Positions 1 to 64,000 of a DNA stretch of 64,000 bases are shown here, piece after piece. The translations under genes were made by a program, and so were the position numbers. This DNA is from a plasmid. The stretch is taken from sequence record NZ_CP010801.1; one strand, written 5' to 3'. The notes beneath the pieces were generated by a model that searched no databases, had not been told where the DNA came from, and worked only from the letters and a program-made list of their open reading frames with translations. Within the stretch, counting starts at the first letter, position 1; each line of letters starts with the position of its first letter.

Positions 1-15
1 GGCCTGGCATCTGCC

Positions 16-1248
16 GTGGCCGCCACCCGGGGCCGGCTCACACGCTGGCTTCTGCCGTCGGGCGTTGATGCAGGTGCCTGGTTCATCCTTGTCGGCCGGG
101 CACTGCGCGGTTTTTGCGACGGCTACATCGCCGTGCTGTTGCCGGCATACCTGCTGGCGCTCGGGCTCACCCAGTGGGCCGTCGGGCTCGTTAGCAGCGC
201 CACGCTGATCGGCTCGGCGCTGGCAACGATTCTGGTCGGCATGCTCGGCAGTCGCTTTGCGCCGCGCCGCCTCCTGATGCTGGCGGCCGCCTTGATGGCG
301 GCGACCGGCGTGGGCTTTGCCGGGCTCTCCGATCTCTGGCCGCTGCTGGCCATCGCCTTTGTCGGCACGCTCAACCCCAGTTCAGGCGATGTCAGTGTGT
401 TCCTCCCGCTGGAGCAGGCGCGTCTGGCGGAATCGGCTTTGCCCGATGCCCGTACCGCGCTCTTCGCCCGCTACAGCCTGATCGGGGCGTTTTCCGCCGC
501 CATCGGTGCCTTGGCCGCAGCCCTGCCTGGCTGGCTCGCTACGCATAGCGGCCTGTCTTTCCTGGCGGCGATGCGAGCGATGTTCTTCGTCTACGCATTG
601 ATCGGTGTCGCACTCTGGGTGCTCTATGCGCGTCTGCCTCTGCATCAGCCGCAATCAGGCGGGGCTGCAACTCCACTGGGGCCTTCGCGCGGCATCGTGA
701 TCCGGCTGGCGCTGCTTTTCAGCGTGGATGCGTTTGCGGGCGGCCTGGTGGTCAACGCACTGCTATCGCTGTGGCTGATGCAGCGTTTTGGCCTTTCGCC
801 CGGGGCCGCAGGCCAGTTCTTCTTCTTTGCGGGGCTGCTGACGACGGCGTCCCAGCTCGTCGCCGTGCCCCTCGCGCGCAAGATCGGCTTGCTCAACACG
901 ATGGTGTTCACGCATATCCCGTCCAGCCTCTGCCTGATCGCGGCGGCGTTCGCGCCGTCGCTGGCCTTGACCCTGGGGCTGCTGCTCGTGCGCAGCGCGC
1001 TCTCCCAAATGGATGTGCCGACCCGAACGGCCTACGTGATGGCGGTGGTGACGCCGCCCGAGCGCACCGCCGCGGCAAGCCTGACCTCGGTTCCCAGAAG
1101 CCTGGCCGCTGCCATCAGCCCGACACTGGCCAGCGCGATGCTCGCCGCCGGCTGGATTGGCGCACCGTTGGTGGCCTGCGGCGTCCTGAAAATTGTCTAC
1201 GACCTCGCCATCCTGCGCGGATTTCGGCGCGTCGAACCGCTCAACTGA
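16..1248 (+). CDS. MFS family transporter (12-TM-like hydrophobic profile)
   Basis: 410-aa ORF of repeated hydrophobic segments, GTG start; recognised by family only. Confidence 0.7.
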   Translation: MAATRGRLTRWLLPSGVDAGAWFILVGRALRGFCDGYIAVLLPAYLLALGLTQWAVGLVSSATLIGSALATILVGMLGSRFAPRRLLMLAAALMAATGVGFAGLSDLWPLLAIAFVGTLNPSSGDVSVFLPLEQARLAESALPDARTALFARYSLIGAFSAAIGALAAALPGWLATHSGLSFLAAMRAMFFVYALIGVALWVLYARLPLHQPQSGGAATPLGPSRGIVIRLALLFSVDAFAGGLVVNALLSLWLMQRFGLSPGAAGQFFFFAGLLTTASQLVAVPLARKIGLLNTMVFTHIPSSLCLIAAAFAPSLALTLGLLLVRSALSQMDVPTRTAYVMAVVTPPERTAAASLTSVPRSLAAAISPTLASAMLAAGWIGAPLVACGVLKIVYDLAILRGFRRVEPLN

Positions 1249-1291
1249 CCGAGGCGTTTCCCCGTCCCCCCCCCAACCCTTGGAGTATGAA

Positions 1292-2227
1292 ATGGCTTTG
1301 CGAACACCGATTGCTCTTGCCCTGGCTGCAACCGTCAGCGTCTGTGCCATCGCCCACGCGGCGTCGCCCGCGCAGCGAGCCGCCCTGGATACCGCTCGCA
1401 TCGAACAGGTCACCGGCCTGAAGGGCAGCTTCTCCGAGCGGGAGAACGTCTTCAAGGTGTCGAAGCCGCGCAACGATGTCCCCATCCAAGTGGACGGCGT
1501 GGCCATGCCGCCCTTCATGGGACTGACCTCCTGGGCGGCGTTCACGCCAGCCCATGACGGCCACGCCATGCTGATGGGCGACACCGTGCTCTTCGAGGAT
1601 GAGGTGAACCCGGCCATGAGCGCGGCACTCGACGCCGGGCTGGAGGTCACGGCACTGCACAACCACTTCTTCTTCGACCGGCCTCGGGTGTATTTCATGC
1701 ATATCGGCGGCATGGGCGACCCGGCCGAACTCGCCGCTGGCGTAAAGAAGGTCTACGACAAAATCGCCGAGATTCGTGCGGCGAACCCAGCTCCCGGGAC
1801 GGCGTTTCCCGGCAAGATCGCCAGCGAGAACAAGATCACGCCGGCGCCCTTGGACGCCATTTTTGGGACGAAGGGGCAAGCCAGCAATGGCATGTTCAAG
1901 GTCGTGATCGGTGCCAAGGGCACCATGCACGGTGTGTCCTTCGGCAATGAAATGGGGCTGAACACCTGGGCCGCGTTTGCCGGCACCGATGACGAGGCCG
2001 TGGTGGATGGTGACTTCGCGATGCGCGAAGACGAGCTGCAGCCCGTGCTGAAGTCGATGCGGGCCGATGGCATCAACATCGTGGCCATTCACCAGCACAT
2101 GACGCACGAGCAGCCGCGCTACATGTTCCTGCACTACTGGGGCAAGGGCAAAGCGGTCGACCTGGCAAAGGGCGTGAAGAAAGCCCTGGACGCGCAGGCC
2201 AGCGTGCACAAATCAGTGATGCGGTGA
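1292..2227 (+). CDS. Secreted DUF1259-like (LpqO/LppY-type) protein with two internal repeats
   Basis: ATG at 1292 with GGAG upstream; signal-peptide-like N-terminus (ALALAATVSVCAIAHA); duplicated HNHFFFDRP / HQHMTHEQP motifs. Confidence 0.6.
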   Translation: MALRTPIALALAATVSVCAIAHAASPAQRAALDTARIEQVTGLKGSFSERENVFKVSKPRNDVPIQVDGVAMPPFMGLTSWAAFTPAHDGHAMLMGDTVLFEDEVNPAMSAALDAGLEVTALHNHFFFDRPRVYFMHIGGMGDPAELAAGVKKVYDKIAEIRAANPAPGTAFPGKIASENKITPAPLDAIFGTKGQASNGMFKVVIGAKGTMHGVSFGNEMGLNTWAAFAGTDDEAVVDGDFAMREDELQPVLKSMRADGINIVAIHQHMTHEQPRYMFLHYWGKGKAVDLAKGVKKALDAQASVHKSVMR

Positions 2228-3173
2228 GCGCGGGCCAGCATGTCCGGTCCCCGCGCTTGTCTGCGGTCCTCAAAACTTTGAGAGCCATGCACACCCGATC
2301 GCCGATACTCGAAGGCTGCACGTCATTCAGGTGCGTACTCGCACTTGCCACCCTCGCACTCGGTTTGGCACTTACCGTCAGTGCGGCAACGCAAAGGCCG
2401 GCCGGGACACTGCCGTTGCGACATGTGGGCGACTATCCGTTACCTGGCGCCACGACGCGCTGGGACTACCTCAGCTTGGACCCGACCAGGTCGCGGCTGT
2501 TTGTCGCCCACCTCGGGGATAGCGCGGTGGTTGTCGTGGACACCAAAACCAAAGGGGTGCTGGCCACGATCAGCAACATCCGTCATGTCCATGGCACGTT
2601 GGCCGTTCCGGAGCTCGACCGTGTGTATGCCTCCGCGACGGGGACCGACGAAATCGTGGCAATCGACGCCGCGACGCTGAGAATCGTCGCCCGTATTCCG
2701 GGAGGCATCTATCCTGACGGCGTCGCCTACGCCCCGGAACTCGGCAAGCTGTATGTTTCCGATGAGACCGGTAACACGGAAACGGTAATTGATGCCCGCA
2801 CCAGCCAGCGAATAACGACGATCGCGCTGGGCGGCGCCGTTGGGAACACGCAGTATGACCCGGTTTCGAAGCACATCCTCGTCAACGTCCAGGGACGGGG
2901 GATCTTGGCCGAGATCGACCCGCGCACCGATCAAGTCGTGGATCGCATCCCATTGCCCGGTGCCGAAGGAAACCATGGGCTGCTGATCGTGCCCAAGCTG
3001 CGACTGGCGTTTATCGCGTGCGAGGGCGACAGTCGCTTGCTGGTGTTGAGCCTGAACACCAGACAGGTGGTTGCAAGCTTCGGGGTTGGACAGACGCCCG
3101 ACGTCGTGGCCTACGACGCGGCGCTCGGATGGTTGTATGTCGCTAGCGAATCCGGCGTCTTGACGATCTTTAA
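2224..3173 (+). pseudogene. YncE-like YVTN beta-propeller protein, 5' part, interrupted by transposon insertion at 3173/3174
   Basis: The ORF reads straight into the 38-bp Tn21-type IR, so the last 12 codons and the stop are IR-encoded. The in-frame continuation is found at 43763. Confidence 0.7.
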
Positions 3174-3211
3174 GGGGTCGTCTCAGAAAACGGAAAATAA
3201 AGCACGCTAAG
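3174..3211 (+). repeat. 38-bp Tn21/Tn501-family terminal inverted repeat (left outer end)
   Basis: GGGG...ACGCTAAG matches the Tn21-family IR consensus; identical to the copy at 43725-43762. Confidence 0.85.
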
Positions 3212-3764
3212 CGTGCGTGGAGGCTGGCACCCAGCGGTACAGCGTCGGAATGGACACGCCGAGGTTCTTGGCCACGTCCTTGGGCGGCACCCCGCTGGCC
3301 AGCAGCTTCTTGGCCGACTCGATCTTGCTGTCGGTCATCTTCGGCTTGCGGCCGCCTTTGCGGCCGAGCTGCTTGGCGACTTCCAGCCCGGCGCGGGTGC
3401 GCTCGACGGTCAGCTCGCGCTCCATTTCGGCAAGGCTCGCCATGACGTGGAAGAAGAACCGCCCGGATGGTGTGCCGGTGTCGATGGAGTCGGTGAGGCT
3501 CCTGAACTGGACACCGTGCTTGTGCAGATCGCCGACCAGATCGACCAGTTGCTTGACCGACCGGCCCAGCCGGTCGAGCTTCCAGACGACCAAAGTATCG
3601 CCTTCGCGCAGCATTTCGAGCGTCTTGGCCAAGCCAGGCCGGTCTGCCCGCGTGCCACTCACCTTGTCCTCGAAGACCTTTTTACATCCGGCCTTGCTCA
3701 AGGCTTCGCGTTGCAGCTCCAGGTTCTGATCCTGCGTCGAGACGCGCGCATAGCCAATCAACAT
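3207..3764 (-). CDS. tnpR: Serine recombinase / resolvase (TnpR-like), stop codon inside the IR
   Basis: N-terminal GYARVSTQDQ catalytic-serine motif and a C-terminal HTH; 185 aa. Confidence 0.85.
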   Translation of the reverse strand: MLIGYARVSTQDQNLELQREALSKAGCKKVFEDKVSGTRADRPGLAKTLEMLREGDTLVVWKLDRLGRSVKQLVDLVGDLHKHGVQFRSLTDSIDTGTPSGRFFFHVMASLAEMERELTVERTRAGLEVAKQLGRKGGRKPKMTDSKIESAKKLLASGVPPKDVAKNLGVSIPTLYRWVPASTHA

Positions 3765-4129
3765 GGCTTGTCTCGCGCCCGGTCGATGCGTTCCTGCATC
3801 GCCTGCATCACTTCTTCGTGGGTGTACGATCTGGCGTTGGCGTCGGTGGCTTGCCGCAGGGCTTCCTCAACCTCGCGCGTCATCCGCTCGTAATCCTCCG
3901 GCCACAGCGCTTGCTCCATGCGCAGCGACGCCTGACCCAGCAGGTGCAGCAGGCTGAACAGCCGCATGTCGTTGGTGGCGACGATGCGCTCCCGAATCTG
4001 CTCCTGAATAGCTTCGCTAGCCCGATGCGCTTGTGGTGTGGCAGTCCCCTCGTAGTCAGCGGGGAATTCCGCTTCCTCGGCAATCCTTGCCCAGGCGCTG
4101 GCCAGCGCCTCGATGGTTGACGTGCTCAT
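3758..4129 (-). CDS. Hypothetical protein, translationally coupled to the resolvase gene
   Basis: Start MSTSTIEAL; overlaps the neighbouring genes by 4-7 nt; no family recognised. Confidence 0.45.
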   Translation of the reverse strand: MSTSTIEALASAWARIAEEAEFPADYEGTATPQAHRASEAIQEQIRERIVATNDMRLFSLLHLLGQASLRMEQALWPEDYERMTREVEEALRQATDANARSYTHEEVMQAMQERIDRARDKPC

Positions 4130-4638
4130 TTCCGCCGCTCCTGTGCTCTTTGGCGAATCAACCGGCCAAGGGGCCTCGACGCGAAAACCAGCAGCATCAC
4201 GCCTATCGGATACCAGGTCGAGAAGACCACCAAGGCATCGAAGGCTGGCCGTCCGGTGTTGGTAGGCAGTACGGCGGTCACAGCCATCAACCCGCCGACC
4301 GTCCAGATGATGCGCCACACGTAGGGCATCACGCGGGGCACGTAGCCGTCATCGAAAGCGGTCTGGTAGTAGCGGCGCAGGCCGCGCTCGGCAAGCGCCT
4401 GGCGCTGCCGCTCCGACAGCGCATCCGTCCGGCCATACCAGCGCCGGAATGGTGGACAGCGCAGCAGCAAAGGGGTGAAGAGGATCATCACCGCCACGAT
4501 CGCGACACCCCACGCCATGACGGCGCCGGCATCGGGCCGCTTGGCGTTCTCGATCACGGGCGCGAAGACGCCCGGAGCACCGATCATCCAGAACAGCGCA
4601 ATGTGCTGATGGAAGGAGAGCTTCATTTGCTCATCCAC
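4126..4638 (-). CDS. Hypothetical membrane protein (about 4 TM segments)
   Basis: Hydrophobic segments; ATGA overlap with the downstream gene. Confidence 0.5.
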   Translation of the reverse strand: MDEQMKLSFHQHIALFWMIGAPGVFAPVIENAKRPDAGAVMAWGVAIVAVMILFTPLLLRCPPFRRWYGRTDALSERQRQALAERGLRRYYQTAFDDGYVPRVMPYVWRIIWTVGGLMAVTAVLPTNTGRPAFDALVVFSTWYPIGVMLLVFASRPLGRLIRQRAQERRK

Positions 4639-4949
4639 TTGCGCAGCAGGCGCTTTTTCAGGGAGGCGCGTTCTTGCGGGTTGCGTCCCTTGTGATTGGC
4701 GATGCGATCCGCCGTGGCGGCCTGGCGCTTGACGGGCCAGTAGGAGCGGCCATCCTTGCCCATCGACCAGACGCTGCTGGCCTGGTTTTCCAGCAGGGGC
4801 AGATGGGCGCTCAGGGCTTCGGGCGACGCGCTGGTCAGCGCCGTGCGCTCACGGGTGCGCCAGCGCTGATGCCAGAGCTTCTTGTCCTCGCGCTCGCTGC
4901 CGCAGGTCGTGTGCCCGACGATGGGTGTTTTGCGGCGGCTGCGGCTCAT
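4623..4949 (-). CDS. Hypothetical basic protein (108 aa)
   Basis: First gene of a co-directional overlapping operon that ends in tnpR. Confidence 0.45.
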   Translation of the reverse strand: MSRSRRKTPIVGHTTCGSEREDKKLWHQRWRTRERTALTSASPEALSAHLPLLENQASSVWSMGKDGRSYWPVKRQAATADRIANHKGRNPQERASLKKRLLRKWMSK

Positions 4950-5203
4950 AACGTAGTGGTCTCCAAGAACATTCAGGACTGATCCCAGGCGTCGATGGTC
5001 AAGACCTGATCGGCAGGACAGGCGGCTACGCGGTCGGGAACTGGATGGTGTTCAGTCTCATGCCGACCCCATTCGATTGATCGCGTCGCTTGCGGCACGC
5101 TGCGACGCAAGGAGGTTTGCGACCTGGTTTAGCAGCCGTGTCCGCTGCATGTCTGTTACCTATCTCCCCGACCGCTCATTGGACCAACTCCAGAGATTGG
5201 GCT

Positions 5204-5578
5204 CTATCGCTCAGCCAATACGAAACCGGCATTGGCTGATGCCACAACCGAGACGAACACAAATGGCTCGGTACCTGTATTTCGCGCCCCGTGCACTTGG
5301 CCCGGTCTTGCCACGGCTATCTCACCTTCCCTGAGGGCACGAACAATCCCATTGCCCTGAAAGTAATCAGCCATTCCCGACAAAACAGTCCACGTGTCTT
5401 GGCCGTGAGGATGAATGTGAGCCGCAATTTCCTGCCCGGGATGGACATGCCAAACCACGATAATTGAGTCTCGGGTTTCAAGCACAACGGAACGAATAGG
5501 CTCGCCTTCGGACGGCTGAACATACTCGGCTACAGAAAATATTCTCGATTCAACAGTCATCGGAGATCCCTCTTTCAC
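5204..5578 (-). CDS. Cupin-domain protein
   Basis: Two His-containing cupin motifs (HVHPGQEIAAHIHPHGQ ... GQVHGARN). Confidence 0.6.
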   Translation of the reverse strand: MKEGSPMTVESRIFSVAEYVQPSEGEPIRSVVLETRDSIIVVWHVHPGQEIAAHIHPHGQDTWTVLSGMADYFQGNGIVRALREGEIAVARPGQVHGARNTGTEPFVFVSVVASANAGFVLAER

Positions 5579-5796
5579 AGTGCCCCCAGACAGGCTGGAT
5601 ATGAGTTCTAACTCGAATTTGAACGGGAGGCTGGTCGTGCGGTCGTGCAGTTGCCGATGAGCGTGTCGGCTGCTGCCTCCTTGCCCACCAGCGAACTCAC
5701 GTCCGTTGCGGCCATCCAGAAGGTCTTGCCCGAGCGCGGCTCATAGGTCGCGGGATCGAACACGCCAGAGGGGCCGAACATCGGCGGCTTGATTGG

Positions 5797-6183
5797 TCAT
5801 GGCTCCATGCCTTTGTCGTTACGGTCTTCATCGTCGGCATCCTGACGCACGGCGGGCAATTGCTGGAGCAACGCCGGCAGCCATTCCTGTACCGTCTCCC
5901 ACACCACATCGAGGTTGATGTCGAAATAGCCGTGAGCCATGCGATTACGCATATTGCGCATGCTGCGCCACGGCACGTCGGCATGCGCCTGGGTGAACTC
6001 GACGTAGCCATCCATCACCTTTGTGGCCGCCTCGCCGATGACGATCAGGCTCATGATGACGGCCTGCTGGGTGCGCTTGTCGGCCAAGAAGTCGTCCTTG
6101 GCCATCCCTTCCACGAAGCTGCGCGCATCGGTTGCGGCCTGCTGAATGTGGTCGAGGTAATCGGGCAGGCGGTTCTCGCTCAT
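5797..6183 (-). CDS. hepT: HepT-like HEPN toxin (DUF86)
   Basis: R-x4-HxY HEPN motif (RNRMAHGY); overlaps the upstream MntA gene by 4 nt. Confidence 0.7.
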   Translation of the reverse strand: MSENRLPDYLDHIQQAATDARSFVEGMAKDDFLADKRTQQAVIMSLIVIGEAATKVMDGYVEFTQAHADVPWRSMRNMRNRMAHGYFDINLDVVWETVQEWLPALLQQLPAVRQDADDEDRNDKGMEP

Positions 6184-6476
6184 ATCGGTTGCGCCTCCGC
6201 GAGCACCTTGGCCCGGAACTTCGGCGGCAGGTCGCCGGGAGTCAGCAGATCGACGTCAACGCCGAGCAGCGATTTCAGTTCTTCTTCCAAATCGCCCAAG
6301 TCCAACAACGTGGCACCGGGCAGCGCATCGACCAACAGGTCGAGGTCGCTGCCATCCCGGTCGGTGCCATGCAGCACCGAGCCGAAGACGCGCGGGTTCG
6401 CGGCGCGAAAGCGGCCTACCGCTTCACGCACTGCGCTTCGCTTCATGTCAAGCACAACAGACGGTCGCATGCGCAT
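6180..6476 (-). CDS. mntA: MntA-like nucleotidyltransferase antitoxin
   Basis: GS-x9-DxD nucleotidyltransferase motif (GSVLHGTDRDGSDLDLLV). Confidence 0.7.
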   Translation of the reverse strand: MRMRPSVVLDMKRSAVREAVGRFRAANPRVFGSVLHGTDRDGSDLDLLVDALPGATLLDLGDLEEELKSLLGVDVDLLTPGDLPPKFRAKVLAEAQPI

Positions 6477-6647
6477 CCTTTCTTATCGAAACTCGTTGAG
6501 ATGATATGCAATCAAGAATAGAATTTCAAGAACTATTTTCGAGAATCGCAATGCCTTGATTCCCGTGCCGCGCCTGTGAATTTCACCCGCTCGACGAGCG
6601 CAACACCGACGCCGCCTACGCCAAGAACCGGCGAATCGACCTCAAAC

Positions 6648-7490
6648 TCACGAACCGCTGAGCGACGCGTCACCGCGCTGCTGCGCCAGCCAGTCGCGCG
6701 GGGCGCAGCCCATGCGCACGCGGAAGGCGCGCGCCAACGCGTTCGGGCTGCCGTAGCCGACGCGGTCGGCCACCACCGCCACCGGACGCCCCTGCTTGAG
6801 CAGGGTGCAACTGACGTTCATCCGCCAGTCGGCCAGATAGTCGCCCGGCGTGACGCCCACCGCGTCTTTGAACGCGGCGGCGAAGCGCGCGCGTGACATG
6901 CCCGCCTGCGCCGCCAGCGCCTCGAGCGACCACGCGGTCTGCGGCGCATCGTGCATGGCGGTTATGGCGCGCGCGAGTTTCGGGTCGGCCAGTCCCGCCA
7001 GCAGTCCGGTGGCGCCAAGCCGCCCATCCATCAGATAACGCAGCAACTGGATCAGTAGCAACTCGCACAAGCGGTCGATGGCGGCCTGCCGACCGCACTG
7101 GTCGCGCTCGGCTTCGGCAAACAGCAGCTCTAGCGTCGGCCCGAGGCCGGGCAAGTCCGCCAGCGGAATCAGCAGCATCGACGGCAAGGCCATGGCCAAC
7201 GGATTGCCCGTCGAAGCGCCCAGATCGACCTCCGCACACAACAGCTCAGCGGTATCGCCGGGGGCGGCGACAAAACGATGCGACGCCACGCGCGGATAAA
7301 ACAGCAGGCTCGGCTCGGTAACCAGCAGATCTTCATGCACGGGCGAACGCGCCGTAATCGGGCCGCGCCGCACCAGATGGATATAGCCATGCGGCGCCGC
7401 GTAATGATGCTGCTCACAGAAGGCGCCGCTGTGAAAAACGCGCGCCGAAAGCGAGTAGTGCCGGAGCAAGCCGGCCAGTCGATCCGCCAT
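6648..7490 (-). CDS. AraC-family transcriptional regulator
   Basis: C-terminal AraC HTH pair; start chosen at the ATG with GGAGAG upstream (an alternative ATG lies at 7502). Confidence 0.7.
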   Translation of the reverse strand: MADRLAGLLRHYSLSARVFHSGAFCEQHHYAAPHGYIHLVRRGPITARSPVHEDLLVTEPSLLFYPRVASHRFVAAPGDTAELLCAEVDLGASTGNPLAMALPSMLLIPLADLPGLGPTLELLFAEAERDQCGRQAAIDRLCELLLIQLLRYLMDGRLGATGLLAGLADPKLARAITAMHDAPQTAWSLEALAAQAGMSRARFAAAFKDAVGVTPGDYLADWRMNVSCTLLKQGRPVAVVADRVGYGSPNALARAFRVRMGCAPRDWLAQQRGDASLSGS

Positions 7491-7607
7491 TCCACTCTCC
7501 ATATAAGACGATAGGTTACGTATTTGATACTTTACGTGCCATATCGTACCAAACAAAGGGCGATCATGCCCACTTGCTCTTGCACCTCACCCACTACGGA
7601 GATAGAC

Positions 7608-8141
7608 ATGACCCAAATCGCCCCCCTGACCATCGACACCGCTGACGCCGCTACCGCTGCCACACTCAAGGCCGTCAAAGCCAAGCTCGGCATGGTGCCG
7701 AACCTGCTCGCCACGCTGGCCCACGCGCCGGCAGCGCTCAACGGCTACCTCGGCCTGTCCGAAACGCTGGGCACCGGCCGCCTGAGTGCCACCCAGCGCG
7801 AGATCGTTGCGCTGGCTGCCGGTCAAGCCAATCGCTGCCAGTACTGCCTGAGCGCACACACCCTGATCGGCAAAGGTGCCGGACTGTCGGCAGAGGCCAT
7901 CGCCGCGGCCCGCACCGGCCAGGCGGCCAACGCACTTGACGATGCAATTGCCGGCTTTGCCCGCGCGCTGGTCGAGCAACGCGGCGTGGTGTCGGCCGAC
8001 GCCATGGCCAACTACCGCCGCGCGGGGCTCGACGACGGCCTGATACTGGAAGTGATCGCCAACATCGCGCTGAACACGCTCACCAACTACACCAACCACA
8101 TCGCCGACACCACGGTGGATTTCCCCGTGGTCGCCGTCTGA
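7608..8141 (+). CDS. AhpD-like / carboxymuconolactone decarboxylase family protein
   Basis: NRCQYCLSAH CxxC-containing AhpD-type motif; GGAGA RBS; divergent from the AraC gene. Confidence 0.7.
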   Translation: MTQIAPLTIDTADAATAATLKAVKAKLGMVPNLLATLAHAPAALNGYLGLSETLGTGRLSATQREIVALAAGQANRCQYCLSAHTLIGKGAGLSAEAIAAARTGQAANALDDAIAGFARALVEQRGVVSADAMANYRRAGLDDGLILEVIANIALNTLTNYTNHIADTTVDFPVVAV

Positions 8142-8252
8142 TCTCCATAGGCATATAAGGAGAACACAACGAAAATCGCACTCACCGGCGCTCTGCTCGC
8201 CAGCGCCCTCGTCCTGCCACTGGCCGTCACGGCCGGCGACTTTTCGCCCTAT

Positions 8253-8717
8253 GTGGACAGCCAGGGCGGCATCAGCCGCCCCACAGACTTCCGCACAAAC
8301 TTCGTCCACCTGGGCTCATATGCGGTGTTGGACGAAAAATCCGCCTCTCGCGGCCTGCACGATGTGTACACCGAAAAGGCCTCGGCCGAGCACTACCGCA
8401 AGACCGGCAAGTTCTTGGACGGCGCCACGCTGGTGAAAGAGATCCGCAAGCTCGAAACCAGCGCCATGACCACTGGCAACCCTGTGGTCTGGGGTTCCGA
8501 TGCGGCCGTGTGGTTCGTGATGGTCAAGGACGCCAAAGGCCGTTTCGCCAGCAACCCCTTGTGGGGCGACGGCTGGGGCTGGGCGCTGTTCAAGGCCGAC
8601 GCCCCCGCCAAGAATGTCGCCGTCAGCTACGAAGCCGACTGCATGGGCTGCCATGTGCCGGCGGCCAAGACCGACCGCGTATTCATCCAGGGCTATCCGA
8701 CACTGACCCAGCACTGA
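8253..8717 (+). CDS. Cytochrome P460-like haem protein (C-terminal CMGCH); the true start is probably upstream
   Basis: CxxCH near the C-terminus. An in-frame signal-peptide-like stretch with AAGGAG lies at 8157, but no canonical start codon is visible there. Confidence 0.55.
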   Translation: MDSQGGISRPTDFRTNFVHLGSYAVLDEKSASRGLHDVYTEKASAEHYRKTGKFLDGATLVKEIRKLETSAMTTGNPVVWGSDAAVWFVMVKDAKGRFASNPLWGDGWGWALFKADAPAKNVAVSYEADCMGCHVPAAKTDRVFIQGYPTLTQH

Positions 8718-8790
8718 CTTGCTGCCGGGTTACGCTTCGCGCAGGATGGCACCTCCGTCCTGCGCGAGCCACCCTTTCCGGAAGCGCGCC

Positions 8791-9391
8791 ATGCCGACAC
8801 TCGACGCCTTTCTGACCGACGTCCGCGCCTGCACGCGCTGCGCACCGCATCTGCCACACGGCGTGCAGCCGGTCTTCCAGTTTCACCCGAGTGCGCCCAT
8901 CCTCATCGCCGGCCAAGCACCGGGGGCCCGGGTCCATGCCTCAGGCGTGCCCTTCGACGACGCCAGCGGCGCGCGTCTGCGCGCCTGGCTGGGCGTGGAC
9001 CGCGACACCTTCTACGACCCTACCCGCATCGCCATTCTGCCCATGGGCTTCTGTTATCCGGGCACCGGCAAAAGCGGTGACCTGCCGCTACGCCCGGAGT
9101 GCGCCCCCCGCCTGGCGCGAAGCCTTCATGCAGCGTTTCGAGCGCCTGTCGCTGGTCATCGTGCTGGGCAGCTACGCCATGGACTACCACCTCGGTACTG
9201 GCAAGACGCCGCTCACCCGGGTGGTCGAAGCCTGGCGCGAGCACTGGCCGCAAGCGTTCCCCCTGCCTCACCCTAGCCCGCGCAACAATCGCTGGCTGGT
9301 GCGCAACCCCTGGTTCCAACAAGACGTGCTGCCCGCGCTGCAAGCACGCGTCCAGGCAGTCCTCACCGCCAACCCCAAGGAAACCCCATGA
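8791..9391 (+). pseudogene. Uracil-DNA glycosylase superfamily (family 4-like) gene with a frameshift in a C6 run near 9105
   Basis: GQAPG and ILPMGFCYPG motifs sit in one frame, and the C-terminal half continues in the ORF at 8891..9391. The shift falls in the gcgccccccgcc homopolymer. Confidence 0.55.
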
Positions 9392-9574
9392 CCGACGACA
9401 CCGCCGCCATTACCGAGCTGCTGCACAAGTACTACGACACCCTGGCCTGGGCGAACGGAGACAGGCACCGGCTTTGGAGCGATGAACGACGGCTTCAGGT
9501 GCGGTAGCTGACGCCTGGGACCTCAATCACCGTATGACCGGGTCGAAAGCGGTCCTTTCTCTGACAACATCGCC

Positions 9575-10406
9575 CTAGCCCGCACTCAACCCCCACAACA
9601 CATCCAGCACATGTTGCGTAGGCCGCTCGACGTCCCCACCACGGTGGGCAATACCAAGTTGACGCCACAATAAGGGCTGTAATGGCCGCATGACGATCCT
9701 GGTATCGGGCAATGGCGTGGAGGCTTCATGCGGCAACAACGTCGCACCATAACCGGCCGCCACTAGGCTTTTGATCGCATCGTTGTAGTTCAGTTGAATA
9801 CGCGGCGTGGGCTGCCGTCCATCACTGGCGAACCACTCCGAGGTCAAGCGCGAAAGCCGAGTAGTTTTGTCATTCAGAATTAATGGCTGGGCGGCCAGCC
9901 AACCGGGGGTCACAACATCCGGGCATTCCCAGCGAGCCGGCAAGAAGGCCATGACCGGGTCCCGCCGCCATGGCTCGATCCGCAATTCCTTCACCGGGGT
10001 CTGTGGCAGCGCGACCAGACCGATCTCCAAAGAGCCCTCGGCAAGCTTCTTCAAAGTTTCCTGCGACGTGAGCACCGCGACCTGCACATCGATAGCGGGA
10101 TGGCGTTGGCCCAACGTCTCCAAAGCTTGCGGCATCAACTGTGCGATGGCCCCTGTGGAGGCACCCAGCCGCACACGCCCGGCCAAGCCCTGCACCTGAC
10201 GCTCCACGTCCTCAAGCGCCTGCTCCGCATCCGCCAACAGGCGCCGCGCGCGCTCCACCAGCGTTTCTCCAATCGCCGAAGGCTGAATGCGCCCACGTGT
10301 GCGCGACAACAGCTTTCCGCCAACCCGCGACTCCAGGTCGGCAATATGCAAACTGACCGTGGGTGGCGCGAGGTGCAGCACACGGGCCGCCTCGGCAAAC
10401 GAACCC
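9575..10406 (-). pseudogene. LysR-family regulator, C-terminal part, disrupted by the Tn4651-like insertion
   Basis: LysR substrate-binding domain. The N-terminal 21 codons are found at 18598-18660, and the IR supplies a fortuitous in-frame start. Confidence 0.7.
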
Positions 10407-10446
10407 GGGGTCATGCCAAGATGAGGCCAGTTCGCTATCATAAGCC
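10407..10446 (+). repeat. Left terminal IR of the Tn4651-like transposon
   Basis: GGGGTCATGCCAAGATGAGGCCAGTTCGCTATCATAAGCC. Confidence 0.7.
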
Positions 10447-10493
10447 TTCAAGTAATGAAGGCGGCGCGAATCATACGTTTCAGTAATTAAGGA

Positions 10494-11531
10494 TCACGGC
10501 GCTTTCGTCCGCTGGCCAACGCGTCCTGGTGTTGCCTTCTTCAACTCGCTCACCAGCCGGCGCGTTGTTTCCGCTTCGGTTTCGGCGCGCTCAGCCCGCC
10601 GTAGCGCCTCCTCCAGCAACGACTGGGTCTGCACCAGTTCTTCGGCCGTTTCACGCTGCCGCGTGGCGGCTCCCTCCGCCTGCTGCCGCACTGCGCCCAG
10701 TTCCATGCGCAACGTGCCGATCGCATTGGCATGTGTCACGGCGCTTTCTTGCATCGCGGTACGCGCGGCCACAACCTGCGCACGTAGCTCATCGGCCAGC
10801 TTGTCGCTTTTCTGACGGGCGGTGCGCTCCTGGTCGATCTCGCGCAACGCACGTTTCTCGTGGCTGGCGGCACGCTCTTCTGCTGCATCCGCGCGGGCCC
10901 GCTCACGATCGAGCTGCGCGCCAAATTCAACCCGAGCCTGTGTGAGCTGCTGTGCCGCCTCGTCCAACTGCCGGCGGGTCTCCTGCAGACGCGCTTCGGT
11001 TGCTGCGTGGCCCTGGCGCTCAGCAGACAGCATTTCTTGAAGCGCGGCAAGCTGCCCGCGCACCGAGTCCAGCTGTGCCTGAATGACCGCGGTCGCTTGT
11101 CGCGCGGTTTCGCTTTCCGCAGTGGCTTGGTCGCGCGCGGCTTCGGCGGCGTGCGCCTGGTGGCGCGCTTCGGCCCGCAGTGCGGCCAGTTCGGTGGCCG
11201 CCGCGGACGAGGCCGCTTGCCAGATGGCCAACACTGCCTCGGCGGCAACCTGCTTCAAGGCCTCGGGGAGATCTGGGTGGTCGATCGTCACCCGTGTTTT
11301 GTCGCGCAGGTCCTGCCAGAACCGGTTCAGCACGTGGGAAGGTGTGCTCATGCTGCCCTTGCGCACCAGACTGTAGAGCTTGTTGGCCGTCGGTGTGACG
11401 CCATAGCGGAAAAACAGCAGCGCGCAGACTTCGCGGTACAGCTCCCGCGTCTCGGTGAAACGGCCGCGCAGCGCCGCGATATCGGCCTGCAGCGCTTGGT
11501 CTTCGGCGGTGGATGCGGGGTCAAGCGTCAT
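10494..11531 (-). CDS. kfrA: KfrA-like DNA-binding coiled-coil protein
   Basis: N-terminal KfrA_N-like segment (TPTANKLYSLVRKGSMSTPSHVLNRFWQDL) followed by a long Ala/Glu/Arg/Gln-rich coiled coil. Confidence 0.6.
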   Translation of the reverse strand: MTLDPASTAEDQALQADIAALRGRFTETRELYREVCALLFFRYGVTPTANKLYSLVRKGSMSTPSHVLNRFWQDLRDKTRVTIDHPDLPEALKQVAAEAVLAIWQAASSAAATELAALRAEARHQAHAAEAARDQATAESETARQATAVIQAQLDSVRGQLAALQEMLSAERQGHAATEARLQETRRQLDEAAQQLTQARVEFGAQLDRERARADAAEERAASHEKRALREIDQERTARQKSDKLADELRAQVVAARTAMQESAVTHANAIGTLRMELGAVRQQAEGAATRQRETAEELVQTQSLLEEALRRAERAETEAETTRRLVSELKKATPGRVGQRTKAP

Positions 11532-11744
11532 GACGGGCCTGGATTTCAGTTCGAATGAGTCAATAATATGCCGTAAACCGCGTGATTTCATAATTTCAAG
11601 TACAAACTTGAGACATAAGTACGCTTCTGTCTAGACTATACTGCGCACTGGCCCCGCACAATACGCCTCGCCCGAGGTGACCTCGCAGGCGGTTGATTGT
11701 CCTACGTTGAATCACTATGATTGGTTTCTAATCGACATGATTGG

Positions 11745-12476
11745 ATGACGCCGAACCTCATGAATCTCTCCGATATGCCCTCCACCGGTACCGGCTGGGA
11801 TCGCCTTGAAGCCGCCTTCAAGGAGGAGCGTCCCCTGCAGCCGATCCGCAAGATCGTCGTCAAAGGCTCGGTCGACATGGTGTTCCGGCGCGCGGACACG
11901 CCAACGCTGGTCGTTGCCGGCGAAACGGCGGATGCGGTGACCTCGGTCCGGACCGCCTACAAAGGCGACAAACTGGTGATCGAGCGCGAAGGCGTGTCGA
12001 TCCGCTTCGGCAGCAGCCACATGACCTTCCACGGCACGGTCGGCTCGGTGGTCTTGGGCGACATCGTGAACGGCAAGCCCACCGGGCCGGCCATTTCCCT
12101 GCACCAGCCGCGCGCGGTGGTCGGCATCGCGCTGCCCGAGTTCCCGGCGATCAAGATCAAGGGCAGCGGCGATGTCACCTTGCTCGATCTGCAGCAAGAC
12201 GCCTTGGACCTGGAAATCCCGGGTTCGGGCGATATCACCGCCAGCGGCCACGTCGCCCGCTTGCACGTGCAGGTCGTGGGCTCTGGCGATGTCGATGCCA
12301 GTGCGCTGATCGCCGAGTCGGCCGACCTGTCGGTGGCGGGTTCCGGCGACATTGACGCCTTCGTGCGGACCGAGGTGCGCGCCCGCGTGGCCGGCTCGGG
12401 TGACATCGTCGTGCGGGGCAACCCGCTGCGCTGGGACGACCACGTGGCTGGCTCCGGCACGATCAAGTTTCGTTGA
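11745..12476 (+). CDS. DUF2807 / head GIN domain protein (repeated GSGD strands)
   Basis: Seven GSGD(V/I) repeats. Confidence 0.55.
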   Translation: MTPNLMNLSDMPSTGTGWDRLEAAFKEERPLQPIRKIVVKGSVDMVFRRADTPTLVVAGETADAVTSVRTAYKGDKLVIEREGVSIRFGSSHMTFHGTVGSVVLGDIVNGKPTGPAISLHQPRAVVGIALPEFPAIKIKGSGDVTLLDLQQDALDLEIPGSGDITASGHVARLHVQVVGSGDVDASALIAESADLSVAGSGDIDAFVRTEVRARVAGSGDIVVRGNPLRWDDHVAGSGTIKFR

Positions 12477-12527
12477 CGGCGGCAGGCCCAGCACTCCGCT
12501 GCATTGACCCGATTTCAGGAGGACGCC

Positions 12528-12791
12528 ATGTCCAAAGCCGAAACCCGCGTATTGACCGCACATGTCCCAGTGCCGCTGGCCGAGAAGGTGGACCAGTTGG
12601 CCGACCGCCTCGAACGCTCGCGCGGCTGGATCATGAAACAGGCACTGTCGGCCTGGATCGCCCAGGAAGAGGAGCGCGACCGCCTCACCCGCGAGGCGCT
12701 GGCCGACGTGGACGCCGGCCGCGTCATTGGCCACCAGGCCGTGCAGGCCTGGGCGGACAGCCTGGGTGCCGGTGAGCCGGTGCCGCGCTGA
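12528..12791 (+). CDS. parD: Ribbon-helix-helix antitoxin (ParD/CopG-like)
   Basis: Small acidic RHH-type protein immediately upstream of the ParE-like toxin, overlapping it by 1 nt. Confidence 0.65.
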   Translation: MSKAETRVLTAHVPVPLAEKVDQLADRLERSRGWIMKQALSAWIAQEEERDRLTREALADVDAGRVIGHQAVQAWADSLGAGEPVPR

Positions 12792-13066
12792 TGGAACTGC
12801 AGTGGACCAGCAAGGCGCAGGAAGACCTCACGCGCCTGTATGAGTTTCTCGCGCCGGTGAACAGGCCGGCCGCCGCGCGCGCGGTGCAGGCTTTGGTCAA
12901 GGCGCCAGAAATCCTGCTGACCAACCCGCGCGTGGGCGAGCAACTGTTCCAGTTCGAACCGCGCGAAGTGCGGCGCATGCTCGTCGGCCAGTATGAAATG
13001 CGCTACGAGATCCGGGGCGAGAGCATTTACCTGCTGCGGCTGTGGCACACCCGCGAAGACCGATAA
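12791..13066 (+). CDS. parE: ParE/RelE-family toxin
   Basis: 91 aa with a ParE-like C-terminus (YEIRGESIYLLRLWHTRE). Confidence 0.7.
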   Translation: MELQWTSKAQEDLTRLYEFLAPVNRPAAARAVQALVKAPEILLTNPRVGEQLFQFEPREVRRMLVGQYEMRYEIRGESIYLLRLWHTREDR

Positions 13067-13080
13067 CAGGGAGCAAGACC

Positions 13081-13722
13081 ATGCTGGAGTACCGACTGAC
13101 GCCGAACCATGCCGGCGTCGCATTGTGGTGGGATTTCGCGGCGCTGGAGCGCCTGCACGGCTTCATCCACTACGTCGTGCAGGAAAGCGTCTACATCGAG
13201 GACAAGGAAGGCTTCGTGCTCGGCTTGGCGTACGACGTGCGCAAAGCCTATTCGGGGCAGCGCAGCGTGGACCAGCGCGGCGATACCAAGGACGACCGTT
13301 GCCGTATCTACGGCGTCGAAGTCCTGTGGCCCGTACTCCTGACGCAAGTCGGGGTGCTGCGCCAGGCCATGGCCTTCATCCCGACCAACAAGCTGGACCA
13401 GTCGATCATGTTCGAGCTGGAGCACGTGGTCGAATCGGCGGTGCGCGCCGCCACGCCGGTGTTGGCCGATGAAGTCATCCACCGCACGCGGTCCGCTGCG
13501 AGCGCCACCTATGTCCACCTAGACAGCGTGCTCGATAGCCGCTGCCGGTACTTCATTGCACTGCCGCCCAAACAGCGCCTCAAGATGCTGCCCAAGGTGA
13601 TGGCGACGTTCGACCCGATGTACGGGATCTTGGCCAAGTCGGATATCACGTTGCGCCCCGATGTCATCCCACCCACCGCCTTCGTCGACAGCGACGAAGA
13701 CTGGCCGGACTTCGAGTGGTGA
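13081..13722 (+). CDS. Hypothetical protein upstream of the tyrosine recombinase (candidate recombination accessory factor)
   Basis: 214 aa; no family recognised. Confidence 0.5.
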   Translation: MLEYRLTPNHAGVALWWDFAALERLHGFIHYVVQESVYIEDKEGFVLGLAYDVRKAYSGQRSVDQRGDTKDDRCRIYGVEVLWPVLLTQVGVLRQAMAFIPTNKLDQSIMFELEHVVESAVRAATPVLADEVIHRTRSAASATYVHLDSVLDSRCRYFIALPPKQRLKMLPKVMATFDPMYGILAKSDITLRPDVIPPTAFVDSDEDWPDFEW

Positions 13723-13756
13723 AACGCCCGCACGCTAGGACGGCGGCCCTGCATCG

Positions 13757-14950
13757 ATGACCCATCCCGTTCCATCGTTCAACGGTCCCGCGGTGGCCAT
13801 CGAGCAGTTGCGCATCCCGCCAGCGCTCTCGGGCCTTCACGGCGCCAACCGCGCACGCGAAGCGAGCCGCCAAATCACGGCGGATGACGACCTGGCCGCC
13901 GTGGCTGCGTGGCTCGCCCGCTATGCCGGCGTGCCCGGCACGGTCGCCACCTACCGCAAGGAAGCCGAACGCCTGATACTGTGGGCGATTCTCCAGCACG
14001 GCAAGCCGCTGTCTTCACTCACCCACGAGGACCTGCTGCTCTACGAGCGCTTCCTGGCCGACCCGCAGCCAGCTTGGCGTTGGGTGATGGCCTCACGCAA
14101 GAAGCTGGCGAGAAGCTCGCCCGACTGGCGCCCCTTCGCCGGTCCACTGTCGCCCACGAGCGTGCGGCATGCGATGACGATCCTCAACGCGCTCTTCGCC
14201 TGGCTGGTGCAAGCCGGATACCTCGCCGGGAATCCGCTCTCGCTCGCGCGCCGTCGCAGCGCCAAGACAGCCCCGCGCGTGACGCGCTACCTCACGCATG
14301 CGCATTGGGACATCGTCAAAGCCACGATCGAAACCCTGCCCGTCGCGACGGAACGCGACCGGCTGCACGCGGCCCGTTGCCGGTGGTTGTTCTCCGTGCT
14401 GTATTTGGCCGGCCTGCGCTTAGCGGAAATCGCCTCCACGCGCATGGGCGCCGTGTTCTCTCGCCGGGACGCGGCGGGCGTCGAGCGCTGGTGGATCGAG
14501 GTGCACGGCAAAGGCGGCAAGACGCGCCTGGTGCCCGCCACCGATGAACTGATCGCGGAGCTGGCGCGCTATCGGCGCATCTGCGGCCTGCCGCCGTCAC
14601 CGCAGATCGGCGAAACACGCCCTTTGCTGCTGCCCGTGATCGGCCCGGAAAAGCCGTTATCGCGCGCGGCGATTCACCTGATCGTCAAGGAGGTGTTCAA
14701 GCTCGCGGCCGACCGCGTGCGTGCACAGGGTCCCGAGTTTGGCGCGCAGGCTGACGTGCTCGCCAGCGCATCGTCCCACTGGCTGCGCCACACGGCCGGC
14801 TCGCACATGTCCGACCAACAGGTGGACCTGCGCTTCGTGCGTGACAACTTCGGCCATGCGTCGCTCGCCACGACGAGTGTCTACCTCCACGCGGAAGATG
14901 ACGCACGCCACCAGGCAACGCAAGCCAGCCACCGGCTTGGCTGGAACTGA
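13757..14950 (+). CDS. Tyrosine site-specific recombinase with a DUF3701-like N-terminal domain (candidate cointegrate resolvase)
   Basis: C-terminal R...HxxR...Y catalytic region (HWLRHT, LATTSVYLH); paralogous to the recombinase at 23503. Confidence 0.75.
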   Translation: MTHPVPSFNGPAVAIEQLRIPPALSGLHGANRAREASRQITADDDLAAVAAWLARYAGVPGTVATYRKEAERLILWAILQHGKPLSSLTHEDLLLYERFLADPQPAWRWVMASRKKLARSSPDWRPFAGPLSPTSVRHAMTILNALFAWLVQAGYLAGNPLSLARRRSAKTAPRVTRYLTHAHWDIVKATIETLPVATERDRLHAARCRWLFSVLYLAGLRLAEIASTRMGAVFSRRDAAGVERWWIEVHGKGGKTRLVPATDELIAELARYRRICGLPPSPQIGETRPLLLPVIGPEKPLSRAAIHLIVKEVFKLAADRVRAQGPEFGAQADVLASASSHWLRHTAGSHMSDQQVDLRFVRDNFGHASLATTSVYLHAEDDARHQATQASHRLGWN

Positions 14951-15115
14951 GCGTACCCAATTCTCGATGGCATGCTCCACGCGCGGCGGCTGCCGGCATC
15001 ACCCACGAAAACGGGCAAATCGCCATGGCAGCCAGCGCATCGAAGGCGCCACCATGAGCTGGCCAACGAAGCGTGGCGACGCCTTCTACGTTGGCTTTCG
15101 GGCCGAATGGCTCGG

Positions 15116-15451
15116 CTAGTCGGCTGGGCTCAGGTGTTCCAGTGGCTCCAATGATTGGCGCATCCGCTCCAGTGCCGCGAGCCAGTCGCCAAGCTCCATC
15201 AGCACCGCGTCGACTTGTTCAACCAGTGTCGGTCCATCCGTGCTGTAGGCTAGGCTCGCGTCGTTAATCACGGTATGAGCCATGCCGTGCAGGCGCAGCA
15301 GATCGTCGCGCAACCCGTCCGGCGCGCATCGTGCTCGAATCCCATCGAGCAACTCCACCGCATGCAGAATGGTGCGGGTATCGAACGACTGCCGGAGCCC
15401 CTGCAATGCTTCGCTGTCGACATCCCCGTAGGGGGTCTTGGTCTCAGGCAT
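15116..15451 (-). CDS. tnpC: Small TnpC-like protein downstream of tnpA
   Basis: 111 aa, overlapping the tnpA 3' end by 8 nt, as in Tn4651-group tnpA-tnpC. Confidence 0.5.
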   Translation of the reverse strand: MPETKTPYGDVDSEALQGLRQSFDTRTILHAVELLDGIRARCAPDGLRDDLLRLHGMAHTVINDASLAYSTDGPTLVEQVDAVLMELGDWLAALERMRQSLEPLEHLSPAD

Positions 15452-18443
15452 GGCGAGCCCTGCGGACAGCGCGGGCGGGTCCCGCGAACAACCCATCGCG
15501 AATCCAGGCCTCCGGTACGCGCTCTAGGTGCAGCTTGTAGTCACCAAAGCGCTTGATGTTGTGGGTCAGATAAGGACTCAGGAATTCGATGTCGGCGACG
15601 TTCACTTTGATGCCCTCGCTGACCATCGTGCGTAGGGCCTGCATCAGGTCTGCGGTGTTCTGGAGGATCACGGCCGAGGCGATCAGGTCGTTGTAGCGCA
15701 GGCGTTTCTGCTGCTCCTCGGGCTCGTTTTCCGCGATCACGTCACCACCGAACGAGAACCACTTCGCAAAGCCGTTGTACGACTCGATCTTGTTGGTGGT
15801 GGCGGTCACTTCCTGGCGCAGCTCGCGACTGCCGACCCATTCGAGCAGGTACACGGTGCGCACGACGTTGCCCAGTTCTCGCGCGGCCAGGTAGAGGCGG
15901 TTCTTGCGGCTCTCCGAGCCCAATCTGCGCAGCAGCAGCGGCGAAGAGATGGTGCCGGCCTGGATCGACAGCGCCACCTGCATCAGGTCCTGCCAGTGAA
16001 AAGCGATCAGATCCCAGTCGACCACCGCCGAGAACAACGAATCGATGTGCTTGTATTTGACGCCGGCATCGGGCTTGTACAGATCCAGTTCCTTCCAGTT
16101 GCGAATGCGGGGCATCAGATTGATGCCAAGCAAGTGGGTGAAAGCGAAGACCGCCGCCGACTGCCCCTGCGTGTCGGCGTGCACGGTGTCGGCCTCGACG
16201 CTCAGGTTGGCCTTGAGCAGCCCTTCGATGACATAGATGGCTTCCCACACACCAGGCGGGATGAAGTGCCGAAACACCGCGATGTAATTGTCGGCCACAT
16301 GCCGGTAAGCCACGGCGCCCATCTTGTGGTAACGAAAATGATAGCCGGCCAGCAGATTGTTGTCGTAGAAGTCGTATTGGGTACCGTCGGCGGCCACCGT
16401 TTTGCCGTCGCCCCAGTGTTTAGGCAAATCCAGGCGCAGGTACAGCTCGATCAGCTCGCGCTGCGCGGTCTCCAGCTTCTCCAGGCTCATGTGCCGCCGG
16501 TTGACGAACGACATCATATGGGGGGTGACGCGATCGCCCATATGGCGCGCAGCTTGAGTGGGTCCGAGATTGCAACCCATCGCGAAGATCGTCAGCAGAT
16601 AGCGTTCGGCGGCGTTGCGGATCTTAGGATCGTTGCCGGAGAGCGGCCCGAAGTGCCGGGTGAACTGGGTCCAGTGCTCGATATTGGCCAGCACGTCGAG
16701 CAGGTTGCGCGTCGGCATGCGGCGGATCAGCGCCTGCTGCAAGGCAACGGCCGAGGGCGGAGTTTCGCGCGCAGCGGTGCGCTTGAGTAAGGGTTCGCCG
16801 TCAGCGCTGATGGTGACGTGCTGGCGCTTGTCCGGAAAACTTTTGTCCAGCGTCTGCGCGGCGTCGGCCAGCCACTGCTTGAGGTGCGCGACGAACTCCT
16901 GCGCGTTGGCCGGCAGATCCAGCTTGGCGCAGTACTCTGGCAAGCGCCGCTCGCACTCGCGCCACGGCAACAGGTGGCCCCGGTAGTCGGCAAAGGCGTC
17001 TGACCCCACCACGCACAGATCACCCGAGCGCAACTCGTTGACCATGTGGGACAGCACGCACAACTCCAAGTAGCGCCGGTTGGTGGGCGGACCCTCGTGG
17101 TGCGCTCGCCGGACCAGCTTGCGCCAGCGCTCGGAGGCAAAACTGAGATCGACTTCAGCAGCGATCCACTCCCGGTGCAGTGATTCGTTTTCCAGCGCGA
17201 CCTCCAGCCCGGCTAACAACGTGCGTGATTGGCTGGTCGACTCCCACTCCAACACGCGGGCGAGGCGCAACATCACCGAACGGTGGGCGCGGAAGTGCCG
17301 CCACAACAGCGGCAGATAGTTGTTGCCGCTGAAAGCCCGCACTTCGGCGCAGCGCTCGCGCAGGGGCTCCAGGTCGCCATTGGGAGCCAACAGCTTGCGC
17401 ACCTGCGCGCCGATTCGGGCATCGTCACCGCCATCGGCGACGATATCGACGACACCGTCCAGCACGGTGACAAGGCCTTCGAGCTTGGCGCGCTGGCGAG
17501 ACTGGATGTATTCCAGTTCGTCCTGGGCCCGCTTGTGGATCGCGCCCATACGCCGGATAAACATTTCGGCGAGATCGTCGCGACTGCGCACGCGCATGTG
17601 AGCAAGCAAGGCCACGATCAACGTATAGCGCTTCTCAGGCAGCGTTTCCTTGAGGTTGGCTGCGTCCAGGCCCATGGCCTGGTTGGCCAGCGAACGTAGC
17701 TTGGTGGCAGGCACGCCTTCCAGGACGCCGGATAGGTCGCCAAAAGAATCCAACCACTCCAGATGCTCGATCAGCAGGTTCAGGTGTTTGCGCGAGGGCC
17801 GCCGGGCATGTCGCTTGATGTTGTTGTAGGCGGTCTGCCGGTTGGCGAATTCGCGCGTGAGAAGCTTGTCCAGGCGCTGCCGATCCTCTTCAGAGAGCCG
17901 GCGTGCGACCCGCCTGAACATTGCGTTTTGGGTGCGGGCATGGATTTGCTCGACGATGGTGTCGAGCGTTGAGAACGCAGGCAGTTCAACCTGCTGCAAG
18001 ATCAGCGCATCAATAGTCGCGTTGATAATGTCCACCGGCTGATCCATCGTCTCGGCCGCTTCACGTGCAGCGCGGATGGTGACCTCATTGGCGTCGGTGC
18101 CAATGTAGGGTTGCACGCCGAGGAATTGCCGCACGACGACGTAATGCCGGAACAGCGTGGGAGAGACTTTGCGGTCGTAACCGAACGGCGTATCGGGGTC
18201 CAACCCCGCGCAAACTCGCACGTGATCGACTACGGCGGTGGGAATCGCATCAAGATAGGGGAAATAGTGCAGTTGCTGGAAGATCTTGAGCAGCACCAAG
18301 AGACCTAGGCGCGGACTCTGGCCGCGGGTCGAGCGGGTTGCCCAGTCCAACTCCTCAGCGGTCGGCGTGTAGCAGGCCTGCAGCTCTTTCGTGGAGAAGA
18401 CCTTTGGGAAACGCGGGTAGGCAGTGCGCTCGACGGTGGCCAT
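15444..18443 (-). CDS. tnpA: Tn3-family DDE transposase
   Basis: 999 aa with a Tn3-family TnpA architecture; starts ~110 nt inside the right IR. Confidence 0.85.
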   Translation of the reverse strand: MATVERTAYPRFPKVFSTKELQACYTPTAEELDWATRSTRGQSPRLGLLVLLKIFQQLHYFPYLDAIPTAVVDHVRVCAGLDPDTPFGYDRKVSPTLFRHYVVVRQFLGVQPYIGTDANEVTIRAAREAAETMDQPVDIINATIDALILQQVELPAFSTLDTIVEQIHARTQNAMFRRVARRLSEEDRQRLDKLLTREFANRQTAYNNIKRHARRPSRKHLNLLIEHLEWLDSFGDLSGVLEGVPATKLRSLANQAMGLDAANLKETLPEKRYTLIVALLAHMRVRSRDDLAEMFIRRMGAIHKRAQDELEYIQSRQRAKLEGLVTVLDGVVDIVADGGDDARIGAQVRKLLAPNGDLEPLRERCAEVRAFSGNNYLPLLWRHFRAHRSVMLRLARVLEWESTSQSRTLLAGLEVALENESLHREWIAAEVDLSFASERWRKLVRRAHHEGPPTNRRYLELCVLSHMVNELRSGDLCVVGSDAFADYRGHLLPWRECERRLPEYCAKLDLPANAQEFVAHLKQWLADAAQTLDKSFPDKRQHVTISADGEPLLKRTAARETPPSAVALQQALIRRMPTRNLLDVLANIEHWTQFTRHFGPLSGNDPKIRNAAERYLLTIFAMGCNLGPTQAARHMGDRVTPHMMSFVNRRHMSLEKLETAQRELIELYLRLDLPKHWGDGKTVAADGTQYDFYDNNLLAGYHFRYHKMGAVAYRHVADNYIAVFRHFIPPGVWEAIYVIEGLLKANLSVEADTVHADTQGQSAAVFAFTHLLGINLMPRIRNWKELDLYKPDAGVKYKHIDSLFSAVVDWDLIAFHWQDLMQVALSIQAGTISSPLLLRRLGSESRKNRLYLAARELGNVVRTVYLLEWVGSRELRQEVTATTNKIESYNGFAKWFSFGGDVIAENEPEEQQKRLRYNDLIASAVILQNTADLMQALRTMVSEGIKVNVADIEFLSPYLTHNIKRFGDYKLHLERVPEAWIRDGLFAGPARAVRRARHA

Positions 18444-18551
18444 ACAGGGATCTCCACAATCGCTGAAGGGCCGGCCAGTCTAGCCGACGGCAAAGGCGGA
18501 AATCCAGAGGCTCTTTATAACCAAGAGGCATGCATGCAAACTTCTACATAA

Positions 18552-18597
18552 CTGGCGGGCTTATGATAGCGAATTGGCCTTATCTTGGCATGACCCC
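18552..18597 (-). repeat. Right terminal IR of the Tn4651-like transposon
   Basis: Reverse complement begins GGGGTCATGCCAAGATAAGGCC. Confidence 0.7.
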
Positions 18598-18660
18598 AAC
18601 CCAGGTCGGCAATGGCCACCAACGTGCGCAGACGGTCCAGGCTGATTTCGCGCATGAGTC
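18598..18660 (-). pseudogene. LysR-family regulator, N-terminal 21 codons separated by the transposon
   Basis: MREISLDRLRTLVAIADLG joins in frame to SFAEAARVL at 10406 once the transposon and one AACCC copy are removed. Confidence 0.6.
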
Positions 18661-18769
18661 ACTCCTTGTTCAGAAAAGCTGAATTTCATCGTTTAGAAAT
18701 TCAACTTTTCCTATCTTAGCCCCTCACTGAAGATTGGAACTCCTGATTTCCTATGTCCGAGAGCATTCC

Positions 18770-19699
18770 ATGGCAAGTCCTCTTATATTCATCGACGGCG
18801 ACCAAGGCACCACCGGGTTGCAAATCCATCAACGTCTACGCGACCGGACCGATCTGCGGCTTATCACGCTCAGCCCCGAACATCGCAAGGATCCGCAACG
18901 TCGCGCCGAAATCATCAACGCCTGCGACATCGCGATTCTCTGCTTGCCCGACCAAGCCGCACGCGACGCTGTAGCGAGCATCGAAAACCCCGCCGTTCGG
19001 GTGATCGATGCGAGTTCGGCGCACCGCACCCATCCAGACTGGACCTATGGTTTCGCGGAGATGAACTCGCAGCAGGCCCAACGCATCGCCACGGCACGGC
19101 GGGTCAGCAATCCCGGTTGCTATCCCACGGGGGCGATAGGGCTGCTGCGCCCATTGCTGGAGGCCGGGTTGCTGCCCAGGGACTATCCGACGAACATTCA
19201 TGCTGTGTCGGGCTATTCCGGAAAAGGGCGCGTTGGCGTGCAAGAGCATGAGGGAGAGGGCGCATCACAGGCGCCCGCGTTTCAGGTTTATGGTCTGGGG
19301 CTGGCACACAAACATATTCCGGAGATTCAGCAGCAAAGCGGTCTGATGGAGCGGCCGATGTTTGTGCCGGCTTATGGGGCTTTTCGGCAGGGGATCGTGC
19401 TGACCATACCGTTGCAACTTCGCTTGTTGGCGCCGGGCGTGGATGCGGTGCGGTTGCATGCGTGTCTTATGCAGCACTACGTCGATGCGGACCATGTACA
19501 GGTGATGTCGATGCAGGAGGCCAAAGGGTTGACGTGCCTTGATCCTCAGGCGCTTAACGGGACTGATAGTTTGCGATTGGTGGTGTGTGAAAATGATGAG
19601 ACGGGGCAGGTTTTGTTGGCTGCGGTGTTTGACAATCTTGGGAAGGGAGCCGCTGGAGCGGCGGTGCAGAATCTGGATTTGATGGTTGCAGGAACATGA
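18770..19699 (+). CDS. argC: N-acetyl-gamma-glutamyl-phosphate reductase (short-type ArgC)
   Basis: [13 protein letters not shown]-binding start and a catalytic Cys region (NPGCYPT). Confidence 0.75.
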
Positions 19700-20076
19700 C
19701 TCCGACTACCCACTGGCTCTAGAGTCTATGGCTCGAATTTTCGAGCGGTTGTTTCCTCTCTGTTTATGGCCTGGCATCGACGGCATTAAACGAGTCGAAA
19801 ACAGAATCTACGCGTGTCAGCAGTTTGCAATCCAGTCAGGCTTTGAAGTTAAACGGTCGTCCACGACAGGCAGCAATCGGCCAACAGCGGCCGTTTTAGA
19901 GTAGGGAAAATAAATCCCCTTTTCTGCTGTCTACGCTTCGCAGCGCCGGTTACCCGGTCACCACGCAAGACTCGCTTCCGGTCGGTGGCTAACCTTTACC
20001 GGGCGGGGGTCATACCCGCTGGGTTTCTTACGCCATTTCGTGACGGCTTGCGCCGTCATTCCCAGGCGACCAAGCT

Positions 20077-20268
20077 TTGCCTGGCGCACATAAATCAGTC
20101 CCCTTTTTCTCTTTGCGCAGCAATGGCGTCGATCCTTCGCGCCTGCAAACCTTTGGTGCAGGCTCCAGCTCGCCCATTGCCCCCAACGACACCGCCGAGG
20201 GTCGCGCCCAAAATCGCCGCGTTGAAATCAAACTGGTGCCCCGTAGCGGCGCTGTAGCTCAAGGGTAA
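20077..20268 (+). pseudogene. OmpA-family C-terminal remnant
   Basis: Only the C-terminal ...NDTAEGRAQNRRVEIKLV motif is present; upstream sequence is not coding. Confidence 0.3.
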
Positions 20269-20682
20269 TGGTGCCTTGGTGCTCTTTTCGTCGGATGCCC
20301 AGCTATCTTTTAATGGGTTACGGGCGATTTGCAGTGGGCTCCAAAACCTGGCCTCAGGAGGTGCAAGCTCCCGTGGCACCGGCTTTGGACTGGGCAGACC
20401 AATACGCCGGCCCATAAGCCCATAAGGATCCCGGCCTCGGCCGGGTTCTTTATGCCCGCTTCGCGGGCTTGAGCCCAGAAGGGAGCGGCGTGCGCCGGAT
20501 TCGCATCTGCCAGCCAGTACGCAGCCCGTTTGGAACTCAGTTGATCCGTCTTTTTCAACGGTTTAACAGCCAAATCAATACGTTCACAAGTACACTCGCC
20601 ACCCTAGGGATGGTGAAGCATCCACGAGCGGTACTAGAATTTTCAGCTTTTCGGTGCCGCCGCACGAATTCAAGGGGCAAGC

Positions 20683-21309
20683 ATGGATTACGAACAACTG
20701 CCGAGGGCCGCCTTGGTCCGTATGCTGCAGGAGCATGATGCGGCGCTTGCCGATGCTGGCAAGAATGGCATCGTTATGAGTTACACCGGGCGGGCTGCTC
20801 CCTGGCAGATCATCCGCCAGGTCAAGCCGAAGCTGCATCGTATTATCAAGAAAGTATCCTTTGGAGAGGAAACCGCCCAGTCAGAGAATGAGATCTGGGA
20901 CGGTGAAAACCTTTCTGCGATGGTCACGCTCTATAAATATCGTGGTCAAGTTGATCTTGTAGTAACAGACCCGCCGTACAACACCGGCGAGGACTTCCGC
21001 TATAACGACAAGTGGGACAAGGATCCAAACGATCCAGATCTCGGCGATGTAGTTCCTAAAGATGATGGGTCCAAGCACAGCAAATGGTTGCGCTTCATGA
21101 CACCCAGAATCTGGATGATGCGTGAGATGCTAACCCCAGGCGGGGTTATGGCTATCTGTATTGATCATAGGGAACTATTTAGACTTGGCATGCTCATGGA
21201 CGAAATCTTCGGCGAAGAGAATCGCATTGGCATAATCAATTGGCAGAAAAGCTATTCACCTCGCAGTGATAATAAGGGGGCGGCGGCGAAAACTGAGTGC
21301 AACACCTGA
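20683..21309 (+). pseudogene. N6-adenine DNA methyltransferase (DPPY motif), 3'-truncated by an IS30-family insertion
   Basis: DLVVTDPPYNTGEDF motif; the ORF runs into the IS IR at 21293; only 208 aa remain; lower GC. Confidence 0.6.
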
Positions 21310-22377
21310 CCTTTCCGGTACGGTGCTGTCCCTATGTCTTATTCCGAACTCAGCGTTGAAGAGCGCGCCACCATTCAAATCGGTCATGCCCAAGGTTTCA
21401 GCCTGCGCGGGATTGCCTGCTTGATCAACCGATCCCCTTCGACCATCAGCCGGGAGCTGCGCCGCAATCGAGATGCCTGTGGCGGCTACTCGGCCCGCGT
21501 GGCCCAGCAGCAGATGCAGGCCCGCCGTCAGGTGTGTCGACCGAAGCAAAAGCTGTTGCCGGGTAGCGAGCGCTTCGAATTGGTGGCGCATATGCTGCGT
21601 GAGCGTTTGTCTCCCGAGCAGATTGCCGGCAAGCTGCGCAGCATGAATATTCCCAGCCTCAGAGATGCCTACGTCTGTCGCGAGACGATCTATAACGCGA
21701 TCTATGCCTTGCCAGTCGGCGAGCTGCGTAAAGAGCTGATCATCTGCCTGCGCCAAAGCAAGACGATGCGCAGGCCGCGCTCTGGCGGCGTGGATCGGCG
21801 CGGTCAGATCCCTGAGAGGGTCAGTATTCATGTACGTCCGCCGGAGATCGAAGACCGACTGATGCCAGGGCATTGGGAAGGCGACCTGATCAAGGGCAAG
21901 GCCAACGCCTCGTCTGTAGGTACGCTGGTGGAGCGCACCAGTGGCTACCTGATGCTGGTGAAGATGAACGACGCGACGGCGACCTCGGCGATGGAAGGCT
22001 TCAGTGCAGCGCTCAATGGCATGCCGCTGGCGATGCGCAAGAGCATGACCTACGACCAGGGCCGAGAAATGGCGCGGCATGCTGAAATCACCCAGCAGAC
22101 CGGGGTGGCGATTTACTTCTGCGACCCGCACAGCCCTTGGCAGCGCGGCAGTAACGAAAACATCAATGGCCTGATCCGCCAGTACCTGCCCAAAGGCACG
22201 GACTTGTCGGTGCATAGCCAGGAGGAACTGGATGCCATCGCACTGCAACTGAACATGCGCCCCCGTAAGCGCTTCGACTTCAAGTGTCCGATCGAGGTTA
22301 TGGACGAGGTGATGCAGGAAGCTATGGCTATGCGGCATGATGCTCCAGCTTCAATTCAATAACCGTGTTGCACTCAG
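21293..22377. mobile_element. IS30-family insertion sequence (~1.09 kb)
   Basis: Terminal inverted repeats CTGAGTGCAACAC at 21293-21305 and 22365-22377 flank a single IS30-family transposase gene. Confidence 0.75.
21334..22362 (+). CDS. IS30-family transposase
   Basis: N-terminal HTH (LRGIACLINRSPSTISRELRRN) and a DDE region (HWEGDLI...DQGREM...NENINGLIRQYLPKG). Confidence 0.85.
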   Translation: MSYSELSVEERATIQIGHAQGFSLRGIACLINRSPSTISRELRRNRDACGGYSARVAQQQMQARRQVCRPKQKLLPGSERFELVAHMLRERLSPEQIAGKLRSMNIPSLRDAYVCRETIYNAIYALPVGELRKELIICLRQSKTMRRPRSGGVDRRGQIPERVSIHVRPPEIEDRLMPGHWEGDLIKGKANASSVGTLVERTSGYLMLVKMNDATATSAMEGFSAALNGMPLAMRKSMTYDQGREMARHAEITQQTGVAIYFCDPHSPWQRGSNENINGLIRQYLPKGTDLSVHSQEELDAIALQLNMRPRKRFDFKCPIEVMDEVMQEAMAMRHDAPASIQ

Positions 22378-22398
22378 CTCCTGTAACCGCCCACTTTA

Positions 22399-23430
22399 AT
22401 GTCAGGAAGCTTAAGCTCTGTTAGTGTTTTGGCTATTCTCTCTCCTCTTGGAAGACTGGTTGAAAGAGCCAGGAATATTTCCAATAACCCATTAAGTCAA
22501 TCCCTCTACACTGGGCGCACCGATGAGTTTGGCCAAATAGAGTTTGCTTTACGAATGATGCAAGCTGAAACAGGCGCCATAGTAGGTCGCATAGGTGATG
22601 CATCAAATCGGCTTAGCGAACACACCCGAGGCCTACTAAAGGATATTGAGTCAAGCAATGTACTTACAGTTGAGCAGCAGGCAGAGACAGATCAAATAGC
22701 AACGGCAGTAAACCAAATGGCGGCAAGCATTCAAGAGGTTGCGAGCAATGCACAGCATGCTGCAGATGCGGCCGGAAGAGCAGACACTGAGACGGCATCT
22801 GGCCAGCGTCTGGTAGCCCACACAAGCCAGTCAATCACTGCCCTTGAAGGTGAAATTAGGCAAGCCGCTCAGGTTATTCATGAGCTTGAAGGTCAAAGTA
22901 ACGAGATATCAAAAGTTCTTGACGTTATACGAGGGATCGCCGAGCAAACGAATTTGTTGGCACTCAACGCAGCAATTGAGGCCGCGCGTGCTGGTGAGCA
23001 GGGGCGTGGTTTTGCTGTTGTCGCCGATGAGGTTCGCAGTCTTGCTGCTCGCACACAGCAATCGACAACGGATATTCAAAGCATGATCAGCGCTCTACAA
23101 GAGCGAGCGCAATCCGCTGTTACAGTCATGGAGCAAAGTAGTCGGCAAGCGCACACGAGTGTAGCTCACGCAGAGGAAGCAGCTACAGCTCTTGATGGAA
23201 TTGGCCAACGCGTTAACGAAATTACCGACATGAACGCGCAAATAGCGACTGCGGTCGAGCAGCAGGGAGCAGTAAGTGAAGACATAAACCGCAGTATTAT
23301 CAATATACGCGATGCTGCTGATACCAATGTACAGACCGGGCAGAATAATTTGCAAAGTGCGAAATCTGTCGCTCAGTTAACTAGCGCTCTGAGCGAACTG
23401 GCAAAACAGTTTTGGGAAAAACGAGGATAA
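22399..23430 (+). pseudogene. Methyl-accepting chemotaxis protein, signalling (MA) domain only, N-terminally truncated
   Basis: Conserved MCP core ([31 protein letters not shown]) with no sensor or TM part; lower GC; directly abuts the IS. Confidence 0.6.
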
Positions 23431-23502
23431 CGCTTTTCAGTATCTCGACAGGGATAACTATTCTTATCGTAATGGCCACATTGCTGCGCTAAACTGGCAG
23501 CC

Positions 23503-25224
23503 ATGAAACCGCGCCCGCCTTCCACCCTTACCCCACCTGACTTCCCGGACGCCGCCTCTGTCGCCGCGCTGCGCGCCTGGCATGCCGGGCTCGGCTCGCG
23601 GCAGGCGGTGGCGCAATATCTCGGAGATGACAGGGCGCATGGCCAGTCTTCACGCGCCATCCTCGGCCGCATCCGGCGCCAGCTGGCGGCGTTCGCACGG
23701 CAGCGCGGCCGCGACGATCTCGCCGCGCTGTTCGAAATCCCTGCGTCCGAACGCGCCGCGCAGGGCAGGGCGGCCGACCGCGCCATCGACCTCTTGCGCA
23801 CGCTGCCAGCCCCACGGCCATCGATTGCGGACGATATTGGCCATTGGCTGCCGGCGCGCGCGGTGGCTGCCTTGCGGGCCCATGGCATCGACACGCTGGC
23901 GGCGCTGACCGTGCGTATCCCAAGGCGCCGCCGGTGGTGGACCGCCATTCCAGGACTCGGCGCGCGCAGCGCCGCGCATATCGAGGCATTCTTCGCCGCC
24001 CACCCGGCGCTGACGGAACGCGCCCGCGCGCTGGTCGTGCAGGAGCGGCGCAGCGTGGTCGTGCCCTGGGAACAGCTGCGGCTGCCACAAGAGGTCGATG
24101 GCTCGCAAGGGCGCTTTCGCGCGCCGCGGCAGACCTGCACGCTGACGGCCGACAATGACTACGAGGCAGTACAGGCCTGGCTGGCGCTGCATGAATCGCC
24201 AGCGACGCAACGCACCTACCGCAAGGAAGCCGAACGCCTGATCCTGTGGGCCATCGTCGAGCGGCAGCGGCCCCTGTCATCGTTGACCACCGAGGACGCC
24301 GTTGCGTACCGCGCCTTCCTGCGCCGCCCGACGCCTCGGGATCGCTGGGCAGGCCCGCCGCGCTCGCGCACGTCGCCGGAATGGCGGCCTTTTACCGGCG
24401 CACTATCGGCCCGGTCGGTCGCGCACGCGCTCTCCATCGTCGGGGCCATGTTCCGCTGGCTGGCGCAGCAGCGGTATGTCCTGGCCAATCCATTCGCGGG
24501 CATCAAGGTCCGGGGCGGTGGCCGCACCGCCGCGCTGGATGGCTCCCATGCCTTCAGCGAAGGCGAGTGGCGGCTCGTCCGGACCATCGCCGATGGACTG
24601 GAGTGGTCCTATGGGTGGGAAGCCGCCGCCGCGCAGCGCCTGCGTTTCGTGCTGGATTTCGGTTATGCGACAGGGCTGCGGGCGAGCGAACTCGTCGCCG
24701 CCAGGCTGGGCGATATCGGCGCCGACCGCGAGGGCGACGAATGGCTCCAGCTGACGGGGAAGGGCGGGCGTAGCGGCAAGGTGGCCCTGCCGCCGCTGGC
24801 GAGAACGGCTCTGGAGCGCTACCTGACAGAGCGCGGATTGCCCGTCAGCCGGCGCCTGTGGCGCCCGGACACGCTGCTGGTCGGCGGCCTGGGGGGCCTC
24901 GGGGGCCTCGGGGGTCTGACCGACACGCCGGACGCCGGCATCACGACCACCCGGCTTGGACATATCGTCAAGCGGTTCTTCCTGCTGGCCGCCGATGTCA
25001 TCGGCGCCGATCATCCGACGGCGGCAGAGAAGCTAAGGCGCGCCAGTCCGCACTGGATGCGGCATACGCACGCCACACATGCGCTGGCGCGTGGCGTGGA
25101 CCTGACCATCGTGCGGGACAATCTGCGGCATGCGTCGGTGTCGACGACGTCGGTCTATCTGCACAGCGATGAGGTAAAGCGGGCTCGGCAGATGGGGCAG
25201 GCGTTTGCCGCCGCCATCCCCTGA
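23503..25224 (+). CDS. Tyrosine recombinase with a long DUF3701-like N-terminal extension
   Basis: C-terminal catalytic HWMRHTH and VSTTSVYLH; shares the TYRKEAERLILWAI segment with the 13757 paralogue; contains a (GGL)4 repeat. Confidence 0.7.
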   Translation: MKPRPPSTLTPPDFPDAASVAALRAWHAGLGSRQAVAQYLGDDRAHGQSSRAILGRIRRQLAAFARQRGRDDLAALFEIPASERAAQGRAADRAIDLLRTLPAPRPSIADDIGHWLPARAVAALRAHGIDTLAALTVRIPRRRRWWTAIPGLGARSAAHIEAFFAAHPALTERARALVVQERRSVVVPWEQLRLPQEVDGSQGRFRAPRQTCTLTADNDYEAVQAWLALHESPATQRTYRKEAERLILWAIVERQRPLSSLTTEDAVAYRAFLRRPTPRDRWAGPPRSRTSPEWRPFTGALSARSVAHALSIVGAMFRWLAQQRYVLANPFAGIKVRGGGRTAALDGSHAFSEGEWRLVRTIADGLEWSYGWEAAAAQRLRFVLDFGYATGLRASELVAARLGDIGADREGDEWLQLTGKGGRSGKVALPPLARTALERYLTERGLPVSRRLWRPDTLLVGGLGGLGGLGGLTDTPDAGITTTRLGHIVKRFFLLAADVIGADHPTAAEKLRRASPHWMRHTHATHALARGVDLTIVRDNLRHASVSTTSVYLHSDEVKRARQMGQAFAAAIP

Positions 25225-25253
25225 GTCCATCAGACCATCAGGCCATCAGGCCA

Positions 25254-25868
25254 TCAGGCCCGGGCTGCCACCAGTGTCCCTGCGCCGATCAGCGTCAGGC
25301 CTCCCACGCGCTGGACGTTCGCCTGCGCTCGGGCACTGGTCAGCCGCGTCGCCAGCGATCGCGCCAGCAGCGCATAGATGGCGGCATTGGCCGCCGCCAT
25401 GATCACGAAGGTCGGGATCAGAATGCCGGCCTGAGGCAGGAACGAACGGCTGGCATCAATAAACTGGGGAGCGAACGCAACGAAGAAGACGATGCTCTTC
25501 GGATTCAGCGCCGTTACCAGCCACGCCTTGCCGAAGCGCTGTAACGGACGGCCCTCGCTCACCGGTACCTGGCTTGCGCCGCTTCGCGCGGCGCTCCGCA
25601 GCGCCTGGACGCCAAGATAGATCAGATAGGCGGCGCCGGCCCACTTCAATGCGGTGAACAGTGTGGCGGAGGTCGCCAGGACCGCGCCCAACCCGGCCAT
25701 TGACAGGGTAAAGGCCGTGAGATCGCCCGCGGCAACACCCGCCACGGTGGCGAACGCCGACTTGCCGCGGTGGGCCAAGGCATCGCCGATCACCAGCAGG
25801 ATCGTCGGTCCTGGAATCGCCAGTATCACGACACTGGTCAGCACAAACGCAATCCAATGTTCGAACGA
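25254..25868 (-). CDS. LysE/RhtB-family amino-acid exporter
   Basis: 204 aa, six hydrophobic segments; start at MSFEHWIAFVL. Confidence 0.7.
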   Translation of the reverse strand, partial: SFEHWIAFVLTSVVILAIPGPTILLVIGDALAHRGKSAFATVAGVAAGDLTAFTLSMAGLGAVLATSATLFTALKWAGAAYLIYLGVQALRSAARSGASQVPVSEGRPLQRFGKAWLVTALNPKSIVFFVAFAPQFIDASRSFLPQAGILIPTFVIMAAANAAIYALLARSLATRLTSARAQANVQRVGGLTLIGAGTLVAARA

Positions 25869-26118
25869 CATCAAAGTCTCCCGTTGTTTCGGAACTGCGG
25901 CGAAAGCAGCGTCGCGCCAGCTTGGCGCACCGTGCGCGGCAGTCATGGTATCGGATTTCGGTCCCAACGGTCAGAGAAGACCCGAAGGCCCCTGCGCCCT
26001 GTGCCGGTGGCGAGCCTGACAAGTCGGTCTGGGGCTCACCACTGGCATGCATCCTGCGTTTGTCAGCCGCTCCGACGCGCATTGACGCACGTCGGCACGA
26101 TAACAACGAGGGGACGAT

Positions 26119-27453
26119 ATGGAGCTGCGTGGGAGCGCGAACTGGAGGAAACCACGGGCCCGTGGCCGGCTGTGGTGGCATCACGCCGTACTGTGCGTCG
26201 GTGGCACCCTGGTCGGCGGTGTCGCCACGCTATATGCCTGGCTGATCGACATCGGCCACCAGCTGTTTCTCGCGGCAAGCGCCCACGGGCCGTGGGTCAC
26301 CTTGCTGCTTTCGCCAGCACTGGGCGCACTCGCAGTCTGGCTCACACACCGCTATTTCGACGGTGCCGAAGGCAGTGGCATTCCACAGATCGTGGCCATC
26401 GTCAGCGGCGGCAATGGAACGGCTAAGCCGCGTCTGCTGCGGCCGGCGGTGATCGTCGGCAAGATCGGCCTGTCCTTTCTCGGCACGCTGGGCGGCTTCA
26501 CGCTCGGCCGCCAGGGCCCCACCGTCCATATCGGCGCCGCGCTGCTCGTCAGCCTCCGCCGGTGGCTCCCCGGGCTGTCCGGTCCAGCCGGCGCCCATCT
26601 CACCGCGCTCGATCGCCAGCTTGCCCTTGCCGGCGCGTCGGCCGGATTGTCGGCAGCGTTCTGCACGCCGCTGGCCGGCATTGCCTTCGCCATCGAGGAA
26701 CTGGCGCGCGGCATCCCGCCGCGCGGCAGCGCGGCGTTGATCGCGGTGGTGGTCTGTGCCGGCACCGTGGCGGGCGTGCTGCAAGGCGAGGGTCCGGCGC
26801 TCGGCATGATAGCGGCCGGCCCGTCGGCACCGTACCGCATGGCTGTCGCGGTCGTGACAGCGGGCGCGGTGGCCGGGCTGGCCGGCGCCGGCTTCTGTTG
26901 GCTGCTGGTTCACAGCGAGCGGTGGTTGCCGCCTCGGATACGCGGTCTGCGCGCGCAACGCCCTGCAATGTTCGGCGCGCTGTGCGGGCTGGGCGTTGCG
27001 CTCCTCGGGCTGGCGTCATCGGGAACCAGCCACGGCAGCGGGTACGGCGAAACGCGCGCGCTGCTGGCCGGCGACCTCGTGCTGCCGGCTGCGTATCCCT
27101 TCCTCAAGGGCCTGTCCTTGCTGCTGACCTGGCTGTCCGGCATTCCGGGCGGCCTGTTCGTGCCATCGCTGGCCATCGGCGCAGGGATCGGCAACCTGCT
27201 CCAATACACGATCGGGCAGGCACCTTTGCCGGTGTACGCGGCACTGGCGATGTGCGGCTATCTTGCCGCGGTGACGCAGCGCCCGGTCACGGCTTTCGTG
27301 GTGATGATCGAACTGGTGGGAGCGCGCGGCCTGACGATTCCGCTGATGGCTACCGCGTTGATCGCGGCCGGCGTATCGAGGATGGCGGTGCCGCCCTTGT
27401 ATGCAGCGCTGTCGGGGCGCTATGCGCCCGCGACAGCCACGGGCAGTATGTAA
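26119..27453 (+). CDS. ClC-family chloride/halide channel or H+/Cl- exchanger
   Basis: GSGIPQ selectivity motif (DGAEGSGIPQI) plus GREGP-like and GxFxP (GGLFVPS) motifs. Confidence 0.75.
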   Translation: MELRGSANWRKPRARGRLWWHHAVLCVGGTLVGGVATLYAWLIDIGHQLFLAASAHGPWVTLLLSPALGALAVWLTHRYFDGAEGSGIPQIVAIVSGGNGTAKPRLLRPAVIVGKIGLSFLGTLGGFTLGRQGPTVHIGAALLVSLRRWLPGLSGPAGAHLTALDRQLALAGASAGLSAAFCTPLAGIAFAIEELARGIPPRGSAALIAVVVCAGTVAGVLQGEGPALGMIAAGPSAPYRMAVAVVTAGAVAGLAGAGFCWLLVHSERWLPPRIRGLRAQRPAMFGALCGLGVALLGLASSGTSHGSGYGETRALLAGDLVLPAAYPFLKGLSLLLTWLSGIPGGLFVPSLAIGAGIGNLLQYTIGQAPLPVYAALAMCGYLAAVTQRPVTAFVVMIELVGARGLTIPLMATALIAAGVSRMAVPPLYAALSGRYAPATATGSM

Positions 27454-27539
27454 GAGGAAGTAGCGGGTGGCACGGCAGGCTGGATTGCCGCCGCCTCGCG
27501 CCCTCCCCGTCGGGAAGGGCGGAGGCCAGCGGCAGCCGC

Positions 27540-28226
27540 TCAAGCGCGATCCTGGCCTCGGACCCAATCGGCCAGCGTTTCCAGCGACTCGACCTGGACA
27601 TCCGGCCGCGCACCCAGCTCGTCGTAGGTGTTGCCCACGCGATTGATCCACGCCACCTGGTAACCGAAGTGCTTGGCCCCTGATGCGTCCCAGGCGTTCG
27701 ACGAGACGAACAGCATGTTGTCGCGCGCCAGGCCCATGGTCTTTTCGGGCAGCGCATAGACCTTGCCGTGCGGCTTGAACACTTCGACGTTATCGACGCT
27801 GATCAGATGGGCGAAGCGATCCTGCAGCCCCGCGTGGTGCACGACCGAATGAATCGACCGTACCGAGCCGTTGGACAGGATGGCCAGCGGAAGATCGAGC
27901 GCCTGAAGCATCGACAGGGCCGGCGGAGTATCCGGGTAGGGATTCAGCTTCAGGTACGCCTCGCACAACGCCGCGCGGTCCGGCGCCTGCAGCTGCAGCC
28001 CGAGATGGTTGCAGGTATAGACCAGCGCGTCCTCGGTGGCAGCCTCGAACGACAGGTACTGGCCCATCAGGCTGCGCAGCCAGGTGTATTCCAGTTGCTT
28101 CTGGCGCCACAGCACGCTGATCTCCAGTCCGCGTCCCGGATACAGGTCGCTGCAGCGGCCGGCTACCGAATGCACGTCGAACAGCGTGCCGTAGAGATCG
28201 AACACTACACCTTTGATTGCTTTCAT
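27540..28226 (-). CDS. L-2-haloacid dehalogenase (HAD superfamily, type II)
   Basis: N-terminal DxYGT nucleophile motif (VVFDLYGTLFDV), SNG motif and an FKP...D C-terminal HAD signature. Confidence 0.75.
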   Translation of the reverse strand: MKAIKGVVFDLYGTLFDVHSVAGRCSDLYPGRGLEISVLWRQKQLEYTWLRSLMGQYLSFEAATEDALVYTCNHLGLQLQAPDRAALCEAYLKLNPYPDTPPALSMLQALDLPLAILSNGSVRSIHSVVHHAGLQDRFAHLISVDNVEVFKPHGKVYALPEKTMGLARDNMLFVSSNAWDASGAKHFGYQVAWINRVGNTYDELGARPDVQVESLETLADWVRGQDRA

Positions 28227-28332
28227 CGTAAATCCCCAGTAATGGAGCGGGCAATGTGCCCGCGGGTCAGTCTTGCCCGCGCCGACCGTGGACGGCGCCG
28301 GCATGTACATGGATCGGGTGGAACCAGCGGGA

Positions 28333-29889
28333 TCAGTCCGCCGGCACAACAGGAGCCGGCGGAGCATCCGGCCTGGCCCCGGTATGCGCCTGGAAGACGA
28401 AGGCGTCGAAGCGGGCCTCGTGCTCGGCGCTGCGCCGGCTCAGCATCGTGCCAAGCCATGCGCCGAGGAAGCCGATCGGCATGCTCAGGATCGTTGGATT
28501 CACGATCGGAAACAGCGCCTGGTCCTTCAGGAACGCCGGGCCGAGAAACGCCAGCGCGACCGACGAAACCAGGCCCGCGGTGACGCCACCGATCACACCG
28601 GCGGTATTGAAGCGGCGCCAGAACATCGACAGCAGGATGATGGGGAAATTGGCCGACGCCGCGATCGCGATGGCCAGGATCACCAGCACGCCCACATTGA
28701 TGCCCTGCGCCAGCAGTCCCAGCGCGACCGCCAGCACGCCCACGCCCAACGTGGCGATGCGCGCGACGCGGACCTGCTGCTCTTCGCTGACCGCGCCCCG
28801 GCGAATCACATTCACATACAGGTCGTGCGCGATGGCGCCCGACGACGCGAGCGTGAGTCCGGCCACCACGGCGAGAATGGCGGCGAAGGCCACGGCACAG
28901 ATACATGCCAGGAAGAACTGGCCGCCGAAGGTGCCGGGACCGCCGCCGAGATGCTGCGCCAGCAGCGGCAGTGCCAGGTTGCCGCCCTTGTCGGCCGCGC
29001 GGATGGCGTCCTGTCCCACGAGGGTGGCCGACGCGAAGCCGATCAGCGTGGTGACCAGGAAGAAGCTGCCGGCCAGGAACATCAGCCACAGCACCGACTT
29101 GCGCGCTGTCCGCGCATCCGGCACGGTGTAGAAGCGCGTCATGATGTGAGGCAGGCCGGCGACGCCGAACATGAACGACAGGAACAGCGATAGCGGGTCC
29201 AGCGGATGCTTGAAGTAGCCGCCCGGCAACAGCATCTGCGCGCCATACTGCTGCTCCACCGAAGCGAACAGCCGCAGCGGGTCGTATTGGACAGCAGCCA
29301 GCAGCATCGCCACCAGCACGGCAGCCGCCGCGAGCAGCAGAACGGCCTTGATGATCTGCACCCACGTGGTGGCGATCATGCCGCCGAACAGCACATACAC
29401 GATCATCCCGACGCCAACCATGACCACGGCGGACTCGTACGAGATGCCGAGCATCAGCTTGATCAGGGCGCCGGCCCCTGCCATCTGCGGCACCATGTAT
29501 GCCAGGTTGACCACGAAGGTCCCGATGACCGCCGCGAGCCGCGCATGCCGGCTGCGCATGCGTTCGGCGATCACGTCGCCATAGGTGAACCTGCCGGTAT
29601 TGCGCACCGGCTCGGCCACCACCATCAGTACGATCAGGAAGGCTGCCAGCGCCGCCACCGCGTAGAGCGAGCCGTCCATGCCGTACAGCGAGATCAGGCC
29701 CGAGAAGCCCAGGAAAGCCGCCGCACTCATCCAGTCCCCTGCCAGGGCGAAGCCGTTGGCGCGGGCCGTCAGTTTCCCGCCGGCGGCGTAGAACTCGCTG
29801 GTGGTATTGGTGTGGCGGGCGGCCCACCACGTCACCGCCAGCGTCAGCGCGAGAATGCCGAGGAAGATTCCGATGGTCAGGGCTTTCAT
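28333..29889 (-). CDS. actP: ActP-like sodium:solute symporter (SSS family), likely a haloacetate/monocarboxylate permease
   Basis: 518 aa, multi-TM; ATGA overlap with the upstream DUF485 gene, as in yjcH-actP operons. Confidence 0.75.
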   Translation of the reverse strand: MKALTIGIFLGILALTLAVTWWAARHTNTTSEFYAAGGKLTARANGFALAGDWMSAAAFLGFSGLISLYGMDGSLYAVAALAAFLIVLMVVAEPVRNTGRFTYGDVIAERMRSRHARLAAVIGTFVVNLAYMVPQMAGAGALIKLMLGISYESAVVMVGVGMIVYVLFGGMIATTWVQIIKAVLLLAAAAVLVAMLLAAVQYDPLRLFASVEQQYGAQMLLPGGYFKHPLDPLSLFLSFMFGVAGLPHIMTRFYTVPDARTARKSVLWLMFLAGSFFLVTTLIGFASATLVGQDAIRAADKGGNLALPLLAQHLGGGPGTFGGQFFLACICAVAFAAILAVVAGLTLASSGAIAHDLYVNVIRRGAVSEEQQVRVARIATLGVGVLAVALGLLAQGINVGVLVILAIAIAASANFPIILLSMFWRRFNTAGVIGGVTAGLVSSVALAFLGPAFLKDQALFPIVNPTILSMPIGFLGAWLGTMLSRRSAEHEARFDAFVFQAHTGARPDAPPAPVVPAD

Positions 29890-30278
29890 GACTGGCTCCT
29901 GGCGTGGGCCTCGGCTGCGGCGCGATCCGCGAGTTCCTCGAAGCGTCGGTTGGCGGTGTTCACATACACGGTGGCGACCAGCCAGCACAGGGCGTAGATC
30001 AGCAGGATCAGCACGTACCCCACGTTCAGCGGTCCAAGCACCTTCCAGCCCATCAGCTCCCGGCCGTAACCGGCGAGTAGGGTGACGGCAAGGATGAAGG
30101 CCAGACTGCCGCCAAGCAGCGGCACGACCAGGCGCCGCTTGGCGCCGATCAGTTCGCGGAAGCTGTGCGTGTATGCCGCACCGCGCCACGGCGGACCCGA
30201 CGCGATAGCCTCTGGGGTGCGAGTCGTTTGCGCGACGTGCGCGGCCGGACAGACCGCGTCCTCCGATAGTTCGATCAT
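29886..30278 (-). CDS. DUF485 (YjcH-like) small membrane protein
   Basis: Two TM segments; genetic coupling to actP. Confidence 0.6.
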   Translation of the reverse strand: MIELSEDAVCPAAHVAQTTRTPEAIASGPPWRGAAYTHSFRELIGAKRRLVVPLLGGSLAFILAVTLLAGYGRELMGWKVLGPLNVGYVLILLIYALCWLVATVYVNTANRRFEELADRAAAEAHARSQS

Positions 30279-30615
30279 GGTTGTCTCCTGGATTGCGCCC
30301 GTTCAGGCGGGCGTGATTTGTTGGCGCCGCACAGCCGGCAGACGCGGCGTCCTGGCGCCGACGTCCCTTGAGCAAGCGGCATGCCGACGTGCGAGCCACG
30401 GCGCCCCGGCGCTGCCAATGCCCACGCGCGATCGAATCGCGGCACGGCCGCACGCTGGGCGCGCATGCCGGCCCGGTAACGCGAACCGCTTTTGACGGCG
30501 CCTGATTCAGATATGAATCAGCGGCGGGCGGGCGTGGCGGCTTTCGAACCCGCAACGACGTGGTGTAAGCTCGCCGCACGGCCCGACGGACAAGTGGCCT
30601 GGGGAAAACAAGCCA

Positions 30616-32319
<1,704 letters not shown>

Positions 32320-32323
32320 TCCC

Positions 32324-32361
32324 GGGGTCGCCTCAGAAAACGGAAAATAAAGCACGCTAAG
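32324..32361 (+). repeat. 38-bp IR at the tnpA end (IRtnp) of the Tn501-like transposon
   Basis: GGGGTCGCCTCAGAAAACGGAAAATAAAGCACGCTAAG; one mismatch (C for T at position 8) versus the outer pair. Confidence 0.85.
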
Positions 32362-34848
32362 CCGGTTGCAGCGGTCGTAGCGGCCTGAACTTGCCCGCGC
32401 CGATCTTGGCGCTGCTGCGCCAGAGGTAATCGCCGGTGAGGTTGATGTGCTCCCAACCGAGCGGCGACAGGTACTGCAACAGCGCGTCATCAACGGCATG
32501 GCCGTTGCCACGCAGCGCGTGCGCAGCCCGTTCCAGATAGACCGTGTTCCACAACACGACGGCAGCCGTTACCAGATTGAGGCCGCTAGCCCGGTAGCGC
32601 TGCTGCTCGAAACTGCGGTCGCGGATTTCACCCAGGCGGTTGAAAAACACTGCCCTGGCCAGCGCATTGCGCGCCTCGCCCTTGTTCAGGCCGGCATGCA
32701 CGCGGCGGCGCAGTTCCACGCTTTGCAGCCAGTCCAGGATGAACAGCGTGCGCTCGATGCGGCCCAGCTCGCGGAGCGCCACGGCCAGGCCGTTCTGGCG
32801 TGGGTAGCTGCCGAGCTTTCGGAGCATCAGGGAGGCCGTCACCGTGCCCTGCTTGATCGAGGTGGCCAGCCGCAGGATTTCGTCCCAATGGGCGCGGACG
32901 TGCTTGATGTTGAGCGTGCCGCCGATCATGGGTTTCAGCGCGTCATAGGCGGCGTCGCCCTTCGGGATGTAGAGCTTGGTGTCGCCCAGGTCGCGGATGC
33001 GCGGCGCGAAGCGGAAGCCCAGGAGGTGCATCAGGGCGAAGACGTGATCGGTGAAGCCCGCCGTGTCGGTGTAATGCTCCTCGATCCGCAAGTCGGACTC
33101 GTGGTACAGCAGGCCGTCGAGCACGTAGGTCGAATCGCGCACGCCGACGTTCACGACCTTGGTGTGAAATGGCGCGTACTGGTCAGAAATGTGGGTGTAG
33201 AACGTCCGCCCTGGGCTGCTCCCGTATTTCGGGTTGATGTGGCCGGTGCTCTCGGCCTTGCTGCCGGTGCGGAAGTTCTGGCCGTCCGACGATGAGGTGG
33301 TGCCGTCGCCCCAGTGCTCGGCGAAGGGATGGCGGAACTGTGCGTTGACCAGATCGGCCAGCGCCGCCCCGTAGGTTTCGTCGCGGATGTGCCAGGCTTG
33401 CAGCCAAGCCAGCTTGGCGTAGGTCGTGCCGGGGCAAGACTCCGCCATCTTGGTCAGGCCCAGGTTGATCGCGTCGGCGAGGATCGTGGTCAGCAACAGG
33501 TTCTTGTCTTTGGCCGGGTCGCCCGATTTCAGATGCGCGAAATGCCGAGTGAAGCCCGTCCATTCGTCCACCTCCAGCAGCAGTTCGGTGATCTTGACGT
33601 GCGGCAGGATCATTGCCGTCTGGTCGATCAGCGCTTGGGCGGTGTCGGGTACCGCCGCGTCGAGCGGCGTGATCTTCAAGCCTGACTCGGTGATGATGGC
33701 GTCCGGCAGCTCGTTGGCCGTCGCCATACGGTTGACGGTGGCAAGCTGTGTTTCCAGCAGCGTCAGCCGGTCGTTCAGGTACCGGTTGCAGTCGGTGGCC
33801 ACGGCCAGCGGCAATTCGCTGGCCTGCTTGAGGCTGGCGAATTTCGCGGGCGGCACCAGGTAGTCCTCGAAGTCCTTGAACTGGCGCGACCCCTGCACCC
33901 AGATGTCGCCGGAACGCAACGCGTTCTTCATCTCCGACAGCGCGCACAGTTCGTAGTAGCGCCGGTCGATGCCGGTGTCGGTCATGACCAGCTTCTGCCA
34001 GCGCGGCTTGATGAACTCGGTCGGCGCGTCGGCGGGCACCTTGCGGGCGTTGTCGCTGTTCATGCCGCGCAGCACCTCGATGGCGTCGAGCACGTCCTTC
34101 GCGGCGGGAGCGGCCCGCAGCTTGAGCACGGCAAGGAATTCCGGCGCGTAGCGGCGCAGCGTGGCGTAGCTTTCGCCGATGCGGTGCAGGAAATCGAAGT
34201 CCTCGGGCTGCGCAAGCTTCTGCGCTTCGGTGACGCTCTCGGCGAAGGCATCCCAGGACATGACGGCCTCGATGGCGGCGAACGGATCGCGGCCCGCCTG
34301 CTTGGCCTCGATCAGCGCCTGGCCGATGCGGCCGAACAGCCGCACCTTGGCGTTGATCGCCTTGCCGGACGCCTGGAATTGCTGCTGATGCTTGTTCTTG
34401 GCGGCGTTGAACAGCTTGCCCAGGATGCGGTCGTGCAGGTCGATGATTTCGTCGGTGACGGTGGCCATGCCCTCGATGGCAAGCGCCACCAGGGTGGCAT
34501 AGCGTCGCTGCGCCTCGAACTTGGCCAGGTCGGCGGGCGTCATCTGGCCACCCTCACGGGCGATCTTGAGCAGGCGGTTCTGGTGCACCGACCGCTCGAT
34601 GCCAGAAGGCAGGTCGAGCGCCTGCCACGCTTTGAGGCGTTCGATGTGTTCCAGCATGTGCCGCGAATTCGGTTTGACGGGCGATTGGCGCAGCCAGGCC
34701 AGCCAGGTCGTTTTGCCGTTGTCCCGACGCTTGAGCAGATCGTCGAGGCGGCGGCGATGCGCGTCCGACAGCGGTTCGGCCAAGGCATCGTAGATGCGCC
34801 GGTTGGCGCGGGTGATTGCTTCGGCGCTCGCCCGCTCGACGGCGTTGA
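32357..34848 (-). pseudogene. tnpA: Tn21-subfamily transposase tnpA, C-terminal ~820 codons (interrupted)
   Basis: Ends ...[12 protein letters not shown] with the stop inside the IR; broken at the IS1071 insertion. Confidence 0.8.
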
Positions 34849-34958
34849 GGGGTCTCCTCGTTTTCAGTGCAATAAGTGACGGTACGAAAAGCTAGCACTG
34901 GCGCGGAGGTGGTGTTGGTAGATCGTTGATTTCATTGACTTTCCTGTTCACTTTCAAA
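34849..34958 (+). repeat. IS1071 left 110-bp IR
   Basis: Matches the inverted copy at 37943-38052. Confidence 0.7.
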
Positions 34959-34991
34959 TCTGCGATTCGTGGCGTCAAACCGTGGTCGGTT

Positions 34992-37919
34992 TCATCCATT
35001 GGTGCCAGTTATCGATGCATTTGGCCGCGAAGGCAGGATTTGGTCAGCATAGCGGTCAACCGGGAAGCGAAACACACCCCGCAAGTTGATGCTCTCCAGC
35101 CTGGTGGGCGCAATCTTCCCGATCAGTTCCGGTGGAATGACCTGGCGGCGGTTCGACCAGCGATCCAGGACCGCCTGCATCTGTGAGGTATTCCACGCCA
35201 TCACGATGTTGGCCATCAGGCTCAACGCATCGGCCACAGCCTGCATTTCATCGACACGTTTGGCCTGCGCCGGGCTGATCCGGCCGGTATAAATGGCGCG
35301 CTTGAGGGCGTTAACAGCCTCGCCCCGATTGAGCACCCGGCGCAACTCGTTCCTGAAAGCGTCCTTGACAAAGTAGTCAGCCAAAAACGCCGTACGCAGC
35401 AACCGCCCCAATTGCACGCCAGCCTCATAGATTGGATCGCCCTGGGCGGCAGAACCGAACCGCGCAAGAGCTGCCACCGCACTGGCATGTCCGCTCATGA
35501 CCGAGGCTGCCAGGTGCACCAGACTATCCCAATGCTTTTCGATCAAAGCGACGTCGACATTGGCTTCGCACACCGCAGCGATTTCTGCGGGCACTTTGGT
35601 GCCGCGTGGCACAAAGAGGTGGCGCTGTTTGAGTTCCTTCAACCGCGGGCAAAGATCAAAACCAAGCAAACGGGCATGTGACATGGCAAAGTCGGTGTAG
35701 CCATGGGTATCCACAGCAAGCTGGCTGGTCTCCAGCTTTTCTTGGCGGATGACACCTTCAATGGCCACGCCCGCCTGGCGCTCATTGAGCACAAAGGGCT
35801 GCGCATGGAAGATGCCCCACCGGTCTTTTACATGGGAGTAGATTCCAATGGAAGGTGTGTTGCGCCGAGGATCAAGCCGGGCTTGCCACACCCGTTTGGT
35901 GGTCTCCATGGTCATCATGTCAGAAGATGCCAAATCGGACCGCCCCCAGGTGGCGGCAATCGGGTGTCGCTGCATGAATTCCAGCACAGCCTGGCAGGCC
36001 TGGCTCAGACGCCGTTCGTCCCGCGCCCAGCGCATGGCCTGGCGAATGCTGGTGGCAGACAATTGCGGAATCATGCGCGCGCATTCGACCGCAGTCAGAC
36101 TGGTGCCGTGGGCCATGATGCCGGCATAGACCATCAGCAGCTCGTCGGTAGAGCGCGGCTCACGTCCGAGCATGATCCAGCTAAAGCGCACCTGGGCGTC
36201 AACGGCCAGAATCACTTCCGGCAATTGAACCTCACCGATGCGGTGATCCAAAGCCGCGCGCAGCTTGGTCACTTCTGGGTCTTCGTCCTCTGCGGGCAAT
36301 GGCGACAAATGGAGTTCATCATCCACGCGCAGTACGCCACTGCGGGCTGCAGCGGCCACCGCATCGACACCGGCAGTTACTCTGGCCAGCAAAGGCTTCA
36401 AGAAAGTGGCAGCCTTGCTGGGTAACGATAGACGGGCATAGTGTTTCTTGGACTCTGCCTGCCAACGCTCGTCCGTGAAGAACAAGCGCGCACGACCCCG
36501 AAAGCTCAGGCTGTGCTCAATCCAGACCGAGCCATTGCGCACCGCGCGGCGCAGGGCAAACAGGGTGGCCACCTCCAACGCCTGAAACGCCCGTTCCCGG
36601 TCTGGGCTGGAGATCGAAACCTGCCAGATCATTCCCAGACTTGGTGCCACCACTTCAACTGGCAGCTTTCTGGATCCTTTGAGATATAAAGCTTGCAGCT
36701 TGGCAAGGTACTCGATGGCAGGATGCTCGCCGGTGGCCTGCCAGGGCAGCTTTGCAATGGCGACGAGCAACGACCGCACGGGGCGAATTCCATCAATCAA
36801 TCCCTCGCGGACCAGGGAGGCCCTGCTCGGTGGTTTGCGTTTCTGGGTTTCGGTGATCAAGGCTTCAAGACGGGCACGCAACTCAGCATCTGGCACCGCA
36901 CCTTGCGCGCTCAAGGCAACAAGTTCGCCGAGCAGCGTTTTGTACATTGCGGCCCAATTGACGGTAGCGGGGACATCGGCGGCAGCCTGACGCCACAGAT
37001 CGGCGATCCGGCGCTGCACCATAAGGATCAACTGGTCTGTGGTGGTGAACAGGCAATACCGAAGAAAGCATGCGACCTCCACGGTGCGCGCTGGCTCTTT
37101 GATCTTGGCTCCGGCTGAGGGCGGCCTGGAGACAAGTCGGCGCGCGTAGCGGCGCAAGATGAGATCGGGGATGTCTGCCAGGTGCTTATGAACGTCCAGC
37201 GTGTAAAGCAGGTCGATGCGCTCCAGTACCTCGCTGATTTGGCGGGTTGAGTGTTTCGCCGGTGCAGCCCATAGCCAACTCTGCTGGGTTTGTCCATCTG
37301 GGCGCGGCTCTGAAACTGAGGCTCGCCAGCGATCAAGTGTTGCTGGATCAACGCTGGCGGCGATGGCGGTGCCTGTTTCAACTTCAAGCTGGGCAAGTGC
37401 CGCCGCAATCAGTGTCCGAATTGCCCGCTCGTGCACGATCACCAGCTTGTTCTTGTACAGCCATTGACGCGCCCGCACGAGTAGCTGATCGCGGTCGGCG
37501 CAGCGCGCCACTTCGTCGCGCAGTTCACGTACCAGTGAGCGGCGCTGGTGCTCGCTCATCCACTGGAATCCAAGGACCGTGCAGGCTACTTGTTGGTGAT
37601 CGAATAGCGTGCGCCCGCGTTCATACATGGCTCTCAGCGAGGCGACTTCTGGTGCTGCAATGCCAAGCTCGTTGCCAAGGTGGCGCCACAAGGCTACTGG
37701 AATTACCCGAAAGGCACCGAGCAAACGCCCACTCATGCGCAGGAAACCAATATGGAGCGCCAGACCAAGCTTGTGGGAATCACCTCGGCGTGCATTGATT
37801 GCGTCGCGCTCGGCACCATCGAAGGTGAAAAATGCCTTCATCTCGAAGTCGCTGATATCGCGGGGGAGCCCACGCATCCCCAAAAACGTTGTGTGCCAAC
37901 CCTGCATCGTGAACCTCAA
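34992..37919 (-). CDS. tnpA: IS1071 Tn3-family transposase
   Basis: 975-aa Tn3-family TnpA with no associated resolvase. Confidence 0.85.
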   Translation of the reverse strand: MRFTMQGWHTTFLGMRGLPRDISDFEMKAFFTFDGAERDAINARRGDSHKLGLALHIGFLRMSGRLLGAFRVIPVALWRHLGNELGIAAPEVASLRAMYERGRTLFDHQQVACTVLGFQWMSEHQRRSLVRELRDEVARCADRDQLLVRARQWLYKNKLVIVHERAIRTLIAAALAQLEVETGTAIAASVDPATLDRWRASVSEPRPDGQTQQSWLWAAPAKHSTRQISEVLERIDLLYTLDVHKHLADIPDLILRRYARRLVSRPPSAGAKIKEPARTVEVACFLRYCLFTTTDQLILMVQRRIADLWRQAAADVPATVNWAAMYKTLLGELVALSAQGAVPDAELRARLEALITETQKRKPPSRASLVREGLIDGIRPVRSLLVAIAKLPWQATGEHPAIEYLAKLQALYLKGSRKLPVEVVAPSLGMIWQVSISSPDRERAFQALEVATLFALRRAVRNGSVWIEHSLSFRGRARLFFTDERWQAESKKHYARLSLPSKAATFLKPLLARVTAGVDAVAAAARSGVLRVDDELHLSPLPAEDEDPEVTKLRAALDHRIGEVQLPEVILAVDAQVRFSWIMLGREPRSTDELLMVYAGIMAHGTSLTAVECARMIPQLSATSIRQAMRWARDERRLSQACQAVLEFMQRHPIAATWGRSDLASSDMMTMETTKRVWQARLDPRRNTPSIGIYSHVKDRWGIFHAQPFVLNERQAGVAIEGVIRQEKLETSQLAVDTHGYTDFAMSHARLLGFDLCPRLKELKQRHLFVPRGTKVPAEIAAVCEANVDVALIEKHWDSLVHLAASVMSGHASAVAALARFGSAAQGDPIYEAGVQLGRLLRTAFLADYFVKDAFRNELRRVLNRGEAVNALKRAIYTGRISPAQAKRVDEMQAVADALSLMANIVMAWNTSQMQAVLDRWSNRRQVIPPELIGKIAPTRLESINLRGVFRFPVDRYADQILPSRPNASITGTNG

Positions 37920-37942
37920 AAGTGGGAGGCCACCATACCCGT

Positions 37943-38052
37943 TTACAAAGCGAACAGGAAAGTCAATGAAATCAACGGTCTACCCAGACCACCCCCGCGC
38001 CAGTGCTAGCTTTGCGTACCGTCACTTATTGCACTGAAAACGAGGAGACCCC
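37943..38052 (-). repeat. IS1071 right 110-bp IR
   Basis: Inverted copy of 34849-34958. Confidence 0.7.
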
Positions 38053-38532
38053 GTTGAGGGCAGGCAGAATGACCGACTGCTGCCGCAGGTGCTCGATCAA
38101 GGTGCTGGCCAGCACGATGCCCTTGTCGGTCTGCAAGGCCATCTCGGTCAGCAACTGGACGGCCTGCCGGTAGTGGCCCATGGTAAAGGGCTGGAAGCCG
38201 AACACCGTTTGCAGTTCGACCAGGTGCTCGCGCCGGGTCTGCTCCCGCTGCCCGTATTCGTCCCAGCTTTCGACGCTGACCTTGAGCTGGTCGGCGACCA
38301 GTTTCAACAAGGGCGGAAACGGCGGCTCATCGACGCCCAGGATGACACCAGGAAAGCGCAGGTAACAGAGCTGCACGGCGAAGCCCAGCCGGTTGGCCGG
38401 GCCGCGCCGCTGCCGGATGATGGAGAGGTCGGTTTCGCTGAACGTGTAGTGACGGATCAACTCATCCTTGGTGTCCGGCAACGCCAGCAGGCTTTCGCGC
38501 TCGGCGGCGGACAGGATTGAACGACGTGGCAT
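38053..38532 (-). pseudogene. tnpA: Tn21-subfamily tnpA, N-terminal ~160 codons (MPRRSILSAAERESLLALPD...)
   Basis: Canonical Tn21/Tn501 TnpA N-terminus; joins the 32357-34848 part across IS1071. Confidence 0.8.
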
Positions 38533-38534
38533 AT

Positions 38535-39095
38535 TTACTGATCCGTTCTCAAGTATTGATACAGGGTTTCGCGACTGATTCCGAATTCACGAGCCAGCTT
38601 GGTCTTTTGCTCGCCAGCCTCGACACGTTGGCGCAGTTCGGCAATACGCTCAGACGACAGGGATTTCTTCCTGCCACGGTAGGCCCCGCGCTGCTTGGCG
38701 AGCGCGATGCCCTCGCGCTGCCGCTCGCGGATCAAGGCGCGTTCGAACTCGGCGAACGCGCCCATTACCGACAGCATCAGGTTCGCCATCGGCGAGTCCT
38801 CGCCGGTGAAGGTCAAATGCTCCTTAAGGAACTCGATGCGTACGCCGCGCTGGGTGAGGCCCTGCACCAGGCGGCGCAGGTCGTCGAGGTTGCGCGCCAG
38901 ACGATCCATGCTGTGCACCACGACCGTGTCGCCTTCGCGCACGAAGGCGAGCAGCCGTTCCAGTTCGGGCCGCCGTGTGTCCTTGCCCGACGCCTTGTCG
39001 GTGAACACTTTATCCACCTGGATCTGTTCGAGCTGCCGTTCTGGGTTCTGGTCGAAGCTGCTGACGCGGACGTAACCGATGCGCTGACCGTGCAA
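38535..39095 (-). CDS. tnpR: Tn21/Tn501-type resolvase
   Basis: GYVRVSSFDQNPERQ serine-recombinase motif; probable TTG start. Confidence 0.85.
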   Translation of the reverse strand: MHGQRIGYVRVSSFDQNPERQLEQIQVDKVFTDKASGKDTRRPELERLLAFVREGDTVVVHSMDRLARNLDDLRRLVQGLTQRGVRIEFLKEHLTFTGEDSPMANLMLSVMGAFAEFERALIRERQREGIALAKQRGAYRGRKKSLSSERIAELRQRVEAGEQKTKLAREFGISRETLYQYLRTDQ

Positions 39096-39225
39096 GGTAT
39101 CCTCCTGAGGGAAATGTGTCAGGAAGAAATCTATGACCCTTGACGGCGTATGTCAATCAATTCGGAAGGCAACTCTATTCTGACGATTTAGCGCCGGATG
39201 GTCTGACGCCAAGTTAGGGTATGCC
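39096..39225. promoter_or_regulatory. Probable res (resolution) site region between tnpR and urf2
   Basis: Position equivalent to Tn501 res; subsites not individually mapped. Confidence 0.5.
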
Positions 39226-40215
39226 TCAATCTGACGGTAGCGAGTCGCAGGCGTTCGGATCGGCATCGGTTTCGTTCCCTGTCTTGGCACGCGCTTCGAA
39301 GCGTTGATAACACTCCAACCCGCAGAAGTGCTCGACGTATTCCGCGCCTTCCGGGGTGAAGGCGGCATCGAGCGGGATTTCCTTGCAGCACACGCAGCAA
39401 CTGGTGGTGGTCGAGTCACTTGCATTCATGGTGGCACCCCTCCATTGACTGACGAAGACGGCGAATGCCGCCGCCGGCATTGGCTTCGCGAACAGGAAGC
39501 CTTGTCCTGTGTCGCAGTCCGCTTGTCGCAATAGATCAAGACTCGCCGATGTTTCCACGCCTTCAGCCACCACATCCATGCCCAGCCCGTGCGCAAGCTG
39601 AATCACGGTGTGCACGATGGTTTGGTCGCGGCGGTCGTTGGCGAGCCCGGCGACAAACGATTGGTCGATCTTGAGCGTGCTGATTGGGCAGCACTTCAGA
39701 TGTTGCAGACAGGAATACCCCGTCCCGAAGTCATCGGCGGCGAAGCGCACACCGATCTGCCGCGAGGCGTCCAGGGCGGGGAAGATCGCCGGATCACCAA
39801 ACGCGACCGATTCGGTCAGCTCGATTTCGAGATACTCGGCGGGCAACTCGGCATCAGCCAGCACGCCCTTTACCCACCCGTCGAAGTCCGGTCCCACTTG
39901 GCTCGCCGAAACATTGACGGCCAGCCGGAACGGTCGCCATGCCAGCATTCGCCAGTCACGCATCTGGCGGCAGGCTTCGCCCAGCACCCAAGCGCCGATT
40001 TCAGGCATCAGGCCGGACGATTCGACCACGGGCAGGAACTGGCCCGGTGGCAATAGTCCAAGCGTCGGATGACGCCAGCGCAACAGGGCTTCCGCGCCGA
40101 CAATCCCACCACTGCGCAGATCGACGACGGGCTGGTAGTGCAGTTCAAGCTGCCCGCGCTCGACCGCTTGGGCCAGTTCCGGCGTCGTCCATCCATCCGG
40201 CCGGAAAGCGCTCAT
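39226..40215 (-). CDS. urf2: EAL-domain protein (Tn501 urf2 equivalent)
   Basis: EAL phosphodiesterase motifs ([13 protein letters not shown]); ATGA overlap with merE. Confidence 0.75.
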
Positions 40216-40448
40216 TCTCTTTCCCTGAATGCCCGCAACGCCCGCGACAGGGACAGAAGGAACAGGCCGGTCAAACCGAGCGCCGCGATGACCCAATGCT
40301 CGCCGAGGAAAGCACCGGCGGTTGTGCCGGCCAGCACGACAGCGAGGATGGGCAGGTGGCAGGGGCAAGTCAGCACAGCCAGTCCGCCCCACAGGTAGCC
40401 GGTGATCGGTTTGTGCGTCTCGGACGGCAAGCGCTCGGGGTTGTTCAT
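40212..40448 (-). CDS. merE: MerE mercury transporter
   Basis: 78 aa, [18 protein letters not shown]... with a CPC motif. Confidence 0.8.
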
Positions 40449-40810
40449 GGCAGACTCTCCGCGTGCTGTGCCGGCTCGGTCGGCAGGGTGGCCAACTGCA
40501 CTTCCAGATCGGCCAACGCTTCGCGCCGACGCTCGACGAACTGACGCAGCAGGGCAAGCTGCGCGGCCGCTTCGTCGCCGTCCGCCGCATCCAGCGCCCG
40601 GCACAGCCGCGCCAGCGCGTCGAGGCCGATGCCCGCCTCGAAGGCCGCCCGCACGAAGCACAGCCGTTGCAAGGCGGCGTCATCGAACAAGCCGTAGCCG
40701 CCTGGTGTGCACGCCACCGGGCGCAGCAATCCGCGCAGCAGGTAGTCGCGCACGATATGCACGCTCACCCCGGCATCAAGAGCCAGCCGGGACACCGTGT
40801 AGGCGTTCAT
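40445..40810 (-). CDS. merD: MerD co-regulator
   Basis: 121 aa, [29 protein letters not shown] (MerR-like HTH). Confidence 0.8.
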
Positions 40811-40827
40811 TGAACACCTCCTTTTTC

Positions 40828-42525
<1,698 letters not shown>

Positions 42526-42584
42526 TTATCGTTTGTGGCGCCAGACAATGACGTCCGTTGTGCTGCGGTGCCGTTTTCAGTGAC

Positions 42585-42860
42585 TCACTGCTTGACGCTG
42601 GACGGATAGCCCGCGTCTGCGGTTGCCTTGGTCAGCTTCTGCACGCTGGTCTTGGCATCGTCGAAGGTGACGACCGCTTGGCGTGTCTCGAAAGTCACGT
42701 CAACTTTGCTGACGCCTTCGACCTTGGAAATCGCCTTCTTGACAGTGATCGGGCAGGCGGAGCAGGTCATGCCCGGTACGGACAGCGTGACGGTCTGGGT
42801 GGCGGCCCAGACGGGGGCAACAACGGCGGCGAGGGCGAGGGAGGCAAACAGTTTCTTCAT
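42585..42860 (-). CDS. merP: Periplasmic mercury-binding protein
   Basis: 91 aa, signal peptide plus GMTCSAC. Confidence 0.9.
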   Translation of the reverse strand: MKKLFASLALAAVVAPVWAATQTVTLSVPGMTCSACPITVKKAISKVEGVSKVDVTFETRQAVVTFDDAKTSVQKLTKATADAGYPSSVKQ

Positions 42861-42872
42861 GGTGAACTCCGA

Positions 42873-43223
42873 TCAGTAGAAAAATGGCATGACGTAGGGA
42901 AATCCGAGCGCGACCAGAACCAGCGCGGCCACGATCCAGAAAATGAGCTTGTAAGTAGCTCGCACTTGGGGAATCGCGCAGACCTCACCCGGTTTGCAGG
43001 CCGCTGCCTGCCGGTAGATGCGCCGCCAGGCGAAGAACAACGCCACCAGCGCCACGCCGATAAAGATGGGGCGATAGGGTTCCAACACCGCCAAGTTGCC
43101 GATCCAAGCGCCGCTGAACCCCAAGGCGATCAGAACCAACGGCCCGAGGCAGCAAGCCGAGGCGAGGATGGCGGCAAGCCCTCCAGTGAAGAGCGCGCCG
43201 CGCCCGGTTTTTGGTTCAGACAT
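42873..43223 (-). CDS. merT: Mercuric transport protein
   Basis: 116 aa, MSEP..GRGALF..., CC pair in TM1. Confidence 0.85.
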
Positions 43224-43249
43224 GCGCTTGTCCTTTCGAATTGAAATTG

Positions 43250-43292
43250 GATAGCGTAACCTTACTTCCGTACTCATGTACGGAGTCAAGCG
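43250..43292. promoter_or_regulatory. mer operator/promoter: divergent merR / merTPAD promoter with the MerR-binding dyad
   Basis: TTGACTCCGTACATGAGTACGGAAGTAAGGT on the merT strand: -35 TTGACT, 19-bp spacer with dyad TCCGTAC-N4-GTACGGA, -10 TAAGGT. Confidence 0.8.
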
Positions 43293-43294
43293 AT

Positions 43295-43729
43295 ATGGAA
43301 AACAATTTGGAGAACCTGACCATTGGCGTTTTCGCCAAGGCGGCCGGGGTCAATGTGGAGACCATCCGTTTCTATCAGCGCAAGGGCTTGTTGCTGGAGC
43401 CTGACAAGCCCTATGGCAGCATCCGCCGCTATGGCGAGGCGGATGTAACGCGGGTGCGCTTCGTGAAATCAGCCCAGCGGCTGGGCTTCAGCCTGGATGA
43501 GATCGCCGAGCTGCTGCGGCTGGAGGATGGCACCCATTGCGAGGAAGCCAGCAGTCTGGCCGAGCACAAGCTCAAGGACGTGCGCGAGAAAATGGCTGAC
43601 CTGGCGCGCATGGAGGCCGTGCTGTCTGAGTTGGTGTGCGCCTGCCATGCGCGAAGGGGGAACGTTTCCTGCCCGCTGATCGCGTCACTACAGGGTGGAG
43701 CAAGCTTGGCAGGTTCGGCTATGCCTTAG
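43295..43729 (+). CDS. merR: MerR Hg(II)-responsive regulator
   Basis: 144 aa, [33 protein letters not shown]; C-terminal Cys residues; stop inside the IR. Confidence 0.9.
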
Positions 43730-43762
43730 CGTGCTTTATTTTCCGTTTTCTGAGACGACCCC
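43725..43762 (-). repeat. 38-bp IR (mer end), right outer end of the composite element
   Basis: Reverse complement is identical to the 3174-3211 copy. Confidence 0.85.
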
Positions 43763-43921
43763 TTTAAGGTTGAGGCAGCCGGAGTGGCCAAGATCGGCGA
43801 AGGTTGGGTGGGGCCGAATGCGCACAGCTTGGCGATCGATCCCGCCACGCATGAGATTTATCTTCCCCTGCCGGACATCGACCATCATCCGGTGATGCGT
43901 GTCTTGAAGCCCGACACCTGA
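43763..43921 (+). pseudogene. YncE-like beta-propeller protein, 3' part (52 codons) downstream of the insertion
   Basis: Reads FKVEAAGVAKIGEGWVGPNAHSLAIDPATHEIYLPLPDIDHHPVMRVLKPDT* in the same frame as the 2224 ORF once the TTTAA duplication is accounted for. Confidence 0.7.
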
Positions 43922-43975
43922 CGCACGCCGAACGCGCGACAATAGTCGAGCCCGCGCTCAACCACGATTGTCGAC

Positions 43976-45034
43976 ATGTCCCTCCGCTCCGCAACCCCAG
44001 CCCTGGCAGCCGCACTGCTGTTCGGCGCAAGCACGCCCTTGGCTAAGACCCTGACTGGCGCGGTTTCACCGATCCTGCTGGCGGGACTGCTCTATCTGGG
44101 AAGTGGCCTTGGCTTGGCGGGTGTTCTGCTATTCAGGCGGCTGACCAGGACAGCCAGCGAGGCGGCACAGCCTGGGCCTGCCATTCCTCGGGGTGAGATT
44201 CCCTGGCTGCTGGGCGCGATTGTCGCCGGCGGCGTGGCGGGGCCAGCACTCCTGATGACGGGGTTGACTCACACGGGCGCCGCGCCCGCGTCGCTATTGC
44301 TGAACGTCGAAGGGGTTTTCACCGCGCTGGTGGCGTGGATCATATTCAAGGAAAACGCCGACCGGCAAATCGTTCTCGGGATGGTCGCCATCGTCGCGGG
44401 CGGCGTGCTGCTGTCGTGGCAACCCGATGCGGCGAGCCTGTCACCGGGCGCCTTGTTGATCGTTGCCGCCTGTGCCTGCTGGGCGATCGACAACAATCTG
44501 ACGCGTAACGTCTCGTCCAACGATGCGGTGTTGATCGCCTGCCTGAAAGGCTTGGTGGCCGGCACCTGCAATACTGGCTTCGCACTGGTGGCCGGCAATG
44601 CGCTGCCGGCTGCGTTGCCTCTTGTCGCGGCCATGGTGGTCGGCTTTGCTGGCTATGGGATTAGCCTGGCGCTATTCGTGGTCGCGCTGCGACATCTGGG
44701 CACCGCGCGCACCGGAGCGTACTTCTCGGTCGCGCCGCTGTTCGGCGTCGTGATTTCATTCCTCATCTGGCCTGAGGTTCCCGGCATTCTGTTCTGGATC
44801 GCTGCGGCGCTGATGGCGCTAGGGGTCTGGCTGCATCTGCGCGAGCGGCACGAGCATGAGCACGTGCACGAGCCCATGGAGCACATGCATGCGCATCGAC
44901 ACGACGAGCACCACCAGCATGAGCACGATTTCCCGTGGGATGGCAAGGAGCCACACGTGCATGCGCACAAGCATGAGGTGCTGGTCCACAAACACCCGCA
45001 TTATCCGGACATCCACCATCGTCATACGCACTAG
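43976..45034 (+). CDS. DMT/EamA-family transporter with a histidine-rich C-terminal tail
   Basis: 10-TM-like profile; ~55-aa C-terminus of HEHxH repeats. Confidence 0.7.
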   Translation: MSLRSATPALAAALLFGASTPLAKTLTGAVSPILLAGLLYLGSGLGLAGVLLFRRLTRTASEAAQPGPAIPRGEIPWLLGAIVAGGVAGPALLMTGLTHTGAAPASLLLNVEGVFTALVAWIIFKENADRQIVLGMVAIVAGGVLLSWQPDAASLSPGALLIVAACACWAIDNNLTRNVSSNDAVLIACLKGLVAGTCNTGFALVAGNALPAALPLVAAMVVGFAGYGISLALFVVALRHLGTARTGAYFSVAPLFGVVISFLIWPEVPGILFWIAAALMALGVWLHLRERHEHEHVHEPMEHMHAHRHDEHHQHEHDFPWDGKEPHVHAHKHEVLVHKHPHYPDIHHRHTH

Positions 45035-45040
45035 GGCGCG

Positions 45041-46339
45041 ATGCCGGATATTGACCGCTATCTCGAAGCCGCGACCCGCGATAACACGCGGCGCAGCTAC
45101 CAATCGGCCATTCGGCATTTCGAGGTCGAGTGGGGAGGCTTCCTGCCGGCGAGCGCCGACAGCATTGCGCGCTACCTGGCCGACCACGCGCAGACGCTTG
45201 CCATCAACACGCTGCGTCAGCGCCTTGCTGCGATCGGGCAGTGGCACGTTTCACAGGGTTTCCCCGACCCGACCCGGGCGCCACACGTGCGGAAGGTGCT
45301 CAAGGGCATCCAGGCACTGCACCCTGCCCAGGAGCGGCGCGCCAAACCGCTGCAACTCATGCAACTGGAGCGATTGGTCGCGTGGCTCGATGCCCAGATC
45401 GCCACAGCTACGGTGGCAAATGCGGGCCGTCAACTCCAGGTCCACACCCGTAACAAGGCGCTGGTGCTGATCGGCTTCTGGCGGGGTTTCCGATCGGACG
45501 AACTGAGCCGGCTGCAGATCGAGCACATCACCGTCGAACCTGGGCGCGGCATGACCATCTTCCTGCCGCGCACCAAGACAGACCACGTTGGTACGACGCA
45601 CCGGGCACCGGCCTTGTCGCGTCTGTGCCCGGTGGCGGCCTACGAGGCATGGCTGGCCGCATCCGGCTTGACGCGGGGTCCGGTTTTTCGGCGCATCGAT
45701 CGCTGGGGGAAGATCGCCGACGCCGGGCTGCAGGCCGCCAGCGTCGTGCCCTTGTTGCGAACGTTGTTCCAGGAAGCCGGCCTGCCCGAGGCGGCTCGCT
45801 ATAGCAGTCACTCGCTGCGGCGCGGCTTTGCCTCCTGGGCCAACGCGAACCAGTGGGATCTCAAGATGCTGATGGAGTACGTCGGCTGGAAGGATGTCCG
45901 CTCCGCCATGCGCTACATTGACGCGGCAGACCCATTCGCACAACACCGTATCGAATCGGCGCTGGCGCCGCCTGCAGCACCTATGCCACCGCGGGCCATC
46001 CCACCCGCATCGACGGAGCAGCGCCCCATGGCTGTGCCCAAGCCCGTGGCTCAGACGCGCTTGATCGTGCGCCTCTATATCGAGCGCAACAGCAAGTTCG
46101 TGCGCGGCAAGTCCAAGGCGCGTCGCTGGATTGAGCAGTGCTGCTTGGCCCAGTACCAAATGCGGCCGCTGGAGGGCCCCCGCACCGAATACGAGATCGT
46201 GATGCCGTTTGCCGCTGGCCCCGAACTGGAACAGGCCATCGCGGAACTGATTGCGGAGATGCACGACCAGGCGGACCTGTGCAACTGCTTTGTCGAGGTG
46301 ACGCTGCACGATCCGGTGACCGATACCCACTGGAGCTAA
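45041..46339 (+). CDS. Tyrosine recombinase (XerD-like core) with a ~120-aa C-terminal extension of unknown function
   Basis: Catalytic R...HSLRRGFA...Y region; convergent with and 26 nt from the tnpA 3' end. Confidence 0.65.
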   Translation: MPDIDRYLEAATRDNTRRSYQSAIRHFEVEWGGFLPASADSIARYLADHAQTLAINTLRQRLAAIGQWHVSQGFPDPTRAPHVRKVLKGIQALHPAQERRAKPLQLMQLERLVAWLDAQIATATVANAGRQLQVHTRNKALVLIGFWRGFRSDELSRLQIEHITVEPGRGMTIFLPRTKTDHVGTTHRAPALSRLCPVAAYEAWLAASGLTRGPVFRRIDRWGKIADAGLQAASVVPLLRTLFQEAGLPEAARYSSHSLRRGFASWANANQWDLKMLMEYVGWKDVRSAMRYIDAADPFAQHRIESALAPPAAPMPPRAIPPASTEQRPMAVPKPVAQTRLIVRLYIERNSKFVRGKSKARRWIEQCCLAQYQMRPLEGPRTEYEIVMPFAAGPELEQAIAELIAEMHDQADLCNCFVEVTLHDPVTDTHWS

Positions 46340-46364
46340 TCAGCCTGGGACTTGCGAATTGCCA

Positions 46365-49340
46365 TTATCCCGCACGCCGGCGAGGCGCTGCCTCCAGCAG
46401 GGTGTCCTGGTACTGGTGGATCGGGAAACTCAGGATGCCCCGGAAATTCACATGCGCGAAGTGGGCCGGGCCCATGCGGCGCAGCCAGTCGTCTTCGACG
46501 CGCAGCCCCTTGCGGCGCCACGCATCGACCGTGGCCTGCATACGCTGCGTGTTCCAGGCAATCACCAGGTTCGTCAGTAGGGTCAGCGATCCGGAAATCG
46601 CGATCATTTCGTCCTGACGGCGCCCGCGGTCATGTGCCACCTTGCTGGAATAGATGGCCCGCTGAAGCTGGTGGACCGACTCACCCCGATTGAGCAGGGT
46701 GCGCAACTCGCGGCGAAACTCCGCATTGCTGAAGAAGTCGCACAGGAACAGCGTGCGCAGCAGTTTGCCCAGGTGATCCGCAGCTTTGTGGATGGGGTCG
46801 CCTTGGGCGGCGCTGCCGAAGCGCTGCAGCGCGACAATCGCACTCACGCGTCCCGAATAGATTGACGCCACCAAGCGCAGCAACCCATCCCAGCCCTCAC
46901 GAATAGTCTTGAGCGAGATCTCGTGAGACGCTGCGGCCGACAAGCCGTCGCTCACTAGCAGCCCACGCGGCACGTACAGCTTGCGCTCGGACAGGTTGCG
47001 AAGCCATGGGCACAGGTCAAAGCCGAGCAATTTGGCCACCGCCATCCCCACGTTCGTATAGCCGTGCGTATCGACCGCGAGCCGGAGGAGCCCGCCGCCG
47101 GTACGGGTCTCGTTGTGGCGCAGCACGCCTTCGATCGCTACGCCGGTCTGCCGCTCGTTGAGCACCATGGGCTGGTTGTACGCGATACCGTGCTGGTCCA
47201 GCACGTGGGTGTAGATGCCAACCGCATGGGTGCGCCGGCGCGGATCGGCGCGTGCGTAAAACAAGTGGGGTGAGGTATCCAGGCTCATCGAGTCGCTCGA
47301 CGCCTGCTGACCGGTTCCCCACAGCTCGGTGATCGCGTGCGTGCGTTGGAACTCCACCACGCGCTCATTCGCGCGGCGCAGCCGCCCCGGCATCTCCAAC
47401 GCGCGCATCGCAGTAGAGACGTGCGCCGTGTCCAATTGCGGGATCATGGCCGCCACACCCTTGGCATCCAGTTCGGTACCGTGGGCGATCAATGCAGCGT
47501 AGAGCGAGATCAACTCGTGCGCATCGCGCGCCTTGCGTGCGAGCAGCACCTCGCTGAAATTCGTACGGGCATCCATCTCCAGGATCATGTCGGCAAACTG
47601 CGCGCTGCCAATGTCCTTGAAGAGCAGATCACGTGTACGCGTGGGTACACCGTCGGTTGGGGCCGCGTCCAGCGGCGACAGATGCAACACACCGTTCGCA
47701 TCCATCGTGAAGTGACCCGCCTCGCGGGCCTCGTCCAGCGCCGCAAGACCTGCCTTCAGATGATCCGTGAGGCGGTTGAGGTAGGTGTCAGCCTGGTTCG
47801 GCAAACCGATCGAGGACAGATACCGGTCCCGCTCCGATTCCCACTGTGTCGGCGGGATCAGCAACTGATCGCGCTCCCGGAACGACAGGCTGTGGCTGAT
47901 CCAGACCGTGCCGCGGCGCAGAGCTTTGCGCAAGCCCGTGATCGCGCAGGCTTCCATCGCGCGCAGCGCGCGCTTACGATCTTCGCCATCGACCAAATCA
48001 CGCCAGCTTGCGCTCACCGGCACATTGCAATCGGGCGGCAGTTCCGTCGCACCATGTTCGTACAGCTTGCCGATGACCTCAAGCTGCCGCATGACCGGCT
48101 CGTTGCCGTTTCCGGCCAGCTCCAATTCCCGCAGGGGCGCCAGCAGGTTGCGGATGCGGTGGTGATCTTCTGTGAGTGTTTCGCGCACGCTCGCGGCATG
48201 GCTTGCGGTGGGCTTGGCAGACAGGCCTTCGAGCAGCTGGCCGATGTCTGCCAGGCGCGCTTCGGCCGAGCGACTGTCGTCGTCAACCAGCCCCTTGATC
48301 TCGACCAGTTGCTGCCGGTATTGGAGCGCCGAGCGCGCTTGCTTCGTAGTGGTCTTGTTGTAGGCCTGCCTGATGAGATCGGAGACGCGGCGTCCGGCCT
48401 GGTAGGCCATCGCGTCCGTCAACTCCAGCAGGGTCACACGCAGGAAGAACAACAGTTCGATGGTGCGCGTGGACGTTTTCAGTTCGCGGATCTTGGCAGG
48501 ACGGCGGGCCTGGACGCGCTGGCCATAGGCGCGTTGTTTCTCGATCGGGATGCCATCCAACGCCCAGGTATGCGCGCCCAGTCCTTTGAGAAAGCGGATT
48601 TTGTCCAGCGTCTCGCTCATGGTGGACGGGCTGTGGCGTGCGGGCGGCGTCTTGAGCCATTCCAGCACGGTCGAACTGGAGGCCGCATGCTGGGCAAATA
48701 CAGCGGCCTCAGCCCGCGCAACCTGCTCCATGGGCACGACCGCTTCAATCGTGGCCAGCAGGTCACGCTCGATGCTCGCCCAAATGGAACGCGCCAAGTC
48801 CTGCAACGCGCGCGTGGAAGGGATCAGAATCCGCCGTTCGTACAGCCAGTAGTTGGCGTGCTGGACCAGCTCGTCCAGCGACAGCGATTCGGTGGCGTCC
48901 TGCCGCATCCAGGCTTCGAGGCCCGTCCACTGGTCTTCATCCAGCCGCCTCAGGCCGAGGTAATCGCAAGCCCAGACCTGATGCTCGTAAAGCGTCTTGT
49001 AGCGTTGGTAGATTGTGCGTAGTGACGCAATGGTCGGGGTTGGCAAGCCGAGCTTGTCGCCGACGTAGCGCAGCAACTGCCGGGGTAGGGTATTGAGCTG
49101 GTCGAGGGTGCGGCCGCTAGCACGCAGGAAAACCAGCTGAATGGCGGCGCCGGCTCGCCCGTCCCGTCGGAACTTGTTGTTAATCGCGGCGATATCGCTG
49201 CCGGTCAAGGCAAAGTAATGATCGATATCGAACTCGGATAAGCGGGCCGGTAAGCAGTCCTTTCCCACATAGCGAAATTGCAAGTCCGACATCTTCCGCC
49301 CCCGTTCAGGTGACGCGATCCGAAATCGCGGGGCGGACAT
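46365..49340 (-). CDS. tnpA: Tn3-family transposase
   Basis: 991 aa (possible start at MSDLQF, 49292); starts ~70 nt inside the IR at 49409-49457. Confidence 0.8.
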   Translation of the reverse strand: MSAPRFRIASPERGRKMSDLQFRYVGKDCLPARLSEFDIDHYFALTGSDIAAINNKFRRDGRAGAAIQLVFLRASGRTLDQLNTLPRQLLRYVGDKLGLPTPTIASLRTIYQRYKTLYEHQVWACDYLGLRRLDEDQWTGLEAWMRQDATESLSLDELVQHANYWLYERRILIPSTRALQDLARSIWASIERDLLATIEAVVPMEQVARAEAAVFAQHAASSSTVLEWLKTPPARHSPSTMSETLDKIRFLKGLGAHTWALDGIPIEKQRAYGQRVQARRPAKIRELKTSTRTIELLFFLRVTLLELTDAMAYQAGRRVSDLIRQAYNKTTTKQARSALQYRQQLVEIKGLVDDDSRSAEARLADIGQLLEGLSAKPTASHAASVRETLTEDHHRIRNLLAPLRELELAGNGNEPVMRQLEVIGKLYEHGATELPPDCNVPVSASWRDLVDGEDRKRALRAMEACAITGLRKALRRGTVWISHSLSFRERDQLLIPPTQWESERDRYLSSIGLPNQADTYLNRLTDHLKAGLAALDEAREAGHFTMDANGVLHLSPLDAAPTDGVPTRTRDLLFKDIGSAQFADMILEMDARTNFSEVLLARKARDAHELISLYAALIAHGTELDAKGVAAMIPQLDTAHVSTAMRALEMPGRLRRANERVVEFQRTHAITELWGTGQQASSDSMSLDTSPHLFYARADPRRRTHAVGIYTHVLDQHGIAYNQPMVLNERQTGVAIEGVLRHNETRTGGGLLRLAVDTHGYTNVGMAVAKLLGFDLCPWLRNLSERKLYVPRGLLVSDGLSAAASHEISLKTIREGWDGLLRLVASIYSGRVSAIVALQRFGSAAQGDPIHKAADHLGKLLRTLFLCDFFSNAEFRRELRTLLNRGESVHQLQRAIYSSKVAHDRGRRQDEMIAISGSLTLLTNLVIAWNTQRMQATVDAWRRKGLRVEDDWLRRMGPAHFAHVNFRGILSFPIHQYQDTLLEAAPRRRAG

Positions 49341-49408
49341 CGTACTCCCGAAGACGCCGGAAGGCAGCAGACAATAGTCGGAATCACCTGGAAAGCCTTA
49401 TGAAAAAA

Positions 49409-49457
49409 GGCTTTGCCGGGAAACCGCCAGATTTTGCACGAGAAGTACGATTACCCC
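49409..49457 (-). repeat. Candidate Tn3-family terminal IR (GGGGTAATCGTACTTCTCGTGCAAAATCTGGCGGTTTCCCGGCAAAGCC read inward)
   Basis: GGGG terminus at the expected distance upstream of tnpA; no partner found in the window. Confidence 0.5.
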
Positions 49458-49506
49458 TACGAGCGATACCGAACTGGCATACGGTGACGAAGCAGACCTC
49501 GCAACA

Positions 49507-49731
49507 ATGCGCGCAGAGCATGAAGCGAGATTCACTGCTCAGGCCGCGCTGACCAAGCGGCTTGGCCAGGTCGAATCAGCACTGGTCCGCTTGCGCCGCG
49601 GGGAATATGGGATCTGTGAACTCACAGGGGAAGAGATCCCCATCGAACGCCTGCGTGCAAATCCGCTGGCGACGCGCACGATCGAGGCACAAGAGCGCGC
49701 CGAGCGCCGCAGCCGACTGTTCGCAGTCTGA
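49507..49731 (+). CDS. TraR/DksA-family small protein (single-Cys variant)
   Basis: 74 aa, C-terminal region resembles TraR/DksA (GICELTGEEIP...RTIEAQERAER). Confidence 0.55.
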   Translation: MRAEHEARFTAQAALTKRLGQVESALVRLRRGEYGICELTGEEIPIERLRANPLATRTIEAQERAERRSRLFAV

Positions 49732-49739
49732 GAACGATC

Positions 49740-50156
49740 ATGAGCAAAAGCCCGACCACAGGCCGCCAGTACAACGCTCAGGCAACTTCAGACGCATCTA
49801 CGCCCTATCGGGGGTGTTTCGTGTCCGGCGATTGGCTCGAGGGATGCCCTCGAATCCTTGCGTACGCGAAGGGGCTCAATTGGGCCGAGCCGCTATTTCC
49901 GAAGGATTCCGTGGTGGAGATTGTGCGCCTGATGCGGGGCAAAGTGATCTTCGACGAGGCCGCGTACGCCGTGAGTGTGTTCGAGGACTCTGGCGCGGCA
50001 ACGACTATAGGCGTACAGCAGATCACCATCGAGGGCAAACGTGTCGAGGTGTACCAAGTTGGCGCTGGATGGAACTGGGTCGATGCGGACCTACCTGCGC
50101 TTCAGGCCCGACGGAGCGAATGGCGTGTGAGACAGGTGAAGCCGACGGGACGCTGA
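49740..50156 (+). CDS. Hypothetical protein
   Basis: 138 aa, no family recognised. Confidence 0.4.
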   Translation: MSKSPTTGRQYNAQATSDASTPYRGCFVSGDWLEGCPRILAYAKGLNWAEPLFPKDSVVEIVRLMRGKVIFDEAAYAVSVFEDSGAATTIGVQQITIEGKRVEVYQVGAGWNWVDADLPALQARRSEWRVRQVKPTGR

Positions 50157-50301
50157 GTCGCCCGCAGAAACAGGTACGCAACGCGTGATTGGATAAGCAA
50201 TTACTAGATAACTATGTTGCTACATGACCAATGCGTGCAACTTAACCAAAATTCGTCCTACAATGGGCGCCAAGATCAACCAACTTCTTCCTGAGACAAC
50301 C

Positions 50302-51045
50302 ATGCGCAGCTTTACCGATCTCTGCACGATGGCCTTCGAGCGTTTGCGTTCCCCAGTCGATGGGGCGTTGAACGTCTCCTTCTACGCAATGGATCGTGCG
50401 ACCCCGTCACTGCATGTTGTCGAGTGCCGCCCGGAAGTCGCCTCCTTTTACGCCGAGGGACAAATCCCCGGTCATGAGGAGGTTGGCGCCATCACATGTG
50501 GAATGACGCCAGGCGAGGTCCGCGTTGGGTTGATCATGCCGCCGTCGGCAGTGTTCGGCGACGCTCAGTCGCTCAAGATGGAGATCAGTCACGCCTACGA
50601 CGGTTTGCCGGCCGACATCATTCGCACGCTGCCAGGCCGGCGCACGTTGTTCGATCGTGTCTTCAACGAAGCCCCGTTCGACGCGCACTGGATGCGACAG
50701 GCTCTGGAGGATGACGCGGCAGCGCAAATGCTGGTCGAGCGCCTGAGCTACATTGTCAGCACCATTTGGCGCACCGGCATGCAGGTGCTTGCTGACGCCG
50801 GCATGATGGAGTTGAGCGACACGGTACTTGTCTGGAGCGCAGTGCAACTGCAGCCCCACGACATCTGCAAGAAATTCCACGTCGTAATCGTCGACAGCGC
50901 TCGTCAGGAAGATGGGCGCTGGGTAACAGTGCTGCGTTCAAACCTGCCGGCCAATTTCCTCGAGAAGGCGATGAATTCGGAGGGCTACGAAGTCACGGTC
51001 AGTTCAGTGGAGGATGTCCAGGAGATGCCAGAACTGGCAGCTTGA
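50302..51045 (+). CDS. Hypothetical protein
   Basis: 247 aa (ORF opens at 50224); preceded by an AT-rich intergenic stretch. Confidence 0.4.
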   Translation: MRSFTDLCTMAFERLRSPVDGALNVSFYAMDRATPSLHVVECRPEVASFYAEGQIPGHEEVGAITCGMTPGEVRVGLIMPPSAVFGDAQSLKMEISHAYDGLPADIIRTLPGRRTLFDRVFNEAPFDAHWMRQALEDDAAAQMLVERLSYIVSTIWRTGMQVLADAGMMELSDTVLVWSAVQLQPHDICKKFHVVIVDSARQEDGRWVTVLRSNLPANFLEKAMNSEGYEVTVSSVEDVQEMPELAA

Positions 51046-51100
51046 CGAGCACCTGGCAGTCGAACCCAAAGCCGCGCGGCCTGAAAACCGCGCGGCTTTT

Positions 51101-51367
51101 TCATATGTCCTCGCTATAGCTCGTTCGCTTGCGATCGAGCTCCATGAGCACCTTAGCGCGCGGCTGCAGATTGCGCAGAACCGTCGCGTGCGCCTCCCAC
51201 AGCAAGTGCAGAAGGCTCTTGACGTGCCCCCAAAGGGCCGAGTGCGGCGACAACTCCTTGAACATCCACACGAGGATGGCCCGCAGCGGAGGCAGTACCA
51301 GGAACGCCAGCAGGACGAAAAATCCGTAGAAAAGCAGGGACGCGACGTTGATTGAAGAGCCGTGCAT
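51101..51367 (-). CDS. Small hypothetical membrane protein
   Basis: 88 aa, one strongly hydrophobic segment. Confidence 0.35.
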   Translation of the reverse strand: MHGSSINVASLLFYGFFVLLAFLVLPPLRAILVWMFKELSPHSALWGHVKSLLHLLWEAHATVLRNLQPRAKVLMELDRKRTSYSEDI

Positions 51368-51517
51368 AACTGGTATTCCGAAGAAATGTGATTAGACATT
51401 ATATGGCTTCGTTGCGTTACTTAGCATTGCCGTGCTAGCATAATTCTAGTTATGCCGCCTCTCGAAAAGAGACAACCACACGTCTGACAGCAGGACACGC
51501 CTGTTTGTCCCGAGTAC

Positions 51518-51835
51518 ATGCAACTCAATCCCTCCAAACCGGTTCTGGGCATCGTCTCCACGCTTGCCTTCCTGTACTTGATTTACCTCTTCCTGACCGG
51601 TGATCCGCTGGAGAGGATCAACAGGACGTGCGCGCCATTGTTCCAGTGGCCAGCGAAGGTCGTTATTGGCGGAGTGCGAATCTTTTCCCCCGGCTCCGCA
51701 CAGGCAGTGGAATCCAAGTTCGATACCGGCTTCCAAACATGCCGGCAGTGGGTCTGGAATTCGTTCTATGCCGCCGACTACGCGCGTCTGCGGACTCGCA
51801 CTGCCGAGGACAATCGAGGCGGGGCCAACCAATGA
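51518..51835 (+). CDS. Small membrane protein immediately upstream of and overlapping trbB
   Basis: 105 aa, N-terminal TM; ATGA overlap with trbB. Confidence 0.4.
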   Translation: MQLNPSKPVLGIVSTLAFLYLIYLFLTGDPLERINRTCAPLFQWPAKVVIGGVRIFSPGSAQAVESKFDTGFQTCRQWVWNSFYAADYARLRTRTAEDNRGGANQ

Positions 51836-52896
51836 AGCGCCCATGGGCAAGCCAGGTTGAAGAGGCGCAGCGGCTATTGTGGGATCGGCTGTCTGCGCTG
51901 CGCGAATATCTCGATGACTCGACTGTCACCGAAATCATGCTCAACCCGACGGCAGACGGCGAGATCCGCGTCTTCATCGAACGGGCTGGTCGCATGGCGA
52001 TGGTGGACGCACGCGTCGATCAGATGGCGGTGGATGCCTCTATCCGCGCAATCATGATGCTCAACGACAAGGACGTCGGTTCGCTGATGGATGCTCGCCT
52101 GGCCGGCGTACGGGTCGCGGCGGCACTCCCACCAGTGTCGATTCACGGCCCGATGCTCGTCATCCGAAAGCACGCATCCAGGCGCTTTCGCCTGGATGAA
52201 TATGTGCAGAGCGGTGCGTTTCTACCGGGCGGCGGGGCGGCTGGCCAGCAAACCGAGCACGGTATGACCGCGCAGCAAGATTTCGAGCATCAGGCTTCCC
52301 AGGGTGGGCGGGGGCTGCTGGAATTTATACGGTGGGCGGTGCAGGCCCAGCGCAACATCATTGTTTGCGGCGGCACCGGGTCGGGTAAGACCACGCTGCT
52401 GTCGTCGTGCATGCTTGAGGTCTCCCCCGACGATCGCGTGATCACTTGCGAGGACACCAACGAGATCGTGCTGGACCAGCCGAACGTCGTTCAGCTGGAA
52501 GCAAACGCCGCGCATGGCATCGGGATCCGCGACTTGATCCGCACCTGCCTGCGTTCGCGCCCCGATCGGATCATCGTTGGCGAAATTCGCGGCCCGGAGG
52601 CCTACGACTTCCTGGACGCAATGAACACTGGCCACGGCGGCTCGCTATGCACGCTGCATGCCGACTCCGCCTCCCTGGCACTTCAGCGTCTTGAATCTCT
52701 CATGCGTATGTCCCCGAACGCGGCCAACTTGCCGCTGCGCGACATGCGCGCCCAGATCGCGTCAGCAATCCACTACGTCGTCTTCCAGGCGCGGGTGGAT
52801 GGCGTGCGTGGCCCCCGCGAGGTCATCGGCCTCGACGGGATCGACGAGCGCGGTGAGTACCGCATCCGCCGCGTTTACGCGGCATCTTCCACCTGA
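51832..52896 (+). CDS. trbB: VirB11-family T4SS ATPase (TrbB)
   Basis: Walker A GGTGSGKTT, His box, VirB11/PulE architecture. Confidence 0.85.
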   Translation: MKRPWASQVEEAQRLLWDRLSALREYLDDSTVTEIMLNPTADGEIRVFIERAGRMAMVDARVDQMAVDASIRAIMMLNDKDVGSLMDARLAGVRVAAALPPVSIHGPMLVIRKHASRRFRLDEYVQSGAFLPGGGAAGQQTEHGMTAQQDFEHQASQGGRGLLEFIRWAVQAQRNIIVCGGTGSGKTTLLSSCMLEVSPDDRVITCEDTNEIVLDQPNVVQLEANAAHGIGIRDLIRTCLRSRPDRIIVGEIRGPEAYDFLDAMNTGHGGSLCTLHADSASLALQRLESLMRMSPNAANLPLRDMRAQIASAIHYVVFQARVDGVRGPREVIGLDGIDERGEYRIRRVYAASST

Positions 52897-52905
52897 GGTC
52901 TTTCC

Positions 52906-53235
52906 ATGAAAAAGCGCGTTCTCTTTCCGGCCCTGTTGCTCGCCACCCTGCCTGGCGCCTCGTGGGCGCAATTCAACGGCAATGGTTCCAGCGGCGTGGC
53001 CAGCGGCATCGTCGCCGGCATCTGCGGCTTCATCAAGCCGTTCGTCGGCTCGAACTCGCAGGTGCTGTCGGTGGTCTTCCTGCTCACACTGGGCGTGATG
53101 GTGCTGCTGTGGATGCTCAATGAAAACAAGGAAGGCGTGATGGTCTGGCTGCTGCGCACCGGCGTTGCGCTGGCTCTGCTGATCAACATCTTCACGCTGC
53201 CGCAGCTGATCGGCCTGCCGGCCGTCGCCTGCTGA
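52906..53235 (+). CDS. trbC: VirB2-like pilin (TrbC)
   Basis: 109 aa, signal peptide plus two hydrophobic segments. Confidence 0.75.
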   Translation: MKKRVLFPALLLATLPGASWAQFNGNGSSGVASGIVAGICGFIKPFVGSNSQVLSVVFLLTLGVMVLLWMLNENKEGVMVWLLRTGVALALLINIFTLPQLIGLPAVAC

Positions 53236-53241
53236 TCAGGC

Positions 53242-53550
53242 ATGCGCCAATCCTACGACTGCGAGGGCGTCAACACGCCCAAGACGATTGCTGGCGTCGA
53301 ATGGAAGATCGTCGTCGGTGTCGGCCTGTTCTTCGGCTTCGGCGCGCTGATGTACCGCGTGCCGCAAGTCCTGATCCTGCCGGCACTGGTCATCATGTTC
53401 CTGCGCGGTCCAGGCCTGCGCGATCCGTTCTTCCTGCGCGTCTATCTGCGCCACCGGGCGCACCGCGACCGGTACTCGCCGGCGTACTGCGCGCTTCCCA
53501 ACCTGCGTTTCCCACGCCCGCCCGGCTTCGGGCGGCGCAACTGGTTCTGA
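53242..53550 (+). CDS. trbD: VirB3-like protein (TrbD)
   Basis: 102 aa membrane protein immediately upstream of the VirB4 homologue. Confidence 0.7.
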   Translation: MRQSYDCEGVNTPKTIAGVEWKIVVGVGLFFGFGALMYRVPQVLILPALVIMFLRGPGLRDPFFLRVYLRHRAHRDRYSPAYCALPNLRFPRPPGFGRRNWF

Positions 53551-53553
53551 GCG

Positions 53554-56040
53554 ATGCCCCAAAACACGACATCTGAACTGCTGCCGTGGCTGTTCCTCGC
53601 CGATAACGCCGCGCGCGTTGTCACGTGCAAGGATTCCTCCCTGCTGTCCGCGTGGGACATGACCGGCATTGACATCGAGTCCAACGAGGTCGATGCGCTG
53701 GAGAACGCCGGCCTGCAGCTGGACGGCGCGCTGCGCCGCGTGGCCGAGGACGGCGCTACGGTCTGGGCGATCGTTGAGCGCGAGCAGGCCACAACGTACC
53801 CATCGGCGAGCTTTGATGTTGACGTGGCGGCGTACATCGACCAGCGCTGGCAGGAGCACCTGACCTCGACAAACCTGTACATCAACCGCCATACCCTGGC
53901 TGTCTCGATGCCTACCCGTGGCAATGCGGTGACACTGGGAGAGGCCGCTCGAGCATCCCTCGATGCCGGCCGAAGCTTGCCGCTGGCGCTCATCGATGCG
54001 CTCAAGACCAAATTCAAGCGCGGGCAGGAACTAGGTTTCTCGAACCGCGCCGACCTGGAACTCGCCCTGCGCCGTTTCGAGTCGACCATCGTGCCGGCCA
54101 TCGACCATGCGCTGCCCGATCTTGGCATGCGCCGCTTGGCAGGCGCGGATCTGCTGGGCTTCCTCAAGGCGTCGTTGTCGGTCAATCCGCGCGCTCCGGT
54201 GGCAGCCCATCCCGACGAATACCTGGACTCCCAGCTGTCGGATTCCTTCATCGACAACCGGTTTGCCGACTATCTGGTGATGGACGGCGTCAAGCGCCAG
54301 TACGTCGGTGTGTTCACACTGAAGACCGTGCCGCCAGCGAATTCGATGCAGGTACTCAACCCGCTTCTGGCGCTGCCCATGCGGCTGCGCATTGCCGCGG
54401 CGTGGCGATCCTATTCCGTCGCCGAAGCAGTGTCGTTCCTCGATTCGGCACGCACCTTCGACGAGATGCGTGCAATGGAGCTACGCAAGCTCGTCCGCAT
54501 GGCAGCAGCCCCGCAGGATGCGATCGACGGCGACGATACGCCCAAGACTAGCATCGGCGCCCAAGCCAAGGCGCTCAAGGACGATGCCAAGCGGCGTGTC
54601 GGGCGGTTCGGGGCGCTGGCAGCGTCCATCGCGGTCTACGCGGACACGCCCGACGAGTTGGAGCTCCGCATGGATATTGTCTCGCGTACGCTCGAGGCGT
54701 CGGGCATCGTCTTCATCCGCGAGAGGGAAGGCGCGCTTGCGGGCCTTTGCGTGGGCGTGCCGGGCAACGTACGCGATCCGGTGCGTTGGCACTTCGGCGA
54801 GGCTTCGAACATGACCGACGTGTCGCCCATCATTTCCCTTTTTTCCGGCAGCCAACATCACCCATCGATCGACGAGGACGGACAGCCAACACCGCCTAAC
54901 GCTACGCTGCGCTCGCGCTACGCGACGGTGCAATACTTCAACTACCACGTGGGGCAACTTGGCCACACGCTGCTTGTCGGCCCGTCTCGCAATGGCAAGA
55001 CGATGTTCCAGATGTTCCTGGAGGCGCAGTTCCTCAAGTACCGCAACAGCCGGATCTTCAACATCGACAAGGATCTGTCTTGCAAGCCGCAGACCCTGCT
55101 GCTCGACGGTGTGCACATCGATCTGGACCCGGCGCGCGGCAACGGCTTGCGCATGAACCCCGTGAGCATGGCCACGACCGAACACGGCCGTTCATGGCTC
55201 GTTGGCTGGCTGGACCGACTGCTCGGCCTGCGTGGCGACCAGTTGAGCACCCAGGATGTCAATGACCTGCACTCCGCCCTGGAGCGTGTCGGTGGCGTGA
55301 GTGGCGCGCGGCTCTCGACACTCATGTCGCAGCTGCCCTCACACCTACGCGCGCGGCTGCACCCGTGGGTGGAAGGCGGCGCCTACGGCCAGTATTTCGA
55401 CCATGCTGAGGATGAGTTCTCGATCTCGCGCATTACCACTACCGAGGTCGGATCGCTCCTGGCAGCCGGTTTGAACGATGTGGTCTCGGCGTACTCGGAA
55501 TACGCCTTCTACAGGATCGAGCGCTTCCTGATGGACCGTGAGGAAGACGAGCTCGGCCCGACGATGATCTATTTCGAAGAGGCTGGCTTCCTCCTGGACG
55601 ATCCTCGTTTTGCGGCCAAGGCGCGCGACTACCTGATGACGTTGGCCAAGAAGCGCGCATTTCTTGTCATGACGGCCCAGTCGCCCGAAACCTTCCTGCA
55701 TCAGCCTCAGCTGGCTGCCTCGATCCGCGACAACGTCGCCACGATTATCTTCCTGCCGAACCGCCTGGCCATCCGCCCGGAGCTCAGCAGCAAGTACCGG
55801 GAGGCATTCGGTCTGAACAACACCCAGATCGAACTCATCGCCGGCGCCGCGCCGCGCCGCGAATACTGCGTCTTCCAGCCGCAGACCGGTTTCTTCCGAG
55901 TGATGCAGGCACAGTTTCCACCCGAAATCGTCAACTGCCTGCGCAGTGACGTGCAGTCGCAATCGGTGCTTGAACGCACTTATGACCCCGCTGACCCCGC
56001 CTGGAAAGAGCGCTATCTCTCGGCGCTGGCAAACACCTGA
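53554..56040 (+). CDS. trbE: VirB4-family T4SS ATPase (TrbE)
   Basis: 828 aa; Walker A (VGPSRNGKT) and Walker B. Confidence 0.9.
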   Translation: MPQNTTSELLPWLFLADNAARVVTCKDSSLLSAWDMTGIDIESNEVDALENAGLQLDGALRRVAEDGATVWAIVEREQATTYPSASFDVDVAAYIDQRWQEHLTSTNLYINRHTLAVSMPTRGNAVTLGEAARASLDAGRSLPLALIDALKTKFKRGQELGFSNRADLELALRRFESTIVPAIDHALPDLGMRRLAGADLLGFLKASLSVNPRAPVAAHPDEYLDSQLSDSFIDNRFADYLVMDGVKRQYVGVFTLKTVPPANSMQVLNPLLALPMRLRIAAAWRSYSVAEAVSFLDSARTFDEMRAMELRKLVRMAAAPQDAIDGDDTPKTSIGAQAKALKDDAKRRVGRFGALAASIAVYADTPDELELRMDIVSRTLEASGIVFIREREGALAGLCVGVPGNVRDPVRWHFGEASNMTDVSPIISLFSGSQHHPSIDEDGQPTPPNATLRSRYATVQYFNYHVGQLGHTLLVGPSRNGKTMFQMFLEAQFLKYRNSRIFNIDKDLSCKPQTLLLDGVHIDLDPARGNGLRMNPVSMATTEHGRSWLVGWLDRLLGLRGDQLSTQDVNDLHSALERVGGVSGARLSTLMSQLPSHLRARLHPWVEGGAYGQYFDHAEDEFSISRITTTEVGSLLAAGLNDVVSAYSEYAFYRIERFLMDREEDELGPTMIYFEEAGFLLDDPRFAAKARDYLMTLAKKRAFLVMTAQSPETFLHQPQLAASIRDNVATIIFLPNRLAIRPELSSKYREAFGLNNTQIELIAGAAPRREYCVFQPQTGFFRVMQAQFPPEIVNCLRSDVQSQSVLERTYDPADPAWKERYLSALANT

Positions 56041-56050
56041 GGAGTACATC

Positions 56051-56851
56051 ATGCGCATGCGTAAAGCCGCTATCGCCCTTATCTCGCTGTTCGCCGCGGT
56101 CTCGCTAAACGCGCGCGCAGGTAGTGTCGCCGGCACCGGCGGCTCTACAGAAATCACGCAGTTGCTGAACCATGTTGAGCTCATAACGCAGTCATCCAAC
56201 ACGCTCAACACGGTGCGCAATACGCTGCAGTCGGCGATGTCTCTGCAGCAAAGCCTCCAGCAGTTGGACCCGTCGACCCTGGCGAACCTCTCTGGGCTGC
56301 CGATGGATCAGCTGAACCAGATGATGGGGCTGTACAGCCAGGTCAACAATACCTTGCAGGCCTACCAGTATCTGCAGTCGCAGATGCAGAGCTTTAAAGA
56401 CGGTGTGCAATACACCGGCATGAGCCCGATGCAGTACCTGAAGACGCAGGCCTACGCTGCCCAGCGCTTGGGCGGGGCGTACCAGACCATTTACCAGGGC
56501 GAAATGAGCGCGTTGCAGAACGCAAACCAGCAGCAAACGGCGCTCCAGCAGTCGGTTGCCGCAATACCTGGCGTAACCGGTCAGGTCCAAGGACTGCAGC
56601 AGGTGCTCTCTCTTGGCGCGCAGCAACAAGCAACGAATCTGCAAGTCCTGCGTGAGATGCAGCTGGCCAACACCATGGCCTCGATGAAAGCCCAGAACGA
56701 CGCCAACGACATGCAGGCGAGGGCTACCGCCGCACAGACCAAATACCAAAACTTCGTTCAATCGCGACAAGCCGCAGCACAGCAATCTGCGCAGGATCTG
56801 CAATTGCCCGATCCGACCCAGATCAACCTCACCGGGGCAAACAAGCTGTGA
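56051..56851 (+). CDS. trbJ: VirB5-like TrbJ
   Basis: Signal peptide, Gln-rich coiled-coil protein in the trbJ position. Confidence 0.7.
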   Translation: MRMRKAAIALISLFAAVSLNARAGSVAGTGGSTEITQLLNHVELITQSSNTLNTVRNTLQSAMSLQQSLQQLDPSTLANLSGLPMDQLNQMMGLYSQVNNTLQAYQYLQSQMQSFKDGVQYTGMSPMQYLKTQAYAAQRLGGAYQTIYQGEMSALQNANQQQTALQQSVAAIPGVTGQVQGLQQVLSLGAQQQATNLQVLREMQLANTMASMKAQNDANDMQARATAAQTKYQNFVQSRQAAAQQSAQDLQLPDPTQINLTGANKL

Positions 56852-57147
56852 GAGGACCGGAAAAGGTCGCGGTCGGCTGGCTATGCCGTACGACGCATGA
56901 GGCAAAAGTGGTCCTGCGGGCGGCCCGCCAAGCCGCCATACAGATCGAGGCAGGCGGCAGCGAGGACCGCACGATCCGCTTCTATGAGAAGCGCGGAAAG
57001 CGGCGCAAGGAGTCATTGCGCCTCGCGCTCGCCTATTTGGCACTGCGCGAGCTTTACCTTCGACCGGCTTTTTGGCTGGTTGTGATTTTGGGAGCGATCA
57101 CGCTGTACGGCGTCGCGATCGCTTTCGGTCTGCGTCACCTGTTTTGA
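56848..57147 (+). CDS. Small protein in the trbK position (possible entry-exclusion function) with a C-terminal TM
   Basis: 99 aa, overlaps the trbJ stop by 4 nt; no lipoprotein signal. Confidence 0.4.
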   Translation: MRGPEKVAVGWLCRTTHEAKVVLRAARQAAIQIEAGGSEDRTIRFYEKRGKRRKESLRLALAYLALRELYLRPAFWLVVILGAITLYGVAIAFGLRHLF

Positions 57148-57156
57148 GGGATTCGA

Positions 57157-58770
57157 ATGTCTGCGATTGCAAACTGGAGTAGTTTGGCGACGCTACTGTC
57201 CGGAGTGTTCGATCAGGCCAGCAGCATGTCAACGACGCTCGTTGGCCTGGGCAAAACCATGCTGGCGATCGCCTTCCTGCTGCCGCTGCTATCGGCGCTT
57301 CTGGCCTTCTGGGTCAAAGGTGGCGCGCAAGACTTTCTGGCATCCACGATTCGCCTCCTGCTGGTTGCGTCGATTCCCCTGGCGGCATTGGCTAGTTGGC
57401 AATCTACAGCCTCGACCCTATCGAATTTCTTCCAGCAGGAAATCCCGAGTGCGCTCGGCTACGGCGGTGGAACCGACGTCGTGAAAACGGCGGTCGCGAG
57501 CTTGTTAAATGCCGCGAACAGCGTCGGATCGTCTACCGACAGCGGAACAGGCACGTCCGACGCGACCACTGCGACTACAAACGCCGATCCGATCTTCGCC
57601 GGCGACCCGCTGATTACGTTGCCCGCCAACGATGGCAACGCCCAAACGCCGCCTAAGACGGCGCCGAGCGCGGCGTCATCCATCTTTGACCTGGGCGGGT
57701 TGTTGACCAACCTGTTCTTGCGAGCGCTGAGCATCTTCCTGATTGACTTGCCGGCTCTCATCCTGTCACTGGCCGCCATGCTCACGATCTATGGGACGCT
57801 GCTGATGATGTCCATTGGCATCATCTTCGGGCCGATTCTGATTGCCTGGCTGCCGTGGGAGCCACTGTCCTCACTGGCAACCAACTGGCTCAAATACATG
57901 CTCTCCGCCGGGATGGGCTTCGCCGTGGCGATTGTGTTCCTGAAGCTGAGCAACAACATGATTGCTGGACTCGCCAGCAACATGCAGAGCCTGCACAGCA
58001 TGCAGGGCGCCACGTTGGCAGGCGCCATCCAGCAGATGTTTGTCACCGGCCTCGGCCTTCTCTTCCTCGCTTTCATGGTGTTCAAGGCTGAACATCTCGG
58101 CGCGGCGCTGATTGGCGGGCCGCATATCGGTGGTGGCGGCTTCCTCGCCGGCGCGGCAATGGGCGGAGCCCTGCGTGCAATGCGCGGCGGTGGAAAGAAA
58201 AACAATGGTGACAAGGAAGGCGGAAGCAATCAGTCCGCAGGTGGAGCTCCCGGTGGCGGCAGCGGTGGATCTGGCGGCGGGGGAGCGGCCGGCGCAGGTG
58301 GCGCAGCCTCGAGCAGTTCGGCGAACCTGTCGAATCAGGCAGGCGCGGTCTCGGCCACGAATGTTTCAGGAGCCGCCGGCGCAGCCGTCGCAGCTGGCGG
58401 GGCAATGGCTGGCAACACTGCCGCAGGCGCAGCGGGGGCTGGCAGTTTTGGTAGCACGGCAAAGGCTGTCGGGGGGGCGGCCGCCAAGGATGGCAGCAAG
58501 GCACTCGGCAAAGCGGCCGTTAAAACCGCACTCGCCGCGGCAGCCATCGCTGGCGGGCCGGCAACCGCCGCCGCAGTCGTTGGTGGCGCGGTTTCAATGA
58601 AGGCCGGGCGAAAGTACCTGAAGAACGTGCATACGCGCCTACAGCAGGGAGGGGCAGCACCGTCAGCCACTCAGTCCGGTTCGGCCGCTGCGCCTGTCAG
58701 CCTCCCCAAGACCGGCCAGGGTGCAAAGGTCAACCAACCGGCTGCGAACGACGGCGAGGCCAATTCGTGA
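57157..58770 (+). CDS. trbL: VirB6-like TrbL with a Gly/Ala/Ser-rich C-terminal low-complexity tail
   Basis: Multi-TM N-terminal 330 aa followed by ~200 aa of G/A/S repeats. Confidence 0.8.
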   Translation: MSAIANWSSLATLLSGVFDQASSMSTTLVGLGKTMLAIAFLLPLLSALLAFWVKGGAQDFLASTIRLLLVASIPLAALASWQSTASTLSNFFQQEIPSALGYGGGTDVVKTAVASLLNAANSVGSSTDSGTGTSDATTATTNADPIFAGDPLITLPANDGNAQTPPKTAPSAASSIFDLGGLLTNLFLRALSIFLIDLPALILSLAAMLTIYGTLLMMSIGIIFGPILIAWLPWEPLSSLATNWLKYMLSAGMGFAVAIVFLKLSNNMIAGLASNMQSLHSMQGATLAGAIQQMFVTGLGLLFLAFMVFKAEHLGAALIGGPHIGGGGFLAGAAMGGALRAMRGGGKKNNGDKEGGSNQSAGGAPGGGSGGSGGGGAAGAGGAASSSSANLSNQAGAVSATNVSGAAGAAVAAGGAMAGNTAAGAAGAGSFGSTAKAVGGAAAKDGSKALGKAAVKTALAAAAIAGGPATAAAVVGGAVSMKAGRKYLKNVHTRLQQGGAAPSATQSGSAAAPVSLPKTGQGAKVNQPAANDGEANS

Positions 58771-58802
58771 TGGCGCGCGCGCAGGGCGTCGCTGTCAAGC
58801 GA

Positions 58803-59294
58803 TTAAGTGCGGCGGTCGGCCATCAGGTGCGCGCCAGCGCTCGACACTTTCTCGGCGGCACGCAGGATGTAGTAGCTGACAACGGCAAGCAGGAACATGC
58901 CGAACACGCCCATGACAAAAATCGACTGGACCATCTCGCTCAGTGTGTTCGGCTTGGGTGCATGGCGCGCAAGGCCGATGTAGCCGCACACGATGGCCAA
59001 CCCCGCAAGCATGATGAGGCGTCGCACCAGACTGCCCGCGCGCGTCTGCATAGGGGTCGCGAAAGACGCCATGACCAGGAACATGGTCGCACCCGTGAAA
59101 AGGGCGCCCACGACCAACCACGGCGAGTGCTTTTCATTGGCCAGAAAGAGGTCGGCGAGCGGGCCGACGGTCAGGGCCAGCGGCAAGGCGCACGCAAGTG
59201 CAAAGCCGCCCGCATCGGAGAGCGCGGTGCCGATGGTTTCCAGAAATTCCCGGTGCAACAAGGCTCGCATGCGATGTTGGCTCGGATGGTTCAT
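58803..59294 (-). CDS. Antisense-oriented hypothetical membrane protein between trbL and trbF
   Basis: 163 aa, 4-5 hydrophobic segments; fills the 687-bp trbL-trbF gap on the opposite strand. Confidence 0.45.
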   Translation of the reverse strand: MNHPSQHRMRALLHREFLETIGTALSDAGGFALACALPLALTVGPLADLFLANEKHSPWLVVGALFTGATMFLVMASFATPMQTRAGSLVRRLIMLAGLAIVCGYIGLARHAPKPNTLSEMVQSIFVMGVFGMFLLAVVSYYILRAAEKVSSAGAHLMADRRT

Positions 59295-59455
59295 GGCTCA
59301 GTTTCCTTTCGTTATGTAGCAACCATGTTGATCTACGATGTGTTGCGCGAGTTAATACTAGCACACCGTCCTAAGATGGTTGTCATCGCTCGGCGAGCGA
59401 CCCGACGCCGTTGCGAGCGCGCCGCACCGATTCTTTGAGACTTGAGGAGTTATCT

Positions 59456-60250
59456 ATGCGTGTTTTTTTTGGCAACAAGAAGACGAAGGCGTCGCCTGGC
59501 AACAATGCCGGCCGTAATGCAGGCAACGTCGTCGACATTGAGCCCGTATTGTCGCGGAAAGAAGCCGAAGCGAAGCCCGCTCTCGGCGATCTCTCGCCGA
59601 TGTCCTCTGTGGCAAGAGCAGAGTTCGACATGAGGGAAACGCTCCTGGGCGTTAATCGCCGACTGCAGCGCGCAGTCATCCTGTCCTGCGGCGCTGCGCT
59701 TACCGCGTCTGCCGCACTCATGTTGGCCATGCCTCTGAAGAAGGTGGTTCCATACGTCGTCAACGTAAACACTACGACGGGCGAGGTAACGGCACCGCGG
59801 CAGCAGATGTCGGAGCATTTCGAGCCCGCCTGGGCCAATGAGTCGTTCTTCGTGCGGCGCTGGATCGAAGACATGCTGACCATCAACCAGCACACGACGG
59901 TCAACATCAATGCACCGCGCGCTCAGGAATTCCTACGCGGATCTACTGCAATTGCCGAGTACCAAAACTTCCGCGCCAGCGACCACACGTTCGAGCGGAT
60001 GGCTGCGGACACCAATATGGTGCGTACCATCAAGATCGAAAACTTTACGCCCATTGCCGGTACGAAGAATGGCGCGGTAGCCAATGTGACGCTGACGACG
60101 ATCGCTGGCGGCATGACTAAATCCAGCAACATCCTCTTGACCGTCTACTGGGTCATCCTTCCGCCGCAAGGGCCGGAGGACATCGATCGCAATCCGATCG
60201 GCTTGTACATCACGGATTTCAAGGTTTCCGGTAATACCAGTGGCGGTTGA
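59456..60250 (+). CDS. trbF: VirB8-like TrbF
   Basis: GAGGAG RBS, N-terminal TM, VirB8-like C-terminus. Confidence 0.75.
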   Translation: MRVFFGNKKTKASPGNNAGRNAGNVVDIEPVLSRKEAEAKPALGDLSPMSSVARAEFDMRETLLGVNRRLQRAVILSCGAALTASAALMLAMPLKKVVPYVVNVNTTTGEVTAPRQQMSEHFEPAWANESFFVRRWIEDMLTINQHTTVNINAPRAQEFLRGSTAIAEYQNFRASDHTFERMAADTNMVRTIKIENFTPIAGTKNGAVANVTLTTIAGGMTKSSNILLTVYWVILPPQGPEDIDRNPIGLYITDFKVSGNTSGG

Positions 60251-60273
60251 TTTTTTCTACGAGAAATCATAGG

Positions 60274-61227
60274 ATGCGCAACACAACAGAAAACACCCAA
60301 AGCGAGCCGCTCGCCATGGCATCAGATTCCCTTCTTCGATTTGCCCGCTGTGCGGTAGGTACGCTGATGATCTCGGCATGCCTGCCCGCTATGGCCGTGC
60401 CGCCAGAGCACTTGTTTGGCTCACCGGACGTCAATACGGTCACTGTGCCGACTGATGGCTCGATAGCCACCGTGAATCAAGTGCCCGAAGCTGTACGCAA
60501 GGCCCAACAGATGGTTGCCAGCGTTACGGCGCAACAGGCCGGCGGCGCGAAGGTGGTCACATTGCCGTTCCACGCTCAGGAGACGTTCGCGATCCCGATC
60601 CGCCCTGGGATGTTCACGACGATCTCTTTCCCGAAGGACGAGCCGGTCCAGCAGATTGCCGTCAGCACTCCTGCAGCCGTACAGCTGCAAGTGAACGCCA
60701 CCGCAAACATCGCGATGCTGAAGTTGGTGCAACCGATGGTCGTGACCGCAACAGCAGTGACCAGCAAGCACATCTACTACCTGCGCATCGAGCCAGCACA
60801 AGGCGAGTGGTATCAGGGCGTCAGCTGGGCGTTCGACAACGAGCAGTTCGGTGCGAGCTCTATGGGCGGGGGGTTGTATGTAGCGCCGTCGGCGGCGGCC
60901 AACACCCCAGCAGCGAGCACCGACACCGGCGCATCAGATTTGGGTGGCCTCTACAACGGCGCTCCCAATTTCAACTACCGCATCGCTGGCGACGCGGCAT
61001 TCAAGCCCACAGCAGTATGGGACAACGGCCGCTTTACCTGGGTGCAGTTCGCCAACAACATTCAAGAGTTGCCGGCTCTGTTTGCGGATGGCCCCAACGG
61101 GCTTGAAATCGTGAACTACACCGTGCACAACCATGGCTCGCAAATCCTGGTCAACCGACTGATGGACAAGTTCGTCCTCAAGCTTGGCAAGGTCGAGACT
61201 ACGGTAACGGCCCAGGGAGCGCGCTGA
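60274..61227 (+). CDS. trbG: VirB9-like TrbG
   Basis: Signal peptide, VirB9/CagX-like. Confidence 0.8.
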   Translation: MRNTTENTQSEPLAMASDSLLRFARCAVGTLMISACLPAMAVPPEHLFGSPDVNTVTVPTDGSIATVNQVPEAVRKAQQMVASVTAQQAGGAKVVTLPFHAQETFAIPIRPGMFTTISFPKDEPVQQIAVSTPAAVQLQVNATANIAMLKLVQPMVVTATAVTSKHIYYLRIEPAQGEWYQGVSWAFDNEQFGASSMGGGLYVAPSAAANTPAASTDTGASDLGGLYNGAPNFNYRIAGDAAFKPTAVWDNGRFTWVQFANNIQELPALFADGPNGLEIVNYTVHNHGSQILVNRLMDKFVLKLGKVETTVTAQGAR

Positions 61228-62579
61228 TGGCCGAATTGGCGCGTCCGAAGCTGTCACGCAATCTGGCCATGATTGTCGGGCTGTCCATGATCGCTCTCTT
61301 CGCGGTCATCCTCCTAGTGGCCAAGGGATCCGATTTTGGCCAGAGTGCCGTCGATGCGAAGCGGGCCGCCCAGCAGCAACAGGACGAGGCGAAAAAGCTC
61401 CAGACGAAGATCGAGAATCCGAACGAAGCAACGCTGGCGGAATACACGCGCGCAAAAGCTGCCATCGCGAACGCAGCCTCAACGCCCGCAGCTGTCGACC
61501 CTGGCAATGCAGCATCGTCTCCCAACGTTCCGGCTGGCATGCCGAGCGTACCGCCTGTGTCGCAATACGATTTGGAGCGCCTCGAGCGTGCGCAGAAGGC
61601 CATTGAAGCAGGCCGCAACAAACACGACTCCGACGGCGGGGTCGATACAGGCAGCAACGCCGCCGGCGATCATCAATCCGCCAAGCCGAGTTTCGTTATG
61701 TACCAGGCCGGGTCGGGCAAGGAACAGCAGGTGCAAAGCGGCGCGAACCCGCTCAACGCAGGAGACTCGGGCAACAAGGGGGAGCGTTTCAACCAAGCAT
61801 TCGCACAACAGGACCCCAACTACGATCCACGACTGATCGCTGAAAAGCAGCGGCTTGCGCAATACGCGCAGGCGCAAGGCTCCGGTGACGCAAGCAAGTC
61901 TGCGGCTGCGGGCCTCGATGCGAACAGCAAGTGGTTGTTCGCAACGCAAAGCGCCGAGGTCAAGCCAGCTGCCGCCATCATCGCTCAGCAGGCCAAGGGG
62001 CTTTACTGGCTGGCGCCGGGCACGGCAATCAGCGCGGTGCTGCTCAATGCGGTCGACACGAAGCTGCCAGGTCAACTCGTGGCGCGCGTTACGCAAAACA
62101 TATACGACTCGCGCTACGGCCGGTATCTGGTGATTCCCGCTGGGTCGACGCTGCAGGGCAAGTACAACTCCTCAGTCCAAGAGGGGCAGGACCGGGTACT
62201 CATGGTGTTCGACACGCTCGTTACGCCCGCCGGTGGAATGGTGCCGCTGGGAAATATGAGTGCCGCGGATGCCCTTGGGCGTGCCGGCCTCGAAGGCGAC
62301 CTGCACACGCACTTTTTTGAGCGTATGGGCATCGCGACGCTACTCGCACTCGAAGCCGTGGGCATGGACAAGATCTCGCCAAATCAGAGCTCGACGAGCT
62401 TCGGCGGCACCACCACTTCGCCCGCAGTGAATGGCGCGCAGATCATCACGAACACTGCCAATCAGGAATTGCAGCATCGCTATAACGTCGCCCCCAACAT
62501 CACGATGCCCGAGGGCGCCAAGATGACCATCATCACGACGGGTGCCATTGAGGTTCCCCCTATCGCCAATACAAGGTAA
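61227..62579 (+). CDS. trbI: VirB10-like TrbI
   Basis: N-terminal TM, Pro/Ala-rich linker, conserved VirB10 C-terminal domain; ATGA overlap with trbG. Confidence 0.8.
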   Translation: MAELARPKLSRNLAMIVGLSMIALFAVILLVAKGSDFGQSAVDAKRAAQQQQDEAKKLQTKIENPNEATLAEYTRAKAAIANAASTPAAVDPGNAASSPNVPAGMPSVPPVSQYDLERLERAQKAIEAGRNKHDSDGGVDTGSNAAGDHQSAKPSFVMYQAGSGKEQQVQSGANPLNAGDSGNKGERFNQAFAQQDPNYDPRLIAEKQRLAQYAQAQGSGDASKSAAAGLDANSKWLFATQSAEVKPAAAIIAQQAKGLYWLAPGTAISAVLLNAVDTKLPGQLVARVTQNIYDSRYGRYLVIPAGSTLQGKYNSSVQEGQDRVLMVFDTLVTPAGGMVPLGNMSAADALGRAGLEGDLHTHFFERMGIATLLALEAVGMDKISPNQSSTSFGGTTTSPAVNGAQIITNTANQELQHRYNVAPNITMPEGAKMTIITTGAIEVPPIANTR

Positions 62580-62582
62580 GCC

Positions 62583-63395
62583 ATGCAACGTTTTTCGCGT
62601 CTTGCCATTGCCGCCACCTGCACGCTGCTCACGCTCGCGGGATGTGCGACCAATCCTGCGTCTGGCAATCCTGAAGTTCAGGATCGCCCGGCGGCAACCT
62701 CCGTCGATGTGGGGGTGGACTGGGCATGGAGCATCGCTGGCGATGCCGCCGTGCGCCCGCTGCAAGTCTTCAGTCTGCAGGGAAAGACCTATTTGCAGAT
62801 GCGCCCGGGGCAGATGCTGCCGGCGATCTTAGCTGAAGGCCAACCGCTGCCATTCACCATCAACGCGCCTTATATCGTGGTGCAGCAGACTCCCGAACAC
62901 ATGGACATCGTAGCCAACGGCTATCGCGCCGTTGTCGTCCACGCAAAGCAGCGCCAGACCATCCGGCAGGGCCCGGTCATGCCCGATCCGAAGGCGTCGC
63001 GTGTGCAGCGCGTGAGTGTTGAGGATGCAGGGAAAGACGAGACGCCGATAGCACACTCCGTCACGCCTTTGTTCGAAGCGCCTGCGCAGAGCACCGCCGA
63101 CAGCGATCTCGCGCCAATGGAACGAGACAAGAGTTGGCCGGTCGAGGCATCCAAAGCAAAGCTGTCTCGTGTCATCGCTGCGTGGGGCAAGCGTTCCCAC
63201 GTGGCCGTGCGCTGGAACTCGCGTGCGGACGTGCCGGTTCGGGCATCGGGCGAATTCAGGGCAAGCAATGTGTATGTAGCGGTCGCCAAGGCGCTCCGGG
63301 CCGCAAGCGCCAAGGGATGGACCTTCGCAATGAGCGTCGAATCGGACGGCTCGATTGTGGTCAATGGATACCAACAGGGGAGTGATGCGGCATGA
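62583..63395 (+). CDS. Lipoprotein (LAGC lipobox), possible TrbH-like T4SS component
   Basis: MQRFSRLAIAATCTLLTLAGCA lipoprotein signal; position after trbI. Confidence 0.5.
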   Translation: MQRFSRLAIAATCTLLTLAGCATNPASGNPEVQDRPAATSVDVGVDWAWSIAGDAAVRPLQVFSLQGKTYLQMRPGQMLPAILAEGQPLPFTINAPYIVVQQTPEHMDIVANGYRAVVVHAKQRQTIRQGPVMPDPKASRVQRVSVEDAGKDETPIAHSVTPLFEAPAQSTADSDLAPMERDKSWPVEASKAKLSRVIAAWGKRSHVAVRWNSRADVPVRASGEFRASNVYVAVAKALRAASAKGWTFAMSVESDGSIVVNGYQQGSDAA

Positions 63396-64000
63396 AGAAG
63401 CCGATGCAAATTCTTTCCGTTGTGGCGCTGGTCGCCACGACTGCTGAGGCGTGGGGCATGAGCGCTGCGAACCCACAAGCCTGGGCCAACCCGGAGGGGA
63501 CAACCTCAGCGGCGGCCCCCAGCGTTCTCGGCGGTTCCGCGCCGATCGACCAAGCTCTCTCGATCATCATTCCAGAGCCTTGGAAAATCACTCTGGCGGC
63601 CAACGTTCCCGGCTCTTTGATGATGACCTGGCCGTCCTCGAGCGACTGGCGTGCAGCACTGCGCTCGGCCTGCGATGACATGGGCCTGCGCGCATCGATC
63701 GACCCCGTGCGCCAGACCGTGATGGTTGCGCCAGTACGCGTCACCAACCCCGCGCCGGCGAAGCCCCTTGCGGAGGACGCTATCACCGCCGCCTTGCCAC
63801 CCGAGAACGCCCCCGCGGCAGCGGCCAGCGATTCGACCCAGAAGCCGGATGCCTTGGTGCAGGTGGGGCGCACGGGAGCCGAACTGAATGGCACATGGCG
63901 CGAGTCTGTCCCTGCCGGTGAGCGTGTCATGCTGGTTGAGGCGATTCCCCGCTTGCTCCCTGCTTCGGAAAGCAAGGATGAAGTGCAAATCATCGGTCTG
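63392..64000 (+). CDS. Secreted hypothetical protein, 3'-partial (runs off the window)
   Basis: ATG with a signal peptide (MKKPMQILSVVALVATTAEA); no stop before the window end. Confidence 0.4.
   Translation, partial: MKKPMQILSVVALVATTAEAWGMSAANPQAWANPEGTTSAAAPSVLGGSAPIDQALSIIIPEPWKITLAANVPGSLMMTWPSSSDWRAALRSACDDMGLRASIDPVRQTVMVAPVRVTNPAPAKPLAEDAITAALPPENAPAAAASDSTQKPDALVQVGRTGAELNGTWRESVPAGERVMLVEAIPRLLPASESKDEVQIIGL

Follow-up and report, generated by a model that had tools for sequence, protein, structure and literature searches.

In Tn1721/Tn1722, which belong to the Tn21 subgroup, a basic transposon is joined to an extension that ends in a third inverted repeat (IR) oriented as the internal one. 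In Tn1721 this extension is a 5-kb tet region, the third IR is accompanied by a duplicated tnpA fragment, and the transposase, acting on 38-bp IRs with a 5-bp target-site duplication (TSD), can work with the inner IR or with the outer one. Tn4653 on pWW0 is a large transposon of Tn21/Tn1721 type with catabolic genes, inside which Tn4651 is nested. IS1071 measures about 3.2 kb and has IRs of about 110 bp, a Tn3-family transposase and a 5-bp TSD. Experimentally, pairs of 38-bp Tn3-family IRs mobilise the DNA between them in trans, with 5-6-bp duplications in A+T-rich DNA (PMC4133298). ISPa38/TnPa38, a 6,455-bp Tn3-family transposon of P. aeruginosa (PMC12466754, PMC3735179), is defined by tnpA, tnpR and six passenger genes between 38/39-bp IRs (PMC12466754).

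Here we analysed a stretch of 64,000 nucleotides of plasmid DNA (NZ_CP010801.1; the window), in which a 40.6-kb insert interrupts a YncE-family (YVTN beta-propeller) gene within a Ralstonia metal-resistance element. The insert is a three-IR unit in which about 26 kb of cargo separates a partial ISPa38 from a complete mercury (mer) transposon. Its boundaries are as follows.

2287-3173, plus strand: YncE-family gene, 5' part, residues 1-295 and two bases of codon 296 (matches residues 1-296 of the Ralstonia protein P0121 once rejoined)
3169-3173: TSD TTTAA, left copy (a single TTTAA in empty sites)
3174-3211, plus strand: left terminal 38-bp Tn21-type IR, the resolvase-end IR of ISPa38 (the IR-plus-tnpR junction is also present in pYS1, a P. 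rhodesiae plasmid and pHN39-SIM)
32324-32361, plus strand: internal IR, native to the tnpA end of the mer transposon, with C at position 8
43725-43762, minus strand: right terminal 38-bp IR, the mer-end IR
43763-43767: TSD TTTAA, right copy
43768-43921, plus strand: YncE-family gene, 3' part, from the last base of codon 296 to the stop codon

The left IR, GGGGTCGTCTCAGAAAACGGAAAATAAAGCACGCTAAG (3174-3211), is the exact reverse complement of 43725-43762 (38/38), and both copies of TTTAA are present, as an earlier note on this DNA had claimed. The outer IRs follow the Tn21-type pattern (GGGG...ACGCTAAG), the same IR occurs in ISPa38 and in mer-transposon copies elsewhere, and TTTAA on either side is the 5-bp TSD in A+T-rich DNA expected of the Tn21 subgroup. 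The internal IR is oriented as the left one and, on aligning the copies, does differ from the outer pair by a single base, T to C at position 8; beyond these three, no further IR copy was found in the window with up to 9 mismatches allowed. The layout is thus that of Tn1721, with IRs at 3174 (+), 32324 (+) and 43725 (-) and the TSD accompanying the outer pair. In contrast to Tn1721, however, the third IR is the ISPa38 resolvase end, the extension measures about 29 kb and the transposase gene is broken by IS1071. The earlier description as a composite Tn21-family transposon holds as regards the Tn21 subgroup and the outer IRs as boundaries, but not in the strict sense of two flanking IS copies: we considered and rejected a classical composite (compound) transposon, since 3.4 kb of ISPa38 make up the left end, a different transposon, the complete mer element, makes up the right one, and the two ends share no similarity beyond the IRs when the element is compared with itself.

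In silico removal of 3174-43767 restores the reading frame, with codon K296 reconstituted as AA|G and the protein ending in ...VLKPDT* after 346 aa. The in-frame rejoining proposed in the earlier note is thereby confirmed: the product is identical at 346/346 residues to P0121, a widespread YncE-family protein of Ralstonia indexed in 243 blocks of our collection, and full-length homologues at 60-76% identity align without a gap across the junction ...IFK|VEAAG.... The note had also suggested looking for the uninterrupted gene in related genomes. Such loci (L009, L011 and L012) contain TTTAA only once, and the joined flanks of the window (1-3173 plus 43768-49457, 8,863 bp) match them ungapped at 100.000% identity with 0 mismatches. 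A 5-bp match would arise by chance with p of about 1/1024, less for an A+T-only pentamer in DNA of 64% G+C, and the existence of empty sites excludes a chance origin of the repeats. In Ralstonia, the interrupted gene is itself carried by a larger Tn3-family transposon for chromate resistance. Since excision yields exactly the intact gene of other Ralstonia strains, the event is a clean but ordinary nested Tn3-family transposition.

The interior of the unit, up to the internal IR, is composed of the following features.

3207-6574, minus strand: module A, resolvase half of ISPa38/TnPa38, no tnpA
3207-3764, minus strand: serine resolvase
3758-4949, minus strand: three hypothetical genes
5204-5560 and 5608-5781, minus strand: cupin; small ORF
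5797-6183 and 6180-6470, minus strand: HepT/DUF86; MNT nucleotidyltransferase
6575-10406: module B1, Pseudomonas-plasmid segment
6648-7490, minus strand: AraC
7608-8141, plus strand: carboxymuconolactone decarboxylase
8328-8717, plus strand: cytochrome P460
9575-10414, minus strand: LysR gene, cut by the Tn4651-type element
10402-10406 and 18598-18602: TSD AACCC of the Tn4651-type element
10407-18597, minus strand: nested Tn4651-type transposon, 8,191 bp, IRs of about 54 bp
10494-11531 and 12528-13066: KfrA-like gene; RelE/ParE toxin-antitoxin pair
13757-14950, plus strand: tyrosine recombinase
15116-15451 and 15444-18443: tnpC; tnpA
18603-23459, plus strand: module B2, starting with the remainder of LysR
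18734-19699 and 20683-21309: argC; DNA methyltransferase
21334-22362 and 22399-23430: IS30-family transposase; 3' part of a methyl-accepting chemotaxis (mcp) gene
23460-32323: module D, haloacid module
23503-25224, plus strand, and 25254-25871, minus strand: DUF3701 tyrosine integrase; LysE
26119-27453, plus strand, and 27540-28226, minus strand: ClC channel; haloacid dehalogenase type II
28333-29889 and 29886-30278, minus strand: acetate/cation symporter; DUF485
30616-32319, plus strand: sigma-54 activator

The left end, rightly described earlier as an IR plus a resolvase gene with no transposase, proved to be the resolvase half of ISPa38. Positions 3174-6574 contain the IR, tnpR and six passenger genes, with tnpA and the second IR missing, and are 99.9-100% identical to the corresponding half of the copies in pYS1, the P. 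rhodesiae plasmid and pHN39-SIM. They differ from ISPa38 in that the tnpA half is replaced at 6574/6575; the replacing segment starts with a Tn402/Tn5053-type IR in pHN39-SIM, and of this IR TGT alone remains here. The nested element belongs to the Tn4651 subgroup, as judged from its TnpA (NF033527, 780 bits), TnpC (NF041282, 132 bits; cutoff 100) and Phage_integrase domain, and its empty site is observed in pHN39-SIM, where the LysR gene is uninterrupted. The unit thereby resembles Tn4653/Tn4651 in holding both catabolic genes and a nested Tn4651-type transposon, but its cargo differs, the nested element is 8.2 kb long without catabolic genes and the outer element has no working transposase. 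The haloacid module is 99.9% identical to that of the IncP-1 plasmid pYS1, in which it is seen to run on unbroken through ...GACTGATCCC|GCTCGG, the point at which the mer transposon sits in the window.

That transposon (segment E) has the order IR-tnpA-tnpR-res-urf2-merEDAPT-merR-IR (res being putative) and is a complete Tn21-subgroup element whose tnpA is split by IS1071.

32357-34848, minus strand: mer-transposon tnpA, 3' part, about 808 codons
34844-34848 and 38053-38057: TSD GTTGA of IS1071
34849-38052, minus strand: IS1071, 3,204 bp, IRs of about 106 bp, tnpA at 34992-37919
38053-38532, minus strand: mer-transposon tnpA, 5' part
38535-39095, minus strand: tnpR
39096-39225: putative res region upstream of tnpR, placed by position alone
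39226-40215, 40215-40448 and 40448-40810, minus strand: urf2/DUF3330; merE; merD
40831-42513, 42588-42860 and 42873-43223, minus strand: merA; merP; merT
43295-43729, plus strand: merR

The Tn501-like order merRTPADE-urf2 is common to this element and the Tn21-subgroup mercury transposons of C. metallidurans CH34 plasmids and IncP-1 beta plasmids; the label Tn501-like used in the earlier note suits the mer gene order only, the IRs being of Tn21 type. With IS1071 taken out, the element is 99.9% identical to the IncP-1 plasmid copies and about 96.7% to the pMOL28 copy, and the putative res region is near-identical to other copies, with one mismatch. It differs from these relatives in having no flanking TSD of its own, and the IS1071 position at 34849 was not seen in the IncP-1 copies. 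The insertion sequence itself is assigned by its length of 3,204 bp, a 106-bp IR match, the TSD GTTGA and 99.9% identity to plasmid-annotated IS1071 copies. IS1071 is a secondary arrival, because joining 32357-34848 to 38053-38532 in silico yields a full-length Tn3-family TnpA of 988 aa (NF033527, 1317 bits), and because its site in the mer-transposon tnpA is observed uninterrupted in a Pandoraea IncP-1 plasmid. No intact Tn21-type tnpA was found within the window; the other Tn3-family TnpA inside the insert is that of the Tn4651-type element, whose IRs differ, and intact resolvase ORFs number two (3207-3764 and 38535-39095). Since its only cognate tnpA (32357-38532) is interrupted, the 40.6-kb element is now non-autonomous. 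Of the two sources of transposase named in the earlier note, the element's own Tn501-like TnpA and one supplied in trans, the former is now disrupted.

The IRs, the three TSDs, the empty sites of the 40.6-kb unit, the Tn4651-type element and IS1071, and the uninterrupted pYS1 sequence are observed, and from them we infer that the insert moved whole, where its transposase came from and in what order the events took place. Most probably, a three-IR Tn21-subgroup transposon of 40.6 kb was assembled elsewhere and inserted as a single unit into TTTAA of the YncE-family gene. In the donor, the mer transposon would have landed at ...ATCCC beside the haloacid-dehalogenase module, which would have lain downstream of an ISPa38 remnant still holding its resolvase-end IR. 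The unbroken module of pYS1 fits such an insertion, in which the right-hand ATCCC copy would have been left behind. Because the ISPa38 IR has the same sequence as the mer-end IR and lies in inverted orientation to it, the whole stretch from one to the other could serve a Tn21-type TnpA as a single transposon. This enzyme may have been the mer transposon's own TnpA, before IS1071 split its gene, or an ISPa38/Tn21-type TnpA acting in trans. Insertion would have followed the Tn3-family replicative route, with a cointegrate resolved by TnpR at the putative res of the mer transposon and 5 bp of A+T-rich target DNA duplicated. Both the Tn4651-type element and IS1071 are simple nested insertions; since either may have preceded or followed the jump, the unit would have measured 29-40.6 kb at that time. 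The unit resembles TIME-derived mosaic non-autonomous Tn3-family transposons (PMC4133298), in which DNA between two 38-bp IRs is moved by a transposase in trans and the TSD lies in A+T-rich DNA; those, however, span 0.26-3.9 kb, as against 40.6 kb including a once-autonomous transposon.

The internal IR is flanked by ATCCC and not by TTTAA, so the mer transposon alone did not create the TTTAA duplication. The earlier note had taken the one-base difference of this IR as backing for use of the outer pair, but it is no such evidence, because the C variant is native. In pAKD29, an independent mer-transposon copy with its own TSD TGCCT, position 8 is C beside tnpA and T beside merR; C. metallidurans CH34 replicons match the stretch with the C variant at 100% identity, and ISPa38 copies have T at position 8 beside tnpR. 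Every IR of the unit thus stands beside its native neighbour with its native base, which argues against recombination between IRs as the origin of the arrangement. The unit was found at one insertion site, all other instances having identical TTTAA junctions. Neither the same IR-to-IR unit at a second site with a different TSD nor a donor replicon with it was found, and exact-match scans of genome and metagenome collections with the junction sequences gave 0 hits. Movement as a unit is therefore read from one TSD rather than seen twice.

Of the alternatives, build-up in place survives best, though we regard it as improbable. The mer transposon would first have inserted alone (TSD TTTAA), and replicative transposition into a pYS1-like plasmid beside the haloacid module would then have fused the replicons. 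Finally, a deletion reaching from the tnpA-end IR of the left copy to the ISPa38 IR, its direct repeat, would have removed the first mer copy and most of the plasmid. Such a cointegrate would leave both the junction of haloacid module and mer transposon (ATCCC|IR) and the right junction (IR|TTTAA). Moreover, ISPa38-mediated cointegrates are documented (PMC12466754), and these replicons do recombine, since the gene halves sit on different replicons in Ralstonia sp. RRA.1. However, this route takes three events where one is enough, including recombination inside a 38-bp repeat, and the crossover would be confined to its first 7 bp because position 8 of the left IR is the T of ISPa38 and not the C of the mer transposon. 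It also predicts TTTAA|GGGGTCGCC...CCGGTTGC, with the tnpA end of the mer transposon at the left junction, in some Ralstonia strain, and no site with the mer transposon alone was found.

Less probable still, a complete ISPa38 derivative came first with its tnpA end at the right, and that end later became mer through inversion or recombination of Tn21-type IRs or tnpA genes. Recombination does occur between the ISPa38-type and mer-type tnpA genes, which are 91-93% identical: the mer transposon of pRp12D0 carries an ISPa38-type tnpA, with a switch from diverged to near-identical sequence at about 38432. Because tnpA now reads away from the right end, however, an in-place flip via the 38-bp IRs would be required, and the flipped right IR should retain its original outer bases, whereas the position-8 bases are native to each neighbour. 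No intermediate was seen; ...tnpA-IR|TTTAAGGTTGAGG would be expected at the right junction in some strains, and an exact-match scan with the mer-type right junction itself returned no contigs whatsoever. Least credible of all is a chimeric assembly, or recent recombination through the 8.2-kb Tn4651-type repeat, in place of a real single insert: in Ralstonia sp. RRA.1, window positions 1-18597 do belong to a 342-kb plasmid and positions 10407-49457 to a 1.98-Mb replicon, and pRp12D0 has the junctions 84 kb apart and inverted, both with breakpoints at the Tn4651-type element, but only in the window do that element (AACCC/AACCC) and the outer IRs have matching TSDs, its flanks in the other two genomes being mismatched (AATAG, TTCTA, CAATA), and the gene halves are collinear and in frame, so that the window has the original order and the other genomes are the rearranged ones.

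Taken together, both the parts and the mechanism of the single-insertion route are known, and no new mechanism is revealed. The locus is a natural, textbook-quality case of Tn3-family elements building large multi-trait transposons, with intact duplications and an empty site for each of three insertions (the 40.6-kb unit, the Tn4651-type element and IS1071) and four levels of nesting, IS1071 lying within the mer transposon, this within the 40.6-kb unit, and the unit within the chromate-resistance transposon. The split gene serves as a useful scar: it shows that recombination at the Tn4651-type copies later broke the element up in two further sequenced Ralstonia strains, its halves being shifted 84 kb apart or to separate replicons. 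We propose only tentatively that the ISPa38 resolvase half (IR, tnpR and the HepT/MNT toxin-antitoxin pair) could be a portable “end module” and that the unit might still be mobile where an intact ISPa38-type tnpA exists. If so, an end module stranded near any Tn21-type transposon would turn the tens of kilobases between them into a trans-mobilisable transposon, and in Ralstonia with an intact ISPa38-type tnpA (e.g. pRp12D0) the unit would co-spread haloacid-dehalogenase and mercury genes. Ralstonia commonly contaminates water systems and reagents, so the linkage of mercury, haloacid and chromate determinants on nested mobile DNA is practically useful to know.

The earlier note had described a transposon-like insert of about 40.6 kb splitting a YncE-family gene, and this observation is confirmed on re-examination. 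The outer inverted repeats (IRs), the flanking TTTAA pair and the in-frame rejoining of the two gene halves are all present, and alignment of the three IR copies shows an identical outer pair and a single deviating base in the internal copy.

3174-3211: left terminal IR, GGGGTCGTCTCAGAAAACGGAAAATAAAGCACGCTAAG, the perfect reverse complement of the right terminal IR at 43725-43762
3169-3173 and 43763-43767: target-site duplication (TSD) TTTAA
32324-32361: third, internal IR copy, oriented as the left IR, with a single difference from it (position 8 is C instead of T)

Allowing up to 9 mismatches, there are no additional IR copies in the window. In-silico removal of 3174-43767 yields an in-frame ORF of 346 aa (2287-3173 plus 43768-43921), to which YncE-family homologues align over their full length and without gaps across the junction; P0121, which is titled 'MULTISPECIES: YncE family protein [Ralstonia]' and present in 243 indexed blocks of the collection, is identical to it at 346/346 residues. 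Moreover, the uninterrupted gene was found at three loci (L009, L011 and L012), each of which has a single TTTAA and matches the excised window (1-3173 plus 43768-49457; 8,863 bp) at 100.000% without gaps, with the same neighbors (chrB-chrA-SOD-...-MFS-DUF1529-YncE-EamA-integrase-tnpA). The case for the rejoined gene being a real gene is decisive. A further empty site, in assembly GCA_045764145.1 (L008 10946-10953), has one additional A (TTTAAAGG) that gives rise to a truncated gene call of 318 aa (P0001); this is either a homopolymer sequencing error or a real frameshift. The interrupted allele (P0122; 307 aa, reading into the IR) is also common, being indexed in 136 blocks, and those of its contigs that are long enough have the left junction and interior of the window.

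Comparison with annotated plasmids, combined with local alignments, told apart five modules within the insert.

Module A, 3174-6574: resolvase half of ISPa38/TnPa38, with an IR, a serine resolvase and passenger genes
Module B, 6575-10406 and 18603-23459: 98-100% identical to Pseudomonas megaplasmids
Module C, 10407-18597: 8,191-bp Tn4651-type transposon with tnpA, tnpC, a tyrosine recombinase and a RelE/ParE pair
Module D, 23460-32323: haloacid module, 99.9% identical to the IncP-1 plasmid pYS1
Module E, 32324-43762: complete Tn21-subgroup mercury transposon, IR-tnpA-tnpR-res-urf2-merEDAPT-merR-IR (res putative)

The described ISPa38 is a Tn3-family transposon of 6,455 bp that carries six passenger genes besides tnpA and tnpR (PMC12466754; PMC3735179). 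Module A lacks the tnpA half; its resolvase stop codon lies inside the IR, and its passenger genes include a cupin gene and a HepT/MNT pair. Module B encodes AraC, CMD, cytochrome P460, LysR, argC, a DNA methyltransferase, an IS30-family element and, within 22399-23459, the 3' part of an mcp gene (HAMP and MCPsignal domains) that resembles the mcp gene of Tn1721/Tn1722. The homology ends 29 bp past the stop codon, at the start of module D. More than 2,000 plasmids share the final 410 bp of module B (23050-23459) at 99% identity or higher, and the enterobacterial plasmids listed first share them at 100%. Module C interrupts the LysR gene with the TSD AACCC, the uninterrupted site being found in plasmid pHN39-SIM, and module D carries genes for a DUF3701 integrase, LysE, a ClC channel, a type II haloacid dehalogenase, an acetate symporter, DUF485 and a sigma-54 activator. 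The tnpA of module E is split by IS1071 (34849-38052; TSD GTTGA). With IS1071 and one copy of GTTGA taken out, the gene again encodes a TnpA of 988 aa, for which the NCBIfam Tn3-transposase model gives 1317 bits, and in a Pandoraea IncP-1 plasmid the site is uninterrupted.

At the junction of modules A and B, a resolvase-mediated res-by-res crossover at 6574/6575 was considered and rejected, because the two sides share no similarity and because in pHN39-SIM (L007 21401-21681) module B begins there with TGTCGTTTTCAGAAGACGGCTGCAC, a Tn402/Tn5053-type terminal repeat. Relative to pHN39-SIM, 277 bp are deleted at window 6572-6577 and TGT alone is kept of TGTCGTTTTCAGAAGACGGCTGCAC. This arrangement suggests that an old res-targeting element may have entered ISPa38 between its passenger operon and its tnpA, and that the junction is a relic of this insertion and a subsequent deletion.

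How did the insert arrive? The TTTAA duplication belongs to the two outer IRs; the internal copy has ATCCC beside it. The simplest history would have two steps. In the first, module E would land next to module D on a donor replicon that also had the stranded resolvase end of ISPa38 upstream. In the second, the ISPa38 IR and the mer-end IR of E, which are identical and inverted, would serve a Tn21-type TnpA as a pair of ends, such that everything between them would move into the TTTAA of the YncE-family gene, with E's own tnpR and putative res (39096-39225) available for cointegrate resolution. Tn1721/Tn1722 follow the same three-IR logic, and the element also resembles Tn4653, which contains Tn4651. 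Experiments on TIME-derived elements have shown that DNA lying between a pair of Tn3-family IRs can be mobilized in trans, giving 5-6-bp duplications in A+T-rich DNA (PMC4133298).

Insertion by the outer pair, as the earlier note had interpreted it, is supported, but the single deviating base of the internal copy, which it had adduced in support, does not speak for use of that pair, because the C variant is native. In an independent copy of E on plasmid pAKD29, which has its own TSD TGCCT, the tnpA-end IR likewise carries C and the mer-end IR carries T, and the first 427 bp of E, IR included, are 100% identical in replicons of C. metallidurans CH34 and many others; judged by these copies, C at position 8 is the native state of the tnpA-end IR in this transposon type. 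Every IR retains the base native to its neighbor, position 8 being T next to the ISPa38 resolvase, C next to tnpA and T next to merR. This renders unlikely a build-up in place, by cointegrate formation with IR-IR deletion or by an IR-IR flip, since recombination inside the 38-bp repeats could create the outer ends only through a crossover in the outermost 7 bp. An assembly chimera was likewise considered and judged unlikely.

Movement of the insert as a unit is a strong inference from one duplication and not from repeated observation: no second insertion site of the composite was found, all other instances sharing the TTTAA junctions. Exact-match scans returned no match to the left or the D-E junction among genome contigs, nor to the left or right junction among metagenome contigs. 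At the time of the jump the unit would have measured 29-40.6 kb, with IS1071 and the Tn4651-type element acquired either before or after. There is no intact cognate transposase in the window, and the element is therefore now non-autonomous.

In pYS1, module D continues straight through ...GACTGATCCC into GCTCGG, an arrangement resembling E's target site before insertion. An apparent sharing with IncP-1 plasmids of the 31 bp to the left of the internal IR was dismissed, as on inspection it was weak similarity from alignment extension; pAKD29 has its own TSD. The idea that IS1071 had already resided in E before E reached Ralstonia, drawn from IncP-1 copies that also carry IS1071, was likewise abandoned: in those copies IS1071 lies elsewhere (corresponding to window 32590), and nothing is inserted at the 34849 site. 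Two further loci, L020 (1-3552) and L021, keep the D-E junction, with D joined at window position 24166 to another left context, and the D-E association is thus older than the window's B-D junction. The left context of L020 matches Paraburkholderia/Cupriavidus plasmid regions annotated with 2-3 adjacent integrase genes, and its IS1071 abuts E at another position, 32912.

Rearranged copies occur in two other Ralstonia genomes. pRp12D0 (R. pickettii) has both window 1-18599 and window 43763-49457, 84 kb apart and inverted, and in Ralstonia sp. RRA.1 window 1-18597 resides on a 342-kb plasmid and 10407-49457 on a 1.98-Mb replicon, with the halves of the YncE-family gene on separate replicons. Both arrangements break at the ends of the Tn4651-type element, whose flanks match in the window alone (AACCC/AACCC, versus AACCC/AATAG, AACCC/TTCTA and CAATA/AACCC), so that the original order is the window's; the other arrangements are products of recombination between Tn4651-type copies. 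The pRp12D0 mer transposon has a different, ISPa38-type tnpA, 93% identical to the 3' part of the window's (L003 26256-26640 versus 38062-38432). Of 35 mismatches to window 38052-49457, 34 fall within 38062-38432 and one at 39149, leaving near-identity from about 38433 rightwards, which indicates that ISPa38 and the mer transposon have exchanged tnpA sequence by homologous recombination.

Homology of the flanks to other genomes stops exactly at 49457, at the terminus ...GATTACCCC, near genes for a 991-aa Tn3-family TnpA (46365-49340) and a tyrosine recombinase (45041-46339), and is followed by six different sequences in six genomic contexts. This shared end with differing continuations marks the chromate-resistance/YncE/EamA block as a larger Tn3-family transposon (window 1-3173 plus 43763-49457), of which the disrupted gene itself is cargo, along with chromate-resistance genes and an EamA transporter. 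Just past it, 51628-63395 encodes VirB11-like ATPase, TrbL/VirB6, VirB8, TrbI/VirB10 and CagX-like proteins; such type IV secretion/conjugation proteins suggest a plasmid or an integrative conjugative element as the carrier, and PLSDB plasmids gave no high-identity match to this region.

Taken together, the element is a mosaic, non-autonomous, three-IR Tn21-subgroup transposon of known parts. Literature searches turned up no account of this Ralstonia element, and its main value lies in the unusually clean, multi-level record it provides of nested transposition followed by inter-replicon recombination.

Follow-up and report, generated by a model that had tools for sequence, protein, structure and literature searches.

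The element examined here lies in a 64,000-nucleotide stretch of plasmid DNA (sequence record NZ_CP010801.1; the whole stretch is called the window below), and its features, together with those of the larger structure around it, are listed in Table 1. Between positions 32324 and 43762, 38-bp terminal inverted repeats (IRs) enclose merR, merOP, merTPADE, urf2, res, tnpR, and tnpA, an order that had been proposed from the letters alone (the sequence-only reading) and with which the Pfam domains agree, MerA being recognized by a structure match; the mer and tn genes were called by Pfam and AMRFinder. The orf2 gene with its EAL domain, the res-tnpR-tnpA segment that follows it, and merTPADE run on one common strand, and no merC was found, there being no open reading frame (ORF) between merP and merA in the ORF list. 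The outer IRs, which are of the Tn21 type and begin GGGGTCGCC... and GGGGTCGTC..., are 97% complementary and 1 nt apart (37 of 38 positions identical), and the stop codon of tnpA falls within the tnpA-end copy. Every coordinate given in the sequence-only reading was correct to the base.

Table 1. Features of the mercury-resistance element, of the insertion within it, and of the composite to which it belongs (window coordinates).
Feature	Coordinates	Strand	Description
TTTAA, left copy	3169–3173		5-bp target duplication of the composite
Third 38-bp IR	3174–3211	+	Perfect inverted copy of the merR-end IR; left end of the composite
tnpA-end terminal IR	32324–32361	+	38 bp, GGGGTCGCCTCAG...; 1 nt off the other two IR copies
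tnpA, 3′ part	32357–34848	−	Codons 161–988, stop, and duplicated GTTGA; DDE_Tnp_Tn3
GTTGA, left copy	34844–34848		5-bp target duplication by IS1071
IS1071, complete	34849–38052	−	3204 bp; IRs 34849–34958 and 37943–38052
IS1071 tnpA	34992–37907	−	971 aa from ATG; fills 2916 of 3204 bp; codirectional with the interrupted tnpA
GTTGA, right copy	38053–38057		5-bp target duplication by IS1071
tnpA, 5′ part	38053–38532	−	Codons 1–160; most of the DUF4158 domain
tnpR	38535–39095	−	186-aa serine resolvase, TTG start; resolvase and HTH_7 (Pfam)
res (putative)	39096–39225	−	130-bp urf2-tnpR spacer; repeated TGTCAG/CTGACA-like half-sites
urf2/orf2	39226–40215	−	329 aa; EAL and DUF3330 (Pfam)
merE	40212–40448	−	78 aa; MerE (Pfam)
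merD	40445–40810	−	121 aa; MerR-type HTH (Pfam)
merA	40828–42513	−	561 aa; matches solved mercuric reductase structures
merP	42585–42860	−	91 aa; HMA domain (Pfam)
merT	42873–43223	−	116 aa; MerT (Pfam)
merOP	43224–43294		Divergent operator/promoter: TTGACT, then dyad TCCGTACATGAGTACGGA, then TAAGGT
merR	43295–43729	+	144 aa; MerR (Pfam)
merR-end terminal IR	43725–43762	−	38 bp; doubles as right end of the 40.6-kb composite
TTTAA, right copy	43763–43767		5-bp target duplication of the composite

Residues 96–561 of MerA are identical to PDB 1ZK7/1ZX9 and residues 1–134 of MerR to PDB 5CRL; 1ZK7 and 5CRL are Tn501 proteins. The three motifs of merOP are presumably its −35 element, operator dyad, and −10 element, as in the well-characterized Tn501/Tn21 mer promoter. 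The spacer between urf2 and tnpR is assigned as a putative res site by its position and sequence, since Tn21-subgroup elements have res upstream of tnpR (PMC7157771).

The tnpA gene is cut after codon 160, and its 3′ part consists of 828 codons and then the stop, the DDE_Tnp_Tn3 domain occupying residues 580–966 of TnpA. The interrupting insert had been read as IS1071, and over its full 3204 bp it shows 100% identity to plasmid copies that carry the annotation "Tn3-like element IS1071 family transposase," a similarity that chance does not explain, in view of its length and of the many database copies that share it (198 records match at 99% or more, and 136 cover at least 80% of the query). Long terminal IRs and a flanking GTTGA had likewise been proposed; both are present, the IRs consisting of 106-nt ungapped arms (34849–34954 and 37947–38052) at 94%, with 102 of 110 positions matching over the full length. 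A 110-bp IRR is on record for IS1071 (PMC4739549). The domain search also agrees with the proposal of one Tn3-family transposase and no resolvase: the only ORF encodes a Tn3-family transposase with DUF4158 and DDE_Tnp_Tn3 domains (Pfam), accompanied by neither resolvase nor cargo. That ORF does exist as reported, although its length of 975 aa counts from a TTG codon and becomes 971 aa from the first ATG; public records annotate the coding sequence as 2916 bp. The description of IS1071 as typical of Comamonadaceae was too narrow, as the database matches spread far outside that family. As an element, IS1071, first found flanking Tn5271, is here no different from other copies; it is only the site of insertion that is lineage-specific.

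When IS1071 and one GTTGA were deleted in silico, an 8230-bp element resulted, in which the two parts of tnpA joined into the continuous 988-aa ORF that the sequence-only reading had predicted, free of stops and frameshifts. The spliced element differs at 2 positions from an intact copy in Pseudomonas aeruginosa p12939-PER, which has one GTTGA at the site and a CACTA duplication of its own. These results bear on whether the interruption is an assembly artefact, with a repeat collapsed or misjoined into tnpA. Many genomes do carry IS1071 in several copies, and an odd version of the junction occurs on a doubtful contig of only 957 bp at ∼2× coverage, from Chromohalobacter. However, an exact duplication of 5 bp marks both junctions here, excision restores the reading frame and gives a sequence within 2 nt of an intact copy, and the junction is found at 100% in a complete assembly (CP146092.1, from strain RRA.1), which may not be independent of the source of the window. 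We therefore give the artefact a negligible probability.

That Chromohalobacter contig was the sole match to the exact 40-nt junction among 185,579 species-representative genomes. In it, an IS1071 right-end IR variant adjoins the 3′ part of tnpA, and we rejected it as a sign of spread: the contig is probably contaminated or chimeric, or else reflects an inverted insertion sequence. Among 72,556 plasmid records the exact tnpA/IS1071 junction was present in one (Ralstonia sp. RRA.1, CP146092.1, 100% identity). Identity with this record spans window positions 10407 to 49457 only; positions 3100–10500 match a different RRA.1 plasmid, and positions 49458–64000 had no match in PLSDB. For these reasons we rejected the idea that the window is the RRA.1 chromid.

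The sequence-only reading had called the element Tn501-like, which holds for its gene order and mer module, merOP having the Tn501 sequence; the part that serves transposition, the disrupted tnpA included, belongs to the Tn21-like TnAO22/Tn5051 type. We placed the subtype by the published lengths, features, and identity values of TnAO22 (EU696790), Tn5051 (Y17719), and Tn501 (Z00027). An identification of the host element as Tn501 proper, the archetype known from P. aeruginosa pVS1, is suggested by its gene order, by a MerA core and MerR identical to the Tn501 proteins 1ZK7 and 5CRL, and by the IncP-1β literature, which names this element "Tn501-like." We nevertheless consider this very improbable, as Tn501 is 8355 bp long (PMC11135338) as compared to 8230 bp here after removal of IS1071, and TnAO22 shares just 73% (res-tnpR) and 70% (tnpA) identity with Tn501, the two also differing by 45 bp in the region upstream of tnpR (PMC2663772). 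TnAO22, in contrast, is exactly 8230 bp, with IRs 1 bp apart, a TTG-start tnpR, a 988-aa TnpA, and a tnpA ATG 2 bp past the tnpR stop (PMC2663772). The spliced element shares with it the length, the merRTPADE-orf2-res-tnpR-tnpA set, the 186-aa TTG-start TnpR, the 988-aa TnpA, and IRs 1 bp apart, and here too tnpA starts 2 bp after the tnpR stop. Its identity to Tn4378 of pMOL28 (tnpA 91.5%, res-tnpR 81.2%, mer 99.9%) also matches the values published for TnAO22 against Tn4378 (92.3, 81.3, and 99.8, respectively; PMC2663772). Because length, tnpR start, IR mismatch, and divergence from Tn4378 all agree, we call the element TnAO22/Tn5051-type, that is, a Tn501-type merR-merOP-merTPADE-urf2 module joined to a Tn21-like res-tnpR-tnpA module. 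It differs from TnAO22 and Tn5051 in carrying IS1071 in tnpA and in having no target duplication of its own.

No 5-bp target duplication flanks the inner element (ATCCC on one side of 32324–43762, TTTAA on the other). The TTTAA duplication belongs to a larger unit, 3174–43762, and the lack of one around the inner element reflects that element's history and not its identity. The sequence-only reading had the mer element supplying an IR to a composite of ∼40 kb, and TTTAA indeed flanks 3174–43762. The window contains three copies of the 38-bp IR and no more. The two at the composite ends are identical at 38 of 38 positions, and the left one abuts another serine recombinase gene (3210–3764, minus strand) at its 3′ end. 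Removal of 3174–43767 in silico restored a 367-aa YncE-family ORF, which spans the junction in one unbroken alignment with intact YncE-family genes (74% identity). Together, the target duplication and this ORF support insertion of the composite as a single piece, which would have interrupted the YncE-family gene and duplicated TTTAA. The empty target site was absent from PLSDB when queried with the 800-bp excised sequence, which found just two half-sites, in Ralstonia plasmids. Taking all of this together, we are highly confident that a mercury-resistance transposon of the Tn21 subgroup and the TnAO22/Tn5051 type, 8230 bp long without the IS1071 in its tnpA, occupies 32324–43762 and forms the right arm of the 3174–43762 composite.

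As to the order of events, we infer that the composite most likely moved first, with tnpA then intact, and that IS1071 arrived later. The TnpA of the intact mer element would have moved the 40.6-kb composite into the YncE-family gene, duplicating TTTAA; IS1071 would later have entered tnpA after codon 160, duplicating GTTGA. The opposite order, in which the composite moved after IS1071 had already inactivated tnpA and a Tn21-subgroup transposase acted in trans from another replicon, is in our view unlikely, though it deserves some weight. The IRs that were used (at 3174 and 43762) are the perfect 38/38 copies, pYS1 holds a partial tnpA that is ∼92% identical, and a ∼93% identical, ISPa38-type tnpA allele is found in the same mer element of Ralstonia pickettii MCR pRp12D0, so that compatible transposases do circulate in these hosts. 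However, a helper is needed in this scheme, and no other Tn21-subgroup tnpA is present in the window. A recent arrival of IS1071 also fits the intact GTTGA duplication, the identity of the insertion sequence to database copies, and the 2 differences in 8230 bp from the intact copy. The presence of the exact junction in a single plasmid record also counts against this scheme.

Plasmid pRp12D0, the only source of a related uninterrupted copy at the same right junction as in the window, has an intact tnpA that is ∼93% identical, ∼100% identity from the tnpR/tnpA boundary onward, and a different left flank. We considered it as a pre-IS1071 ancestor and rejected it as a recombinant, leaving it unused for timing; with a different tnpA allele, it cannot tell which event came first.

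Every part of the structure is ordinary and has been described before, and a tnpA split by IS1071 in a mer transposon is already known. The IncP-1β plasmids pB10, R906, pJP4, the pAKD series, pYKBU009, and pTK9 carry the same mer transposon at 99.9% identity with IS1071 in tnpA, and pTK9 likewise has an extra Tn501-type IR past a metabolic island. In the IncP-1β copies, however, IS1071 lies ∼270 bp from the tnpA-end IR (equivalent to window position ∼32590) and nothing is inserted at the GTTGA site, from which it follows that the insertion described here is independent of theirs. In further contrast to those copies, the element here lies outside an IncP-1 backbone. It thus represents one more independent landing of IS1071 in this tnpA, as has been seen repeatedly on IncP-1β plasmids.

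The insertion parts the N-terminal DUF4158 region of TnpA from the DDE catalytic domain, and because of this separation full-length TnpA can presumably no longer be made. IS1071 left everything else intact, namely the mer operon, urf2, res, tnpR, and the two 38-bp IRs. Judging from these genes and sites, the element should therefore still confer mercury resistance and resolve cointegrates. Its transposition would be expected only with a compatible Tn21-subgroup TnpA supplied in trans. The window holds no replacement Tn21-subgroup tnpA; of the three further Tn3-family transposases, none exceeds 27% identity to TnpA, and as they belong to other subgroups with different IRs, we consider them improbable helpers.

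What remains of the 5′ part of tnpA is now encoded as an ORF at 38026–38532, which enters the IS1071 IR for 8 codons before a stop and thus yields 168 aa (TnpA residues 1–160 and 8 residues from the IR). This ORF keeps its native position just downstream of tnpR, on the same strand, 2 bp separating the tnpR stop from the tnpA ATG, and has probably retained its native expression signals. If stable and able to bind the three 38-bp IRs, the 168-aa fragment could have a dominant-negative or immunity-like effect, which we regard as a long shot; were it true, helper transposases would be blocked and the 40.6-kb mercury/haloacid island would be fixed at its present site.

Beyond correct annotation, the importance of the locus is small. 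The annotation should read as a mer transposon of the TnAO22/Tn5051 type with tnpA::IS1071, nested within a 40.6-kb Tn21-subgroup composite whose right end it forms, and the split tnpA should not be entered as two separate "Tn3 family transposase" pseudogenes. The unique junction GGCGTTGA/GGGGTCTCC could serve to mark the lineage of this Ralstonia-associated island. The composite is another instance of class II transposon ends being reused to move large cargo of mixed metal-resistance and catabolic genes. In concept it resembles TnHad1 and TnHad2 of Delftia acidovorans pUO1, large class II structures with haloacetate dehalogenase genes on a plasmid that also carries IS1071; Sota et al. are said to have reported in 2002 that the TnHad elements end in Tn21-type IRs. 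The dehalogenase cluster of the window is also annotated in pYS1.

The mer transposon (32324-43762) is enclosed by a pair of 38-bp inverted repeats (IRs), 97% complementary in a repeat search. Pfam assignments, the MerA match listed in the table, and identity of MerR residues 1-134 to 5CRL bear out the Tn501-like gene order and mer module proposed in the sequence-only reading. We take 1ZK7/1ZX9 and 5CRL to be Tn501 proteins, and the merR-merT spacer (TTGACT-CCGTACATGAGTACGGA-AGTAAGGT) is the Tn501 mer operator/promoter. The 130-bp spacer between urf2 and tnpR, with repeated TGTCAG-like half-sites at the expected position, is predicted to be res.

Coordinates of the mer transposon, its insert and neighboring features in the window
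Feature	Position	Size	Content or Pfam assignment
Composite left arm	3210-6476		serine recombinase, then three hypothetical genes, cupin, HEPN(DUF86)/MNT toxin-antitoxin pair
Nested Tn4651-like transposon	10407-18597	8.2 kb	54-bp IRs (GGGGTCATGCC...), 5-bp duplication AACCC
Tn3-family transposase	15444-18443	999 aa	
Haloacid dehalogenase cluster	23453-32323		integrase, LysE, ClC channel, type II haloacid dehalogenase, acetate symporter, DUF485, sigma-54 regulator
tnpA, 3' part	32357-34848		last 828 codons, stop, duplicated GTTGA
IS1071 insert	34849-38052	3204 bp	
tnpA, 5' part	38053-38532	160 codons	
tnpR	38535-39095		serine resolvase, HTH_7
urf2	39226-40215		EAL, DUF3330
merE	40212-40448		MerE
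merD	40445-40810		MerR-type HTH
merA	40828-42513	561 aa	residues 96-561 identical to solved mercuric reductase 1ZK7/1ZX9
merP	42585-42860		HMA
merT	42873-43223		MerT
merR	43295-43729		MerR
Tyrosine integrase (432 aa) adjoining 991-aa Tn3-family transposase	45041-49457		
Tn3-family transposase	46365-49340	991 aa	
ORF	53554-56040	828 aa	one of several ORFs in 49458-64000

Both tnpA fragments lie exactly where that reading had placed them, and in silico removal of the insert with one GTTGA rejoined them, as it had anticipated, into a single 988-aa ORF without a stop or frameshift. IS1071 splits tnpA after codon 160, within the final part of DUF4158 (residues 6-169); the DDE domain (580-966) lies much farther downstream. 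The 5' fragment is now 168 aa, running through eight codons of the IS1071 IR to a stop, and the 3' fragment appears to lack its own start in frame with a promoter. Three more Tn3-family transposases lie in the window (that of IS1071 and those of 999 and 991 aa), but they are only 22-27% identical to the split TnpA; no second Tn21-subgroup transposase was found there. Because tnpA is broken and the window holds no other transposase of its subgroup, the mer transposon is probably non-autonomous, yet its IRs, res, tnpR and mer operon appear intact. The position of the break, which separates most of DUF4158 from the DDE domain, agrees with the proposal that the transposon would no longer make its own transposase.

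The interrupting segment is bounded by a second, long IR pair (34849-34954 and 37947-38052) whose arms match at 94% over 106 ungapped nt and at 102 of 110 positions over the full 110 nt, so the claimed long terminal IRs are present, as is the claimed GTTGA immediately beyond each end (34844-34848 and 38053-38057). Megablast against 72,556 plasmid records (PLSDB) matched the insert in 203, with at least 99% identity in 198 and at least 80% query coverage in 136; the best matches span all 3204 bp at 100% and are annotated as "Tn3-like element IS1071 family transposase". By these alignments the insert is IS1071, as had been proposed. Its sole substantial ORF encodes a transposase (Pfam DUF4158 and DDE_Tnp_Tn3), and ORF and Pfam reading of the 3204 bp found no resolvase. 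The transposase is thus of the Tn3 family, as claimed, but the length of 975 aa came from a mechanical ORF starting at an upstream TTG; counted from the first ATG it is 971 aa (a 2916-bp CDS in public annotations). The proposed association with Comamonadaceae is real, identical copies occurring in Variovorax, Comamonas, Acidovorax, Delftia and Hydrogenophaga, among many, but it is not exclusive, as Pseudomonas, Burkholderia, Cupriavidus, Citrobacter and Klebsiella also carry them.

The spliced element (the mer transposon minus the insert and one GTTGA) is 8230 bp long; Tn501 (Z00027) is listed at 8355 bp, and TnAO22, a Tn5051-like transposon, is exactly 8230 bp. TnAO22 and Tn501 share 99.8% identity in the mer module but only 73% in res-tnpR and 70% in tnpA, and the res-tnpR and tnpA of TnAO22 are 99% identical to those of Tn5051 (PMC2663772). 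The published features of TnAO22, namely 38-bp IRs with a 1-bp difference, a TTG-start 186-aa TnpR, a tnpA ATG 2 bp past the tnpR stop, and a 988-aa TnpA (PMC2663772), are all found in the window element too. Against Tn4378 of pMOL28, the spliced element shows 91.5% identity in tnpA, 81.2% in res-tnpR and 99.9% in mer (published for TnAO22: 92.3, 81.3 and 99.8; PMC2663772). An intact copy in the P. aeruginosa plasmid p12939-PER differs from it at 2 of 8230 positions; that copy has the IS1071 target GTTGA only once and is flanked by a 5-bp duplication of its own (CACTA). Length, shared features, identity profile and the p12939-PER copy together identify the transposon as TnAO22/Tn5051-type. "Tn501-like", its name in the IncP-1β literature, thus holds for gene order and the mer module but not for tnpA, the very gene disrupted by IS1071.

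Every component is a described element, and IS1071 in the tnpA of this transposon is well documented (IncP-1β pB10, R906, pJP4, the pAKD series, and rhizosphere plasmids). The insertion in the window is an independent event, because in pAKD29 and pYKBU009 IS1071 lies ∼270 bp from the tnpA-end IR (equivalent to ∼32590 here) and the GTTGA site is empty. A 140-bp junction query was fully covered in only 1 of the 72,556 plasmid records, CP146092.1 (a 1.98-Mb replicon of Ralstonia sp. RRA.1). The sole match in an exact-match junction scan of species-representative genomes was Chromohalobacter sp. HP20-39 contig NZ_JAWHTP010000030.1 (957 bp, ∼2x coverage), in which a variant of the right-end IR of IS1071 abuts the tnpA 3' part. 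This contig is probably a contaminant or chimera; alternatively, the IS may have inverted via recombination between its IRs.

The 38-bp IR occurs exactly three times, at 3174 (+), 32324 (+, one mismatch) and 43725-43762 (-), the two outermost being perfect. The sequences bordering the inner mer transposon differ (ATCCC on one side, TTTAA on the other), whereas TTTAA lies on both sides of 3174-43762 (3169-3173 and 43763-43767). Deleting 3174-43767 in silico converts a truncated 328-aa ORF at 2224 into one of 367 aa, whose product aligns in one piece over the junction with intact YncE-family genes (74% identity to pMOL28). Because of the TTTAA duplication, the unequal inner flanks and the restored ORF, this 40.6-kb composite would have inserted whole into a YncE-family gene, via the merR-end IR and the IR at 3174. 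The suggestion that the mer transposon lends its IR to a ∼40-kb composite was therefore sound; additional Tn21-type IRs delimiting larger units are already in the literature.

We favor transposition of the composite before the arrival of IS1071, because the duplication is pristine, the IS copy is identical to database copies, the element is nearly identical to intact copies, and the junction is restricted in distribution. Mobilization of the composite in trans after tnpA had been inactivated would be the less likely alternative. The R. pickettii MCR plasmid pRp12D0 shares the merR-IR|TTTAA junction and has an uninterrupted tnpA (mer transposon at 33737-41970), but we rejected it as the pre-insertion state because it is a recombinant: its tnpA, annotated "ISPa38 family", is throughout an allele with ∼93% identity, sequence from tnpR onward is ∼100% identical with the crossover at the tnpR/tnpA boundary, and its left flank differs. 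In that plasmid, ∼85 kb separate this region from the left half of the composite, which is inverted.

To the right of the composite, the 991-aa transposase is 37.6% identical to that of IS1071. Window positions 1-49457 are near-identical, piecewise, to Ralstonia replicons, and similarity to the RRA.1 and MCR replicons breaks off precisely at 49457, suggesting the end of a mobile element or a recombination breakpoint there. Positions 49458-64000 had no megablast match among the 72,556 plasmid records, and the arrangement or replicon therefore differs from any of them.

The left IR belongs to a different Tn21-subgroup element. The serine recombinase gene that abuts this IR has its stop codon within it, and its product shares just 39% identity with the TnpR of the mer transposon; this left-arm module is common to Pseudomonas, Alicycliphilus and Burkholderia plasmids and is similar to the TnSod9 layout (PMC7157771). 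Both the nested Tn4651-like transposon and the haloacid dehalogenase cluster are cargo of the composite. The Tn4651-like transposon, which interrupts a LysR-family gene, carries the 999-aa TnpA, tnpC, a tyrosine recombinase and a RelE/ParE toxin-antitoxin pair, and further Ralstonia replicons have copies. The haloacid dehalogenase cluster, sigma-54 regulator included, matches B. cepacia IncP-1 plasmid pYS1 at 99.9% identity; 4 bp separate the regulator stop (32317-32319) from the mer transposon IR, a junction that is the same in pYS1. A 50-nt direct repeat (90% identity; 13948-13997 and 24213-24262) falls within two different recombinase/integrase ORFs (13757-14950 and 23503-25224) and is probably a conserved coding motif.
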